Shown: positions 1-64,000, counted from the first letter of the stretch. The stretch is DNA of 64,000 bases from Candidatus Aminicenantes bacterium (GCA_963702005.1 OY969696.1:3328001-3392000), one strand, 5' to 3'. Notes: generated from the letters alone by a model not told the origin. Made by a program: numbers and translations.

Positions 1-2645
1 ACAAGGAGCGCCTTCGCCTTCCTGACGAGATCCGGGGCGAGGCCCAGCCGTTTAAGGTCGTCGGCGGCCTTTCTCAGCATCCAGAAATATTCGTAGTCCT
101 CGATCCCCTCCCGGATAAGCTCCCAGCGAATGGAGGGCGTCGGCCCTTCGATCCGCGTCCGGCCGTCCTTCCAGGCTCGGGGCGGATAGACCAGGCGGCC
201 GTCGCCGTTCCCCCACGTCCCGGCGACGCCGTCCTCGAAGTTATAGCTCATCGGATCCCGCCACGGATCTTGATAATCGGGAGGGGGAAAAACGGAATCC
301 TCGGTCCAATAATTCGTCGACCAGTAGAGATCCCCCTGAAGGCCGAAGCGCCAGGCCATCCAGAAGCGAATCCTGTGCTCGATCCCCGGATGGTCGATGA
401 AATTATTCGGATAGGGCGCGGGAGGCCAGGTGCAGACATACCACCAAACCTCCTCCCCGGCCGACTGCCGTTGTTTGGCCCAGCCGGTCTGGAACATATC
501 CAGGGTCGGCGACCAGATGTCGACGCGGCCGGCGAACTCCGGCTCGTACTGCTCGGTCAGGAGCCGCTTCAGCCGGGAATCCATCCGGTGGAGCATGTCC
601 ATGCCCTGGACCACGATCGGATACGTCTCCGGCTCGGGCTCGTCGTACCAGTAGGCGTAGGCCCGGTCCAGCCAGCCTTTGGCGGCGAGGTGATCCGTGA
701 TCGCGCGAAGCATCCGTCCGTAGGCTTTCTCGTAGGCCGGCGTCCCCCAGGCGAGGCCGAGGAAGCTTTCAAGGCTGTAGCGCCCCAGCGCGCCCCAGCC
801 GAAATAAGGCAGCGGCAGGAGAAAGGAATCCGCGCCCAGATCCTCCAATGCGAACCGGGCGGCCTTGTCGAAGCGCGTAAAATCAACTTGGATGGCGGCC
901 CGGTCCGGCGTCATTTCGAAATCCCCGTTAACGATTAGGTTGGCCCCCGTCCCGTTCTCCCGCAAGCTGATATCGTCGAACCAGGTCCGTCCCACGAGCT
1001 CGCCGGCATCGGTCCAACGACGCGCGTAGAGATAGACCCTGAACGAGGCCGCCCGCGGAGAGACGGCCGATGACGGGATCGAGGCCGAGCCGGACTGCCA
1101 AACGCCGTTCCCCGTTCTCTCGAAGTCGAGGTTCCAATAGGGAATCCATTCGTCGTTGCGGTCGTACTGATCGACCGCGACCAGGTAGTCGTGAGCTCCG
1201 TCCGTGCGCGCCCGCCAGGAGATCGTGTAGCGCGACCCGGCCCCGACCGCGACCGGAAGGTCCGATCGCGTCGAAACGGCCTCATCGGTTCGATCATCGC
1301 GGACCTCGAGGACTCGGTTCACGGAGCCGGGAGAGGCGGGATCGGTCCGGATGGTGCCGTCCATCCAGTTCCAATCCGGCAAGGACACCTGGACGCCGTC
1401 GTCCCCGAAGGGATCGTAAACGCTGATCCGATGCGACGCGAAGTCGCGCAGGTACATCCTCAGGACTTGCCGCCTGTCGTCGCGCCGTCCCCTGAGATTG
1501 TGGTAGCGGTCGATCGCGCCTAAGTCGAGGCCATAGGCGGTCCTCACGTGCCGCTCCTCGGGCATGTCGAAGTCCCAGACGCGGAGGCGGAGCGGAACGT
1601 CCACGGCGGCGGCCGCGGCAAACCGGAGCCGGAGCGTCCCGCGGTATTCGCCGGCCGGGGCCGAATCCGGCACCCGGACATCGAACCAGAGAGGCTGCTG
1701 GCGGCCGGCTTCGAGAGCGAGGGGCGGCCGGAGCAACGGAAGAGGGTCCGGGGTCTCGCCCCGGAAATAGGGAACGTCCGTCGGCTTGGTTACGTTCAGA
1801 TAGGCGACCTCGCGGGTCGTGAAACTCGCCCCGGGGATAGTCGATCCGGCCGGGCCGTTCAAATCCGAAAAGGCCGCACCAACAAGCGTGTCCCCACCTT
1901 GGGGCCAGAGGATGACTTGAAAAGGCTCGGTTTCGCCCCGAGCGGCCGTCAAATGGACGAACGAGACGCCGGGGGCCGACGCGGCCAAAGTCGCATCTCT
2001 CCTAACCTTCTCCTCGACCGGAGCCTGCCAGAGGCGAACCGGGCCGCTCCGGCGGATCCAGCGTCCCCGCACGGTCGTATCCGGCTGCTTCTCCTCGAGC
2101 CGAATATCGTCGAACCAGGCTTGCCCGGTCCGGTCTCCGGATTCCGTCCAGAGGACGGGCCTCAGGACGACCCGGATGGACTTCGTATCCGCGTTGAAGG
2201 CAAAGACGGGCAAGGCAAACTTCGTCCAGGACTTCGAGGTCGGAATGGAAAAATCCTGGTTGTTGCCGCTGATCCAGCGTCCGGCCCCATCGTACTGGTC
2301 GAGGCTGACCAGGGCCAGCTGGCCCTCGGCCGCGCCGCGGGCCCAGACCTGAAGAAGATAGGTCCGATCCTGAGCGACGGCGATGAGATCGGCCGTCCAG
2401 GCCGCGATATCGCCCGCGGGGTCATTGTCATCGACGCGGAGGCAATTTAATCCCTCGTGGGGATTCGTCCGGTCGATGATGCCCCCCTCCCATCCGGTCC
2501 GTCCTTCCTCGAAGCCGCCGTTGGTCACGAGATTTTGGGATGCGAATAGGGCCGCCGACGCGATCCCCAAGAAAATCCCGGCCGCCCTGACGGCCCGAGC
2601 GAGCGGGCGTCGCGGGTTGCCGAATATCGGCCGCTCCGTCCCCAT
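1..2645 (-). CDS. Secreted DUF4091/GH123-like glycoside hydrolase with two CBM-like (CBM_4_9-type) domains; 3' end runs off the window
   Basis: Absent from the ORF track because it has no stop in the window. Manual translation from ATG 2645 gives MGTERPIF...GIFLGIASAALFASQNLVTNGGFEEG...YWYDEP...EVWWYVC...GDLYWSTNYW...GNGDGRLVYPP...PSIRWELIREGIEDYEY, which are typical DUF4091 motifs. Confidence 0.85.
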   Translation of the reverse strand, partial: MGTERPIFGNPRRPLARAVRAAGIFLGIASAALFASQNLVTNGGFEEGRTGWEGGIIDRTNPHEGLNCLRVDDNDPAGDIAAWTADLIAVAQDRTYLLQVWARGAAEGQLALVSLDQYDGAGRWISGNNQDFSIPTSKSWTKFALPVFAFNADTKSIRVVLRPVLWTESGDRTGQAWFDDIRLEEKQPDTTVRGRWIRRSGPVRLWQAPVEEKVRRDATLAASAPGVSFVHLTAARGETEPFQVILWPQGGDTLVGAAFSDLNGPAGSTIPGASFTTREVAYLNVTKPTDVPYFRGETPDPLPLLRPPLALEAGRQQPLWFDVRVPDSAPAGEYRGTLRLRFAAAAAVDVPLRLRVWDFDMPEERHVRTAYGLDLGAIDRYHNLRGRRDDRRQVLRMYLRDFASHRISVYDPFGDDGVQVSLPDWNWMDGTIRTDPASPGSVNRVLEVRDDRTDEAVSTRSDLPVAVGAGSRYTISWRARTDGAHDYLVAVDQYDRNDEWIPYWNLDFERTGNGVWQSGSASIPSSAVSPRAASFRVYLYARRWTDAGELVGRTWFDDISLRENGTGANLIVNGDFEMTPDRAAIQVDFTRFDKAARFALEDLGADSFLLPLPYFGWGALGRYSLESFLGLAWGTPAYEKAYGRMLRAITDHLAAKGWLDRAYAYWYDEPEPETYPIVVQGMDMLHRMDSRLKRLLTEQYEPEFAGRVDIWSPTLDMFQTGWAKQRQSAGEEVWWYVCTWPPAPYPNNFIDHPGIEHRIRFWMAWRFGLQGDLYWSTNYWTEDSVFPPPDYQDPWRDPMSYNFEDGVAGTWGNGDGRLVYPPRAWKDGRTRIEGPTPSIRWELIREGIEDYEYFWMLRKAADDLKRLGLAPDLVRKAKALL

Positions 2646-2654
2646 TTCGAGTGA

Positions 2655-2683
2655 AGAATAGCCCCCGTCGCCGGGACTGTCAA
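2655..2683 (-). promoter_or_regulatory. sigma70-type promoter TTGACA-N17-TATTCT for the DUF4091 gene
   Basis: The reverse complement reads TTGACA gtcccggcgacgggggc TATTCT, 9 nt before the ATG. Confidence 0.6.
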
Positions 2684-2704
2684 TCCCGCAACGGCCTATT
2701 TTTA

Positions 2705-2733
2705 TTGACATCTACGTATCCGACGAATAAAAT
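2705..2733 (+). promoter_or_regulatory. sigma70-type promoter TTGACA-N17-TAAAAT
   Basis: Near-consensus hexamers with 17-bp spacing upstream of the first SBBP gene. Confidence 0.7.
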
Positions 2734-2824
2734 TGCGGCCATGGGGGTCGCGATCTCGGCCAAGCGATCCGATGCGTTATTGGGGCCTTGAAAAGATAAA
2801 GATGTGGCCGGGAAAGGAGGTTCC

Positions 2825-4906
2825 GTGATTAAAATCATCCGCGTTTCCGCACTGGTTTTGGCGGCGCTCTTACCGTTGACGTCTTTTTGCGAGACGGGTT
2901 CGACTCTCGCGTCTCGGCATGCCTATACCCCCGTCCCGGACTTCGGGCGCATCCCTCTTTATTTCATCCCTAACCGGGGGCAGCGAGATTCCAGGACCCT
3001 TTTCTATGCCGCGACATCGCGCTACACTCTGTGGCTGACCGAACAGGGCATGGCCTTCGGCTCTTCGCGGCTCGAATTCCCGGGCGCCAGCTCAAAATTG
3101 AAAGTCGTCGCGGCTGACCCTTCCGACTATCGAGTCAGCTACTTCGAAGGGAGCGATCCAGAGCGCTGGCAAGCCGGCCTTCCCACGTCGGCGGCAGTCC
3201 TCTACCAAGGCCTCTACGACAGGATTAACCTCAAGATTTACGGCGTCGAGCGGGAAGTCGAGTACGACTGGATCGTCGAGCCCGGCGGCGATCCGGGACG
3301 GATCCGGATGGCCTATCGAGACGTCCGTAAAACGGGGATCGACCGGGAGGGAAACCTCGTCGTCGAGACCGCCTTGGGCGAAATCGCGCATCGCAAGCCC
3401 GAGGCCTACCAAGTCATCGACGGCCGGCGGATCGCGGTCGAGGCCGCCTTCAAGACAATCGGAAAGGACGAATACGGCTTTCGGGTTGGAACATACGATC
3501 CGGCCCGCGACCTCATCATCGATCCTTACGTCGTAGTCTATTCCACCTATCTGGGAGGGTCGCTCTTTGATAGATGCTCGGGATTCGCTATAGATACCGC
3601 AGGCGCCCTTTATATAGCCGGCTATTCGGAGAGCGCCGATTTCCCGGCATCCACTTCGGCGAACGGGGCAGCGGCCAGAAACGACGATTTCGTGACAAAG
3701 CTATCGCCTGACGGACAAAGTCTCATCTACACCGTTTTCCTCGCGGTCGGCCAACCTCAGGAATTTTTCGTTTACCCGGGACTCGCCGTCGACGCCGCGG
3801 GAGCGGCTTACCTCGCCGGCACGACGCAAACCCATACCTTCCCCGTCAAGAATGCCTTCCAACCCAAGTTCGGCGGCGGCTACCTCGACGCCTTCATCAC
3901 GAAAATCGCTCCCGACGGCCGAAGCCTCGTCTACTCGAGCTTCCTGGGAGGTGGCGAAATAGATGCCTGCGGATCCGTCGCGGTGGACGGAAAAGGCACC
4001 GCTTACATCGCGGGATACACCTGGAGCAGCGATTTCCGCGTCAAGAACGCCTATCAAGCCAATACCGCAGGCGCGTTGGAGGCCTTTGTCACAAAGGTGG
4101 CCCCGAACGGAAAGAGCCTGGCTTATTCAACCTATCTCGGCGGATCAGGTCATGATGAGGGCTGGGGGATCGCCGTGGACAGCAGCGGCGCCGCTTACGT
4201 CGTCGGCACGACGGAAAGCGCCAATTTTCCGACGAAGCACGCCTATCAAAAAACCTTGAAGGGCATGGGCAACCTCTTTGTCACAAAATTCGCCCCGGAC
4301 GGGAGAAGCCTCTCTTATTCCACGTTCTGGGGCAGTCAGAAGTACGACTATGCGGCCGCGATCGCGGTGGATGGCGGCGGATACGTCTATGTCTTGGGCT
4401 ATACCTACGGCAACATCACCATGAAGAATGCGCTCCAGCCGGTCCGCAAGGGTTCGGATGACGTCATCCTGGCCAAGTTCGCTCCGAACGGCCAAAGCCT
4501 CGTTTTCTCGACCTATCTGGGAGGATCGGCATCCGACTGGAGCAACAGCCTGGCCGTGGATAAGGACGGAGCGGTCTATGTCACGGGCGGAACCGGGAGC
4601 TACAATTTTCCCAAGAAGAACCCCTGCCAAACGGCCCTCAAGGGTAAGTATGATGCTTTCGTGACAAAATTCGATCCCAGCGGCCGGAGCCTTGCCTTCT
4701 CGACTTTCCTCGGGGGGGCTTACCAGGATTTCGGAATCCGGACCGTTGCCGGACCGGGCGGAGAGATCTACGTCGCCGGCTACACGAACAGCCTCGATAT
4801 CCCCGTGGTCAAACCCTATCAGAAAAAGTATGGCGGCGGGGAAGACGATCTTTTTATCACAAAATATTCCTCTGGGGCCCAGACGGCGGGCCGGAAGCGA
4901 CGCTGA
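2825..4906 (+). CDS. Secreted SBBP (beta-propeller) repeat protein
   Basis: AGGAGG RBS then GTG at 2825; signal peptide; N-terminal FIPNRGQ...LYQGLYDRINLKIYG domain; repeated YSTYLGGS-x-D...IAVD-x-GAAYV-x-G-T-S-x-FP units. Confidence 0.85.
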   Translation: MIKIIRVSALVLAALLPLTSFCETGSTLASRHAYTPVPDFGRIPLYFIPNRGQRDSRTLFYAATSRYTLWLTEQGMAFGSSRLEFPGASSKLKVVAADPSDYRVSYFEGSDPERWQAGLPTSAAVLYQGLYDRINLKIYGVEREVEYDWIVEPGGDPGRIRMAYRDVRKTGIDREGNLVVETALGEIAHRKPEAYQVIDGRRIAVEAAFKTIGKDEYGFRVGTYDPARDLIIDPYVVVYSTYLGGSLFDRCSGFAIDTAGALYIAGYSESADFPASTSANGAAARNDDFVTKLSPDGQSLIYTVFLAVGQPQEFFVYPGLAVDAAGAAYLAGTTQTHTFPVKNAFQPKFGGGYLDAFITKIAPDGRSLVYSSFLGGGEIDACGSVAVDGKGTAYIAGYTWSSDFRVKNAYQANTAGALEAFVTKVAPNGKSLAYSTYLGGSGHDEGWGIAVDSSGAAYVVGTTESANFPTKHAYQKTLKGMGNLFVTKFAPDGRSLSYSTFWGSQKYDYAAAIAVDGGGYVYVLGYTYGNITMKNALQPVRKGSDDVILAKFAPNGQSLVFSTYLGGSASDWSNSLAVDKDGAVYVTGGTGSYNFPKKNPCQTALKGKYDAFVTKFDPSGRSLAFSTFLGGAYQDFGIRTVAGPGGEIYVAGYTNSLDIPVVKPYQKKYGGGEDDLFITKYSSGAQTAGRKRR

Positions 4907-4941
4907 GCGGACTAGGAGGATTGGCGCCGGCGCAGCGGCTC

Positions 4942-6120
4942 TCAGGTCAGGTTGAGGCCGCGGTGCTTGGCCGCGATCGCCTCGGCTAAATCGTCGAGCG
5001 CCCTGAACTCCTTGTCTCGCGGATAGCCCTTAGCCAAGACGGGCGGCAGTATCTCGACCTTAAGATTCGGGATGAGGGCCGCGATCTGCTCGACCGGCTT
5101 GGCTGCCCAGCCGAACGACCCGATGACCGAAGCGAACTTGAGCTTGGGCCGGAGGGCGTTGGCCAGCATCGCGGCGTAGGCGACCTGGGGATGAGCGCCG
5201 ACGTGGACGGCCGGCGTCCCGATGACGACCGTGGCCGCGTCGACCAGGCTCATCGCCAGCTTCCCGATATCGGCGCCGGCCATGTTGAACTGTTGGACCC
5301 GGACGCTCCGCTCGACGAGCGCGCCGACCAGGCGCTCGACCATCTTGGCCGTGCTGCCGTGCATGGTCACGTAGGGAATGACGACCTCGTTGCGCGGCAG
5401 GTCGGAGATCCACTCCTTGTAAGCGTCGATAATGAGCGAGGGGCGGCCGTAGACCGGGCCGTGGCTGGGGGCGATGAGGTCGATCGGCTTCGCCTCGACC
5501 TTGGCGATATTCCCCTTGATCGTCGTCCGGAAAGGCATCATGATCTCGGCGTAATAGCGCTTGGCGTCCTCGAGGACGTGGGCCTCGTCCTTGACCAAGG
5601 GCTCCGAGGTCGCCGCGTGCGAGCCGAAGAAATCGCAGCTGAATAGGATCCTGTCCTCGCGGAGGTAGCTGCACATTGTCTCCGGCCAGTGGACCCAGGG
5701 CGTATAGATGAACTCGAGGATCTTGCCGCCCAGGTCGAGCGTCTCGCCGTCCTTGACGACCCGGATGCGCCCCTCGGGAAGGTCGAGGTGGTCGATGAGC
5801 ATCGGCTTGGCCTTCTCGGAGCAGAGGACCACAGCTGTGGGATATTTCTGCAAGACCTGGGGGAGGGACCCCGAATGGTCCTGCTCGACATGATGGGAAA
5901 CGACATAGTCGATCGCGACGATCGGCTCGAGCTGTTCCATGAGGACGTGGAGCATGGTCGGCTCGACGGTGTCGATGAGAACCGTCTTGTCCCGGCCGCG
6001 GACGAGGTAGGCGTTGTAGCTCGTCCCGTCGGGGAGGGGGATCAGCGAATCGAACAGGCGCCGGTCCCAGTCCACGGCGCCCATGGCCAGGACGTTGTCG
6101 CGCAGGGGTCTCGGCTTCAT
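4942..6120 (-). CDS. fprA: Flavodiiron protein (A-type flavoprotein, NO/O2 reductase)
   Basis: GTSYNAYL, HVEQDHSG, HWPE, SCDFFGSH and IAPSHG metallo-beta-lactamase motifs plus a flavodoxin domain (YVTMHGST, GSFGW). Start at MKPRPL with an AAGGAG RBS. Confidence 0.93.
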   Translation of the reverse strand: MKPRPLRDNVLAMGAVDWDRRLFDSLIPLPDGTSYNAYLVRGRDKTVLIDTVEPTMLHVLMEQLEPIVAIDYVVSHHVEQDHSGSLPQVLQKYPTAVVLCSEKAKPMLIDHLDLPEGRIRVVKDGETLDLGGKILEFIYTPWVHWPETMCSYLREDRILFSCDFFGSHAATSEPLVKDEAHVLEDAKRYYAEIMMPFRTTIKGNIAKVEAKPIDLIAPSHGPVYGRPSLIIDAYKEWISDLPRNEVVIPYVTMHGSTAKMVERLVGALVERSVRVQQFNMAGADIGKLAMSLVDAATVVIGTPAVHVGAHPQVAYAAMLANALRPKLKFASVIGSFGWAAKPVEQIAALIPNLKVEILPPVLAKGYPRDKEFRALDDLAEAIAAKHRGLNLT

Positions 6121-6240
6121 GGCTCGTCTCCTTGGAATCGAGATCGATCGAACGATTGATTTTACCATATCTTCTTCGGTTTTTCCGCTTGATTTTGACA
6201 TGGTCCGGGATTAACATTGAATCATCGGAAGGAAGGAACC

Positions 6241-8838
6241 ATGAGAAAAATCTTTTTAGTTGCTTTCATCCTTTCGGCTGTCTTTGCCGTCGGCGTCGGA
6301 CAGGGTCAAAAAACGGACCCGCCCGCCGTGGGCCTTGATCCGAATTTCGGGTCGCTGCCTCTGACTTTCATTCCCAACCGGGGACAGGTCGAAGCCCCGG
6401 CCCTCTTTTACGCCCGAACGTCGGCCTACACGCTTTGGCTGACCGAGTCCGCCCTGACCTTCGAATCTCGGCAAACCGCCCGGCCGCCGGCCCCCCCGCT
6501 CTCCGTCCGGGAAGCGACCCGGCTCGAGTTCGTGGGCGCCGCCCCCCATCCCGTCGTCATCGCCCAAGACCCCTCTCCCGGCGTCGCTAATTTTTTCCTA
6601 GGCAACGACCCGGCACGATGGAAGACGGGACTGACAACGTCCCGGGCCGTCCTCTACCAGGAGCTTTATAAGAATATCGACCTCAAGGTTTATGGCAGCA
6701 ACCGAACCGTCGAATACGACTGGATCGTGAGGCCGGGAGGGAACGTTCGGGACATCCGGTTCCGGATAGCGAGCGACGCTCGTCCGTCCCTCGATAAGGA
6801 CGGGAACCTCGTCCTGCGTGCCCGTCATGGAGACTGGGTCCAGCGCCGGCCGACCGCCTTTCAGGTCATCGACGGAAAGCGGAAAGAAGCGCGGGCGGAG
6901 TTCCGGATGGCCCCCGGCGGCTCGTTCGGCCTCGCCGTATCGGGCTACAATAAAGCCTATCCCTTGACGATCGACCCGGTCATTTCCCTCATGTTCTCGA
7001 CCTTCCTGGGCGGGAGCAAGAACGAGAGCGGCCGCGACCTGGCCGTCTCGGCCAACGGAAACGTCTTTGTCGCCGGCTATACCGATTCCTCCAACTTTCC
7101 GGTCAAAGCGGGCGTCAGCCTCGTCCCGGCCGGATCTCAGGACGTTTTCGTGACCAAGTTTGCCGCCTCGGGCCGGGACCTGATTTATTCCACCTACATC
7201 GGAGGCAAGGGATCCGACCGGGCCTTCGGGATCGCCCTTAAGGAAGGGACGGCCTATATCACCGGGTCCACCAACTCCCAGGACTTCCCCGTCAGGAACG
7301 CCTTCCAAAATGCCGCCGGAGGGAGCGGGGACGCCTTCGTGGTCAGGCTTCATCCCAGCGGCGGCGTCCTCGAGTATTCGACGTACTTGGGCGGAAAGGG
7401 CACGGACGCCGGACAGGACATCGCCGTGGACGGCGAGGGGGCCGCTTACGTCACGGGATTCACGTCCTCGTCCGATTTCCCGCTGGTCTCCGCGCTGGAT
7501 TCGAAGATCGCGGGCCAGGATGCTTTCGTCAGCAAGCTCGCGCCGACCGGGGCGTCCCTTGTTTATTCGACTTTCCTGGGAGGACTTGGCCAGGACGCGG
7601 GCCAGGGGATCGCCCTCAACGATCAGGGCGCGGCTTTCATCGCCGGTTCGACGACCTCCAAGGATTTTCCGGTCCAGTACGCTTATGACGGGAACTACAA
7701 CGGAAACGGGGACGCCTTCGTCACCCGCCTCTCCCCGTCCGGCCGTTCCCTGACCTATTCGACCTACCTGGGCGGCGCGAACGCCGACGTCGCCTACGGA
7801 GTCGCCTTAGATAAATCCGGGGCCGTGTATGTCACGGGCCAGACGGATTCTTCCGACTTCCCGGTCAAAAATGCCTACGACGGAACCCTAGACGGGAAAG
7901 ACGCCTTCGTGACCAAGCTCGCTCCGTCGGGGAAAAGCCTCGGTTATTCGACCTTCCTGGGAGGCGCCAAAGACGACGCCGGGCTGGGGATCGCCGTCCA
8001 GACCGACAACACGGCCTCGGTAACGGGGTTTACGCTGTCGTCCGACTTCCCGACTCTGGCCAGCATCGACAATACTTATAACGGCAACCAGGACGCCTTT
8101 CTGGCCAAAATGACTTCAAGCGGTTCCAAGATCGTCTACTCGACGTTCTTGGGCGGCAACAAGAAGGACACGGCCTACGCGGTCGCCGTCGACGCCAAAA
8201 AATTCAGCTATCTCGCGGGCGCCACCCTCTCGGATAATTTCCCGGTCCGGGCCGCCTTCGACGGGGTCTGGAACGGCGGGGAGGACGCGTTCGTCGCCAA
8301 GTTCGCCGACGTCGACATGCAAATCACGAACGTCCGCATACGCTACTTCGGAATGCCCGATGAAGTGGATGTCACCGGCCAGAACTTCGGCGATCATCAG
8401 GGCGCCAAGCGGCTCCTCTGCGACGGCGTCCCCGTTCCTCTCGACAAGACGCTCTGGTGGTCCAACAATTCGATCAGCCTGTGGACAAGCGGCTGGCTGT
8501 ATCCCGCGATCTACTGGGACCATTTCTACACCTTCGCCATCCAAGAAGGCACGACAGTCATCTCCAACACGCATACCCAGAGGTTCCTGATCCATATCGA
8601 TCAGGTGACGCCCGCTAGCGGGGCGACGGGAGCCACCATCGACATCTACGGATGGACCTTCGGGGCCACTCAGGGATCGAACGTCCTCAAGCTCGGCTCC
8701 TATACCTTCTCCATCGTCAGCTGGGGCAACACCCATATCCAAGCGCAGGTTCCGGGGAATCCCGCCGGGAGCTACAACATCTATATTCAAAGAGGGTCGG
8801 ACATCATTTCGGACCTGTATCCTTTCACGCATCTGTAA
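6241..8838 (+). CDS. Secreted SBBP repeat protein with C-terminal IPT/TIG-like domains
   Basis: Signal peptide MRKIFLVAF; same N-terminal domain and YSTFLGG repeats as 2825-4906; C-terminal ITNV...VTGQNFG...WSNNSI and VTPASG...IYGWTFG...SWGNTHIQAQVP. Confidence 0.85.
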   Translation: MRKIFLVAFILSAVFAVGVGQGQKTDPPAVGLDPNFGSLPLTFIPNRGQVEAPALFYARTSAYTLWLTESALTFESRQTARPPAPPLSVREATRLEFVGAAPHPVVIAQDPSPGVANFFLGNDPARWKTGLTTSRAVLYQELYKNIDLKVYGSNRTVEYDWIVRPGGNVRDIRFRIASDARPSLDKDGNLVLRARHGDWVQRRPTAFQVIDGKRKEARAEFRMAPGGSFGLAVSGYNKAYPLTIDPVISLMFSTFLGGSKNESGRDLAVSANGNVFVAGYTDSSNFPVKAGVSLVPAGSQDVFVTKFAASGRDLIYSTYIGGKGSDRAFGIALKEGTAYITGSTNSQDFPVRNAFQNAAGGSGDAFVVRLHPSGGVLEYSTYLGGKGTDAGQDIAVDGEGAAYVTGFTSSSDFPLVSALDSKIAGQDAFVSKLAPTGASLVYSTFLGGLGQDAGQGIALNDQGAAFIAGSTTSKDFPVQYAYDGNYNGNGDAFVTRLSPSGRSLTYSTYLGGANADVAYGVALDKSGAVYVTGQTDSSDFPVKNAYDGTLDGKDAFVTKLAPSGKSLGYSTFLGGAKDDAGLGIAVQTDNTASVTGFTLSSDFPTLASIDNTYNGNQDAFLAKMTSSGSKIVYSTFLGGNKKDTAYAVAVDAKKFSYLAGATLSDNFPVRAAFDGVWNGGEDAFVAKFADVDMQITNVRIRYFGMPDEVDVTGQNFGDHQGAKRLLCDGVPVPLDKTLWWSNNSISLWTSGWLYPAIYWDHFYTFAIQEGTTVISNTHTQRFLIHIDQVTPASGATGATIDIYGWTFGATQGSNVLKLGSYTFSIVSWGNTHIQAQVPGNPAGSYNIYIQRGSDIISDLYPFTHL

Positions 8839-8855
8839 CGGGCGGATCGGCCTCG

Positions 8856-8877
8856 GGAAGGGGACGCTTCCCCTTCC
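8856..8877 (+). terminator. GC-rich hairpin downstream of the SBBP gene
   Basis: GGAAGGGGA-cgct-TCCCCTTCC, with no immediate U-tract. Confidence 0.35.
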
Positions 8878-8963
8878 GCGGCGGCGCCCGCGCTCGCGCT
8901 CAAGGGTTCGGGCCGGGTTCGGCCGGCCTCTTTAAATTTTTTTCGCGCCTAAGCATATCCTGT

Positions 8964-8993
8964 GCCAACCCGGTCATCCCGGCCTCCGTCTAA
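8964..8993 (+). promoter_or_regulatory. Putative ECF sigma (auto)promoter GCCAAC-N17-CGTCTAA
   Basis: AAC...CGTC motif typical of ECF promoters, directly upstream of an ECF sigma gene; the same motif recurs at 20897-20926 and 62278-62307. Confidence 0.65.
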
Positions 8994-9010
8994 AAGAATA
9001 TGGAGTCGAA

Positions 9011-9613
9011 ATGAACCCTGGCGATGATGCCCTTCTGGCCGACCGGCTGTCCCGGGGCGATCCCGCCGCCTTCAGGGAGTTCCTCGAAAGCCATAAGAAG
9101 CCCGTCTACGGCCTGGCTTACAGGATGACGGGAAACCATGCCGACGCCGAGGATATCTCCCAGGAGGTGTTCGTGAAAATCTTCCGGTCGATCGGGACCT
9201 TCGACAAGACCGCTAAGCTGAGTTCCTGGGTGTACCGGATCACCGCGAACGCCGCCATCGACCACCTCAGGCGTAAGCGGCTGGTTCCTGCCGATTACAG
9301 GAAAGTCAGGATCGACGACCCGGCCCAGTTCGCGGCCCGCTGGGAGGTCGTCTCGGGACGGAACCCGGCCCGGGAGGCCGAATCCCGGCTGCTGGGCCTG
9401 AGAATCGAGAGCGCCTTGAAGGCCGTCTCCGAGAGGGAAAGGGCCGCCTTCATCCTGCGGCACTACCATGACCTTGACCTCAAGGAGATCGCCGAAACCT
9501 TGGGGGTCAGCCCGGGCGCCGTCAAGAGCTACCTGTTCAGGGCCATCCGGAAACTCCAGAAAACGCTGGGATCGATCGATTCCACCCGGACGACGGAGGC
9601 CGCCCATGATTAA
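9011..9613 (+). CDS. ECF RNA polymerase sigma factor
   Basis: Region 2 (DAEDISQEVFVKIF...SWVYRITANAAID) and region 4 (LKEIAETLGVSPGAVKSYLFRA). Confidence 0.93.
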   Translation: MNPGDDALLADRLSRGDPAAFREFLESHKKPVYGLAYRMTGNHADAEDISQEVFVKIFRSIGTFDKTAKLSSWVYRITANAAIDHLRRKRLVPADYRKVRIDDPAQFAARWEVVSGRNPAREAESRLLGLRIESALKAVSERERAAFILRHYHDLDLKEIAETLGVSPGAVKSYLFRAIRKLQKTLGSIDSTRTTEAAHD

Positions 9614-10463
9614 ATGCCTTTGGTTCAAGAAACGGTTTGTCGAAGCCCTCTACGGAAAACTTCCCCCCCGGGACCGGAAAGCCCTTGAGGACCATCTTTC
9701 CTCGTGTCCGAAGTGCGCCGCCGAATACGAGGCCGCCGCCCGGACCTTGAAAATCATGGACCGGCACGAAGTTCCCGATCCCGGGCCGGAGTTCTGGGAC
9801 GGCTATTGGACGGGTTTTGAACGCCGCCTCGAGCGCGAGCGACGGGGCGGTCCGATTCCCGCCGCGGCGAAAACAGCCGGCCGAGGCTTTCTGAGCTTCG
9901 TCCCCAAGTGGGCTTGGACGGCGGCGTCGGCGGTCGTCCTTCTTGCCGCTGGGGCGGCCATCGGCCGCTTCTTCCTGGGCCGACCCGTCTCGACCGTCCC
10001 GAGGGCTTCCCAGGATAAGGGGGGCTTCGTATCCTATGCCTCCCACGACGCGCTGATCGACGGCGCCTCCCGCTACCTCGACCGGTCAAAGGTCCTTCTG
10101 ATCGCCCTCGTCAACCGGGACGCCGCCGACGACCCCGCCGCCCTGGACCTCGTCCGCCAAAAAAGAGTTTCGGACCAGCTGATCAAAGAAGCGGCTGTCC
10201 TGAAAAGAGGCCTGGAACAAAGCGCGGGGCCGGAGGACCGGCGGCTGGCCCGGCTGATCTCCGACCTGGAGGTCATCCTTCTCCAGATCGCCAACCTCGA
10301 ATCAAAGAGCGATTCATCGGCCGTCGACATCATCAAACTCGGCGTCCAGAATCAGGGGCTCATCTTCCAGATCAACCTCAGCCAAATGCGGCTGGACAAA
10401 ACCGCCGGCGCCGGGAGCCGGGGCGGCGGATCCGCCTTTCCCAAGGTCAAATCGGCCGTCTAA
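9606..10463 (+). CDS. Zinc-finger (zf-HC2) transmembrane anti-sigma factor
   Basis: Overlaps the sigma stop; HLSSCPKC (HxxxCxxC) motif; one TM segment (WAWTAASAVVLLAAGAAIG). Confidence 0.85.
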   Translation: MIKCLWFKKRFVEALYGKLPPRDRKALEDHLSSCPKCAAEYEAAARTLKIMDRHEVPDPGPEFWDGYWTGFERRLERERRGGPIPAAAKTAGRGFLSFVPKWAWTAASAVVLLAAGAAIGRFFLGRPVSTVPRASQDKGGFVSYASHDALIDGASRYLDRSKVLLIALVNRDAADDPAALDLVRQKRVSDQLIKEAAVLKRGLEQSAGPEDRRLARLISDLEVILLQIANLESKSDSSAVDIIKLGVQNQGLIFQINLSQMRLDKTAGAGSRGGGSAFPKVKSAV

Positions 10464-10487
10464 ATCATGAATAAACGGAGGTCATCC

Positions 10488-12110
10488 ATGTTTCGCAATG
10501 CCGTCAAGCATCTTTTCGGAATCGCCCTTCTGGCCGGACTCGGCCTGGGGCTGTCCGCGGCCGTCCGGCCCGTCCCCGGCCCGGCCCCGGCCGACATCCA
10601 GACCGACGACGCCAAGGCCTACCAGCAGGCCTACAATTTCATCCTGGCCGAGAAATGGACCGAGGCCGAGAAGGCCCTCGCCGACTTCCTCAAGGCCTAT
10701 CCCGAAAGCCGCTGGAACGACGATGCCCGTTATTGGCAGTGCTATCTCCTGGAAAAGAAGGGCGCCTCGCAGGAGGCCGCCTTCAAGTGCTACAAGTCGT
10801 TCATCGACGACAATCCTTCCAGCGAATGGGCGGACGACGCCCGGGCCAACCTGGTCCGGATCGGCCGCACCCTGGCCGCGGCCGGCCGCCACGAGTATGA
10901 GGCCGTCATCGAATCCATGCAGAAAGACGAGGACGAAGAGGTCGCCCTGGCCGCCCTCTACGCCCTGGCCGACCGGAACGACGAAAAGGCCCGGGAGACG
11001 ATCATCGGCCTTTACGACCAAAGCACGAGCCGGCGGGTCCGTTCCGAGATCGCCCGCATCCTGGCCGAGGATGAATCCTCCCAGGCCCTGGCCAAGCTCA
11101 AAGAAATCATCCTCAAGGAGCTCGACGAGGAGATCCGCCGCGACGCCGTTGAAGCGCTGGGGGACCGCCGGGATTCCTCGGATTTCCTCCGTCAGATCGC
11201 CGCTTCCCCACGAGACCGCGAAACCCAGGAAGCGGCCATTCGCGTCCTGGCCGATCAGAACGATCCTCAAGTCATTCCCATCATCAAGAAGCTGGCCACC
11301 GGCGCCGACCCCTCAGCGGAGACCCAGGTCGCGCTCGCCCAGGAGGCCGTCGAGGCTTTGGGCGAGATGAAGGGCCCGGACTCGCTGGAGGCCCTCTCCC
11401 AGATTTTCAAGGATGTCAAAACGACCGAAATCCGCGAGGCCGCCCTGGAGGGGCTGGCCGAGCGAAAGGACGGGCTGAGCCTGACCGCGCTGCGCGATCT
11501 GGCACTGGCCGACCCGGACGAAACGATCCGGAGCCGGGCCGTCGGCTTCATCGCCGAACGCAAGGGAGCGGAGGCCTTCGCCGCTCTTAAGGACATCTTC
11601 CAGAAAGCCAAGGAGGAAGACCTGCGCAGCTCCGCCCTGGACGCCATCGCCGAACTGGGCGGGGCGGGAGCCGTCGACTTCCTTCTCGACATCTCCATCA
11701 ACCAACCCGACGATAAGATCGCTCGCGAGGCCGTCTCCGCCCTGGGCGGCCTGGAGAAGGCGGACAAGGAAAAGCTCTACGTCGAGATCTACCGGAAAGC
11801 GAAATCGGCGGAGGCCAAGCGAGAAGCCATCTCCGACCTGATCGACGAAAAGAAGGAACAAGCCATCGACTTCATCCGCGGCCTCCTCAAGGACGAGCCG
11901 GATCCGGCTTTGCGCGAGACGGCCGTCGACGCCTTGGGCGAGATCAAGACCGACGCTTCGGTGGCCATCCTGCTGAACGTGGCCAAGAACGACAAAGACC
12001 TCTCGGTCCGGACGGCGGCCGTCGCCTCGCTGGGGGAGATCAAAACTCCCAAAGCCCGCGAGGCCCTGATGGAGATCCTCAGGAATAAAAACTCCGACGG
12101 CGCCCTCTGA
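10488..12110 (+). CDS. Secreted protein with a BamD/TPR-like N-terminus and HEAT repeats
   Basis: GGAGG RBS; signal peptide; FLKAYPESRWNDDARYW TPR-like segment; many D-x-x-IR-x-x-AV-x-ALG HEAT repeats. Confidence 0.85.
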   Translation: MFRNAVKHLFGIALLAGLGLGLSAAVRPVPGPAPADIQTDDAKAYQQAYNFILAEKWTEAEKALADFLKAYPESRWNDDARYWQCYLLEKKGASQEAAFKCYKSFIDDNPSSEWADDARANLVRIGRTLAAAGRHEYEAVIESMQKDEDEEVALAALYALADRNDEKARETIIGLYDQSTSRRVRSEIARILAEDESSQALAKLKEIILKELDEEIRRDAVEALGDRRDSSDFLRQIAASPRDRETQEAAIRVLADQNDPQVIPIIKKLATGADPSAETQVALAQEAVEALGEMKGPDSLEALSQIFKDVKTTEIREAALEGLAERKDGLSLTALRDLALADPDETIRSRAVGFIAERKGAEAFAALKDIFQKAKEEDLRSSALDAIAELGGAGAVDFLLDISINQPDDKIAREAVSALGGLEKADKEKLYVEIYRKAKSAEAKREAISDLIDEKKEQAIDFIRGLLKDEPDPALRETAVDALGEIKTDASVAILLNVAKNDKDLSVRTAAVASLGEIKTPKAREALMEILRNKNSDGAL

Positions 12111-12121
12111 GGGAGGGATCC

Positions 12122-13276
12122 GTGCTCCGTCGCTCCCTGTTTCCGATTCTGGGGGGCGTGCTCCTCACGGCGCTGGTGGCGGTCGAGGCCGCCCCCAGCG
12201 CCTCCCTTGTCCTGCGGCATCCTCGCCCGGAATCCCCGCTCCCGGAACGGATCGTTTGGGCCGTCGCTGAAGCCAAACGGCTTTCCCTCAAGGACGGATT
12301 CTGGATCGCCTACAGCTTCCGCCGGCTCATGGGCGCGCGCTCCTTCATCGGCCGTTTCGAAAGTTGGCCGCGGCGGGACCGGCCGACGCTTGAAGCGCTC
12401 ATCTCCCCCTCCCCGCCTCCGGCGAAGCCCGTCCCGGACGAAGAGGTTGTCAGGCGGGCGGCCGAGGAAGCCCTGGCCCGGTCCCGCCCGGGGCGGGGTC
12501 CCGAGAGGAAAATTTGGAAGGACCTGGGCGTTTTGATGAAATATCATTCTTCCGCTGACGGGGGTCCGGTCGAAGTCTCGCTCGGCAATCTCTCGCTTCG
12601 CTTCGACCTGGAGGGCCTTCCCTTGTTCTGGCTGGGCCCCGCCCGGGACGATGACAGCGTTTTATATCTTACCGGACTCTACGACCGGATGCCCAGCGCC
12701 GCGTTGAGAGGGGACGTCCTCGACGCGATCGGACTTCATGACAGTCCGGACTTGGTCGTTCCGTTCCTGGATAAGGTCCTCAACGGCCCGGGGCGGGACG
12801 CGTTGCGCGGGGAGGCGGCTTCCTATCTGGGCGAGCAGCGCGACGAGCGGGCCGTCGTCATCCTGAAAAGGGCGGCCCGGACCGACCCTTCGGCCGAGGT
12901 CCGCAGCCAGGCCTTATCGGGACTCGCGGAGTCGGAGATGGAATCGGCCGAGGACGTCGTCATCGATATCGCGCTCCACGCCGGGAATAGGCGTCTCCGC
13001 GAGGACGCCCTTTCAGCGCTTGCCGAAATCGCCTCCCGCAAGGCCGTGACGGCGCTGGACGAAGTCAGCCGCGACGACCCGGACAGTGAAGTCCAGGAGA
13101 GCGCCGTGGACGCCCTGTCCGAGCTTCCGGCGGACGAAGGGTTGCCGCTCATCATCTCGATCGCCAAGACCCATTCCAATCCCGCCGTCAGGAAGGCCGC
13201 CATTCGCGCGCTGGGCGAAAGCGGCGACATCCGGGCCCTGGAAACGCTGATTGTCCTCGTCAAAGGCCGGTCATAA
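12122..13276 (+). CDS. Secreted HEAT repeat protein
   Basis: GTG start after GGGAGGGA; signal peptide; C-terminal HEAT repeats (DPDSEVQESAVDALSEL, HSNPAVRKAAIRALGE). Confidence 0.8.
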   Translation: MLRRSLFPILGGVLLTALVAVEAAPSASLVLRHPRPESPLPERIVWAVAEAKRLSLKDGFWIAYSFRRLMGARSFIGRFESWPRRDRPTLEALISPSPPPAKPVPDEEVVRRAAEEALARSRPGRGPERKIWKDLGVLMKYHSSADGGPVEVSLGNLSLRFDLEGLPLFWLGPARDDDSVLYLTGLYDRMPSAALRGDVLDAIGLHDSPDLVVPFLDKVLNGPGRDALRGEAASYLGEQRDERAVVILKRAARTDPSAEVRSQALSGLAESEMESAEDVVIDIALHAGNRRLREDALSALAEIASRKAVTALDEVSRDDPDSEVQESAVDALSELPADEGLPLIISIAKTHSNPAVRKAAIRALGESGDIRALETLIVLVKGRS

Positions 13277-13277
13277 T

Positions 13278-14558
13278 CTAGAACACGCCATCATCCGGCG
13301 GAGACGGGGGGGATGAGCCGGGCTTGAAAAACCTCGGGACGTGCGGGTTGAGTCCGATCAGCCACCGATAGTCGGACAGGCCGGTCTTTTCGGCAAGCGC
13401 GTCCGCCGCGACGCCCGTTTCTTTCCTGTTGTCGATGAGGACAACTTCGTCTCCGATTCGAACCGACCGGTCGTCTCCGAGATCGACCATGATGTGGTTC
13501 GAGGTCACGGCGGGAAGGACGGGATAGGTCCTCTCCCCGATCAGGACGGCGCCCTTGCCGCCCGCCCCGGGCGGATATCCGTCCGAGTAGCCGATCCCGA
13601 CCGTGGCAACGCGCATCGGCCTTTCGGCTTTATAAACGCGGAGATAGGAGATCGTCTCGCCGACCGCCAGGTCGTTGATGAAGGTCACCCGGGCCGTCAG
13701 CCGCAGCGCGGGCCTCAGCCCGAGGGCGTCCTCTTTGCGCGTCCGGGCGTTGGGATAGTATCCATAGAGCGTGATGCCGGGCCTGATCATATCGAGACTG
13801 AACTCGGAGCCGGCGAAGAGGGCGGCGCTGCTGGCCGCATGCCGGAGACCGACGTCGATCCCCCGCTTCTCGGCCATCGCGCAGACGTCCAAAAATCGCC
13901 GGAGCTGCTCTCGGTCGAACTCGGGATCTTCCGTGAAAACCGTCGAGACGCCCTTGATCTTGACGTGGTCGAGGCGGGCGGTTTTTTCGACATAGGGAAA
14001 GGCCCTGTCCCAGGGGATTCCGAAGCGATTCATGCCGGTGTCGATATGGACATCGACCGAAGCGGTTCGGCCGGCTCGGGCCGCTTCTTCCTCGAGGAAG
14101 AGGACGTCGTCGGTCGAAACGGACTGGGTGATGCCGTTCCGGACGATCTCCGGCGCGTCGGCCGGGCCGATCGGGCCGAAGTTCAACACGGGACAGCGGA
14201 CGCCGTTTTCGCGGAGCCGGAGGGCTTCATCCAGCTTCCCGACCATCAAGGCCTCCGCTCCGCGGCGCTCGAGATAAGCCCCCACTTCGACGAGACCATG
14301 GCCATAGGCGTTGGCCTTCACCACGGCCATAATCGGAACATTCGCCTTACTCCTGACCCGGCCGAGGTTCCAGCCGATAAGTCCGAGGTCGACCTCGATC
14401 CGGGGATCCAGGCTTCCACGGCCGTAGGTCCGGCCGGGCTCAGGCGGAAATTCGGGGCTTCGGGAAGGGAGGGACCCGGCCCGTCGCGGTCCCCGCAGCG
14501 CCCAGGCCGATCCCAAGCCTCCCGTTCCCAGGGCCTCGAAGAACGCCCGCCTTTTCAT
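13278..14558 (-). CDS. alr: Alanine racemase-family enzyme with a twin-arginine signal peptide
   Basis: AVVKANAYGHG PLP-lysine motif, HIDTGMNRFG, IRPGITLYG and GYSDGY; N-terminus MKRRAFFEALG followed by a hydrophobic stretch. Confidence 0.88.
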   Translation of the reverse strand: MKRRAFFEALGTGGLGSAWALRGPRRAGSLPSRSPEFPPEPGRTYGRGSLDPRIEVDLGLIGWNLGRVRSKANVPIMAVVKANAYGHGLVEVGAYLERRGAEALMVGKLDEALRLRENGVRCPVLNFGPIGPADAPEIVRNGITQSVSTDDVLFLEEEAARAGRTASVDVHIDTGMNRFGIPWDRAFPYVEKTARLDHVKIKGVSTVFTEDPEFDREQLRRFLDVCAMAEKRGIDVGLRHAASSAALFAGSEFSLDMIRPGITLYGYYPNARTRKEDALGLRPALRLTARVTFINDLAVGETISYLRVYKAERPMRVATVGIGYSDGYPPGAGGKGAVLIGERTYPVLPAVTSNHIMVDLGDDRSVRIGDEVVLIDNRKETGVAADALAEKTGLSDYRWLIGLNPHVPRFFKPGSSPPSPPDDGVF

Positions 14559-14575
14559 GCGCTATATTCCTCTCG

Positions 14576-15100
14576 TCAGCGGGGCCGCTTGACGAGCCGG
14601 ATGTCGTCGATCCAGACCGTTCCCTTGCCCTGGATGGTCAGATAGAGATTGACCCGGTCCGGATTCTCGCCCTTGTTGAGGTTGAAGATGGCCTCGGCCG
14701 CTTTCCAGCCGGTCGTCCCGGTCACGGTCTTGTGGAGGCCGCGCGAGAAATATTCGCCCTTTCCCGGGAAACCGACCCACATCTCGAGGAAAGCTTGTCC
14801 TTCGAGTTTCTCGGCGCGGAGCTTGGCCTTGTAGACGAGGATGGCGTTCTCGACGTCGATATCGCCGATCTTATAGAGCTGGACGAATCCCGGGAGATCG
14901 GCCTTGATCCTGAGCGAACCCTTGCCGTCGCTCGAGGCGTTCCGGTCGAACTCGACCCCGTAGGGCGCGACGACGCCTTCAAGGCTGTCGGCGGGAAAGC
15001 GCATGAGCTCCTTTTCAAATAATCGAGGGAGGTCGGCGCAAAAGGCCAAGCAGACGATGGCGGTCAGCGTACCCCCCCATGCGGCCAAACGATTTCCCAT
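14576..15100 (-). CDS. Secreted hypothetical protein with a CBM-like beta-sandwich
   Basis: AAGGAGG RBS, then MGNRLAAWGGTLTAIVCLAFCA signal; SSDGKGSLRI...GTTGWK...GTVWIDDIRL motifs. The longer N-terminus in the ORF track is a shadow of the upstream gene. Confidence 0.7.
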   Translation of the reverse strand: MGNRLAAWGGTLTAIVCLAFCADLPRLFEKELMRFPADSLEGVVAPYGVEFDRNASSDGKGSLRIKADLPGFVQLYKIGDIDVENAILVYKAKLRAEKLEGQAFLEMWVGFPGKGEYFSRGLHKTVTGTTGWKAAEAIFNLNKGENPDRVNLYLTIQGKGTVWIDDIRLVKRPR

Positions 15101-15123
15101 GGCGAGCCTCCTTGGCGATCCGT

Positions 15124-15780
15124 TCATCTCACGAAGACTATGAGGAGAAGCAGAAACAGCGCCGTCGTCAAAGTCCCGGCCAGGATAGCCTTCCCCCAGC
15201 GGAGCGTTTGGACCGAAGCCAGGGCCCGCATGTTCAGCCACCAGAGCCAAACGGCCCCCAGGACGTGATAGCCGAGAAAAACCGCCTGCCAGGGCCCCGG
15301 CGCGGAGACGAGGTCCACAAACTCCCGCTGCCCCAGCCCTAAGAGCATGAGAACGGCGATAGCCGTCTCGAACAGCCAGACAAAGAGAAGCGGAATGCTC
15401 CAGGCAAGGGCCAGCGAAGCCGCCGTCGCCCGGAACGTCCCTTTTCCGCCCAGGACCCATCCTAAGGCCTTCGCCGCGGCCGAGACCAGGAGCCAGCCGA
15501 TGACGACGAGCGGCAGGATGAAGGCCATCTCCCAGAAATGATAGTTCTCGGGGGCGAGCGGGATGAAGAGGGGAACCATGGGCAGGGACCCGGCCAGGCC
15601 GAAACCGGCCGCCGTCAGGGCATACAAAACTCCGGTCAGGAGGACCATCCAAACCGTTTTCCGGAGCGGCTTGGGCTCAGCGCGCAGTTGCGGAAAGGTC
15701 CGCCCGGGACGGACGGCCGCGCCCAGGGCGTAGGAACCAGCGCCGGGGCATAGCTTTATATCGGTCTTCTTCTTTGTCAT
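15124..15780 (-). CDS. Yip1-like multi-pass membrane protein
   Basis: About 5 TM segments, ALGWVLGGKGTFRAT motif, and AVRPGRTFPQL at the N-terminus. Confidence 0.7.
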   Translation of the reverse strand: MTKKKTDIKLCPGAGSYALGAAVRPGRTFPQLRAEPKPLRKTVWMVLLTGVLYALTAAGFGLAGSLPMVPLFIPLAPENYHFWEMAFILPLVVIGWLLVSAAAKALGWVLGGKGTFRATAASLALAWSIPLLFVWLFETAIAVLMLLGLGQREFVDLVSAPGPWQAVFLGYHVLGAVWLWWLNMRALASVQTLRWGKAILAGTLTTALFLLLLIVFVR

Positions 15781-16532
15781 CAGTAGTCCGCCAGGCTCTT
15801 GGTGGAAAAATTGGGATCGCTGGTCAGGTTGACGCCGAAGCGCTTGAGGCCCGCCTCGTAAGCGACATTGACGGGGTGTTTGAGGGGCAGGTTCCAGATC
15901 GGGAAGGTCTCGAACTTGGCGTAGCCCGACGACAATCCGCGCTTCCAGTCGTGGTAGAGCTGGGACAGGCAGGTCGCGAGCTTGCCGCTGCCGGGTCCTG
16001 GTCCGGTGACGATGACCAGGGGCTTACGGCCGGGGATGTACTCGTTGGCGCCGTAGCCCTGGTCGGAGACGATCATATCGATGTCGGTCGGATATCCTTT
16101 GGTAAAGGCGTGCATGTAGACCTTGATGCCCCGGCGCTCGAGCTTGTTCTTGAAGATCGTGGCGGCCGGCTGGTCGTCGAAGCGGGTGATGACCACGCCC
16201 AGGACGTTCAGCCCCCACTCGGCGAGATCGTCGATCATCTTGAGGGCGTCGACGTCGTAGGTGATCCCGAAATCGGCCCGGACCTTGCGCCGCTCGATGT
16301 CGCCGGAGTAGATGCAGAGAAGAATATCGGCCTGGTCCCTGAGCTCGCGCAGGAGCAGCATCTTGACGTTGGGGTCGTAGCCGGGGAGGACGCGGGCCGC
16401 GTGGTGGTCGAACATGAGCTTCCCGCCGAACTCGAGGTAGAGCTTGTTGCCGAAGCGCCGGACGCGCTCGAGGATGGAGGCCGTCTGTTCCCGGAGGTAG
16501 CGCTCGTTGTCGAAACCGGGCCGGATCGTCAC
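15780..16532 (-). pseudogene. DUF1846-family protein with an apparent large in-frame internal deletion
   Basis: N-half motifs [28 protein letters not shown] and [25 protein letters not shown] are joined directly to the family's C-terminal tail [15 protein letters not shown]. It is only 250 aa, about half the length I recall for the family. Confidence 0.7.
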
Positions 16533-19500
16533 TTACCCCTCCCGGTCAGAAGCTTGAAATCCTCGATCAGGCCGTAGGGCCGCAGGTCGTATTCGGACCC
16601 GGACGGCCGCCCGCCCGGAGGCGATTTCTGGAAATTCGAGGGCCAAGCGCTGCCGACGGGCGGGCCGTTGTGGTGGGGTCCGAGCAGGTTCTTGAGAGTC
16701 CCACAGACGACGACCTCGACCTCATGAATGCCCGGCCCGAGCGCGGTCCCCAAGTCGAGCTCGTAGGGCGGGAATGCGATGAGGCCCGCCGGCTTGCCGT
16801 CCAATCGGACCTCAGCCAGGGCGCCCTGCCAGCGGCCGAGCTTGACCTTAAGACTCGCCTTATTTGCGCCGGATTCGGGAATCCGGAATGTTTTTGTATA
16901 CCTCACCCGATCCGAGTAGAACGGCCAGCCCTGGTCCGACCAAGCGCCCAGCCCGAGCGGCGCGGCGGGCTCGAGCCCGAACCCCTTGTCCCGGGGAACG
17001 GCCCGGAAAGGGCCCCGAAGGTAGACGGGCTCGAGTTCGCTATGGATGGTGAAAGGACGGGCCTTAAGGACCAGCCGGTTCTCGCCCTCCTTCAGGAACG
17101 GTCCGACCGCGAATACGCCGAAGGCCTTGTCCAGCCACCAGCGGTTTCTCTCGGGTTCGATGGCCCGGCCGTTGACGGAAACCCGGAAAAGTCCTGGCCG
17201 CTCGACGACGGCTTCAACCGACCTCAGGTCCGCCCCGCGGCCGGTCGTGAAACGGAATGTCGCTTCGAAACCCGAATCGGCCGGGAAACGGTCCAGGTCC
17301 AGGATGTTCGTCTTGTACTGGACGGCGCTGTCCCAGGGGTTTCGGTTCAGGCCGTTCCGGCGGAAGGTCCTGAGCTGGGCTTCGTAGAAATAGAGGTCCT
17401 TGTCGGTCTTGCCGTCGAGGGTCAGGTCGCAGAAATCGAGCGTCAGGGCATTGGGCTCTAGGGCCTCGACCTTGACCTCCCCTTCGGCCGCGAGCTCACT
17501 CCACTCGGGAGGCGTCTCGGGAGAAGCCGGCTTCGAGGCGGCTTCGTCAAGGACGCAGAGGAGAAGGCTTCCGGCCGGAGGAAGATCATAGCCGACCGTG
17601 AGGTTGTCGCCGTCCCGGGCCGCGGGCCGGGCGCTGACCGTTCCCGTAAACGGATCCCAGGCCTCCACGCTCCGGCCGTGCATGACAAAGGTCCCGGAGG
17701 CGCTTCGGTCCGGGCTCGTATTGGCCAGGAAGACGAGGCAGGCGTCCTTGAGATGGCGCCTCTGGTGGAAAAGGAGGCTTGAACCGTCGCGGTCCTGATT
17801 GAAGACGATGCCCTGGGGATTGAGCTTAGCGATCGACTCAGCGGCTCCGGCCGGAGAAGCGACGGTCCACTGCCGCTCGTAGCGGGAGGCGAGTTTCCCC
17901 ATCCGGTCCGAAGGCGTCCCGTCGACGAGGCCGGGAGGTTCGCCCAGGCAAAGGACTTGACCTCCCCGGTGTAGATAGTTGTCAAGGAGGTCGGCCGTCT
18001 CCGCGGCGAGGTTCTCCATACCGGCCGGAAGTACGACAAGCTCGTAGCGGCACTCGCCGATCGCCAGGGCTCCCCCACCGACCTCGGCGCGGCCTTTCAA
18101 GACGGCTTCGGCCCCCAGGTCGTATTCAACCTGGGCCGCCTCGAGGCCGAGGACCAAGTCCTGGAAGCTGCGGCCGAGCTCGTCGAGACGGGCCGAAGCT
18201 TTCTCCGGCGAATAGTACATCCAGGCCGTGGTTGTCGGTTCGAGGACCAGGACCCGGTTGACCTGCCGTCCCTTGACCATCGCGACCGAAAGCCGGCCGA
18301 AGTAGTCGGCCAGGAGGCTGTAGTCGGGCCACCAGGGCTCGTGGTAGGAAAAGGACAGCGGATGGTCGCGCTTGCGGGCGCCCATGATCGTCATGTAGGA
18401 AAGGTGCTGGGTGAGAAGGTTGACGCCCAGGGCGTATTCCCAATCGCCGATCCGTTTCTGATCGCAAAAGGTCAGGTCCCAGCCGCTCGCGCCGTAGGTC
18501 TCGGACAGGGTCCGCGCCCTGCCGAGCTGGTTGGCGATACTTCGGATTTCCCGGACGGCCCGGGCGTTCCCGAACTGGGCGTGAGGATCCGTCTGATAAT
18601 CGTTCATCAGGATGTCGACCCCGGGAACCTGGGCGTAAGCGGCGAGCGTCATACTATCGGGGACGGAGCGCGGGATCGGCCACTCGTGCTCCCAGTAATG
18701 GCCGGTCAGGGCGAGGTTGTTGGCCGTGCAGTAATCGTAGTAAGGAATCGCCCAGTTTTCGACGAACAGCTCGAGGAGGGTCTGGTAGAAATTGTGGCGG
18801 ACCCGCTTCCAGTCACCCCGCTCCTCAAACAGGGACGGCAGTCGGAGCCTGAGGTCGTAGCCCCAGCGGGATTCGAACCGGTCGAACAGGGCCGGCGTAT
18901 AGTTGACGACGTCCTCCCCCCCGGCCGGAGAGATCTCGGCTTCGTCCTGGAAGGTGCCCGGTACGACGCCGCCGAACTCGGCGCCGAAGGCGCGCTTGTA
19001 GGCGTTGAGGGTCACATCGAGGAAGGTCTCGGTGATGTTTCGTCTCATCAGGTCGACATAAGTGAATCCCCCGTACCAGGGACTCGGCTTCTGGGGATCG
19101 AGGTCGAAGACGAAATACTCTCCGGGACCGAGGTCCTCCCGGCCCGCCCGATTCGTCACGTCCTCGAAGCCGGCTCCCGAGGCGCGCAGAATGAGAAGGG
19201 GCGGAGTCGGGAACGGCGCGGGGAGCGCCGCGTAGCGCTTCATCCGGAGGCCGGTCCGGACGGCATCCGGGATCCGGGCCGGGACGTGACCTCCGGCGAA
19301 CCCCGACGGATAGGAGTTTTCGTCGTAGATCCAGACTTTTATCCCCAACGCCTTTCCCCTCTCGACGGCGTGGCGGAAGAGGCCGAGCCATTCCTCGGTC
19401 AGGTAGGGCGTGATCAATCCCGGCCGGGGATGCACGAAGACGCCGCCGATCCCCTTGGCCTTGAAGTCGGCCAGCTCGTCGTCGATGGCCGCATCGGTCA

Positions 19501-19672
19501 CCCGGTCGTTCCAGACCCAGAGCGGCGCGCTCCGGAATTCGGCCGGCGGATCCTGGAAAGCGGCCAGGACCTCGGCGCGGGCGTCCCGCGATAGGGGCCC
19601 GCGCGCACAGCCGACCGATCCGGCCGAGATCAGGGCGAGAAGGAAGAGCTTCAAGAGCGGGCTTAGCTTCAA
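16529..19672 (-). CDS. GH106-like (alpha-L-rhamnosidase-type) glycoside hydrolase, probable lipoprotein
   Basis: [38 protein letters not shown] and [10 protein letters not shown] motifs; TTG start after AGGAGGA; SVGC lipobox. Confidence 0.8.
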
Positions 19673-19833
19673 CGGAGTCCTCCTATTACTAGAACTAGAA
19701 AAGGATGGGAGCCGGGATCGAGTTGAGTAGCTATGGCTGGGGGCATCACGGCCGGAAGAATGTTAAAAGACCTCCTCTTAAAAGTCAAGGCATGGCGACA
19801 GCCGGGGAGATCCCGGCGCGACTGAAGCGACCC

Positions 19834-20862
19834 CTAATAACCCAAAGGGGAGCAAGATCGGGCCGGGATCTTCGGATCGATGCCCTCGGAATAGGGAATT
19901 TGAGCGGGTTTCTGCCAGAACAATCCCTCATCGTTGATGTAAACGATCTTATTTCCTCTTTTGGTTGTTTCGGGTTCTTGCAGAAGCTCCTCGCGATACC
20001 CGTCGGGGATCAATTCGAAATACACCTTGTTCGCTTTCGATTGTTGGTCGAACAGGCTGTCCTGCGGACATCGAATCTTGAAGATGAAATCCGATAGGAA
20101 CCAGATATAGTCCGCTCCCTCGATGAAGTTCCTCAAATTCGCCCAGGCTTTCGCGAAGCGACTTCTGCCGGTGTCCACGGCCTTCACCGCCAAATGTTCG
20201 CCCGCTATCAGACGGCTTCGAATTTCCGCTATCCCCAGAATGTTTCCCTTTTCATCCGTCACATAGACACCGAAATCCGGGTCCATGAGAATCCATTTCC
20301 CAAGCGTGCGCGAGTAAACCGACGTGATGAAATGGCTTTCATCCTCCTCGTTCGAATGGGGCAAGAGGTGCGTCTGGCGGGACGAGAATCCCATGGCGAG
20401 GAAAACCTCGTTCAGGATGACCGTCTTCATGTAACAATTGATCAGCATGTGTTCGACTTTCGCCAAACGGATTAAATTGAACGCGTTCAACTCCTTCGGG
20501 ATTTCGGGTTCATTCGCATGCCCGGTCAGTTGATACACCCAATTCGTCAGGTTGATGATACGATCTATTTCGGAACCCTGGCCGCCGACCGTTTCCAGAT
20601 CGTACCTGTCCCGCAGTTTTCCGAGATTGCCATCCGTTGGAGCGGCGTAATGGAAATTCACGTCGACGGGATAGCCCGGCCGCTTGGCCGAGAAGGCAGG
20701 GTGCTTTTTCAAGAGGCCCGCCCATTGCCTTCCCATAGATACATTTTGGCTGCGATTGTGAGCCAACGGGATAACCGCCAGCGCGGCCCCAATCGCCGCG
20801 GCCGCAACCGCCGCGGCAGTGATAATGGCTTTGATCCTTTTGGTTTTCAGATGCGTTCGAAT
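19834..20862 (-). CDS. Transglutaminase-like domain protein; start codon uncertain
   Basis: INCYMK...H(FITSVY)...WILMDP Cys-His-Asp pattern. The frame extends upstream of the track's TTG through KTKRIKAIITAAAVAAAAIGAALAVIP to in-frame CTG 20850 and ATT 20862. GC appears lower than in the flanks. Confidence 0.7.
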   Translation of the reverse strand: MRTHLKTKRIKAIITAAAVAAAAIGAALAVIPLAHNRSQNVSMGRQWAGLLKKHPAFSAKRPGYPVDVNFHYAAPTDGNLGKLRDRYDLETVGGQGSEIDRIINLTNWVYQLTGHANEPEIPKELNAFNLIRLAKVEHMLINCYMKTVILNEVFLAMGFSSRQTHLLPHSNEEDESHFITSVYSRTLGKWILMDPDFGVYVTDEKGNILGIAEIRSRLIAGEHLAVKAVDTGRSRFAKAWANLRNFIEGADYIWFLSDFIFKIRCPQDSLFDQQSKANKVYFELIPDGYREELLQEPETTKRGNKIVYINDEGLFWQKPAQIPYSEGIDPKIPARSCSPLGY

Positions 20863-20896
20863 TTCGCCTCACCCTCCCGGCTTCGGGTCCATGGAG

Positions 20897-20926
20897 TAAG
20901 ACGAGACCAGAAAGGAAAACGTTGAC
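20897..20926 (-). promoter_or_regulatory. Putative ECF promoter GTCAAC-N17-CGTCTTA
   Basis: Same motif and spacing as upstream of both ECF sigma genes. Confidence 0.6.
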
Positions 20927-20959
20927 AACCGGCGCCGCGCCGGGCAGGCGCTCTTTCGG

Positions 20960-23164
20960 TCAGCGGTCGCTGACGACGACCCGGTTCCGGCCCGCGCGTT
21001 TGGCCGTGAGCAAAGCCTCGTCCGCGGCCTGAAGGACGAGGCCGCCCGTCCGGCCGTGCTCGGGGAACATGGCGACGCCCAAGGAGAGCGTCACCGGCCC
21101 GAGCGTCTGAGCGGAGAAGGGGACTTGAAGCAGCTCGGCCTGCTTCACGAGCAGTTCGGCCCGGGAGACGACGATCGAGAGAGCGGCGCCGGGCATGATC
21201 AGGGTGAACTCCTCGCCCCCGTAGCGGCAGGCGATGTCCTCTCGGCGAACCTGATCCTGGAGAAACTTGGCGATGGCCTTGAGCATGACGTCCCCCGCCT
21301 CGTGGCCGTAGTTGTCATTGAAACTCTTGAAGTGGTCGATGTCGATCATGATGACGCCGAGCGGCAGCTGGGCCCGCGTGGCCCGGAACATCTCGCGCTC
21401 GAGGGTCTCCTCCATGTAGCGCCGGTTGAACAGGTCTGTCAGGGGATCCCGGATGGACTGCTGGACGAGCTTCTCGCTCAGGCGGAGGTTGCTGAGACCG
21501 AGCAAGATCCGCTCCCTGAAGTTCGCCGCGAGCTGGACCTTGAGTCTCCGGGCCAAATCGGCCTTCGAAACGGGCGCGGCCGTCATATCCTCCATATAGA
21601 GGAGTCCCATCATCTGGCCGCCCGAGATAAGGGGTTCGCAAATGTAGCCGGAGGGCGTCCGGCCGGCCTGCTCGACGTGCCGACAGGGAAGTTGGGATGA
21701 AGGGTCATCCATGACATAGGCTTTCCCCCGGCGCAGGCCCCAACAATCGTCCTCCACGATGAAGTCCTGCGCCGGAGCCGCCTCGCCCCAGCGGGCGACC
21801 GTCTCGAGCATGTTCCGGGACGCCTTGAAGATATAGAGAGCGCCGCTGGTCTTGGGAAACAGCTTCTGGGCGAACTGGACGGTGTACTTGTAGATTTCGT
21901 CTTCTTGTTTGCAGCTCTGGAAGGCGTCGTATAACTCGCTGAGGAGCGTCATTTCCGTCGTCCGCGCCTCCAGCTCCTTGACGCTCAGCTTGAGCCGTTC
22001 GTTGGCCTCCCGGGTGGAGGCTTCCATCCGCTTCCGCTCGCTGATGTCGGTGAAGACGCCCAAGCTTCCGGCGAAGGCCCCGGCCCGATTGAAGCGCGGA
22101 ATGGCCGAGAGAAGGAGCGTGCGGCGCTTCCCGTCGGCCGACGTGATATCAAGCTCATAATTCGTCTTCTGGCCTTGTTGGCGGGCCTTGGTCTGCTCCC
22201 GCATCAGCGCGAACTGGTCGGCCGTGGTGAACTCCTCCAGGCCGCGGCCGGCCAGCCGGCCCTCGGACAGCCCGAAAATCTCGTGGGCGGCCGCGTTGGC
22301 GAACACGAATTTCTCGTCGGGCCCTACGATCCCAACGCCCTCTCCCAGAGATTCGACCATGCTCCGGAACAGCTCCTCGCTATCGCGGAGGGCGTCGGCG
22401 ACCGTTTTCATTTCCCGGGTTCGCTCCTCGACCCTCTGCTCGAGGGTCCGGCGGGCCGTTTCGAGGCGGTCGACCATGGTGTTGAAGGACCTGGCCAGCT
22501 CGCGCGATTCGTCCCGGGAGGAGATGTCGGCCCGCCGGGTCAGGTCTCCGGCGGCGATCTGGCCGGCGGTCTGGGCCATACGGCGAAGGGGTCGCGTGAT
22601 GACGGTGCTGATCAGGAAGACGGCGGCGAGCCCGATGACGAAGAAAGCCAATCCGACCAGGGTCAATGTCCTCTTGAGGTCCGCGACGAAATCGTAGATC
22701 TTCTTCATGGAAAAGCCAAGGTGGAGATCGCCCATTCTTTTAGCGTTGTAGACGATCGGGACTCGGACGCCGTAATCCAGCCCGTCGGGCGAAATCGCGG
22801 CCCGTTCGATTTCCAGGTAGCGGGCCCGGAGGGCGGCCTCCAAGCCGTAGGAGGCCGACGGCCGATTCGAGCCGTCCGTGATGACCAGGTAGTCCAGGTC
22901 GGGGTTCTTCCGGACGCTGGAGATGACTTCGTCGATCGTCGGCCGGTCGTTGAGGTAGGCGGCCGGGGCCAGGCTGTAAGCCGTCATCTCCGCGATGCTG
23001 ATCGACTTGTCCTCGATGTCGCGTATGGCCTGCATCCGGACATAGCGCGGGCCGATCAGGACGATCAGCAGGCTGAAAGCCAGGACGAGGGGCATCAGGA
23101 CGAGAATGAGCTTGATGTTGATCCGGCGGGGGACGATGAATGAAAGCGCGGATATGACTCTCAT
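20960..23164 (-). CDS. Membrane diguanylate cyclase (periplasmic sensor-HAMP-PAS-GAF-GGDEF)
   Basis: Two TM segments, HAMP (ITRPLRRM...DESRELARSFNTM), PAS and GAF domains, DPLTDLFNRR, DIDHFKSFNDNYGH, and RYGGEEF with an RxxD I-site (RRED). Confidence 0.92.
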   Translation of the reverse strand: MRVISALSFIVPRRINIKLILVLMPLVLAFSLLIVLIGPRYVRMQAIRDIEDKSISIAEMTAYSLAPAAYLNDRPTIDEVISSVRKNPDLDYLVITDGSNRPSASYGLEAALRARYLEIERAAISPDGLDYGVRVPIVYNAKRMGDLHLGFSMKKIYDFVADLKRTLTLVGLAFFVIGLAAVFLISTVITRPLRRMAQTAGQIAAGDLTRRADISSRDESRELARSFNTMVDRLETARRTLEQRVEERTREMKTVADALRDSEELFRSMVESLGEGVGIVGPDEKFVFANAAAHEIFGLSEGRLAGRGLEEFTTADQFALMREQTKARQQGQKTNYELDITSADGKRRTLLLSAIPRFNRAGAFAGSLGVFTDISERKRMEASTREANERLKLSVKELEARTTEMTLLSELYDAFQSCKQEDEIYKYTVQFAQKLFPKTSGALYIFKASRNMLETVARWGEAAPAQDFIVEDDCWGLRRGKAYVMDDPSSQLPCRHVEQAGRTPSGYICEPLISGGQMMGLLYMEDMTAAPVSKADLARRLKVQLAANFRERILLGLSNLRLSEKLVQQSIRDPLTDLFNRRYMEETLEREMFRATRAQLPLGVIMIDIDHFKSFNDNYGHEAGDVMLKAIAKFLQDQVRREDIACRYGGEEFTLIMPGAALSIVVSRAELLVKQAELLQVPFSAQTLGPVTLSLGVAMFPEHGRTGGLVLQAADEALLTAKRAGRNRVVVSDR

Positions 23165-23734
23165 TTATTCCTCGACTAGGCGAACGAGCCTCAGCAGCTT
23201 TGAACTGAAGTCGGCCCCGGCCAGGCGGGCGCTGGCCAGGTTGACCAGAATCTCGGGCCTGTCCTCCTTGATATCGAACCCGACCGAGACCCCCGCGGCG
23301 ATGTACTCGGGGACGCCCGTGAAGCTCAGGACCCGTTTGGCGTTGCAAACGGGGATAATGGCCCTGACGTCGAACGCCCGGAGGGGCGCGATATAAAGGA
23401 TGTCGATCCCCTCGCGGCCGAAGATCTTGGCCAGGTCGTTCGGATCTCCGAGTTCGATGACGACGGCGCGGACCGGCAGGTCGTTCCAGGGCGACGCCCC
23501 CGAAGTCCGGATGGCGTCGAGGAGGGCGTCCTTGGCGACGATGGATTCGCGGACGGCCGTCTGGTAGGCGATCCCGATGACGATCTCGGTGCCGACCCGG
23601 CTCCGGAGATTGCGGTCGAAGGTCAGGACCTTGATCAGAAGGTCGTACTGGAGATCGGCCGGGATGGTCATCTCCTGGGCCCGGATGAGCGGCCCCAGGA
23701 GCAAAACAAAAATGAGAACGCGTAAGGGCCGCAT
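23165..23734 (-). CDS. yfiR: YfiR family (DUF4154) periplasmic regulator
   Basis: Signal peptide; C-terminal VNLASARLAGADFSSKLLRLVR YfiR signature; abuts the DGC gene. Confidence 0.8.
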   Translation of the reverse strand: MRPLRVLIFVLLLGPLIRAQEMTIPADLQYDLLIKVLTFDRNLRSRVGTEIVIGIAYQTAVRESIVAKDALLDAIRTSGASPWNDLPVRAVVIELGDPNDLAKIFGREGIDILYIAPLRAFDVRAIIPVCNAKRVLSFTGVPEYIAAGVSVGFDIKEDRPEILVNLASARLAGADFSSKLLRLVRLVEE

Positions 23735-23902
23735 CTTAGAAGAGGTTCTCCTCTTCCTGCCCGAGGGCCGGGACAGACGCCAGGATCCAAGTTCCAAGAC
23801 CAAAGACAAGGGGTGCCAGCGTCCAACGGCGAATCGGAATCACTCCTAATCTTTTAATGATAGCGAAAAAGGCCGGGTTAGACAAGCCGAGCGGAAGAGA
23901 AC

Positions 23903-23996
<94 letters not shown>

Positions 23997-24057
23997 GCGG
24001 CCTGAAAAGCGGTGCTATTTTAGCATGTTTCGGGCGGGAAGCAAACGCGCCGTTCTC

Positions 24058-24147
24058 TGGCGGAGGGAGAGGGATTCGAACCCCCGTTCCGGGAACCCGG
24101 AAAGCGGTTTTCAAGACCGCCGCCTTAAACCACTCGGCCATCCCTCC
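24058..24147 (-). tRNA. tRNA-Ser(TGA)
   Basis: GGAGGGA...TCCCTCCG-CCA acceptor stem, anticodon arm GCGGT-CTTGAAA-ACCGC, long variable arm and GTTCGAATC T-loop. Confidence 0.97.
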
Positions 24148-24210
24148 GCAGCGCTATTGTACTTGCCGGCCGGACCGGCCGCAAGCCCGAGGCCCATCCC
24201 CTATAACGGG

Positions 24211-25482
24211 CTAGGAAATCCGGTCCAGGCCGTCCATGTAGGGACGGAGCGCCTCGGGAACGACGACCGAGCCGTCGGACCTCTGGTAGTTCTCCAGGAT
24301 GGCGCTGACGGTCCTGCCCACGGCCAGCCCCGATCCGTTCAGGGTGTGAACGAACTCGGGTTTGGCCTTGGGTTCGCGCCGGAAGCGGATGTTGGCCCGC
24401 CGGGACTGGAAATCGCCGCAGTTCGAGCAGGAGGATATCTCCAGGTAGCCGTTCCGGGACGGCATCCAGACCTCCAGGTCGTAGGTCTTCATGCTCGCGA
24501 AGCCCATGTCGCCCGTGCAGAGGGCGACGACCCGGTAAGCCAAGCCGAGACGCCGCAGGACCTCCTCGGCGCTCGCCGTCAGCCATTCGAGCTCGTCGAA
24601 AGACGTCTCGGGAAGGCTGAAGATCATCATCTCGACCTTGTTGAACTGGTGCTGGCGGATTAAGCCGCGGATGTCCTTGCCATAGGACCCGGCCTCGCTC
24701 CGGAAGCAGGGCGTGTAGGCCGCCAGGCGCTTGGGCAAGACGGCTCCCTCGAGGATCTCGTCCCGGTGGTAATTCGTGAGAGGGACTTCGGCCGTCGGGA
24801 TGAGATACCAGGGGACGCCCTCGATCTTGAAGAGGTCCGCGGCGAACTTGGGAAGATTCCCCGTCCCGGTCAGGCTCTCGGCGTTGGCGATGAAGGGGGG
24901 GAGGATTTCCTTGAAGCCGCGCTCCCGGGTGTGGATGTCGAGCATGAAATTGATCAGGGCCCGCTCGAGGCGCGCCCCGGGTCCGAGGGAGACGGCGAAC
25001 CGGGAGCCGGCGATCTTGGCGGCCCGCTCGAAATCGAGGATCCCCAAATTCGCGCCGATGTCCCAGTGGGCGAGCGGGCTGAAATCGAAACGGGGGGGAT
25101 CACCGGAGCGCCGGACCTCGACGTTCCCGGAGGCGTCCTTGCCGATCGTGACGGAATCGTGGGGCGGGTTGGGTATGACGAGCAGAGTCAGCCGGATCTC
25201 GTCCTCGATGCGGCGGAGCTCGTCATCGAGGACCTTGATCTCATCCCCGACGCCCTTCATCTCGGCTATGATGGCCGAGGCGTCCTTCTTCTCCCGCTTG
25301 AGCCGGGCGACCTGTTCGGACGCCTGGTTCCTCTTCGCCCGGAGATCCTCGGCTTTGCGCAGGGTGTCCTTTTTAGCCTCGGACAGGCGGACGAATTCAT
25401 CAAGATTGATGGGGAGGCCGCGGGAAGCGGTCTTGCTCAGGATGAGGTCCTTGTTCTCCAGGACGAACTTGGGGTCCAGCAT
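24211..25482 (-). CDS. serS: Serine--tRNA ligase
   Basis: MLDPKFV start, N-terminal coiled coil, [43 protein letters not shown] and [12 protein letters not shown]. Confidence 0.98.
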
Positions 25483-25488
25483 GCCCGA

Positions 25489-25497
25489 ATTATAACA
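25489..25497 (-). promoter_or_regulatory. Extended -10 (TGTTATAAT) 6 nt before the serS ATG
   Basis: The reverse complement reads TGT TATAAT tcgggc ATG, with no SD sequence. Confidence 0.65.
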
Positions 25498-25561
25498 TAA
25501 GAGGGCGACGCCTTTGGAGGGCCGCCTTGTCCCGCGCCGAAGAGCCCCCCCTCGCGCCGGG

Positions 25562-25590
25562 TTGACTCCCCCGGAAGCTTCCCATACAAT
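25562..25590 (+). promoter_or_regulatory. sigma70 promoter TTGACT-N17-TACAAT 6 nt before the cobO GTG
   Basis: Near-consensus hexamers and no SD sequence before the start codon. Confidence 0.7.
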
Positions 25591-25596
25591 TCCTTC

Positions 25597-26136
25597 GTGT
25601 CGCCTCGATCCGAATTCAAAGGGTACGTCCAAGTCTACACCGGCGACGGCAAGGGCAAGACGACGGCCGCGCTCGGCCTCGCCTTGCGCGCCGCCGGCCA
25701 CGGCTTGGGGACCTACATCGGCCAGTTCTTGAAAGGCCGGCCGACCGGCGAGACGAAGGCGGCCCGGCGTCTCTCCCCCCTTCTTACCATCGAGAGGTTC
25801 GGACGCCGGGGATTCGTCCGGCTCGACGGGGACCCCGACCGCGAGGACATCGACCGGGCCAGGCGCGGACTGGCCCGCTGCCTCAAGGCCATGCTCTCGG
25901 GCCGTTACCGGATCATCGTCCTCGACGAGGTCAACGTCGCCGTCGATCTGGGCCTCATCCCGGAGCGGGATGTCCTCGCCTTCCTCGATCGGAAACCGGC
26001 CGACGTGGAGGTCGTCCTGACCGGAAGGTTCGCGCCCCAGGCCGTCGTGCGCCGGGCCGACCTTGTGACCGATATGAAGGAACGCAGGCATTACTCAAAG
26101 AAAGGCGTCAGAGCCCGGACGGGTATCGAAAAATGA
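25597..26136 (+). CDS. cobO: Cob(I)alamin/corrinoid adenosyltransferase (CobO/BtuR type)
   Basis: [32 protein letters not shown] and ADLVTDM motifs. Confidence 0.93.
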
Positions 26137-26155
26137 CGCGCGATTAGAAGCGCCC

Positions 26156-26533
26156 ATGGATAGAGGTAAATTCGAAAAGCTCGTCGAAGAAGCCATGGCT
26201 CGGGTCCCGGATAAATTCAAGAAATACATCGAAAACGTCACCGTCATCGTCGAGGCCCGGCCGGCGCAGCTGACTCTGCGGGAGATGAACGCCCCGCCCG
26301 GCCGAACCCTGCTCGGACTCTACCACGGCGTCCCCATGAAGCATCGCGGCCCTTATTACGGAAATCTGCCGCCCGACGTCATCGTCATCTACCAGGAGCC
26401 GATCGAGGAAATCTGCCGGACCGACGAGGAGATCAAGAAGAAGGTCCGCGAGGTCGTCCTCCACGAGATCGGCCATTTCTTCGGCATGAGCGACCGGGAG
26501 CTCAGGGAGATCGAAGGCGACGACGAATGGTAA
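26156..26533 (+). CDS. Zincin-like metallopeptidase (DUF1025/Zincin_1)
   Basis: LLGLYHGVP, PDVIVIYQEPI and VLHEIGHFFG motifs. Confidence 0.88.
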   Translation: MDRGKFEKLVEEAMARVPDKFKKYIENVTVIVEARPAQLTLREMNAPPGRTLLGLYHGVPMKHRGPYYGNLPPDVIVIYQEPIEEICRTDEEIKKKVREVVLHEIGHFFGMSDRELREIEGDDEW

Positions 26534-26563
26534 CGCAGCCGACCGGCCAGGAGGTCTTTTGAC

Positions 26564-27454
26564 ATGAAAACCCCGTTGTTCGGAATCTTCCCGGCGCTGA
26601 CGACGCCCTTCTCGGGCGACGCCGTCGCGCTCGACCGCTTCCGGGACAATATCCACAAGTACAACGAATACAGCCTGTCCGGCTTCGTCGTCCTGGGTTC
26701 GACCGGGGAGTGCGTCCTCCTCTCGGACGAGGAATCCGAACGCCTAGTCCGGACGGCCCGCGAGTCGGCCGCGGCCGGAACGAAGGTCATCGCCGGGACG
26801 GCCCGCGAATCGACCAAGCTCACGATCGAGTTCACCAATCGCTTGGCCGGGCTCGGGATCGATGCCGCCCTGGTCCGCCCGCCCGCCTATTACAAGTCCA
26901 AGATGGACCGCGAGGCGCTCCGACAGCACTACCTGACCGTGGCCGACCACAGCCGCGTCCCGGTCATCGTCTACAACATCCCCCAGAACACGGGGATCAC
27001 CCTCGAGACCGCTCTCGTCGTCGAGCTGGCCGCCCACCCCAACATCGTCGGCCTCAAGGAGAGCGGCGGCAACCTGGCCATGATCGCCGAGGTCCTCCTC
27101 ATGGTCAAGCCGGACTTCAGCTATCTGCTCGGCTCGGGGAACGTTTTTATCCCGGCCCTGGCGCTGGGCGCGAGCGGCGCGATCCTGGCCGTCGCCAACG
27201 CCGCGCCGGGCCTCTGCGCGGAAGCCTACACCCTTATTCTGGAGAAAAAGCTGGAGCAGGCCTTCGAGATCCAGAAGGCCCTCATCCCGCTCAACCGGGC
27301 CGTGACCGAGATCTACGGCATCGCCGGCCTGAAATATTGTCTCGACCTCCAAGGATTCCAGGGCGGGGCGTGCCGGATGCCGCTGGCCGACGTGCCCGAA
27401 AAAGGCAAGGCCGAGCTGCGCGGACTCCTCGAAAAGCTCGGCCTGCTGCGCTGA
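26564..27454 (+). CDS. Dihydrodipicolinate synthase-family class I aldolase (HOGA-like)
   Basis: GSTGE, VYNIPQNTG and HPNIVGLKES (Schiff-base Lys). Confidence 0.85.
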   Translation: MKTPLFGIFPALTTPFSGDAVALDRFRDNIHKYNEYSLSGFVVLGSTGECVLLSDEESERLVRTARESAAAGTKVIAGTARESTKLTIEFTNRLAGLGIDAALVRPPAYYKSKMDREALRQHYLTVADHSRVPVIVYNIPQNTGITLETALVVELAAHPNIVGLKESGGNLAMIAEVLLMVKPDFSYLLGSGNVFIPALALGASGAILAVANAAPGLCAEAYTLILEKKLEQAFEIQKALIPLNRAVTEIYGIAGLKYCLDLQGFQGGACRMPLADVPEKGKAELRGLLEKLGLLR

Positions 27455-27476
27455 GCGGGCGGCTCTCGGGACCTTT

Positions 27477-29045
27477 TTAGAACATGCCCCGGGGCGGCGC
27501 GTTCGGGTCGAAAAATTTCCTGGGCAGCTTCTCGTCCCGCATGGCCGCGTTGTAGACGAACGAGGCCATGATCGTCGCCGCCTGAATCAGGTCCCCTCTC
27601 GAAACATGGTCGTAAACGTCCATGTTGGAATGATGGGTAAGCGTGTCATATTCCAGGTCATCCTGGATGAACTGAAACCCCGGCAGGCCGACCCCGTCGA
27701 ATGACAGGTGGTCCGTGCCGCCCGTGTTGCGGAGCGTCACGGTCGCCGCCCCGAGATCGGCAAGAGGCTTCAGCCATTCTTCAAAAATGGGGGCCGCCGC
27801 GACGTTGCCTTGGGCGTAGATGCCGCGTATCTTCCCGCTGCCGTTGTCGAAGTTGAAATAAGCCGACAGCTTGTCGTATTCCGGCTTTTTCTCTTTTTTG
27901 GCCCGGTCGTAAAAATGATTTTTGACGTACTCCCGCGAGCCGAAGAGTCCCTGTTCCTCGGCGTCCCACATGGCCACCCGGATGGTGCGCCGGGGCTGGA
28001 CGCCCAGGGCCTTCAAAATCCGGACGGCTTCCATGGCTACGGCGCAGCCGGCGCCGTCGTCCGTGGCCCCGGTGCCGGCATGCCAGGTGTCGAAATGGCC
28101 GCCCAGCATGACAATCTCGCCCTTGAGCTTCTTATCGACGCCGGGGATCTCGGCGACGACGTTCGTGCCCTGCGGATCGTCGTCCAAGAAACGGGCCTGG
28201 ACCTCGATCTCGATCTCAACCGGAACTTTCAGTTTCAGGATGCGGACGATCCGGTTGTATTCTTCGACCGAGACAACGACCGAGGGCAGAGGCTCGCTGG
28301 CGCCCTTCATCTGGGACCCGCCGCCCTGGACGAAGACCGTCCCGTCCTTTCCCCGGCTGGGCTCGAGCAAGACGGCCGCCCCTTCATCCTTGCAGAACTT
28401 GGCCAGCGCCATCTGAAGTTGTTGACGGGCCATCATCTCCTGAATGGTGGGCGCGCCCGGCGGCAGGGCGCCCGGCTCGGGAGCGAGGACGAGCTTCCTC
28501 AACTCATCATCCGACTGCCGGGCGGCGGCCGGGTCGAACGAGATCGTGGGCGGCTGTTCCCCGCGGGTCAGGATGATGGCGTCCTTGACCTTGCCCTTGT
28601 ATTTTTCGAGTTCCTGGACCGTCTTGACGTCGACCAGGACGGGATTTCCCTTGACGACTCCGTTCGTGCCGGGAGTCCACGCCTTGGGATAGGCGATCAG
28701 GGGCATGTACTGGGGAGAGATCATCGCGCCGTAGAACTTCTGAAGCTCCCAGCCTCGGCCGAACGTCCCCCACGGTTCCATTTTGGCGTTTGCCAGGCCG
28801 AGCTCCGTGAGCTTGCCCACCACCCACACCTCGGCTTTGCGGTATTGGGGGGATTCCGAAAGGCGGGGGCCGTAGACATCGCTGAGATAGCTCAGGTAGT
28901 CCATGACCTTGGAATTCTCGAGACCCTCTTTACGGATGCGCTGGACCATTTGCAAATCCACCTTTTCCTGAGCGGCGATTTGAACCGTGACCATGAGAAC
29001 CAGGATGACGACGGCAAGCCAACGCCCTGCTGAATTCTTATTCAC
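27477..29045 (-). CDS. Secreted M28 family peptidase (carboxypeptidase Q-like)
   Basis: GGHFDTW, GATDDGAG, DAEEQGL, GTDHLSF and HHSNMD motifs; GTG start after AAGGAGG; signal peptide. Confidence 0.88.
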   Translation of the reverse strand: MNKNSAGRWLAVVILVLMVTVQIAAQEKVDLQMVQRIRKEGLENSKVMDYLSYLSDVYGPRLSESPQYRKAEVWVVGKLTELGLANAKMEPWGTFGRGWELQKFYGAMISPQYMPLIAYPKAWTPGTNGVVKGNPVLVDVKTVQELEKYKGKVKDAIILTRGEQPPTISFDPAAARQSDDELRKLVLAPEPGALPPGAPTIQEMMARQQLQMALAKFCKDEGAAVLLEPSRGKDGTVFVQGGGSQMKGASEPLPSVVVSVEEYNRIVRILKLKVPVEIEIEVQARFLDDDPQGTNVVAEIPGVDKKLKGEIVMLGGHFDTWHAGTGATDDGAGCAVAMEAVRILKALGVQPRRTIRVAMWDAEEQGLFGSREYVKNHFYDRAKKEKKPEYDKLSAYFNFDNGSGKIRGIYAQGNVAAAPIFEEWLKPLADLGAATVTLRNTGGTDHLSFDGVGLPGFQFIQDDLEYDTLTHHSNMDVYDHVSRGDLIQAATIMASFVYNAAMRDEKLPRKFFDPNAPPRGMF

Positions 29046-29081
29046 CGTTTCCTCCTTAATCATTTGGTATAGAGAGCCCCC

Positions 29082-31307
29082 TCAGGCTCCAATTTTGCCG
29101 CGGATGACGGTAATGGAGGCCTTCGGCAGCTCGTAGACGGTCTCCGTTTTTCCGGCGATGTGAGCCTTGACGGGGGGACCGTCCGGTTGCGCGTAGCCCT
29201 TAGCGCCGTCGGGGTGCCATTCGAATTGGCCGGCCCCGAACGTGATGAAATCCACCGATCCCGAGAAGAAGCGATCACGCTTCGCGTCCGCGTCATGGAA
29301 CGCGATCCTCAGGGGATGGGCGTTTTCGCGGTCTTTATTGATGAGGAGCAGCGACCACCGTCCTTCGGGACGCCCAAGGGCATAAGCCGTGACCAACAAA
29401 TTCCCGGCGGCGTCTCGCACGTCGCTGGAAGCGCGGAAAACCCGGTGGGGCGCATCGACGGGCTGGACCCACTCCAGGGAGACGAGCCGCGAGGCAAAGT
29501 ACTGGGCGTGGTATCCTTTCACCCGATAGTCCGCGTCCACGTTGAATAGGCCGAACGTCCCCCACGAGTCGTTGCATCCGGCCCGCAGCGGGGACGGCAG
29601 GTAATGGAAGAAATAGCTGGCGTCTCCGCCGGCCGTCAAGAACGCCCCGGTGTAGTCGGCGAACCAAAGACCTCCCAGGATATCCACGAACGTCAGGCCG
29701 CTTTGCCAGGAAAGGTTGACCTCGGTGACGAACATCGGGAGATCCGGCGGCAGCCCGTCGTCCCTCCAAACTTGAAGGATGTGGCTGATCAGTCGGGGCT
29801 CGTTGTAGAGGTCGTCCCAGGTCGTACGGCAAGGATCGTAGGGATAATGTTCAAAAGATAGGAACGCGAGGTCGTTCAGGCGTCCGCGCTCCTTCAGGTA
29901 ATCGATGAACCGGCCCAGCCAGGAGACCCTTCCTTCCGCGTCCGGCCAGACCTCCACGTCGCTGTTCACGCCTTCGAAAGAAGGTCCGCCCAGCTTCAGC
30001 GCCGGGTCGACGCGGTGAATGGCGGCGGCGAACTGAAGGTAGAGCGCGCCGTAGTCTTCGGGCAGCATGTACTGCCCGTCGGGCTCTTCTCCCAGTTCGA
30101 CATAGGAGACGGGATATCCGCGCTTCTTGATATAGGCCATCTGGGCCGCGGCGTCCTCGGGCGTGGAGTAGATCATCGCCACCGGAACCATCGCCGGAAG
30201 GCCGCGGGTGACGCCGCAGGTGTAGAACAAGTCGAACCCGACCTGATCGCCAAGTTTTTCGTCGAGGTCGGAAGCCTCATGCCAGGGATCGACGGAAGAG
30301 CAAAGCGTCGCGGTTTGTCCCCCGTCGGGAGAATGGCGGACGAGGTCCCGGAATCCGCCGTCCGCGGACAGGGTCCCGACGGACAATTCCCGGATCGCGT
30401 AGCCCGCGCTGTCGCGGGGATCGGCCGGACTCGACCCGAGACTCGTATAGGAAGACTCCGTCATCCAAATGCGGAGGTGCCTCGCCGGGATCGGTTCCGA
30501 AGCCAGGGGCAGCGTGACCGTGCCGCCGCGGCCCTCGGTCACCCTTCCCGTCGGGAACGTCTGCCAGACGCCGCCGGTCGGAGCCTCCAGCGGATCGCCT
30601 TCGCCCGTCCAGAATTGAACTAGGTAGCTCCGCGCGTAGGGCTCGGCCCAGTCGATCCTGACCGCGCCGACCTCCGTTTTTTCTCCCAGGTCGATCGTCA
30701 CCCATTGAGGGTGAAGTGCGTCGTCTTCTCCGGTAAATGCCCGGGTCAGATAAGGATTGCTCTTCCAGTAGGTGTCGAGGCTGCCGTCGGTCAGCCGGGA
30801 GTAGCCGCGCTCGGTGCCGCTGTTCCGCGTGAAGCCGCGGCGAGGGAGAGGGTAAGCGTAGGAATGGCGGATCATCTCCGCGGGTTCGGAGCTGCCCGTA
30901 AAATACCCTCGGCCCGCGGGATCGCTCCAGCTGCCCCGGGGATTCCAATGCCATGCTTCCACGTGGAGCTCGGTATTCTGGCGGTAGGATACGGTCTGCC
31001 AGCCCGCGGACAGGATGTATTTCAGAAAAGGCTCGTTGAGCAGGATATCGGCGGCTCCGGGCCTCAGCCGGTCGACGCCGGCGCCTAACGCTCGCACGGG
31101 GCTGAATGTGTTCAGGACGTGCGAGGGCGTGGAATCGACGACAACCCTGGGCACGACTTCCCTGGCCGGGCCGGCGTTCTTGGGCCATATAGCCGTTCCG
31201 AGGCCGCAAAGACAAAGTCCCGCGAGGGAGAGGTTCTCGAGAAGCCGGGCCGCGCGCCGAGGCTTCTCCGTTTCCGATCCTTTCCAGGCGCCGCTGACAG
31301 CGATCAT
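29082..31307 (-). CDS. Secreted glycoside hydrolase-like protein with an inserted discoidin (F5/8 type C) domain
   Basis: LTDGSLDTYW...PQWVTIDLG...RIDW discoidin motifs; ELGEEPDG and FVTEVN clan-A-like glutamates. Confidence 0.75.
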   Translation of the reverse strand: MIAVSGAWKGSETEKPRRAARLLENLSLAGLCLCGLGTAIWPKNAGPAREVVPRVVVDSTPSHVLNTFSPVRALGAGVDRLRPGAADILLNEPFLKYILSAGWQTVSYRQNTELHVEAWHWNPRGSWSDPAGRGYFTGSSEPAEMIRHSYAYPLPRRGFTRNSGTERGYSRLTDGSLDTYWKSNPYLTRAFTGEDDALHPQWVTIDLGEKTEVGAVRIDWAEPYARSYLVQFWTGEGDPLEAPTGGVWQTFPTGRVTEGRGGTVTLPLASEPIPARHLRIWMTESSYTSLGSSPADPRDSAGYAIRELSVGTLSADGGFRDLVRHSPDGGQTATLCSSVDPWHEASDLDEKLGDQVGFDLFYTCGVTRGLPAMVPVAMIYSTPEDAAAQMAYIKKRGYPVSYVELGEEPDGQYMLPEDYGALYLQFAAAIHRVDPALKLGGPSFEGVNSDVEVWPDAEGRVSWLGRFIDYLKERGRLNDLAFLSFEHYPYDPCRTTWDDLYNEPRLISHILQVWRDDGLPPDLPMFVTEVNLSWQSGLTFVDILGGLWFADYTGAFLTAGGDASYFFHYLPSPLRAGCNDSWGTFGLFNVDADYRVKGYHAQYFASRLVSLEWVQPVDAPHRVFRASSDVRDAAGNLLVTAYALGRPEGRWSLLLINKDRENAHPLRIAFHDADAKRDRFFSGSVDFITFGAGQFEWHPDGAKGYAQPDGPPVKAHIAGKTETVYELPKASITVIRGKIGA

Positions 31308-31516
31308 GAAACCTCCTCGGCTTTTTTTTGCCGTCGGAAATGATATGTCCGATAAGCGAACGTTGTCAAACCGGATCGGCCGGCCGCGGGGCCGGAGCCA
31401 TCGACAGCCGAAATCATCCGCGGTGCCGGCCTCACTCGGGGCAAGGTGGATTTGCTTTACTTAACAGACGATTCTTGAGAATATAAAATAACGAACGTCC
31501 GATAAATTCATCATAG

Positions 31517-35504
<3,988 letters not shown>

Positions 35505-35535
35505 GACAACCTCCCTTTCGGCCGATTCATAAAAA

Positions 35536-35807
<272 letters not shown>

Positions 35808-35824
35808 TTATTTATTACCTCTAT

Positions 35825-37096
35825 TTAAAAACGATAACCGACCCCGGCCCGGAACATGATTCCGTCCCAGAAGCCCGCTTCGGCGATCGCGGACAGGCCG
35901 CGGACGATGTCGCCCTTGACGCCGATCCCGAGGTGGAGAAGGACGAAGATGTTGGGAATGTTGAAGTCGGTCTCTTCCTCGGCTTCGGTAAAGGTCTTGA
36001 CGATGGTGTCCTCGATGACCTTCTGCTGGGTCAGGTACTGGAACGTCCCTTTCCAGGCGTAGCCGACGTTGCCGTCCAGGACGGCCAGTCCCAGGCCGCA
36101 GCTGAAATAGGGCGTCACCCGCCAGGAGGGCACGATCTCCCAGCGGAAGCTCAGGTTCGTCGAGAACGGGCGCGTCTCGATATAGCCGCTGGAATCGACT
36201 TGGGACGAGCCGCCCGGGGCGTAGGTCTGCTTGACCGGGCCGGAGATCATGAACTTGAGATGGGTCTTCTCGAAGGACAGCTCGAGGCTGAAGCCCCCTT
36301 TCCGTCCTTTCGGATAGAAACGGACTCCGAACCCGTAGTTGGAGCCGCTCGAATCGAAGGCGATGCTTTCTTCATACCCGGTCTGGGCGAGAAGCGGATA
36401 GGACTTTTGGAGTTGGCCGAGGACTTTTTTCCGGATCTCTTTGGCCAGGTTGTCGGTGACGTAGGATTCGAAGAGGCCCTTAACCGGGTTGATGCTCCAG
36501 GAAGAGAGATGGGCTTCGATCTCCCACTTCTCTCTCCAATCGGTCTCGCCCAGGAGCCTGAGGCCGGTCGCCGGCTGCGTCTGAGGAGCGGGGGGAGTCA
36601 CCTGCTTGGGAGGCTCCTGGACCGGGGCCTGGACGGGGGCTTGAACCGGAGGGGCCGCCGGCCGAGGCTCCTGCTGAGCGGGTTCGGCCAAGGCCGCCCG
36701 CTCCTTGCGGACATCCATGAAGAGAAGAACGAAGGACTCGGGATAGATCCGGTCGATGGGCTCCTTCTGGGGGTCGTATTCCAGCGTTTCGTTGAGCCAC
36801 TTGCGGGCGCTGTCGCGGTCGTTCAGCGAAAAGTAGCAGATGGCCAGGCCGAGCGAGGCCCGGGCGAGCTCCGCGCGTTCGAGCGAAAGAGTGGTGATTT
36901 CGAAATAGTTCTCGAGGGCGGTCGCGAAATCCCCCCGATCGAAGGCGGTATCGGCCGCGCCGAAAAGCCGCCCGACCCGTTCCTGAGCCTGCGTTTTTTC
37001 CTGGCCGACCAGCCCGCCGGCGAGCCAGGCGCAGAGGAGGCCGGCCGCGATCAAGGCCAGCGCAGGCTTGGGAGCGCGATGTCCGTCCATACTCAC
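35825..37096 (-). CDS. Secreted TPR protein with a Pro/Gln linker and a C-terminal outer-membrane beta-barrel-like domain
   Basis: Signal peptide, TPR-like helices, QAPVQAPV linker, alternating beta strands and a terminal aromatic (GVGYRF). Confidence 0.7.
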   Translation of the reverse strand: MSMDGHRAPKPALALIAAGLLCAWLAGGLVGQEKTQAQERVGRLFGAADTAFDRGDFATALENYFEITTLSLERAELARASLGLAICYFSLNDRDSARKWLNETLEYDPQKEPIDRIYPESFVLLFMDVRKERAALAEPAQQEPRPAAPPVQAPVQAPVQEPPKQVTPPAPQTQPATGLRLLGETDWREKWEIEAHLSSWSINPVKGLFESYVTDNLAKEIRKKVLGQLQKSYPLLAQTGYEESIAFDSSGSNYGFGVRFYPKGRKGGFSLELSFEKTHLKFMISGPVKQTYAPGGSSQVDSSGYIETRPFSTNLSFRWEIVPSWRVTPYFSCGLGLAVLDGNVGYAWKGTFQYLTQQKVIEDTIVKTFTEAEEETDFNIPNIFVLLHLGIGVKGDIVRGLSAIAEAGFWDGIMFRAGVGYRF

Positions 37097-37143
37097 CGTC
37101 CTTTCACGGCATCCCAGACAGGGTACGTGAATCGTCGGCGGCT

Positions 37144-37226
37144 GTCAAATCATCGACACCCATACTAAGCCGTTTTCAGCTTAGTATGAGTACTGCAAGG
37201 CTGGGTGGCGTCGGCGAACGGGTCAA
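37144..37226. mobile_element. Miniature palindromic element, unit A
   Basis: GTCAA-atcatcga-CACCCATACTAAGCCGTTTTCAGCTTAGTATGAGTACTGCAAGGCTGGGTGGCG-TCGGCGAACGGGTCAA, homologous to the units at 38399, 42022/42092 and 59750. Confidence 0.75.
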
Positions 37227-37263
37227 ATAACCGATGGCCCCTGCGGTCGCCAACCCGTGAGAA

Positions 37264-37291
37264 TTGACACGCCGCCGAATCGACCTATAAT
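37264..37291 (+). promoter_or_regulatory. Consensus sigma70 promoter TTGACA-N16-TATAAT
   Basis: Perfect hexamers upstream of the zinc peptidase gene. Confidence 0.8.
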
Positions 37292-37313
37292 AAATAAAGT
37301 CGAATAGAGAGGT

Positions 37314-38009
37314 ATGGCTATGCTTTTTCATGATTCCACTTTTTTTCTTTTAATACCGCCCCTCATCCTGGCCCTCTATGCTCAAGCCAAGGTGCGGGGG
37401 ACCTACGCCAAATTCAGTCGCATCATCGCCTCGTCGCGGATCACGGGCGCCGAGGCCGCCCGCCAGCTCCTCCAGACGGGGGCGGCCGGAGACGTCCCAA
37501 TCGAGAAGATCCCGGGCCAGCTCAGCGATCATTACGACCCGCGCAAGAAGGTCCTGCGCCTCTCGGCCGGCGTTCACGACAGCAACTCGATCGCCGCCCT
37601 GGGCATCGCCGCCCACGAAACCGGACACGCCCTCCAGCACCACAACCACTACGGACCGCTCTATCTCCGGAACGCCATCTACCCGGTGGCCAATATCGGG
37701 TCGACCCTCGCCTTCCCGCTCTTCTTCATCGGGTTCCTGATGAGCCGCCGGGGACCGAGCCTCTTGATGGACCTGGGAATCTTCCTCTTCGCCGGCGCGG
37801 TCGCCTTCTCGATCATCACGCTTCCGGTGGAGTTCAACGCCTCCAAGCGGGCCATGGTCCTGCTCGAGGAGCGAGGCTTCCTGAACAAGCAGGAGCTGGG
37901 CGGGGCGCGGGCCGTCCTCTCGGCGGCGGCCTTGACCTACGTCGCGGCCACGGCCATGGCGGCCATGCAGCTCCTCCGTATGTTCATGCTGCGTCAGTCG
38001 CGCGATTAG
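37314..38009 (+). CDS. Membrane zinc metallopeptidase (YugP/Zn_peptidase_2 family)
   Basis: LSDHYDP, AAHETGHALQ, TLPVEFNASKRA and AAALTYVA motifs. Confidence 0.92.
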   Translation: MAMLFHDSTFFLLIPPLILALYAQAKVRGTYAKFSRIIASSRITGAEAARQLLQTGAAGDVPIEKIPGQLSDHYDPRKKVLRLSAGVHDSNSIAALGIAAHETGHALQHHNHYGPLYLRNAIYPVANIGSTLAFPLFFIGFLMSRRGPSLLMDLGIFLFAGAVAFSIITLPVEFNASKRAMVLLEERGFLNKQELGGARAVLSAAALTYVAATAMAAMQLLRMFMLRQSRD

Positions 38010-38011
38010 CG

Positions 38012-38060
38012 ATCGGGGCCAAGCCTGCGCTTTGCCGCAGAGCGCAGGCTTAGCCCCGAT
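38012..38060. terminator. Long inverted repeat between convergent genes (possible bidirectional terminator)
   Basis: ATCGGGGCcAAGCCTGCGCTTTG-ccg-CAGAGCGCAGGCTTaGCCCCGAT. Confidence 0.6.
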
Positions 38061-38065
38061 TACGA

Positions 38066-38326
38066 TTATGTCTCTTGGGGGGCGACTTTGAACAGTTTAT
38101 CGCCTTTATGGACGGGCTCGGCCACCTTCATGGCCACTTCCGCCCCCGGCCCGGCCGAATCAACCTTCCGATGATCGATCTCCAGGGAAGCGACCGGCTG
38201 GGTGAATTCCCTGGCATGCCCCGCGATCAGAATCGTCTCCCCGACCTTCAAATCGCCGCTGAGCTGGACGACGGCCACCCCGATATGGTTGAAATAGTGG
38301 GTCACCTGACCGATGCAAACGTCCAT
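38066..38326 (-). CDS. Small translation elongation factor-like (EF-Tu domain II-type beta-barrel) protein
   Basis: IGQVTHYFNHIGVAVVQL..LKVGETI..G..FTQPVASLEID..GAEVAMKV..PVHKGDKLF; AAGGAG RBS. Confidence 0.8.
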   Translation of the reverse strand: MDVCIGQVTHYFNHIGVAVVQLSGDLKVGETILIAGHAREFTQPVASLEIDHRKVDSAGPGAEVAMKVAEPVHKGDKLFKVAPQET

Positions 38327-38398
38327 CGCTCCCTCCTTGACAAAGCGCTGGGGAAAAGCCTTCCGCTACAAGAACAATATATCCGGCCGAAGGCCTAA

Positions 38399-38466
38399 GT
38401 CAACCCCTCGACACCCAGGGAAACCATGAGTACTGCAAGGCTGGGTAGCGTCGGCGAACGGGTCAA
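38399..38466. mobile_element. Miniature palindromic element, unit B (short hairpin variant)
   Basis: GTCAACCCCTCGACACCCA-gggaaacc-ATGAGTACTGCAAGGCTGGGTAGCGTCGGCGAACGGGTCAA. Confidence 0.75.
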
Positions 38467-38559
38467 CCTTGCCTATTCACGGCCTTGACAGGGCCTCATC
38501 CCGGGTGTAGAAAGATGTCTTGCCCTTGCTCCGGACCCCTCACTCACAAGGAGGTTTCG

Positions 38560-41160
38560 ATGAGAATTCCATCCCCATCCTTCAAAGCCATTATCCTTCT
38601 TCTGTCGCTTCTCTTGCCCTTCGCCGCCTCGGCCCAGACGCCGCCCGATCAGTTCCTGGGTCACCAGGTCGGCGCCGACCGCAAACTCGCCGACTACGGC
38701 CAGATCAGGGCCTACTTCGAAAAGCTGGACCAGGAGTCGCCCAAGCTCACGCTCGTCACGATCGGCGAGTCCGTCCAGAAAAGGCCCATGATCATGGCGA
38801 TCATCACGGCCGAAGAGAATATGGCCAAGCTCGACGCCTACCGCGAGATCGCCCGCAAACTCAAGGAATCGCGCGGCCTCTCGGCCGACGACGCCCGCCG
38901 CCTGGCCCACGAGGGCAAGGCCATCGTCCTCATCACCTGCAGCATCCACGCCTCCGAGATCGCGGCTTCCCAGATGTCGATGGAGTTCGCCTACGACCTC
39001 GTCACGGGCAGGACGCCCTTCGATGCCGCCGCCGTCCTCAAGGACGTCATCATTCTCCTCGTTCCCAGCCACAACCCCGACGGCAACCAGATGGTCGTCG
39101 ACTGGTACCGCAAGTACCTGGGGACCAAGTTCGAGGGCGGCAACCTGCCCTGGCTCTACCACGTCTACGCCGGCCACGACAACAACCGCGACTGGTTCAT
39201 GTTCAACCTTCCCGAGACCCGGGCCGTGACCAAGGTCCTCTACCACGACTGGTTCCCCCAAATCCACATCGACGAGCACCAGATGGGCTCGAACGGCGCG
39301 CGGCTGTTCATCCCGCCCTTCATGGATCCGCCCATCCCCAACGTCCAGCCCCTCCTCTGGCGGAGCGTCAACCTGTGCGGCGCCAACATGGCCTACGACC
39401 TCCAGAAGAACGGCAAAAGCGGGGTCGTCCACGGCCGGAGCTTCACCGGCTGGTGGATCGGCGCCTGCGACGACACCTCCTGGCTTCACAACACGGTCGG
39501 GATTCTGAGCGGAATGGCCTCGGTCCGCGCGGCCACCCCCGTCTTCATCGAACCCGGCGAGGTCCAGAGGGATTATGTCAAAAAGCAGATGGAGTTCCCC
39601 GATCCATGGCCGGGAGGCTGGTGGCGGCTCCGCGACATCGTCGATTACGAGCTCACCCTGTCGATGAGCCTGGTCAATACCGCCTTCCTCCGTAGGGAGG
39701 ACTTCCTGTTCAACTCCTACCTGATGTCCAAGAACAGCATCGAGACGCACGACAAAAGCCAGCCCTACGCCTTCGTCATCCCGCCCCGCCAGAACGATTA
39801 CCTGACCATGCTCAAGATGATCGACGTCCTCATGTTCGGCGGCGTCGAAGTCTCTAAAGCCCAGTCCGATTTCATCGCCGACGGCAAGCTCTATCCGGCC
39901 GGATCCTATGTCGTCCTGCTTACCCAGCCCTTCAAGCCCTATGCCTGGGCCCTCCTCGACAAGCAGAAATATCCCGACCTGCGCGAGTATCCCGGCGGCC
40001 CGCCCGTCCCGCCCTATGACAACGCGGGCTGGACGCTCCCGCTCCAGATGGGGGTCGCCTGCGACCGGATCGAGGGCGCGTTTGACGCCAAGCTGGAAAA
40101 GGTCGCCAAGGTCGAATACCCCCAGCCGCCGGCCGGGCAGGGCGCCTCGGCCTGGTTCGCCCTCGACTGCCGGACCAACGCCGCCTACCCGATGGTCTTC
40201 GCCCTCCTCAAGGACAAAGCCGAAGTCTACCGGACCAAAGCGTTCGTCACCCGGAAAGGGACCGAGATCCCGGCCGGAAGTTTCATCGTTAAGAACACGG
40301 CCGAGGTGAAAAAGGCCCTGCCCGGATTGGCCTCGAAGTACATCATGGCCGTCCTCGACCTCGACGACGCGGCCGACATCGACAAGGCCCCGGTCAAGTT
40401 CAACCGGGTCGGCCTGTACCAGTCCTGGAAATCCAGCATGGATGAAGGCTGGACGCGCTACGTCTTCGACGACTTGGGCATTCCTTTTACGTCCCTGCAC
40501 AACAAGGACTTCAAGGTCGAAAAGGGGAAGAAGCTCGACCTCAAGGCGAACTACGACGTCATCATCTTCCCCGATGAGAACGCGGACATCATCAAGACCG
40601 GAAAACCCGACCCCAACTCCCCGTTCGCCCGCTGGATAACGCCCATGCCCCCCGAATACGAGGGCGGGATCGAGCAGGCCGGCGTCGACGCCCTCAAGGC
40701 CTTCGTCGAGTCGGGCGGAATCGTGGTCGCGCTCAACGGGGCCGGCCAGTTCGCCATCAAGGAGCTCCAGGTGCCGGCCCGCGACGGGTTGGACAAGGTC
40801 GAGCCGTCCAAATTCTTCTGCCCGATGTCGATCCTCAAGCTCGAGGTCGACAACACGACGCCGATCGGGTACGGACTCTCCAAGACGACGCCGGCCGTAT
40901 TCTCGGACAGCCCCGGCTTCGAGACCCGGGTCCCGCCCAACGAGTGGGACCGCAAGGTCGTGGCCAGCTATCCGGAGGAGGACGTGCTGATGAGCGGCTG
41001 GCTGCTGGGCGAAGACGTCATCGCCCGCAAGGCGGCCGTCGTCGACTTCCAGTACAAGAAAGGGCGCATCATCCTGATCGGGATCGTTTCCCAGAACCGG
41101 GCCCAGTCCCACGGGACTTACAAGTTCCTGCTCAACGCGCTCCTCTACCCGCAGAGCTGA
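38560..41160 (+). CDS. Secreted M14 family zinc carboxypeptidase with a C-terminal glutamine amidotransferase-like domain
   Basis: SIHASE, NPDG, HDNNRDW and DEHQMG motifs, then PYDNAGWTLP and MDEGWTRYVFD; AAGGAGG RBS. Confidence 0.9.
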   Translation: MRIPSPSFKAIILLLSLLLPFAASAQTPPDQFLGHQVGADRKLADYGQIRAYFEKLDQESPKLTLVTIGESVQKRPMIMAIITAEENMAKLDAYREIARKLKESRGLSADDARRLAHEGKAIVLITCSIHASEIAASQMSMEFAYDLVTGRTPFDAAAVLKDVIILLVPSHNPDGNQMVVDWYRKYLGTKFEGGNLPWLYHVYAGHDNNRDWFMFNLPETRAVTKVLYHDWFPQIHIDEHQMGSNGARLFIPPFMDPPIPNVQPLLWRSVNLCGANMAYDLQKNGKSGVVHGRSFTGWWIGACDDTSWLHNTVGILSGMASVRAATPVFIEPGEVQRDYVKKQMEFPDPWPGGWWRLRDIVDYELTLSMSLVNTAFLRREDFLFNSYLMSKNSIETHDKSQPYAFVIPPRQNDYLTMLKMIDVLMFGGVEVSKAQSDFIADGKLYPAGSYVVLLTQPFKPYAWALLDKQKYPDLREYPGGPPVPPYDNAGWTLPLQMGVACDRIEGAFDAKLEKVAKVEYPQPPAGQGASAWFALDCRTNAAYPMVFALLKDKAEVYRTKAFVTRKGTEIPAGSFIVKNTAEVKKALPGLASKYIMAVLDLDDAADIDKAPVKFNRVGLYQSWKSSMDEGWTRYVFDDLGIPFTSLHNKDFKVEKGKKLDLKANYDVIIFPDENADIIKTGKPDPNSPFARWITPMPPEYEGGIEQAGVDALKAFVESGGIVVALNGAGQFAIKELQVPARDGLDKVEPSKFFCPMSILKLEVDNTTPIGYGLSKTTPAVFSDSPGFETRVPPNEWDRKVVASYPEEDVLMSGWLLGEDVIARKAAVVDFQYKKGRIILIGIVSQNRAQSHGTYKFLLNALLYPQS

Positions 41161-41180
41161 CCGCGGCCGGAATTCGTCTT

Positions 41181-41978
41181 CTAGTCGTACTTGATCTCGG
41201 TCTCGACCGTGAAATATTTATAGTTCTTATAGATGACGGAGATTCGGGCGTTCACGAATATCTTTCCGTCTTCATCGGCATACGCCTGCTCGCTGAAATT
41301 CCGGCTGGGAAAACGCAGCCCGTTTTTCTCGAAGCCGTATTCGGAAAAAGCGCTGACCTGGGGGACGGCGTTGTGGGTCTTGGCCCACTCTTCAATGCTC
41401 TGGAAGTTCCCGAGCGACTTCTGGTCCCAGACGATCTTCAGGACGCTGCCGTCGTCCTCCTTGATCCAGACCCTGCCCCAAGGATGCGGCTCACTGAGCC
41501 GAGGCCCCGGCACAGCCTCGATCACCACCGCCTTTTCCTTGTTGAAGATCTCGTCCCCGACAATTTGATATTCTAAATAAGCTTGCCAGGATTCGCTCAG
41601 CAGCCCGATCGGCCCGAAGAAGACATTCTCGTACTGGAACATGGCCGTTTTCAGCGTGGAGTCCCGGCTATCCGCCTTCTTTCCGTTGACCGCTAAAAGG
41701 TTTCTTTTTTCCTGGGCCGCCTGATTCTTCCGGATGAATTGATAGTCGTACAAATAGACGTCGGTATGGGGGGACCAATAGCGTGAAAACTCCGTCACTT
41801 CCTCAAGGCAGACGAAGTCGAGCGCGGCCCTATCCAGGCGCCGGCAGTAGTCCTCCGATTTTTTCAGGATCGCGGCCAGCCTCGGCTGGTCGGCGTGTGG
41901 ATGGGGAGTGAGCCGGAGGGAGGACACGCAGACTGCCGCGGCTAGGATGAAGACCTTTCCGGCGAAACTGCGGGCCAT
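41181..41978 (-). CDS. Secreted hypothetical protein
   Basis: Signal-like N-terminus; LDFVCLEEV...GRVWIKEDDGSVLKI...YKNYKYFTVET beta-rich pattern; upstream promoter present. Confidence 0.7.
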   Translation of the reverse strand: MARSFAGKVFILAAAVCVSSLRLTPHPHADQPRLAAILKKSEDYCRRLDRAALDFVCLEEVTEFSRYWSPHTDVYLYDYQFIRKNQAAQEKRNLLAVNGKKADSRDSTLKTAMFQYENVFFGPIGLLSESWQAYLEYQIVGDEIFNKEKAVVIEAVPGPRLSEPHPWGRVWIKEDDGSVLKIVWDQKSLGNFQSIEEWAKTHNAVPQVSAFSEYGFEKNGLRFPSRNFSEQAYADEDGKIFVNARISVIYKNYKYFTVETEIKYD

Positions 41979-42021
41979 TCTCCCCCGTCCATCGGAAATA
42001 ATAGGGGGCCGTCCTGTATCT

Positions 42022-42176
42022 GTCAACCCCTCGATTCCCCGGCCATCAGGCCGGGGCTTGTATAGGGGTAACCCTGAGCCTCGGCGAACGGGTCAACCCC
42101 TCGACACCCATACTAAGCCGTTTTCGGCTTAGTATGAGTGCTGCAAGGCGGGGCTAAGGGTCGGCGAACGGGTCAA
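42022..42176. mobile_element. Tandem dimer of miniature palindromic elements (C1 42022-42096, C2 42092-42176)
   Basis: Two units, each GTCAACCCCTCGA...TCGGCGAACGGGTCAA, sharing the central GTCAA and carrying different internal hairpins. Confidence 0.8.
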
Positions 42177-42315
42177 GCCGCGATCGGCGGCGGCCTGGCC
42201 TACAACTTTTTCGGCGCCGCCGGCGTTCTACTCCGCATCCGTCATCCCGCGGCGCTGGACATTCAGCGTTCCAGAAATTACTTCAGAAACTCCGCCGCGA
42301 AGGGGGAAGCCTTGA

Positions 42316-42844
42316 TCATCCGGCGAGCTCGCGGATCCGGTCGAGGTCCAGCTCGCCCTTGGCCCCCCAGCCGCGCACGCCTTCGGGAATTTGGGGACGG
42401 AACCGCTCATACAACGAAAAAGCGCGGACGGCTAATTCTTGAGGCTCCCAAGCGCGCGAAAGCTCTTCCATGGCCCGCCGAACGGATGGAAGCGCCTCTC
42501 CGAATTTGCCCTCGAGATACCTCTCGACTCCGTCGGGTTCGACCGGCCGGCTTCCCTCCACGGCACGGATGCCGTGGTCGGTCTTTAGGGCGGGAAGAGG
42601 GCGGCCGAGAAGCTCGAACCCAGAACATCTCTCCCGGCCGGGCTCTCTTCGGAGGAGCGGTCTCGGGCCGCTCGGGCGGCTTGTAGATGCCGAGGCGGCG
42701 CCCCTTGGACTGGGCGTTGAGCCCGGCCAGGACCTTGCCCAAAGAAAGCGACGCCTCACGGTTAAAGCCCAGCCGCTCGGCCACCACGCTGGCCCACAGA
42801 GTCAGCACCGGCGCTCGATTGACTTGGACGACAACGCGTGCCAT
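42316..42844 (-). pseudogene. Conserved hypothetical protein split by a +1 frameshift near 42617
   Basis: The N-part VNRAPVLTLWASVVAERLGF...SKGRRLGIY continues in another frame as ELLGRPLP...YLEGKFG...LYERFRPQIPEGVRGWGAKGELDL. Deleting one T in TGG GTT CGA restores W-V-E-L-L-G. Confidence 0.7.
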
Positions 42845-42989
42845 CCGAATCCGTTTACTCGATGCCTAATTCTTCCAGGAACTGGTTCGAGAATAACAAT
42901 AAGAGGAGCAAACGTCAATTGACACCTCCTCTCATCATGATTTATTATCCCAGCCGGCGGAACGTAGGTCCCTTCCAGGAGAAACAAAA

Positions 42990-45104
42990 ATGAAAAAAAG
43001 CGCGACTTCTAAACAACCGCTTGGACTCATCGGAATCATCGTCTTAGCGGCCGTTATCTGCGGTCCGGCCCGGGCCGCGGACAACGCCCGCCGCGTCCCC
43101 ACCGTTGACGATCTCCAGGCGCTGCAATCGCCCGGACGGGCCGAGATTTCTCCCGATGGCGCTTTAATCGCCTACACGTTGACCGAGACGGATCTTACCA
43201 AAGATTCCTACCTCACTCACATCTGGTTGGCCGAAACGGCCACCGGCAAGCGCTTCCAGCTTACCCGCGGCGACAAATCCTGCAGCAGCCCCGGCTGGTC
43301 GCCCGACGGACATTGGCTGGCCTTCACAAGCGACCGCGCCGGCGATAAGAGCCAGGTCTTCATCATCAGCCCGACGGGGGGAGAAGCCATCCAACTCACT
43401 AAAGCCGAGAACGGCGTTGGGGACTTCGGATGGTCTCCGGACGGCCGGATGCTGGCTTTTTTAGCCGCCGAGCCGGAATCGAAAACCCTCAAGAATCGCA
43501 AAGACTATCTGGGCGATTTTGACGTCGTGCATAAGGACTATAGCTACGTCCAGCTATGGACGGTCGATGTCGCCGAGGCCCTGAAGAGCCCGCAGCCCGG
43601 ACGGCAGCGGACAAAAGGGACCGGCTTCAGCCTGAGCTCTTTCAGCTGGTCCCCCGACGGCGGCAGGATCGCCTTCAGCGCGACACTCAACCCCGACCTT
43701 ATTCAAGGGGGCACGGAGGATGTCTATGTCCTGAACCTGGCCGATGATTCGGTCAAGAAGATCGTCGTTCAGCCCGGCCCGGATTCCTCGCCCCACTGGT
43801 CTCCCGACGGTGGGAAGATCCTTTTCTCGACCTATCTGGGCCAGACCCGTTTTTATCCCCTCGTTTCCAGGCTGGCCGTCGTTTCCCCGGACGGCGGCCC
43901 TGTCCGGTCGCTGACCGACGGCTTCGATGAGGACCCCGGGTTCGTGGCCTGGACCGCCCAGGGAATCTATTTCTCGGCTCTGCAAAAAACCGCCTCCCAC
44001 CTATTCCGGCTCGACCCGGCGACATCGCAAATCGAGCGGATCAGCGCGCCCGACGATTTTCTCGGGGATTCGTTCTCTCTCAGCCGCGATGGAAAACAGC
44101 TGGGCTTCATCGCCGCCTCGGCCGTTTCGCTTTCCGAAGTCTATGTCTCGGGCCTGCCCTTCAAGCCGCGGCGCCTGACCGATCTGAACGAGCAGACCAA
44201 GTCTCTTATTCTGGGAACTCGCGAAGTCATAACCTGGAAAAGCAAAGACGGCGTCGACATCGAAGGCGTTTTGATCAAGCCCGCGGACTTCAGCCCCGCT
44301 AAAAAATACCCCTTGTTGTGCGTCATCCACGGCGGTCCCACCGGCATCGACCTTCCCGACCTCCTCGAGTCCGACAGGTACGTTTATCCGTCCGATATCT
44401 GGGCCGCCCGCGGCGCCTTGATCCTCAAGGTCAACTACCGCGGCAGCGCGGGCTACGGACAGAAATTTCGAGAGCTGAACTATCGCAATCTGGGCGTCGG
44501 CGACGCTTGGGACGTCCTCTCCGGCGTCGACTATCTTATTCAAAAGGGGTGGGTGGATCCTGGGCGCATGGGCTGCATGGGCTGGAGCCAGGGCGGATAC
44601 ATCTCGGCCTTCTTGACGACGTCGTGCGACCGGTTCAAGGCCGTCTCCGTCGGCGCCGGCATTTCGGACTGGGCGACCTATTACTACAACACCGATATCA
44701 CTCCCTTCACCGTCAATTACCTGGGCGCCAATCCGGTGGACGACCCGCGCATCTACCTGAAGACCTCGCCCATGTCCTATATCAAAAAGGCCCGGACGCC
44801 GACCCTCATCCAGCATGGGGAGCTGGACCGGAGGGTCCCTATTCCCAACGCCTATGAGCTGAGACAGGGCCTCGAGGACCGGGGCGTGCCCGTGGAGATG
44901 ATCGTTTATAAGGGCTTCGGCCATGGGATCCGAAAGCCCAAGTCGAGGCGGGCCGCCATGGACCACAACCTGGCTTGGTTCAACCATTATATTTTCGGCG
45001 ATCCGAAGCCTGATTTTGCGAATCCGTCGGTTCCCGAAAAGACGGATCAACCGACCGGCGCTTCGACGGCGCCCGAAGCCAAGAAGGGATTGCTTTTATA
45101 TTGA
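42990..45104 (+). CDS. Secreted S9 family (acylaminoacyl/dipeptidyl) peptidase
   Basis: WSPDG propeller repeats, IHGGP, NYRGSAGYG, and the GWSQGG / HGELDRRV / GFGHG catalytic triad. Confidence 0.93.
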   Translation: MKKSATSKQPLGLIGIIVLAAVICGPARAADNARRVPTVDDLQALQSPGRAEISPDGALIAYTLTETDLTKDSYLTHIWLAETATGKRFQLTRGDKSCSSPGWSPDGHWLAFTSDRAGDKSQVFIISPTGGEAIQLTKAENGVGDFGWSPDGRMLAFLAAEPESKTLKNRKDYLGDFDVVHKDYSYVQLWTVDVAEALKSPQPGRQRTKGTGFSLSSFSWSPDGGRIAFSATLNPDLIQGGTEDVYVLNLADDSVKKIVVQPGPDSSPHWSPDGGKILFSTYLGQTRFYPLVSRLAVVSPDGGPVRSLTDGFDEDPGFVAWTAQGIYFSALQKTASHLFRLDPATSQIERISAPDDFLGDSFSLSRDGKQLGFIAASAVSLSEVYVSGLPFKPRRLTDLNEQTKSLILGTREVITWKSKDGVDIEGVLIKPADFSPAKKYPLLCVIHGGPTGIDLPDLLESDRYVYPSDIWAARGALILKVNYRGSAGYGQKFRELNYRNLGVGDAWDVLSGVDYLIQKGWVDPGRMGCMGWSQGGYISAFLTTSCDRFKAVSVGAGISDWATYYYNTDITPFTVNYLGANPVDDPRIYLKTSPMSYIKKARTPTLIQHGELDRRVPIPNAYELRQGLEDRGVPVEMIVYKGFGHGIRKPKSRRAAMDHNLAWFNHYIFGDPKPDFANPSVPEKTDQPTGASTAPEAKKGLLLY

Positions 45105-46207
45105 TCCGCAAGGACGGAATCGGCGCGGCGCTTTCGGCAGCGATCATGGCCGCGGCCTTCTCGGTGGGCGGGTGTTCCCAAAAAATAGCGGATCGAAACG
45201 CGGGAAGACCCGGGTCCGCTCAAGTCCGGACTCCGGCGATCGTCCTCCGTGAGGATATTTTCGTCACGGCCCCCTTCGCCCAATGCCATGCGTCGACGAT
45301 CGTCGAAACCGGATCGGGCCTGGTCGCCGCCTGGTTCGGGGGCACGGCGGAGGGCCATTCGGACGTCGGGATCTGGCTGTCCCGCCGGGAAGGCCGCGGT
45401 CCTGGCCGCAGCCTTCCCGGCAGGGCGGCCTGGTCGCCCCCCGTCGAGGTTGCCTCGGGCGGCCGGACCGGGGAAGATAGCCAGCCTTGCTGGAATCCCG
45501 TCCTCGTCAATCCTGAGGGCGGGCCGCTGCTCCTTTTCTATAAGGTGGGACCTTCCCCGTCCCGCTGGAGGGGAATGACGACCTATTCGACGGATGACGG
45601 CCGGACCTGGGCCGAGCCGCGAAGTCTGCCCGATGGGATCGTCGGCCCGGTCAAGAACCATCCCCTCGAGTTCCCGGACGGGATGATCCTCTGCGGGAGC
45701 TCCACCGAGCAGGACGGATGGCGCGTTCATTTCGAACAGACCGGCGACAAGGGACGGAGCTGGCGGCGGACTCCTCCCATCAACGACGGCCGGCTATTCG
45801 GGCTGATCCAGCCGGCCCTTCTGCGGACCGGCGGCGACGGGGTTACGGCCCTGATGAGGAGCACGGCGGGCCGCATCTATTACGCCCGGAGCGCGGACCG
45901 GGGAGCGACTTGGTCAAAGCCGGAAGCGCTGGATTTGCCGAACCCGAACTCGGGCATCGATGCGGTGACTCTCCGGGACGGACGGCAGCTGCTGGTTTTT
46001 AATCCGGTCAGCCGGGGCCGAAGCCCGCTGTCCGTCGCTCTCTCCGAAGACGGCCGAAACTGGACCCAGGTTCTGATCCTCGAGGACGAGGAAGGGGCCG
46101 AGTTTTCCTACCCGGCGATCATCCAGTCCAAAGACGGACTCGTCCACGTCACCTACACCTGGAAGCGCCTGAGGATCAGGCACGCGGTCCTCGATCCCGG
46201 CCGCTAA
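45101..46207 (+). CDS. BNR/Asp-box sialidase-like lipoprotein
   Basis: CHASTI, AAWFGGTAEG, STDDGRTW, SADRGATW, PNPNSG and FSYPAI motifs; VGGC lipobox. Confidence 0.87.
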   Translation: MIRKDGIGAALSAAIMAAAFSVGGCSQKIADRNAGRPGSAQVRTPAIVLREDIFVTAPFAQCHASTIVETGSGLVAAWFGGTAEGHSDVGIWLSRREGRGPGRSLPGRAAWSPPVEVASGGRTGEDSQPCWNPVLVNPEGGPLLLFYKVGPSPSRWRGMTTYSTDDGRTWAEPRSLPDGIVGPVKNHPLEFPDGMILCGSSTEQDGWRVHFEQTGDKGRSWRRTPPINDGRLFGLIQPALLRTGGDGVTALMRSTAGRIYYARSADRGATWSKPEALDLPNPNSGIDAVTLRDGRQLLVFNPVSRGRSPLSVALSEDGRNWTQVLILEDEEGAEFSYPAIIQSKDGLVHVTYTWKRLRIRHAVLDPGR

Positions 46208-46281
46208 CAAAAGAGCGGAACGGGATAATTCGAAGATTGACAAAACCGGGCGCGCCGGGAACAATGGGAGAGAGGCGGCCC

Positions 46282-47778
46282 ATGAAAACAGCGTCTATCG
46301 TGTTCATTTCAATCGCTCTTCTGGTCGCGGGGACGAGCGGCGCCCAGACCTCCCCCCGGCCGAAAATGTTCCTAGTGGTCACCTTCGACGTCGAAGACTA
46401 CATCTCGCCCGCGTCCGAGCATATCGACGATATCCCCAAGTGGCTGGCCGAGATCATGTCGGAGGAAGGCGTCACCGGGACGTTCTTCGTCATCGGCGAA
46501 AAGGCTCGCTCGTTGGAGAAGCGCGGACGAAGCGACGTCATCGAGGCCATGGCCCGGCACGATATCGGCAGCCACACGAATCTCGGGTCCATCCATCCCA
46601 CGGTCACGGAAGACCTGGAAAAAGCCGATTGGCCCGGCGGCCTGCGCCGGATGCTCGACCGGGAATCGGCCGGCTTCAAGGACCTGGAACGCATTTTCGG
46701 CAAGCCCGTGACGACCCTGGCCCGCCACGGCGGGTCCTACGGACCGCAGCTCGTCTGCGCCCTGGGCCAACTCAAGGCGGGCTATGTGGGATCGCCAGTC
46801 TCGCTTCCCGGCACGAACGTCGTCTGGTATGCGAACGCCTTGAATTTCTCGGGCCAATACGACGGGTTCGACGAACTCTACTACCGCGACGACCTGTTCG
46901 AGCCCGTCTTCGACAAGCTGAGGGCCGAGCTGCCCGAAATCGCCCGAACCGTCGATGCGATCGCCCTGTTCGGCGGCCATCCGACCAAGATCCGCGCCGA
47001 AGAATTCTGGGATCTCAATTTTTATGACGGTAAGAATCCGGCGCCGGGCGATTGGAAAGCGCCCCGCCTGCGCCCCCTGGAAACCATGAGAACGGCCCTG
47101 AAGAATTTCCGCCGCATGATGAAATACCTTAAAAGCAGGGACGACATCGAGATCACAACCTACGGGTCCTTGATGAAGCTCTACGGGCGGCAAAAGGAGT
47201 CGATGACCGGGAGCGAGCTCCGCGAAATCGCCGAGAGCACCCTGGGGGCCGAGTCGATTCATCCGACTCAAGATTTCTCTCCCGCCGAGGCCTTCGCCGG
47301 CCTCGCGAGATCGATCGCCGCCCGCCAAGAGACCGGCACCCTTCCGCGGGACCTCCCCGCGGTCCGGCCGCTCGGACCCATGGACATGCCGCCGGCTCAG
47401 CCCGAAATCGCCCGTCTGACCCTGGACGACGTCTATCGGCTGGCGCGGGAGGCGGATGAGCAGATCGACGGGACCGGCGCCCTGCCTTCTTCCCTGAGGA
47501 TCGGAAACGCGCGCATCGGGACGGGCTCCTTATTCGCCCTTTTCTGCGCCGCCTATCTGGACCTGAGCTCGAACAAGCCGAGGGCGGAATATGACGTCCC
47601 CGCCTTCGATCCTTATCCCAAAAAGAACGAGACGGATATCATCAAGCAGGTCGAGGGCTATAAGTCCTGGCCCGTCCATCGCCGGGACCTCGACATGGCG
47701 AAGGTCGTCGAGTTTACGAAGCTCCAGCTCTGGACGCTGAAACCGGCTAAGATGTCAAATCCGACGATCGATCATTGA
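46282..47778 (+). CDS. Secreted polysaccharide deacetylase-family protein with a C-terminal extension
   Basis: VTFDVEDY, GTFFVIGEKA and HDIGSHT NodB-like motifs; signal peptide. Confidence 0.75.
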   Translation: MKTASIVFISIALLVAGTSGAQTSPRPKMFLVVTFDVEDYISPASEHIDDIPKWLAEIMSEEGVTGTFFVIGEKARSLEKRGRSDVIEAMARHDIGSHTNLGSIHPTVTEDLEKADWPGGLRRMLDRESAGFKDLERIFGKPVTTLARHGGSYGPQLVCALGQLKAGYVGSPVSLPGTNVVWYANALNFSGQYDGFDELYYRDDLFEPVFDKLRAELPEIARTVDAIALFGGHPTKIRAEEFWDLNFYDGKNPAPGDWKAPRLRPLETMRTALKNFRRMMKYLKSRDDIEITTYGSLMKLYGRQKESMTGSELREIAESTLGAESIHPTQDFSPAEAFAGLARSIAARQETGTLPRDLPAVRPLGPMDMPPAQPEIARLTLDDVYRLAREADEQIDGTGALPSSLRIGNARIGTGSLFALFCAAYLDLSSNKPRAEYDVPAFDPYPKKNETDIIKQVEGYKSWPVHRRDLDMAKVVEFTKLQLWTLKPAKMSNPTIDH

Positions 47779-47792
47779 CGAGGAGGGATCCG

Positions 47793-50496
47793 ATGAGCCG
47801 GCCGGTCGCATTCATCTCGTTATTTCTCGTTTGGACGGCGGTCCTGTCGCTGGCTCGGCCGGCGCCCGCCGCGGCCGAAAGCCTCGATCGCTTCAAGTAC
47901 GCGGGCTCATTCGATCCCGCCTTCTCCGCGATCGAGACATCCGGCCGGTTCAACGGCTACACGAACTACTGGCACAGCCTTTTCTGGAAATGGTCGCAGT
48001 ACGGCAACCTCTATCTCATCAGCCAGCCCGACATTCCCAAGTCCATCGCCCAGAGCAAGCTGGATATAGCCGAGGAGCTGGGCGTGCCCGGGCTCTTCCT
48101 GGCGGAAGGCTTCCTAAGCGCCTATCTCGAAGGCCCCGTCCGGGAATTCGAGGATCCCGGCCCGGACGCTCTCGAAAGAACCCTGGACCGCAAGGACGCC
48201 CTCGTCTGGGTCAAGCCCGGAACCGCCCTCGGCCAAAAACTCCTGGGCCGGTTTCCCGGCGCGGCCCCATGGAGAGAGGCCCTCGGCAGCCACCAGCTCA
48301 ACGCCCGGGATTTTCACGACGTCCGGGCCTTTCATCTTGTGAGCGGCCCGCGCCGGCTTTTCGTCATCGTGACGGATGGCGACGATTGCCGCCGCCGTTT
48401 CCGGGATTTGCTGGCCAACCTCCGCGGCGTCCTGGACCGCTACGACCTCCACCGCGGCTGGTTCGGCACCGGGACGCTCCTCCACAGCGTCACCTGCTTT
48501 CCCGGTCATCCGCTCGAGGTTATCGCCAAGGGACTCAACCAGGGCAACGACTGGTTCACCTTCAGCGGCTACATGGATTACTTGATGAAGGACCAGCTGG
48601 CGGCCTGGCTGGCCAAGGTGGGCCTCGACGTCGTCAGCGACGTGGGCACCGGCAAGGCCACCCACAGCTTGGGAACGACCGCCTACGGCCTGCGGAGCTG
48701 GGACGGCCTCAAGATCCAGGACATGCCCGGCGAAGAGGAGTGGATCAAGTTCGTCAAGGACCGGCGGGGCTACATATTCCGGCCCGTCTACGCTCCCGAT
48801 TGCGACAAATTTCATTACGACGGCGTTATCGCCGTCGACGGAACCCAGAAACACATCGACGAGGAAAACGTCCCCTTCATCCTCCAGACGGGCATGATCC
48901 GGGAGGAAGCGCCCGCCTGCATGGTCCTCTTCACGAAGAAAGGCGGCGCCCTGACGCGGGACGGCATGTGGGAGGCGATCCTTTCGCGGCGGGCCGTGGG
49001 CGTCCTGCCCCAGGGAAGCATGCTGGGACCCGCAATCCTTGCGGAGCGCGCTCCAGATGCTCCTCCTCGACCGCGTCTTCCTCGAGGACTATTTCAAAGA
49101 CAGGATTCGGCTCGAGGCCGTCATGGAAAACCGCGAGCTCGTCGTCAGGGCGGCCAATCTGGGCGGAGCGTCCGTCGAAGGCCGGTTCGAAGTCCGGCCG
49201 GCGCCTGAGCTCCGGGTCAAGAGTCGGCCGATGGACGCCGTCCTGCCGGCGCGGACGGAGCGGACGTTTCGGTTCGCCGTCGAGCCCACCCCGGCCGCCC
49301 TGGCTCGGGCCAACCCTATCCTGGTCGAACTCGTCTGGAAAACCGGCCGGAAGAGGACTCTGGCCGTCCTCGACCTTCCGCCCGCGATCTCGGTCCATCG
49401 GCTCCTCTACGGCCAGGAGCCCGAGGTCGTTTATCCCGTTTCCATCCATAATTTTACGGGCGGGACGGAATACCCGGTCGCCGTCAGAGTCTATTCCAAA
49501 GACGACCCGAAGACCATCGTCTTCGAGACGAGCCGGACCGGGAGGGCTCGCCCGGGCGAACACGAGACCCTGACGTTCCGGCTGCCGCTCAAGCCGGGCT
49601 CGTACTCGGTCAAGGTCGAGGCTCTGGGCGTCGGCAGCGAGACTCAGCTCGGCGTCGGGCCAGCCTCGGGCAAGGCCTCGGTCACGGAAATCGACCTCGA
49701 CGGCGACGGCATCAACGAATACCGGATGGAGAACGGCCGGGTCCGCGTCAGCCTGCTGCGCACGGGCGCCCGCATCATCGAGGACATCGTCAAGGACAAG
49801 AACGACAACGTCCTCTTCAAGCTCTGGCCCGAGAAGGAGGACACGGACAAGCGGCCTTTCCGCGAGCGCGGCTTCTACCCCTACGGCGGTTTCGAGGACT
49901 TTCTCGGCCAGGCCTCGATCGAGACCCATAAAGTCTACGACGCGGAAGTCGTCCGAAAGGAAGGTCCCTTCGTCCAGGTCAGGATGGAGGCCGATTACTA
50001 CGGCAACCGGCTGGAAAAGATCTTCACGCTCTACGGGGATTCGCCGCTCGTCGAGGTCCGCTTCGCCCTGGAGTTCCGCAACCCCGAGCTCCATATGCTC
50101 GGACCCCAGCCCATCCTCGAGCTGGGAAAGAAGCACTGGACCGAGGACGTTTTCGTCGTTCCTTCGCTCCAGGGAAGACGCGAAGTCCGGATGCGCCCCG
50201 AGGAATACTTCGGCGAAGTCTTCTTCCTCAAGGAAGGCTGGAACGCCGGCCGCGACACGGTCGAGGACGTCTCCTTCGTCGGCGCCTTCCCGGTGAGCGA
50301 GCCCGAGTTCCTCCACATGTGGATGAACCACCCTTCCAACGGCGAGTCCCATCACTACTACGCCGAGTTCCAGCCCTGGGTCCCCATCTATCAGAAGACG
50401 GTCCGCTATTTTTCCTATTACTTGTGGGCGGACGCCGGCCCCTGGGAAAAGGGCCTCGAGGAACTCAGGGCAAGGAATCTGATCACTTCGAAATAG
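47793..50496 (+). pseudogene. Large secreted hypothetical protein (about 900 aa) split by a +1 frameshift near 49034
   Basis: The ORFs ending at 49208 and 50496 overlap. Removing one A from CCC GCA ATC CTT GCG gives P-A-S-L-R-S-A-L-Q-M-L and joins them. Signal peptide MSRPVAFISLFLVW. Confidence 0.7.
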
Positions 50497-50550
50497 CCGC
50501 TTCGTCACCGCTGGCCGGGATCAAGTTCTGAGACGGCCCTCGGCTCGCTA

Positions 50551-51966
50551 TTAGAAGATTTTTCCGGGATTCAGGATGGCGTCGGGATCGAAGACGCGCT
50601 TGATCCCCTTCATGAGCTCGATTAGAACGAGGTCGGTGGATCGCGCCAAGTAATCCTTCTTGACCAGCCCGATCCCGTGCTCGCCCGAGACGACGCCGCC
50701 CCGGCGCCGGCCGTCCTCGTAGATGGCGGCCCGGACTTTCTCGAACTTGGGCCGCCACTCCTCCTCGGGAATTGGGACCATCCGGTTTCCCCCGCAGCGA
50801 ACTTTCATGATGTGGGTATGGACGTTCCCGTCCGCGGCGTGCCCGAAGGTCGGAAGCCAGATATCGTTTTCGAGTCCGATTTCATGGACGCGCTTGACGT
50901 GGCCGGGAATCTCGGCCCGGGGGAGCGAGATGTCGAGGATCTCGACCGTCCCCGACTTGATGGCTTCATAGATTTTACTCCGGATCTGAAGGACCTCGTC
51001 CTGTTTCTTGGCCGTGTCGGCGATGTAGACGTCGATCCCTCCCCTCTCCATACAAACAACGGCGACCTCCTCCGAAAGGCGGTCCATCTCGGCCTCGGTC
51101 GCGGCGTCGAGGATGATGAGGAGGTCGGTCGTGCCCAGGCTCGAGGGCCAGTGCAGGCGGAGATAATCCTCGGTGATCCGGATGACATCCCTGTCCACAA
51201 ACTCGACGGCCAAGGGGGAGATGCTCCGTTGGAGGAGGATGGGAACCGTCTCGATGGCCGAGGCCAGGTCCCGATAGGGAATGATGAGCGAGCGGGTCAG
51301 CTTGAAGGGCGGCAGAATCTGAACGATCGCCCGGGTGATGACGCCCAGCGTCCCCTCCGAACCGATCATCAGGTGGAGGAGGCTGTAGCCGGAGCTCGTC
51401 TTGACGTACTTCCCGCCCAGCCGGACGATCTCGCCCCTGGGCAAGACGACCTCCAAGCCGCGTACGTAATTACGGATGACGCCGTATTTCACGGCACGGC
51501 TGCCGCCCGCGTTCGTGGCGATCAAGCCCCCGATCATGGCGCTCTCGTCGCCCGGGTGGGGCGGGAAGGCGAAGCCCCGCTCCTCGACGGCCTTCACGAA
51601 TTCGCCGAGCGTGACGCCCGCCTCGACCACGGCCACTTGGTTGGCCGCGTCGACCTCGACGACCCGGTTCATCCGCTCGAGCGAGAGGACGATCCCGCCC
51701 TCGACCGGGACGCAGCCTCCGCAGAGGCCGGTCGCGCCGCCCCGCGGCGTCACGGGAAAGCGCTCGCGGTTGGCGAGCCTGAGAACGGCGGCCGCCTCCC
51801 CGGTCGTCCGGGGCTTGACGACGGCTTCGGGGAGACGGGCGATCTCGCGGAGCGAAAACTCGTCGTGCCCGTAATCGACGATCCGTTCCGGGTCGACGAG
51901 GAGGCCGCCCTCTCCGACGATCCCGGTTAACTCTTCGAGGATGACGGCCGTCAGTTTATTGTACAT
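50551..51966 (-). CDS. FAD-linked oxidase (GlcD / D-2-hydroxyacid dehydrogenase family)
   Basis: PRGGATGLCGG, IGGLIATNAGG, GSEGTLGVIT, FGHAADGNVH, SGEHGIG and DPDAILNPGK. Confidence 0.92.
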   Translation of the reverse strand: MYNKLTAVILEELTGIVGEGGLLVDPERIVDYGHDEFSLREIARLPEAVVKPRTTGEAAAVLRLANRERFPVTPRGGATGLCGGCVPVEGGIVLSLERMNRVVEVDAANQVAVVEAGVTLGEFVKAVEERGFAFPPHPGDESAMIGGLIATNAGGSRAVKYGVIRNYVRGLEVVLPRGEIVRLGGKYVKTSSGYSLLHLMIGSEGTLGVITRAIVQILPPFKLTRSLIIPYRDLASAIETVPILLQRSISPLAVEFVDRDVIRITEDYLRLHWPSSLGTTDLLIILDAATEAEMDRLSEEVAVVCMERGGIDVYIADTAKKQDEVLQIRSKIYEAIKSGTVEILDISLPRAEIPGHVKRVHEIGLENDIWLPTFGHAADGNVHTHIMKVRCGGNRMVPIPEEEWRPKFEKVRAAIYEDGRRRGGVVSGEHGIGLVKKDYLARSTDLVLIELMKGIKRVFDPDAILNPGKIF

Positions 51967-52014
51967 CGCACGCTTCTACAGAATAACGGCGCGGGGACGG
52001 CAACGCAAGAGAGC

Positions 52015-53778
52015 CTAATACCTCCAGCTGGCGAGGTCGGCGCCGGCCGGGGCCGTCTTGAGAATCCGCTCGACGATCCGGGGGATGAACATCTGGTGGT
52101 AGCGCAACCTCGAGATGTAATTGGGTCGGGTGTGGTCCCCGTTCCAGCAGTGTTCGGCCCGGTCGCCGTAATCGACCTCGCCGTCATAAGGAGGGTCCGC
52201 GGCGCTTTTCAGGAAGTCCTCCATGAAGTAGACGGCGTTGTTGAGGTAGTAATTATCCATGTCCCCGCAGTAGATGTGGATCTTTCCCCTGAGCTTGGGG
52301 CCGAGCGTTTTCCAGTCGCGCTCCAGGATGTAGCGGAGGTCGCTCCTCTCGCGCCAGTAGGCGGCCACCGTCGGATCGATCTCGCCCGTCAGCTTGTCCC
52401 AGATCGGCTTGGGGTAGCCGTCCTCGCCGACCGGCCCGAACACGGCCTGCCAGATGTCCCATTGATCGCCCGATCGCGATCGGTTCCCCAGGACGAACTC
52501 ACGGCGGTTGGTTTCTTCGAGAGTGGCGCCGACTTCCCCCAGATAATTCCGGAGCCCGGGCCGCGGCGTTCTCTTCCAGAGGCTGTCGACGTAGTAGGCG
52601 TTCTTGTGTTCGTAGATGTTGACGATCGTGTAGGCGCGGAAATCGATCGGGTCGGGGCAGGCAGCCCAGCAGCCGTTGTAGTCGTCGGGATAGAAGATCT
52701 GAGCGGCCAGCGACTCCCAGCCCCCCGTCGAACCGCCGTATAGAAACCGGGCCCAGCCCTTCCCGGTCCCCCGGTACTTCTTCTCGATATAGGGAATAAG
52801 CTCGTAGGTGATGGCGTCGCCGTAGGGGCCGAGGTTCGCCGAGTTGACGGCGTAGGAGTCGTCATAATAAGGATTGGCGTGCTGGATCATGACCAGGATG
52901 ACCCGCGGAAATTCCTTGGAAGTCCAATCCTTGTAGAATTGATAGGCGTATTCCTGCTGGATTTTATTGTAGCCGTGGATCCGGAACCGCTCGCTGTAAT
53001 CGGGCTTGAGGTCCGGGTCGGGAGGCGTCTCTCGGAAGCCGTCGAAGGTGGCGGGGAAGTGGCCGTGGTTGATGACGAGCGGGTAGCGGGCCCCGGGATG
53101 CTCGTCGAAACCCTCGGGCAGCAGGATACAGGCTCCGAGGTCCATGGGCCGTCCCCAGAACTCGGACAGGAGTTTGCTCCGGATCTTTTCGTGTTTGATA
53201 TATTTTGTGTCCTGGGGAGGCGGGATGGGAGGGATTTCCTTGTCGAGCACGACGGGAATGATCTCGCCGCGTCCGGGGTCGTAATCGATCTTCCGGGGCG
53301 TGCTGATGAGGTTTCCGGGCGCCGTGTTCCAGCGCTGTCCCTCTCCCCTGTCCATGGGGAGCTTCACGGTGTGGCCGTCCGCGCGGTGGAAGGTCTCATA
53401 ACGGTGGAGGAGGGCCTGGACCCAATACTCTCCGCGCGGAACATCGAGGAGGCTTTTCAGCGGATAGCCGAGCGCGGAGCCGTCGATGACGGCGGCCTGG
53501 CCGGGCTTGAGGCCGTCCAGGTCGACGCCGAAGACGAGCTGCGTCCCGGCGCCGTCGCTGATCTGGAAGCGGGGCTCGCTCGTCGGGTCGGTCGAGATCA
53601 TGAGGAGGAGCCGGCCGTCGAGCGGCTCACAGCAAACCGTTTCGGGGAAAGAAATATTGAATCGGGGACCTGCCGCCCGAGCCGCCGTTTGGGCCGAGCC
53701 AAGGGCCGGGATGACGACGAAAAGGACGGCGGCGGCCGCAGCGAACGCGGGGCCAAGCCGGAAATATTTAGGGCTCAT
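52015..53778 (-). CDS. Secreted alpha/beta-hydrolase (putative esterase-like) protein
   Basis: Signal peptide, DSYAVNSANLGPYG, nucleophile elbow GGSTGGW; AAGGAGG RBS. Confidence 0.75.
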   Translation of the reverse strand: MSPKYFRLGPAFAAAAAVLFVVIPALGSAQTAARAAGPRFNISFPETVCCEPLDGRLLLMISTDPTSEPRFQISDGAGTQLVFGVDLDGLKPGQAAVIDGSALGYPLKSLLDVPRGEYWVQALLHRYETFHRADGHTVKLPMDRGEGQRWNTAPGNLISTPRKIDYDPGRGEIIPVVLDKEIPPIPPPQDTKYIKHEKIRSKLLSEFWGRPMDLGACILLPEGFDEHPGARYPLVINHGHFPATFDGFRETPPDPDLKPDYSERFRIHGYNKIQQEYAYQFYKDWTSKEFPRVILVMIQHANPYYDDSYAVNSANLGPYGDAITYELIPYIEKKYRGTGKGWARFLYGGSTGGWESLAAQIFYPDDYNGCWAACPDPIDFRAYTIVNIYEHKNAYYVDSLWKRTPRPGLRNYLGEVGATLEETNRREFVLGNRSRSGDQWDIWQAVFGPVGEDGYPKPIWDKLTGEIDPTVAAYWRERSDLRYILERDWKTLGPKLRGKIHIYCGDMDNYYLNNAVYFMEDFLKSAADPPYDGEVDYGDRAEHCWNGDHTRPNYISRLRYHQMFIPRIVERILKTAPAGADLASWRY

Positions 53779-53861
53779 GTCGACTCCTCCTTTGTCCGGG
53801 TCCGGCCGGACCGGCCGCCCGGTCATAGACCATTAGACACCGGGCGCGGGAGGGCCGTCAA

Positions 53862-56800
53862 CTAGACGCGTTCGCCCCGGCGGAACTTTGCCCCGAAATT
53901 GTCCAGGATCACGTAAACCACGGGCACGACGACCAGGGTCAGGATGGTCGAGCTGATCAGGCCGCCGATGATGGTGAAGCCGATGGCCTGGCGAAAACTG
54001 GCGCTCGCCCCCAGGCCCATGGCCACCGGGATCATGCCCAGGATCATGGCCATGGTGGTCATGAGGATCGGCCGCAACCGGGTCGAGCCCGCCTCGACGA
54101 TGGCCTCGGACAGCTTCGATCCCCGCCGGCGCAAGACGTTGGTGTAGTCCACGAGCAGGATGGAGTTCTTGGTGACCAGGCCCATGAGCATGATCAGCCC
54201 GATGAACGCCACCATGTCGAAGAACTTGTTGGCCAGGAGCAAGCCCAGGACGGCGCCGATGACCGACAGGGGCAAGGCCAGCATGATGACGAAGGGTTGG
54301 ATAAACGAGCCGAACTGCGAAGCCAGGATCATGTAAACGAAGATGATCGCCAGGAACAAGGCCAGGGTCAGGGAGCTGAACATTTGCCGGCTCATCTCGA
54401 CCTGCCCGCTGTACTCAAAACTCACGTCGCTCGGAAATCGGGTGCCGGTCATCATGGCGCTGGCTTTTTGGGTGATCTCGCTCATGGCCCGGCCCTTGAG
54501 GATGTTGGCCGAGATGCTGATGCGGCGGGTGCGGTTGGTGCGCTTGATCTGGGTCGGTCCGTTGACGATTTTAAGCTGGGCGACCTGGTCCAGAGTGATC
54601 GATCCGCCCCGCAGCGTGGGAAGATAGGCCTGGCGGATTTTGTCCAGATTGTCCCGAACGTCCTCCGAGGCGCGGACGCGGATATCGATAAGCTTCTCGC
54701 CCTCGCGATATTTGGAGGCCAAGTCGCCGTCGATCAGGGACCTCATGAGAGAGGCCACCTGAAAAGTCCCCGCGCCCAGCCGGGCGGCCCGGTCGCGGTC
54801 GATTTGAATCTGGATCTCGGGCTTGGGAGGTCTGTTGTTGCTGTTGATATCGACCAAGCCGCTGATGCCCTGCAGGCCCCGTACGACCTCGTCGCTGGCC
54901 TTGGTCAGATGGCCAAGGTCCGTCCCCTTAAGGTCGATCTGAATGGGAAGCTGCTGCATCGTGGAGAAAGCGGCGCCGCCCATGGTCTGGGCTTCCTGGA
55001 AGGTGATGGTCGCACCGGGAATGCCGCTGAGCATGGGCCGCAGGCGGTCCTGATAAGCCTGGGCTTCCTTAGTGGGGAGGTTCAACTTGACATTGATTGT
55101 GGCGACGTCCGATGCGCCGTCGGTCGTACCCACGATGGCGGCCAGGTTCGTGATTTCTGTCTGCTGGCGAAGAATCGCTTCAATCTTCCGGACGATCCGG
55201 TCGGTCTGGTCCAGAGAACTGCCCGAGGCGGTTTGGACGGACAGGTTGAATTCGGGCTGCTGGCCATGAGGGAAGCCGCCCGTTCCGACCAGGGTAAATA
55301 GGTAGGCGCTCATCGCAAAGACAACGATCGTGATGAGGACCATCGTCTTGCGGTGGCTGATCGCCCAGCGCAAAACGGGGCGATAGTTGTTGCCCAGCTT
55401 TTCATAGAATTTGGAGACAAGGCCCTCGAAGCGCGAAGCCAGGGTCTTCCGGCCGCCCTTTTCGGCCTTCCTGAAGAAGTAGGCCGAGAGCATGGGCGCG
55501 AAGGTGAAGGCCTCGAACAGGGAGATCAGGACCGCGGCCGCCACGGTCACGCCGAACTGGCGGAAGAATTTCCCGGCGATGCCCGCGGTGAAGGCCACCG
55601 GCAGGAAGACGGCCACGATGGTCAATGTGGTGGCCATGACCGCCAGCCCGACCTCTGAGGTGCCGTCGCTGGCCGCCTGGCGCGGGGACTGGCCCAGCTT
55701 GTCCATGTGGCGGAAGATGTTCTCCCGGACGACGATGGCATCGTCGATCAGCAGCCCGACCGAGAGGCTCAAGGCCATCAGGGTAATGACGTTGACCGTA
55801 TAGCCCAGGGCGCTCATGACGGCGAAGACGCCGATAATACACACCGGCAGGCCAGCAACGGTGATGATCGTATTGCGCAGGTCGCCGAAGGAAAAGAGGA
55901 CGACCAGGCCGGCGAACAGGATACCCAGGATCAGGCTTCTGATGACCTCGTCCCGGGAATTTTTGATCATGACCGAGGTGTCGACGGTCGGCCGGATTTC
56001 GAGGTCAGGGTTGGCGGCCTCGATGCGGGCCAGGGTCTTATAGACCTGGTCGGCCACCTTGACCGTATTGGTCCCGGACTGCTTCTGAACGACCATGGAA
56101 ATATCCTCCTTGCCGTTCAGACGAGAGATCGTCCGCTTAGTCTTGTAGCCGTCCTTGACCGTGGCGATGTCCTTGAGGAAGACCGGAGTGCCGGCAACCG
56201 TGGCGACGGGGATATCCAGCATTTCCTGGAGGCTCTGGAACTCGGCCTTGGTTCGGATCAGAAAGTCCTGGGACTTCTCGGTCACCCGGCCGGCGGGAAG
56301 GTTGAGGTTTTCGCCCCGGACGGCCTGGCTGACCTGGGTGATGCTGATGCCCAGGGCGTTCATTCGATCGAGGTTCACATCGACCTGAATTTCCCGCTCC
56401 AATCCGCCGATGATGTTCACCGCGCCGACGCCGTCCACCTGTTGGATGAAGGGCTGGATATGATCCTCGATATAGGTCCGCAGCTGGGGCAGATTCATCT
56501 TGTCGCCCTTGCTCTGAACGCCGAAGGATACGACCGGCGCCGCCGACGAGTCGAACTTGTCGATGATCGGCTCAATGATCTCCCGGGGCAGGGTGTTGCG
56601 GATGGCCGCAACTTTTTCCCGGACCTCGGTGGCGGCCAGCTGGGCGTCTTTCTCCAAGACGAATTGAGCCACGACGATCGAGACCCCTTCGGAGGACGTC
56701 GAATAGAGCTTGTCCAAGCCGTTGAGAGTGCTCAGGACGTCCTCGATGGGCTTAGAAACCTGGGATTCCATTTCCTCGGGTCCCACGCCGGGGTTGGCCA

Positions 56801-56945
56801 CGGTGACGGCCACGATCGGCAGCGTGATGTCGGGCATCAGGTCGACGCCCAGCCGGGAATAGGACAGGCCGCCGATGACCACCAGGGCGAGGATGATCAT
56901 CGTTATGAAAACGGGCTGCTTGATGGAAATATCGGCAATTCTCAT
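53862..56945 (-). CDS. RND efflux transporter permease (AcrB/HAE1 family)
   Basis: GVDLMPDI, GLLIDDAIVVRENI, GLVTKNSILLVD and RLRPILMTT motifs. Confidence 0.95.
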   Translation of the reverse strand: MRIADISIKQPVFITMIILALVVIGGLSYSRLGVDLMPDITLPIVAVTVANPGVGPEEMESQVSKPIEDVLSTLNGLDKLYSTSSEGVSIVVAQFVLEKDAQLAATEVREKVAAIRNTLPREIIEPIIDKFDSSAAPVVSFGVQSKGDKMNLPQLRTYIEDHIQPFIQQVDGVGAVNIIGGLEREIQVDVNLDRMNALGISITQVSQAVRGENLNLPAGRVTEKSQDFLIRTKAEFQSLQEMLDIPVATVAGTPVFLKDIATVKDGYKTKRTISRLNGKEDISMVVQKQSGTNTVKVADQVYKTLARIEAANPDLEIRPTVDTSVMIKNSRDEVIRSLILGILFAGLVVLFSFGDLRNTIITVAGLPVCIIGVFAVMSALGYTVNVITLMALSLSVGLLIDDAIVVRENIFRHMDKLGQSPRQAASDGTSEVGLAVMATTLTIVAVFLPVAFTAGIAGKFFRQFGVTVAAAVLISLFEAFTFAPMLSAYFFRKAEKGGRKTLASRFEGLVSKFYEKLGNNYRPVLRWAISHRKTMVLITIVVFAMSAYLFTLVGTGGFPHGQQPEFNLSVQTASGSSLDQTDRIVRKIEAILRQQTEITNLAAIVGTTDGASDVATINVKLNLPTKEAQAYQDRLRPMLSGIPGATITFQEAQTMGGAAFSTMQQLPIQIDLKGTDLGHLTKASDEVVRGLQGISGLVDINSNNRPPKPEIQIQIDRDRAARLGAGTFQVASLMRSLIDGDLASKYREGEKLIDIRVRASEDVRDNLDKIRQAYLPTLRGGSITLDQVAQLKIVNGPTQIKRTNRTRRISISANILKGRAMSEITQKASAMMTGTRFPSDVSFEYSGQVEMSRQMFSSLTLALFLAIIFVYMILASQFGSFIQPFVIMLALPLSVIGAVLGLLLANKFFDMVAFIGLIMLMGLVTKNSILLVDYTNVLRRRGSKLSEAIVEAGSTRLRPILMTTMAMILGMIPVAMGLGASASFRQAIGFTIIGGLISSTILTLVVVPVVYVILDNFGAKFRRGERV

Positions 56946-56958
56946 GGGCGGCCGCTCC

Positions 56959-57870
56959 TTATTTCTGTTCCGTCGCGGAGTCGATGATCTTGATCTTATC
57001 CTTGTCGTTAAGCTGGCCGGCTCCGGTGGTCACCACCCGCTGGCCGTCCTTGAGCCCGGCCAGGATCTCGATGACGTCGCCGGCCACGGTCCCCACGGTC
57101 ACCGGGGCGAGGAGGGCGCGTCCGCCGTCCGCCAGAAAGACGAATTTTTCGCCGGCCCGCTCGACCACCGCGGTCAGGGGCACGACCAGGGCCGAACGCT
57201 TGCTCTCCAGCCACTCGGCCTCGGCGTACATGCCGGGCTTGATCCGGTAGCCGGGATTGGGCAGGGTCAGTTCGACCTCGACCGTCCGGTTGACGGAGTT
57301 GGCGATGGGACTGATGTTGGTCACCCGGGCCCGGAAGGTCTCGCCCGGGTAGGCCTCCAGCGTCACGTCGGCGGCCTGGCCCATCTTGATGAAACGGATC
57401 TTCTTTTCGTCGACGGCGGCCACGGCCTTGACCTTGTCGATGTCCACCAGGGTCATCAACGGGACGGCGGGGTTCACGGCCGCGCCCGGATTCTGAAGAA
57501 GATGAGAGACCACGCCCTTGACGTCGCTCTTGACCTCGAAGTCCTTGAACTCAAACCCGATCTCGTCGCGGCTGACGACGGCCACGGTTTGGCCGGGCTT
57601 GACGACGCTGCCCAGTTGGACCAAGTTTTGGGTGATCTTGCCCATGACCTTGGAATAAAGGGTGATCTCCGCCGTGGCCTGGACGTTGGCCGAGGCGTGG
57701 ATTTTTTCCGTGATCTCGATCGTCGACGGCAGGGCGGTCTCGACCGGCACGACCTTCTCGACCACGGGCTGGTTGGCCGCGGCCTTTTTAGCCGAGTAGT
57801 TGACGTAGGCCCGGTAGCCGATGAAGGCCGCCAGCGCCGCCAGGATGAGGATGATGATGACTTTCTTCAT
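56959..57870 (-). CDS. RND periplasmic adaptor (membrane fusion protein)
   Basis: N-terminal anchor, lipoyl-like halves with almost no helical hairpin, RIKPGMYA and GLKDGQRVVTTG. Confidence 0.9.
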   Translation of the reverse strand: MKKVIIILILAALAAFIGYRAYVNYSAKKAAANQPVVEKVVPVETALPSTIEITEKIHASANVQATAEITLYSKVMGKITQNLVQLGSVVKPGQTVAVVSRDEIGFEFKDFEVKSDVKGVVSHLLQNPGAAVNPAVPLMTLVDIDKVKAVAAVDEKKIRFIKMGQAADVTLEAYPGETFRARVTNISPIANSVNRTVEVELTLPNPGYRIKPGMYAEAEWLESKRSALVVPLTAVVERAGEKFVFLADGGRALLAPVTVGTVAGDVIEILAGLKDGQRVVTTGAGQLNDKDKIKIIDSATEQK

Positions 57871-57884
57871 GGTGGATCCCTTTT

Positions 57885-59201
57885 TCACTCGTAGATTTTT
57901 TTGCCCACGGCCCGGTCCAGGTTATAGCGGGCGAGGATATGGTTGTAAAGAAGCTGGAGATAGTTGAGTTTGGCGGAGTTCAGATTGTTCTGCGACTCCA
58001 CGTAGTCCGTGGCGCTCATCAGGCCCTTTTGATAGCGGTCCTCGGCGATCCGGAGCGCGTCCTCGGCCTGCTTGATCTTGAGCTTTTCGATCACGATCTT
58101 GTCCTCGATCGTGCGCAGGTCGGACAGGTTGGTTTCGATCTCCATTCTGATCGTCTGCTCCAAATTCTTGCGCTGAAGGTCGATCGTCTTCAGGCCGGAC
58201 AAGCCCTCGGCCACCAGGGCGTTCGTCCGGAAGCCGTCAAAGACCGGGAAGCTCAAGGTCAGTGAGGCCATGAAGTTGCCCTTGATCTGGTTGATGTTGG
58301 GCAGGTAGCCGTTCCGGAAATCATAGTTGAGGCCCAGGATGAGGCTGGGTCTGTTGGCGGCCTTCTCGATGTCGATGCCCAGTTGAGTGATCCGGGACTG
58401 GTGGGTCAATTGCTCGAACTCGATCCGCTGGGCGCGGGCGGCGGCCGTCAAGGCCCCTTCGTCCGCGTCTAGAGGCGTGTAGTCCACCTGCCCGTCCGGG
58501 TCGAGGACGGCGTCGGCCGGACGCCCGGCCAGGATGTTGAAGCCGATATTGAGCTTGCGGATGTTGTTCTCGAAGTCCAGGCGCTGGCCGTTCAAGATGC
58601 TGATCTGGACCTCCAGGGTCGAGGTGTCGAAGCTCGAGACGAGACCGGCCTTATAGCGCTCGGTCATGATGTCCCGCTTCTGCTCGAGCAGCTTGATGTT
58701 GTCATCCAGGACCCTTATAGCCTCGCGGAGGAAGATGATGCCGTAGAAGATCGGGGCGACCTGATAGGATACGATCTGCTTGGTCATGTCCAGGCCGTCC
58801 TTGGCTAGCTCCACCCCGGTCCGGCTGAGCTCGATCGATTTTTGGATGCGCCCAAAGGTGAAGAGCTGTTCGGCGGCCGTGGCCCGGAAATCATAGTTAT
58901 TGGGAACCCCGAACTTGGCCTTGTAGGTCTGGCCGAAGAAGGAGATCTCGAACTGCTGGACCAGGGTCATCCGGGTGTAGGTCCCCCCGATGTTCACTTG
59001 GGGGAACAGTTGGCTCTTGCTCTCGTCGACCTTCAGCGCCGCCCCGGCCACGGATTCGCCGGCGATTTGCAGAGCGGGGCTGTTCCGGAGGGTCAAGTCG
59101 ATGCATTGCTTGAGGGTCAATTTGTCCTGGGCCCGGAGGCCGGATGCGGAGACCAGCAGGGTTGCGAGCACGGCGATGGTCCTCGTTAGGATGGGTGTCA
59201 T
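57885..59201 (-). CDS. TolC-family outer membrane efflux protein
   Basis: Signal peptide, duplicated OEP repeats (RYKAGLVS, RYQKGLMS) and LSFPVFDG. Confidence 0.9.
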   Translation of the reverse strand: MTPILTRTIAVLATLLVSASGLRAQDKLTLKQCIDLTLRNSPALQIAGESVAGAALKVDESKSQLFPQVNIGGTYTRMTLVQQFEISFFGQTYKAKFGVPNNYDFRATAAEQLFTFGRIQKSIELSRTGVELAKDGLDMTKQIVSYQVAPIFYGIIFLREAIRVLDDNIKLLEQKRDIMTERYKAGLVSSFDTSTLEVQISILNGQRLDFENNIRKLNIGFNILAGRPADAVLDPDGQVDYTPLDADEGALTAAARAQRIEFEQLTHQSRITQLGIDIEKAANRPSLILGLNYDFRNGYLPNINQIKGNFMASLTLSFPVFDGFRTNALVAEGLSGLKTIDLQRKNLEQTIRMEIETNLSDLRTIEDKIVIEKLKIKQAEDALRIAEDRYQKGLMSATDYVESQNNLNSAKLNYLQLLYNHILARYNLDRAVGKKIYE

Positions 59202-59230
59202 GGGTGCGCTCCTTGAAAAACCTTGCTCTA

Positions 59231-59719
59231 TCAAGCCGGCATTTTGGCGGATTTCCTGTCGTGCCGGACCAGAATGCGAACCAAGGACTCGATGGCCCGG
59301 ACCATGTCCCGGCGGTCCGCCCCGTCGAGCCTTTCCAGAAATTCCTTGATATTCCCCATCAAGCCTTGCTCGAAGTCCTTGATGGCGGCCCGTCCCCGCG
59401 GCGTTATGCGTAGGAGGACCTTCCTCCGGTCATCGGGGGCGTGCCCGCGCAGGACGAGGCCGTCCCGGACCATCCGGTCCAGGAGCTCGGACAGGGTGTT
59501 CTTCTTGACGTTGAGGCTGGCCGAAACGTCGGTCGGGTGGTGAGGTCCACAGCATTCCAGGCACTTCAGGATGTGATAGCGGACGACGTTGGTCTTGGAC
59601 TCGGTCTTGGCTTCCAGCGGGCGAACAGCGACAGGACCTATCCGGATGATGCCGTGGAAAAACCCGGTCAGCGTCATGACCTGGGACGAGACCCTGGCCA
59701 GTCGCTCCATATAGTTCAT
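59231..59719 (-). CDS. MarR-family transcriptional regulator
   Basis: LSELLDRMVRDGLVLRG..DDRRKVLLRITPRG winged helix; first gene of the efflux operon. Confidence 0.9.
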   Translation of the reverse strand: MNYMERLARVSSQVMTLTGFFHGIIRIGPVAVRPLEAKTESKTNVVRYHILKCLECCGPHHPTDVSASLNVKKNTLSELLDRMVRDGLVLRGHAPDDRRKVLLRITPRGRAAIKDFEQGLMGNIKEFLERLDGADRRDMVRAIESLVRILVRHDRKSAKMPA

Positions 59720-59725
59720 GGAGTG

Positions 59726-59754
59726 AATATATCGTATCACGAACCATTTGTCAA
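59726..59754 (-). promoter_or_regulatory. sigma70 promoter TTGACA-N17-TATATT with a TCGT-N3-ACGA inverted repeat in the spacer (candidate MarR operator)
   Basis: The reverse complement reads TTGACA aatggtTCGTgatACGA TATATT cactcc ATG. Confidence 0.7.
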
Positions 59755-59860
59755 CCCCTCAACTCCCCGGCATGAATGCGGAGGCTTGTTCGGGGTTAAC
59801 CCTGAGCCTTGCTTCTCGTCCCCGCCTTTCAGAGCGGGGTAGCGTCGGCGAACGGGTCAA
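59750..59860. mobile_element. Miniature palindromic element, unit D (longest; two IS605-like hairpins)
   Basis: GTCAACCCCTCAA-CTCCCCGGCATGAATGCGGAGGCTTG..GGGGTTAACCCTGAGCC..CCCCGCCTTTCAGAGCGGGGTAGCG-TCGGCGAACGGGTCAA. Confidence 0.75.
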
Positions 59861-59904
59861 GAAGCGGGAGCACAATATCTTCTACCAGGGGAGGCGCGAG
59901 AATC

Positions 59905-60321
59905 TCAACGAATGCTGCGAGCTATTTCGGCCAGAAACTTTTCGATGTCCTTAAGCCCGGTTCGTAGAATATCCCCGACAACAGTATAATCGATCTTTCC
60001 GTAATCGTGGGCGAGGATGTTTCTGAAGCCTACCATTTTTGACAACCTGATTGCCAAGCCTTCGGCAATCACCCGCTCTTCCAATAAAACGGAAAAGCTC
60101 TCGCTCATGGTCGCGGGCTTACGAAAGCCCCTAAAGGCTATTAGCGCATCGGAAAGGTCGATAGCCGCTTGGACGGCTAAATAAAGGTAACGCTCAACCG
60201 CGCCTTTAAGGTCGATATCCTTCTCGATATCTTTCGGCGCAATCTTCTTGTATCGCTCCAATATCTTAAGGTATTTTTTCACCGCGCTTATCTTGTTCTC
60301 GATAACGGCTTTGGTGGTCAT
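59905..60321 (-). CDS. hepT: HepT-like HEPN ribonuclease toxin (DUF86)
   Basis: RX4HXY motif RNILAHDY; AVERYLYLAVQAAID. Confidence 0.9.
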   Translation of the reverse strand: MTTKAVIENKISAVKKYLKILERYKKIAPKDIEKDIDLKGAVERYLYLAVQAAIDLSDALIAFRGFRKPATMSESFSVLLEERVIAEGLAIRLSKMVGFRNILAHDYGKIDYTVVGDILRTGLKDIEKFLAEIARSIR

Positions 60322-60324
60322 GCC

Positions 60325-60720
60325 TTATCTCTCGCTGGTCAAATTGTAGCGCAGGAGCATCTCTCGAAAATCGAAATACTCATGAAGGATTCTCGGCTCG
60401 ACCAAGACTTTATAGGGCTCGCGCTCGAAAATCAGATGGCCGCTGGTGATGATGAGGTATTTCATTTCCGAGTTTTCTAGGTCATTGATTATGACCACAT
60501 CGACGCCATCCGTTTTAAGCAGGCGGCTGATTTCGCCCATGAGCCGCAGCCGGATGTCGGAGACTGTTTTCTTCCGCCCGACTTGGACATAAACGGCGAA
60601 ATCGTAATCGCTCAAGGGGCCGGCCTTGCCCTCGGCCCTCGATCCATAGAAGTAGACGAGCTTAACCTCCCGAATTTTCTCAAAGATTTTCTTGAGTTCC
60701 GATAATTCCCTGTTTTTCAT
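60325..60720 (-). CDS. mntA: MntA-like minimal nucleotidyltransferase antitoxin
   Basis: GSX10DXD motif GSRAEGKAGPLSDYD; VDVVIIN. Confidence 0.9.
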   Translation of the reverse strand: MKNRELSELKKIFEKIREVKLVYFYGSRAEGKAGPLSDYDFAVYVQVGRKKTVSDIRLRLMGEISRLLKTDGVDVVIINDLENSEMKYLIITSGHLIFEREPYKVLVEPRILHEYFDFREMLLRYNLTSER

Positions 60721-60954
60721 GGTTGGAGGCGAATCGCTTGCCGGCCTGATCCCGACAGACCGCGAATTTCATTAGAATAGTAGACTTGCCCGCCAAAATT
60801 GTCAAACCGCTTACATGTGAGCGCCGGCTTGAACGGGTCCCTGCGGCAAGAAGGTAAGCTCCCCCCCGGCCGCCGGCCCGCGACCCGGACCGTCAAGAAG
60901 AACCGGGTCGGACGCGCGCCGGGGCCGAGGGGCGGAGGGATGAGAAAGGTTGCG

Positions 60955-61335
60955 TCAGCTCGTCTTCTTTTTCGCCGTCCAGGGGGCGGCGCCGAAGTCG
61001 CCCATCTGGACTTCGCCCTTCATCGTGTCGCCTTCGACCTTGCCCTTATAGGTCGAGGTCATCTCGCCCCGGGGGGTCGTCCTGGTGATGGCCCACTCGA
61101 TGTCCTGGCCCTTGACCGTGCCGGTCCCGGTCAGCTCGTCGCCGCGGAAGCTCGTCATCTTGACCTTCAGGTTCTCTCCAGTCTGCTCGAAGACGACCGG
61201 CGAGGTCCGTTCGCCGCGCGGGCTCTGGGTCGTCAGGTCCCAGGTCCCGCTGACGTTGACTTCTTGGGACGAAAGGGGAAGAACCGCGCCTATCAATCCG
61301 AACACCACAGCCGCGATCAGAATTCGTTTGAACAT
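60955..61335 (-). CDS. Small secreted beta-barrel-like hypothetical protein
   Basis: Signal peptide; VSGTWDLT...YKGKVEGDTMKG...WTAKK pattern; AAGGAG RBS. Confidence 0.75.
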   Translation of the reverse strand: MFKRILIAAVVFGLIGAVLPLSSQEVNVSGTWDLTTQSPRGERTSPVVFEQTGENLKVKMTSFRGDELTGTGTVKGQDIEWAITRTTPRGEMTSTYKGKVEGDTMKGEVQMGDFGAAPWTAKKKTS

Positions 61336-61445
61336 ATCTTTCTCCTTTGTCACTATCCATTAGACGATCGAAGGCCCAATTTCTTCCGCCGTTGTTTTTT
61401 CTAGGAACCGGGTATAGGATTAATACCTACATCATGGAGGACGGG

Positions 61446-62255
61446 ATGAAAAAAAGGATCATCGGGCTACTGGCGCTTTTACTGATGGCGGCACTCCCCT
61501 CGCCGGCCGCGGTGCCTGACGAAGTCTTGCCCCGTACCATCCTGGGGATCTTCGGCGGGATGGGGCCCGAGGCGACGGCCAACCTCTACCAGATGATCAT
61601 CGAGATCACCCCGGCCGCCAAGGACCAAGACCATGTCCCGACGCTCATCTTCAGCTTCCCTCAAGTCCCGGACCGGACGACGGCCATTCGGACCGGGGAC
61701 CGCTCCATCGTTCCCTACCTCGTCGAGGGGGTGCGCCTCCTGGAGAAGGCCGGCGCCACCCTGATCGTCATCCCCTGCAACACGGCCCACTACTATTACG
61801 ACGACATGCAGAAAGCGGTCCATATCCCGATCATCCATATGATCCGGGAAGCGGCGCTGGAAACACTCAAACGCCACCCCGGGCTCAAGGCGGTTGGGCT
61901 TCTGGCCACGAGCGGGACGATCGCCTCCGGCCTTTATGAGAGGGAATTTCGCGACAGGGGGGTTGCCGTGATCGTTCCCGATGAAGGGCAGCAGTCCGAC
62001 CTGGTCATGCGCTCGATCGGGCTCATCAAAGCCCGCCAGGATCGGGACCTGTGCCGGGAGCTGCTGGGCCAGGCCGGTCGCGATCTCGTCCGGCGCGGCG
62101 CCCAGGTCATCGTCCTCGGCTGCACCGAAATTCCCCTTGCCTTCGATCCCGCGACGGTCGACGTCCCGGTCGTCAACGCCAGCCGGGTCCTTGCCGAGGC
62201 CGCCCTTCGCCTCTATCAGGAGCAGGTCCGCGAGCGGGCGTCGGCCAGCCGCTGA
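61446..62255 (+). CDS. Aspartate/glutamate racemase-family enzyme with a Sec-type signal peptide
   Basis: GIFGGMGPEAT, DQDH, PDRT, PCNTAH, GLLATSGT and LGCTEIP; N-terminus MKKRIIGLLALLLMAALPSPAA; GGAGG RBS. Confidence 0.9.
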   Translation: MKKRIIGLLALLLMAALPSPAAVPDEVLPRTILGIFGGMGPEATANLYQMIIEITPAAKDQDHVPTLIFSFPQVPDRTTAIRTGDRSIVPYLVEGVRLLEKAGATLIVIPCNTAHYYYDDMQKAVHIPIIHMIREAALETLKRHPGLKAVGLLATSGTIASGLYEREFRDRGVAVIVPDEGQQSDLVMRSIGLIKARQDRDLCRELLGQAGRDLVRRGAQVIVLGCTEIPLAFDPATVDVPVVNASRVLAEAALRLYQEQVRERASASR

Positions 62256-62277
62256 TTGTAGAATAGCCTTTTCCCCG

Positions 62278-62307
62278 GTCAACTAAACGGCCCCGATCTC
62301 CGTCTAA
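62278..62307 (+). promoter_or_regulatory. Putative ECF sigma (auto)promoter GTCAAC-N17-CGTCTAA
   Basis: Directly upstream of the second ECF sigma gene; same motif as at 8964 and 20897. Confidence 0.65.
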
Positions 62308-62344
62308 CAGATGAAAATGGCGATATAATCCCCTGTAAGACCCG

Positions 62345-62872
62345 ATGGATATGGACGAAGATCAAATTATCGCGCGGTGCCAGGCGGGCGATCTGGCCGC
62401 CTACAGGCAGATCTACGACCGCTACAGTCAGCCCCTCCTTCGCACGGCCCTGCGGCTTCTGGGCCGTCCCCAGGAGGCGGAGGACGCCGTCCAGGAGACT
62501 TTTCTCAAGCTCTACAGGGGGATCTCGGGATTCCGGCGGGGAGCGCGTTTCAGCACCTACCTGTTTCAGATTCTCAATAACGCCTGCATCGATATGCTCC
62601 GTAAAAGGAAGCCCCAAAGCGATTCCGTCGACGCCGAAAGGCTCCCGGTCGCCTCGTCCCACGAGCTGGGCCACAGCCTGACCCAAGCCGTCGAAAGCCT
62701 GCCTGCTAAGATGAAGGCCTGTTTTATCCTGTTCGCGATAGAGCAGTTTTCTCAGGAGGAGGCCGCCGACATCCTGGGCGTCGACGTGGGAACCGTAAAA
62801 ACGAACGTCCACCGGGCGCGAAAGAAGCTGAGGACCTGGCTCGCCGCCGGTCCGGCGGGAGGAACGGCATGA
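62345..62872 (+). CDS. ECF RNA polymerase sigma factor
   Basis: EAEDAVQETFLKLY...FSTYLFQILNNACID and EEAADILGVDVGTVKTNVHRAR. Confidence 0.93.
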   Translation: MDMDEDQIIARCQAGDLAAYRQIYDRYSQPLLRTALRLLGRPQEAEDAVQETFLKLYRGISGFRRGARFSTYLFQILNNACIDMLRKRKPQSDSVDAERLPVASSHELGHSLTQAVESLPAKMKACFILFAIEQFSQEEAADILGVDVGTVKTNVHRARKKLRTWLAAGPAGGTA

Positions 62873-63519
62873 ATTGCAATAAATTCGAGGCTTATGAAGA
62901 GGGGCGGATGACCCGCTGTGAATTCGCCGATCACGTCCGCGAATGCGCGGCCTGCACGGCATCGGCCGCCCTTGACGGCCGTTTGGACAAGGAATTGACT
63001 AAAATGAGAGAACCGGTTCAAGCTTCGGGACTATGGGAGCGCATCGAGGCCGCGCTCGCCAAGGAAAAGGCCGCCGCTTCCGCCATGGAAGAAAGACGTC
63101 CCGCCCGCCGCCCGACGGTCGCCGATTTCCTGAGACGCCCCCGGCCGATTCTCGTTGCGGCCGGCGCCGCCGCCCTGGCCATTCTGATTCTGGGGGGAGC
63201 TTATCTTGTCTTCATAAAACCACTCTCTTCTCCTGGAATCCTAGCCCAACGGGCCCTGGCTCAAGTCGAGCTCAAGGAAAAGGAATATGCCGACGCCATC
63301 GCAGCCCTCGAAAAACAGGCCCGTCCCAGGATCGAGGCCATGGATCTCCAGATGATGTCCCTGTATCGGGACAAGCTGGCCACGATCGATTCCCAGATCG
63401 AAAGGTGCAAAGAGGCCTTGGCCTCAAACCCGGCGAATGCCCACATCCGGTCTTACCTGCTGGCCGCGCTTCAGGACAAGCGGCAGACCCTGACCGATGC
63501 GCTCGGATCGATGAATTGA
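62869..63519 (+). CDS. Zinc-finger transmembrane anti-sigma factor
   Basis: ATGA overlap with the sigma gene; HVRECAAC motif; one TM segment; helical C-terminus. Confidence 0.85.
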   Translation: MNCNKFEAYEEGRMTRCEFADHVRECAACTASAALDGRLDKELTKMREPVQASGLWERIEAALAKEKAAASAMEERRPARRPTVADFLRRPRPILVAAGAAALAILILGGAYLVFIKPLSSPGILAQRALAQVELKEKEYADAIAALEKQARPRIEAMDLQMMSLYRDKLATIDSQIERCKEALASNPANAHIRSYLLAALQDKRQTLTDALGSMN

Positions 63520-63542
63520 ATAAAACGAAACGGGAGGAACAT

Positions 63543-64000
63543 ATGAAACACAAAGTCCTTGCTGTTCTCGGCGCCGCGATGATTTTCCTGGCCGCCGCCT
63601 TCGGCGCGGCCGGCACTGAACGGTCCGGCCTCTTGGGAGACAACGCTAAAAATGTCCAGACAAAAAAATTCGCGGCGGGCACTCTGGCCCCGGGGAAATC
63701 GCTCCGGGTGGAGCGAACCCAGGCTCAGCTGACGATCTCCGGCTGGGACAAGAACGAGATCGCCGTCGAAGCGTTTGTCGAGGTCGGAGACTCCGATCCG
63801 GACTCCGTCAAGGAATTCCTGGACAACACGACCCTGAAGCTCGAGCCCGAGGCCGGCGGATTCGTCCTCCGGCTGACGGCGCCCTGGGACTGGGAGAAAG
63901 GCCGGGGGGGCGTCCTTAAAAAACTCGCCGACGCCCTGCGCAGCGGCCGCTGGAATATCTCTTACGCGGCCCGGATCGATATCCACGTCCCGGCCAGCCA
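63543..64000 (+). CDS. Secreted DUF4097-like beta-strand repeat protein (partial, runs off the window)
   Basis: Not in the ORF track. GGGAGG RBS; MKHKVLAVLGAAMIFLAAAFG signal; LTISGWDKNEIAVEA...ARIDIHVPA pattern; typical position after an ECF/anti-sigma pair. Confidence 0.7.
   Translation, partial: MKHKVLAVLGAAMIFLAAAFGAAGTERSGLLGDNAKNVQTKKFAAGTLAPGKSLRVERTQAQLTISGWDKNEIAVEAFVEVGDSDPDSVKEFLDNTTLKLEPEAGGFVLRLTAPWDWEKGRGGVLKKLADALRSGRWNISYAARIDIHVPAS

Follow-up and report, generated by a model that had tools for sequence, protein, structure and literature searches.

The window, i.e. the whole 64-kb stretch of DNA analysed here, contains five related short units at four loci; at each locus a promoter-like site reads with correct spacing into an adjoining minus-strand gene. 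The features are as follows:

35825-37090, minus strand: gene for a TPR protein (Pfam), downstream of TTGACA-17-TACCCT
37120..37148, minus strand: promoter-like site TTGACA-17-TACCCT, its -35 being the terminal TTGAC of unit A
37144..37226, minus strand: unit A, 83 nt, single-hairpin type
38066-38326, minus strand: 86-aa gene with weak, sub-threshold Pfam matches to EF-Tu/EF-G domain 2
38376..38403, minus strand: promoter-like site TTGACT-16-TATATT, putatively serving the 86-aa gene
38399..38466, minus strand: unit B, 68 nt, the shortest form
41181-41978, minus strand: 265-aa gene, no Pfam family
41998..42026, minus strand: promoter-like site TTGACA-17-TATTAT, putatively serving the 265-aa gene
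42022..42096, minus strand: unit C, 75 nt, promoter-proximal partner in a head-to-tail pair
42092..42176, minus strand: unit D, 85 nt
59231-59719, minus strand: marR, MarR regulator by Pfam
59726..59754, minus strand: promoter-like site TTGACA-17-TATATT, putatively serving marR
59750..59860, minus strand: unit E, 111 nt, a two-hairpin unit combining a nested stem module with a CCCCGCC hairpin

The common right end of the units, the 16-mer TCGGCGAACGGGTCAA, has five exact matches in the window (37211, 38451, 42081, 42161 and 59845), all on the plus strand. With up to two mismatches, 0.07 matches were expected in the window, and six were reached in none of 100 shuffles. The left end GTCAACCCCTCGA is exact at 38399, 42022 and 42092 and carries one mismatch at 59750, while the unit at 37144 begins with GTCAAATCATCGA; taken alone, the left motif is not above chance in the window (5 matches with up to two mismatches versus 2.68 expected; 12 of 100 shuffles reach 5). 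Read on the minus strand, unit A runs from TTGAC directly into CCGTTCGCCGA and closes with GTCGATGATTTGAC. Units C and D have the pentanucleotide at 42092-42096 in common (one GTCAA), and their junction is one of four exact tandem junctions in the genome, with one more containing a mismatch. A metagenome contig (run X3) shows unit C joined straight to flank-like letters, unit D being absent. All four promoter strings of the original prediction, according to which the left GTCAA at every locus supplies the -35 of a minus-strand promoter with proper spacing, are present. For marR, the gap between -10 and ATG is only 6 nt. The predicted lack of a transposase in the window holds for the families searched, with no match to Y1, TnpB-type or Y2 proteins and no copy of an IS110-type element.

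Across the genome (G000), 117 right ends were found with up to one mismatch, and 94 well-delimited arrays of 68-335 nt could be defined, which have no coding capacity and are built from shuffled hairpin modules. Every complete copy carries the same five bases at both borders. Six orthologous sites could be resolved in a congener (G001), five of which are empty, contain a single TTGAC each and match the flanks on both sides; the corresponding insertions lie at 37144, 38399 and 42022 in the window and at genome positions 2949258 and 3815712. At the sixth locus (3822332) both genomes carry an element, with differing modules. At the empty counterpart of unit A a single GTCAA is found, and the -35 and -10 are identical without the element; the unit B locus has a single GTCAA followed by the identical 'cct' flank, and that of unit C is the precise empty site gtatctGTCAAgccgcg with a TTGACA-17-TATCAT promoter-like site. 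For unit E, orthologous flanks were sought in G001 and G002 and not found, so that this unit has no empty-site comparison. At the level of sequence, the comparison confirms that the units are true insertions of a non-autonomous mobile family entering at TTGAC. It supports the predictions that the terminal TTGAC of the element rebuilds the -35 beside the spacer and that relatives hold empty sites with a single TTGAC. The youngest subfamily (112 nt) comprises 13-14 copies of 99-100% identity, which shows recent activity. The family is patchily distributed (6 of 91 genomes of the order), and an IS110-type element is inserted in four of its copies.

The insertions are strictly oriented. The five bases following TCGGCGAACGG are GTCAA in 82 cases, GTCAG and GTCAT in six each, GTGAC in three, and GTCAC, GTTAA and GTGAG in two each, but TTGAC in none of more than 100 right ends; the element thus has only one orientation relative to its asymmetric target. 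The strand is also biased with respect to replication. Two sign changes of the GC skew, near 0.48-0.5 Mb and 2.76 Mb, together with the location of dnaA at 504 kb, support the position of the origin. The TTGAC strand is on the lagging-strand template for 96-99 of the 117 right ends (p about 1e-12 to 1e-14), whereas transcription and replication run in the same direction for only 1709 of 3174 called genes (54%). Within the youngest subfamily, 13 of 13 copies follow this bias, and the resident IS200-like element (11 copies) shows the same polarity switch. The ends are structured as well. In a set of 17 hand-picked left-end modules, five of six outer-stem pairs are changed on both sides and 88.5% of cells are paired, values reached in none of 500 shuffles, and the covarying stem begins at the last A of GTCAA. 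Hairpin modules are seen in single-stranded DNA folds (z = -3.2 for the minus strand of unit A), but most single-copy folds are no better than shuffles (z = -0.3 to -0.6 in three of six). Subterminal hairpins are present, while convincing terminal inverted repeats are absent; the only resemblance of the two ends in inverted orientation is weak (6 of 9 positions after the pentanucleotide, read by eye).

That conserved stem, together with the constant position relative to promoters, would suit a regulatory or RNA motif conserved upstream of promoters instead of an insertion. The chance of this explanation is close to nil: it is contradicted by the five of six congener sites that precisely lack the element, and the patchy spread, the near identity of some copies to each other and the lack of an Rfam match (E up to 1) argue against it as well. 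A classical MITE of the DDE type, with imperfect inverted repeats at its ends and a 5-bp duplication at a preferred GTCAA, would account for the identical five bases on both sides of every complete copy, and for the 6/9 inverted agreement of the ends. It appears very improbable, since the polarity is fixed towards a non-palindromic target, 82-85% of copies follow the replication-strand bias and head-to-tail arrays have one common pentanucleotide. Moreover, when the two pentanucleotide copies differ, it is always the copy on the 5' side of the CCGTTCGCC end that varies, as a target copy derived from the flank would be expected to do. A 5-bp target duplication and the alternative of no duplication with an element ending in TTGAC are indistinguishable by sequence alone, but variation confined to one copy would favour the latter.

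The reading preferred here, to which we assign a probability of about 0.68, is a PATE-like family moved as single-stranded DNA in the 'peel and paste' manner of IS200/IS605 elements by an HUH/Y1 enzyme. The insertions, their target sequence, fixed polarity, replication-strand bias, structured ends and recent activity are shown by the data; the single-stranded HUH chemistry and the enzyme are what we infer. The active strand would be 5'-CCGTTCGCCGA...hairpin modules...GTCGAGGGGTTGAC-3', inserting 3' of a TTGAC that lies on the lagging-strand template. With TTGAC also forming its 3' end, the element would place a TTGAC once more ahead of the downstream sequence, so that the core promoter would stay intact and anything formerly upstream would be displaced; the predicted replacement of the UP/activator region would follow from this geometry. 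A Y1/RAYT-type mechanism, as suggested earlier, fits the fixed target orientation and the replication-strand bias.

Candidates for the enzyme would be the TnpA of the resident 11-copy IS200-like element, acting in trans, or a RAYT-like protein. A transposase gene with the family ends was not found in G000, and none of the Y1 genes in G001, G005, G013, G019 and G025 is flanked by them; a TnpB-type match was not found either. Wherever a G000 right end has more than 1 kb of upstream repeat, the element proved to be split by another insertion sequence. The IS200-like element resident in the genome differs from the family in its ends and in its flank (TTGCAC); close homologues of its TnpA were not found in the family carriers G005 and G013 and are present in G017, where the family was not detected. 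Three RAYT-like genes are encoded in G000, all flanked by repeats other than the family. One of them, coding for a 312-aa protein (713,758-714,693) with a Y1_Tnp domain, might mobilise the family as a REP/BIME-like satellite of a domesticated transposase, a proposal that competes with the IS200 TnpA over the identity of the enzyme and leaves the single-strand model untouched. The gene is flanked by the palindrome GGGGTCAAACCTAC...GTAGGTTTGACCCC, whose outer ends hold GGGTCAA/TTGACCC and thereby resemble the tandem-element junction GGGTCAACCCC, and full-length orthologues occur in four of the six family-carrying genomes (G000, G001, G005 and G025). We nevertheless consider this protein an unlikely mobiliser: the G001 gene is itself interrupted by a family element, the palindrome flanking the G005 orthologue is unrelated, G013 has a weak match only, and orthologues also turn up in several genomes in which no copy of the family was detected (e.g. 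G024, G007, G009 and G032).

The original prediction had further claimed that the element targets the -35 box, a claim that receives partial support. Judged by sequence, the -35 at the element tip is combined with a flank -10 at 16-18 nt at all four window loci and in 51 of 94 arrays genome-wide. Such a -10 also accompanies ordinary intergenic TTGAC sites, from 413 of 1417 under the lenient control (29%) to 371 of 830 under the strict one (45%); these base rates rest on gene calls from our own crude caller. The 17/18-nt peak of -10 hexamers recurs among such control sites. The promoter-type enrichment of arrays over these sites is 1.2-2.3 fold. Of the arrays with an exact target copy, 50 of 76 are promoter-like, and stratification by the sixth base gives them an odds ratio between 2.2 (strict control, p = 0.004) and 4.2 (lenient control, p = 4e-8). 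Enrichment over intergenic TTGAC therefore stands, while the target itself is the pentanucleotide, and 29-45% of control sites are promoter-like anyway.

Active targeting, in which the machinery prefers a -35 TTGAC, e.g. via bound RNA polymerase/sigma or promoter-linked melting, would explain this excess, which occurs only at 16-18 nt spacing and does not reflect general AT-richness. It would also agree with the finding that 70 of 94 arrays precede the start of a co-oriented gene by 35-300 nt, compared to 530 of 830 controls (p = 0.04), with about five of seven delimited copies being promoter-like by eye in G005, and with the youngest burst, of which 0/13 copies are intragenic compared to 61% of TTGAC sites. 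It is improbable all the same. The youngest and least-filtered subfamily is at base rate (4/14 promoter-like), young copies give 10/26 versus 39/65 for older ones (p = 0.10), and the G001 sample yields 4/15 (strict) or 8/15 (lenient). All 94 arrays compared to the strict intergenic control give a non-significant odds ratio of 1.47 (p = 0.08). The elements favour TTGACT (50/94), whereas promoter-type controls favour TTGACA (269 A versus 70 T), and the -35 region stays unmelted in open complexes. The youngest burst and the congener sample (strict) point to base rate plus retention instead of promoter sensing. About half of the copies would lie exactly at a -35 because in this organism intergenic TTGAC is very often a sigma-70 -35 and intragenic insertions are not retained; TTGAC specificity and intergenic confinement, perhaps with better retention at promoters as the source of the excess, explain the pattern. 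Similarly improbable is that the host lineage keeps the family for its usefulness at promoters, with mobilisation by a not-yet-recognised partner (RAYT-like or the IS200 TnpA acting on foreign ends). Each copy would then be a portable upstream module with a consensus -35, insulating or resetting the upstream control region and able to upgrade near-miss NTGAC sites to TTGAC, and the promoter excess would reflect selection for function beyond tolerance.

Among known systems, IS200/IS605 elements share several features with the family. The target and the own 3' end of the family are the same TTGAC, while in IS608 the two differ, the own end being TCAA. According to PMC5027513, the IS608 target is TTAC, and its left end enters 3' of a particular tetra- or pentanucleotide, using the lagging-strand template. 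Like IS608 and ISDra2, the family inserts beside a fixed tetra-/pentanucleotide in one polarity and has hairpin ends without good terminal inverted repeats (PMC5027513). In contrast to IS200/IS605, the family elements contain neither tnpA nor tnpB, the search for an autonomous relative sharing their ends was negative, and interchangeable hairpin modules make up a mosaic interior; the IS608 guide-sequence rule was not recognised in the ends. The family fits the definition of haloarchaeal PATEs in PMC3119063, which are elements lacking terminal inverted repeats, carrying palindromes close to their ends and too short for a transposase. PATEs also make no target duplication, as variation confined to one pentanucleotide copy would favour for the family. 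Like the family, they have heterogeneous interiors with a conserved terminal oligonucleotide and are often hit by other mobile elements (PMC3119063), as seen here with the IS110-type element. They are tied there to IS605-type transposons with similar ends, whereas no such parent was found for the family, whose host is bacterial and whose target coincides with the -35 consensus. REP/BIME/REPIN repeats, associated with Y1 (HUH) enzymes (PMC3333891), are likewise high-copy intergenic hairpin repeats in mosaics. Here, however, the RAYT is flanked by a different repeat, and the ends of the family are defined and asymmetric, with empty sites that demonstrate its pentanucleotide target. The genome also contains a REPIN-RAYT pair, with TTGAC within the ends of that pair.

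Hybrid promoters arise where an insertion sequence ends in an outward-facing -35 that is combined with a -10 in the flank, and the terminal TTGAC of the family resembles these in serving as a putative -35 for a flank -10. In contrast to them, the promoter here usually pre-exists. Since the same -35 and -10 are already located at the empty G001 sites, the element would restore a promoter rather than create one: about half of the copies of a short, mobile, hairpin-rich element appear to sit in a promoter that they rebuild with their own end.

The sequence TCGGCGAACGGGTCAA occurs exactly five times in the window, always on the plus strand, where 0.07 occurrences are expected by chance. The five copies belong to a family of short, non-coding, hairpin-rich repeats at TTGAC sites and are located as follows.

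Unit A, 37144-37226, begins with GTCAA on the plus strand
Unit B, 38399-38466, begins with GTCAA on the plus strand
Unit C, 42022-42096, begins with GTCAA on the plus strand
Unit D, 42092-42176, begins with GTCAA on the plus strand
Unit E, 59750-59860, begins with GTCAA on the plus strand

The family ends are CCGTTCGCCGA... at one terminus and ...GGGGTTGAC at the other. At the left ends of the window units, GTCAACCCCTCGA is found exactly in three cases and with one mismatch in a fourth, while the fifth carries GTCAAATCATCGA. The four putative promoters named in the original prediction, which placed the element at their -35 boxes, were recovered in the window with the proposed spacings, each reading into the neighbouring minus-strand gene. 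According to Pfam, the downstream genes encode a TPR protein, an 86-aa protein with weak matches to EF-Tu/EF-G domain 2 (under the curated cut-off), a 265-aa protein without any Pfam family and a MarR regulator. The ATG of marR lies 6 nt past the end of the -10 hexamer TATATT (window 59717-59731), which predicts a transcript with little or no leader. The gene beyond unit E (59905-60321) encodes a HepT-like RNase domain of the toxin-antitoxin type, and the small ORF that follows (60325-60720) is a possible partner. No Rfam match was obtained for window positions 36000-61000 at E-values up to 1.

Insertion into TTGAC is seen directly in comparison with G001, a genome of the same genus as the source genome (G000), with approximately 80-90% identical flanks. 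At the 42022 locus G001 reads ...gtatctGTCAAgccgcggtcgg..., and G000 has the same flanks with units C and D between them. The loci at 37144 and 38399 of the window and at 2,949,258 and 3,815,712 of the genome are likewise empty in G001, and each empty site contains a single TTGAC with the promoter already there. At a further locus (3,822,332) both genomes carry an element, with different module content. Five of the six resolvable loci are therefore empty in the congener; beyond the window the search covered four 20-kb stretches, in which most loci were unresolvable, the G001 contigs ending or being rearranged there. The element is thus real and mobile, as had been proposed. For the marR locus no orthologous flanks were found in G001 or in a second genome, G002, and no empty marR allele was seen in metagenome contigs of four runs covering window positions 41500-60400, which mostly break at repeats. 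In one such run (X3), a contig joins unit C to flank-like sequence with unit D absent, indicating a two-step origin of the tandem pair.

The G000 assembly is a single contig of 4,309,361 bp with 60.4% G+C, on which the window spans 3,328,001-3,392,000. Of the 16-mer forming the conserved right end there are 82 exact occurrences; allowing one mismatch raises the count to 117, and allowing two to 151. Copy boundaries were set by a mask of repeated 15-mers (k = 15), masks with k = 11 and k = 13 being too noisy, and 117 elements or arrays (single copies or tandem series) of at least 40 nt were delimited, 94 of them with GTCAA at the left boundary. Their lengths cluster at 68-86, 109-116 and 143-155 nt, with a maximum of 333-335 nt. 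Both ends are constant, while the interior consists of hairpin modules in varying combinations; head-to-tail junctions with one common GTCAA were found four times exactly and once with a mismatch. A subfamily of 112 nt comprises 13-14 copies that are 99-100% identical, which shows that the family was active very recently. The repeat load of G000 is unusually high for a bacterial genome of 4.3 Mb, with 15-mers occurring at least three times covering approximately 12%.

Single copies fold into hairpins, with the 83-nt (z = -3.2) and the 75-nt unit (z = -2.4), unlike the others, folding better than shuffled sequences. For a stem that begins at the final A of GTCAA, compensatory change is apparent in an alignment of 17 left-end modules chosen for diverse arms (two from the window and 15 from the genome), with both-sided changes in five of six pairs, 88.5% of cells paired and none of 500 shuffles reaching the observed covariation, the strength of which is overstated since the sequences were hand-chosen and the structure was derived from them.

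Among 301 genomes sampled from the phylum, only G000 (117 matches) and G005 (24) are clearly above background, and G013 has four; the remaining genomes have 0-4 one-mismatch matches, similar to a reversed-pattern control. This tally includes two unpublished genomes (G192 and G064) with one match each, on which no claim is based. G001, which is outside this sample, has 94 exact matches to a 17-mer. Of the 91 genomes searched from the order, six contain an internal module motif (copies: G000, 32; G001, 105; G005, 17; G025, 15; G336, 3; G013, 2). Taken together, the family is patchily distributed and confined to a few genera of one order within the genomes searched.

The orientation of the element relative to its target is fixed. 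In G000 the five bases following TCGGCGAACGG are GTCAA in 82 cases, GTCAG and GTCAT in six each and a few other variants, and never TTGAC, so that a non-palindromic target is always read with the same polarity. Variation between the pentanucleotide copies is confined to the one next to the CCGTTCGCC end, which thus acts like a target copy derived from the flank; this agrees with the earlier assignment of the promoter-side TTGAC to the element itself. Orientation also depends on the replichore. The sign of the GC skew switches around 0.48-0.5 Mb and around 2.76 Mb, with dnaA at 504 kb. Of the 117 right ends, 96-99 have the TTGAC-reading strand on the lagging-strand template, a number that rises to 100 with the best-fitting terminus. 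Gene orientation cannot account for this, since no more than 1709 of 3174 called genes run in the direction of replication. The youngest subfamily follows the bias in all of its 13 copies, indicating that it arises at insertion.

A site was regarded as promoter-like when TAnnnT with at least four of six matches to TATAAT followed TTGACN after 16-18 nt. This applied to 51 of the 94 arrays, 46 of which have a called gene start in the same orientation 35-300 nt downstream. All TTGAC[A/T/C] sites of G000 outside repeats served as controls, with base rates relying on our own gene caller. Only 28 of 2795 genic control sites were promoter-like. The intergenic base rate is between 413/1417 (29%; high-confidence gene calls, 82% coding) and 371/830 (45%; remaining ORFs of at least 80 codons counted as genes, 91% "coding"). 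Against the stricter control, the excess among all 94 arrays is not significant (odds ratio 1.47, p = 0.08). Arrays with an exact TTGAC target copy were promoter-like in 50 of 76 cases, those with an inexact copy in one of 18. With stratification by the sixth base, odds ratios of 2.2 (p = 0.004) and 4.2 (p = 4e-8) were obtained against the strict and the lenient control, respectively, so that an enrichment at promoters exists, roughly 1.2 to 2.3-fold in rate.

The original prediction of a promoter-seeking element is thus borne out only as far as a modest enrichment is concerned, while most of the pattern is base rate. Promoter sensing is argued against by the age trend, by a sample from G001 and by the sixth base. 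Copies were classed as young when they had a full-length twin of at least 97% identity; 10 of 26 such copies are promoter-like, versus 39 of 65 older ones (p = 0.10), and in the youngest burst 4 of 14 are; of 15 delimited copies in G001, four (strict) or eight (lenient) are promoter-like, the proportion in G005 being higher (approximately 5 of 7 by eye). The elements favour TTGACT (50/94), whereas promoter-type sites favour TTGACA. The association is therefore mainly a consequence of the TTGAC target in a genome where 29-45% of intergenic TTGAC are promoter-like -35 boxes, and retention best explains the modest excess that remains. None of 13 copies of the youngest burst is intragenic, compared to 61% of TTGAC sites, a deficit that may be due either to fast removal of intragenic copies or to preferential insertion between genes.

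The impression of an element "always at a promoter" is mostly explained by this base rate. Judged by sequence, the obligatory target is the -35 core, which the element's own end would regenerate, so that it could spread through promoters without silencing them while replacing upstream regulatory DNA. The matched promoter alleles, occupied in G000 and empty in the congener, are a natural set for measuring the contribution of upstream sequence. In the literature collection searched, no description of a TTGAC-specific element at -35 boxes was found.

Other mobile elements and repeats were also noted in G000; the positions, all outside the window, are listed below.

IS110-family element, full copies: 3,583,740-3,585,034; 4,076,343-4,077,637; 2,354,006-2,355,299; 3,156,130-3,157,342
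REPIN-like doublets, examples: 650,004; 2,037,969; 3,891,566
IS200-like copies within REPIN-like palindromes: 717,274; 1,259,993; 2,083,742; 2,614,818; 3,781,633

The IS110-family element (Pfam DEDD_Tnp_IS110 and Transposase_20) is present in three near-identical copies and one of 81% identity. All four are inserted in TTGAC-family copies at the same hairpin-module point (...ACT|...|CTCAT...), and the element appears to target this repeat specifically; some IS110 elements target REP sequences. A family copy is also interrupted by an insertion of 1.35 kb (4,080,829-4,082,283), whose inverted ends are imperfect and which is accompanied by a duplication of 7 bp (CCCCTCG); its 408-aa protein has no Pfam family at E-values up to 0.001. 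Three "long elements" of 1.4 kb, considered as autonomous copies, were rejected, all being family elements interrupted by an IS110-type (two) or the 1.35-kb insertion (one). REPIN-like palindromic doublets (GGGGTCAAACCTACACTTTGTCAC...GTGACAAAGTGTAGGTTTGACCCC, 68 half-sites genome-wide) make up a second repeat family.

Since the family was active very recently, its enzyme should be present. A resident IS200-like element (0.6 kb, 11 nearly identical copies) differs from the family in its ends and in its left flank, which is TTGCAC and not TTGAC; its polarity switches with the replichore, and 5 of the 11 copies lie inside REPIN-like palindromes directly after TTGCAC. The three RAYT-like genes of G000 are divergent and each flanked by other repeats. 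One of them, encoding a 312-aa Y1 protein (713,758-714,693), is flanked by a REPIN-like pair, an arrangement conserved in three further genomes of the order (G001, G024 and G025); in G001 (contig C140) a TTGAC-specific element has inserted into the orthologue. No TnpB-type domain (PF07282) was found in G000, the single IS91-type Y2 domain is a degenerate remnant near 4.153 Mb without element ends within approximately 2.5 kb, and none of the Y1 genes in five related genomes is flanked by element ends. A cognate transposase sharing the ends, the decisive feature for membership, was thus not found in these searches. Candidates are the multi-copy IS200-like TnpA and, as a rival, the 312-aa RAYT-like protein. 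Co-occurrence with the family across genomes is imperfect for both; absences of TnpA are weak evidence, since multi-copy insertion sequences often remain unassembled in draft genomes. Mobilisation as integron attC-like sites or through an IS110/bridge-RNA mechanism was dropped, as the ends are direct and not inverted core sites and the target comprises just five bases.

Single-strand transposition of the IS200/IS605 kind is the most likely mechanism. According to PMC5027513, IS200/IS605 elements have a specific tetra- or pentanucleotide as target, with the left end inserted on its 3' side, and they enter the lagging-strand template. The TTGAC-specific element resembles them in its fixed pentanucleotide target, its single polarity, the lack of good inverted repeats, its structured ends, the bias for the lagging-strand template and the head-to-tail arrays. 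Inspection by eye for an IS608-style guide sequence 5' of the hairpins gave no consistent complementarity to TTGAC. The family is a clean case of replication-coupled, strand-specific transposition, and it also fits the definition of PATEs as worded in PMC3119063.
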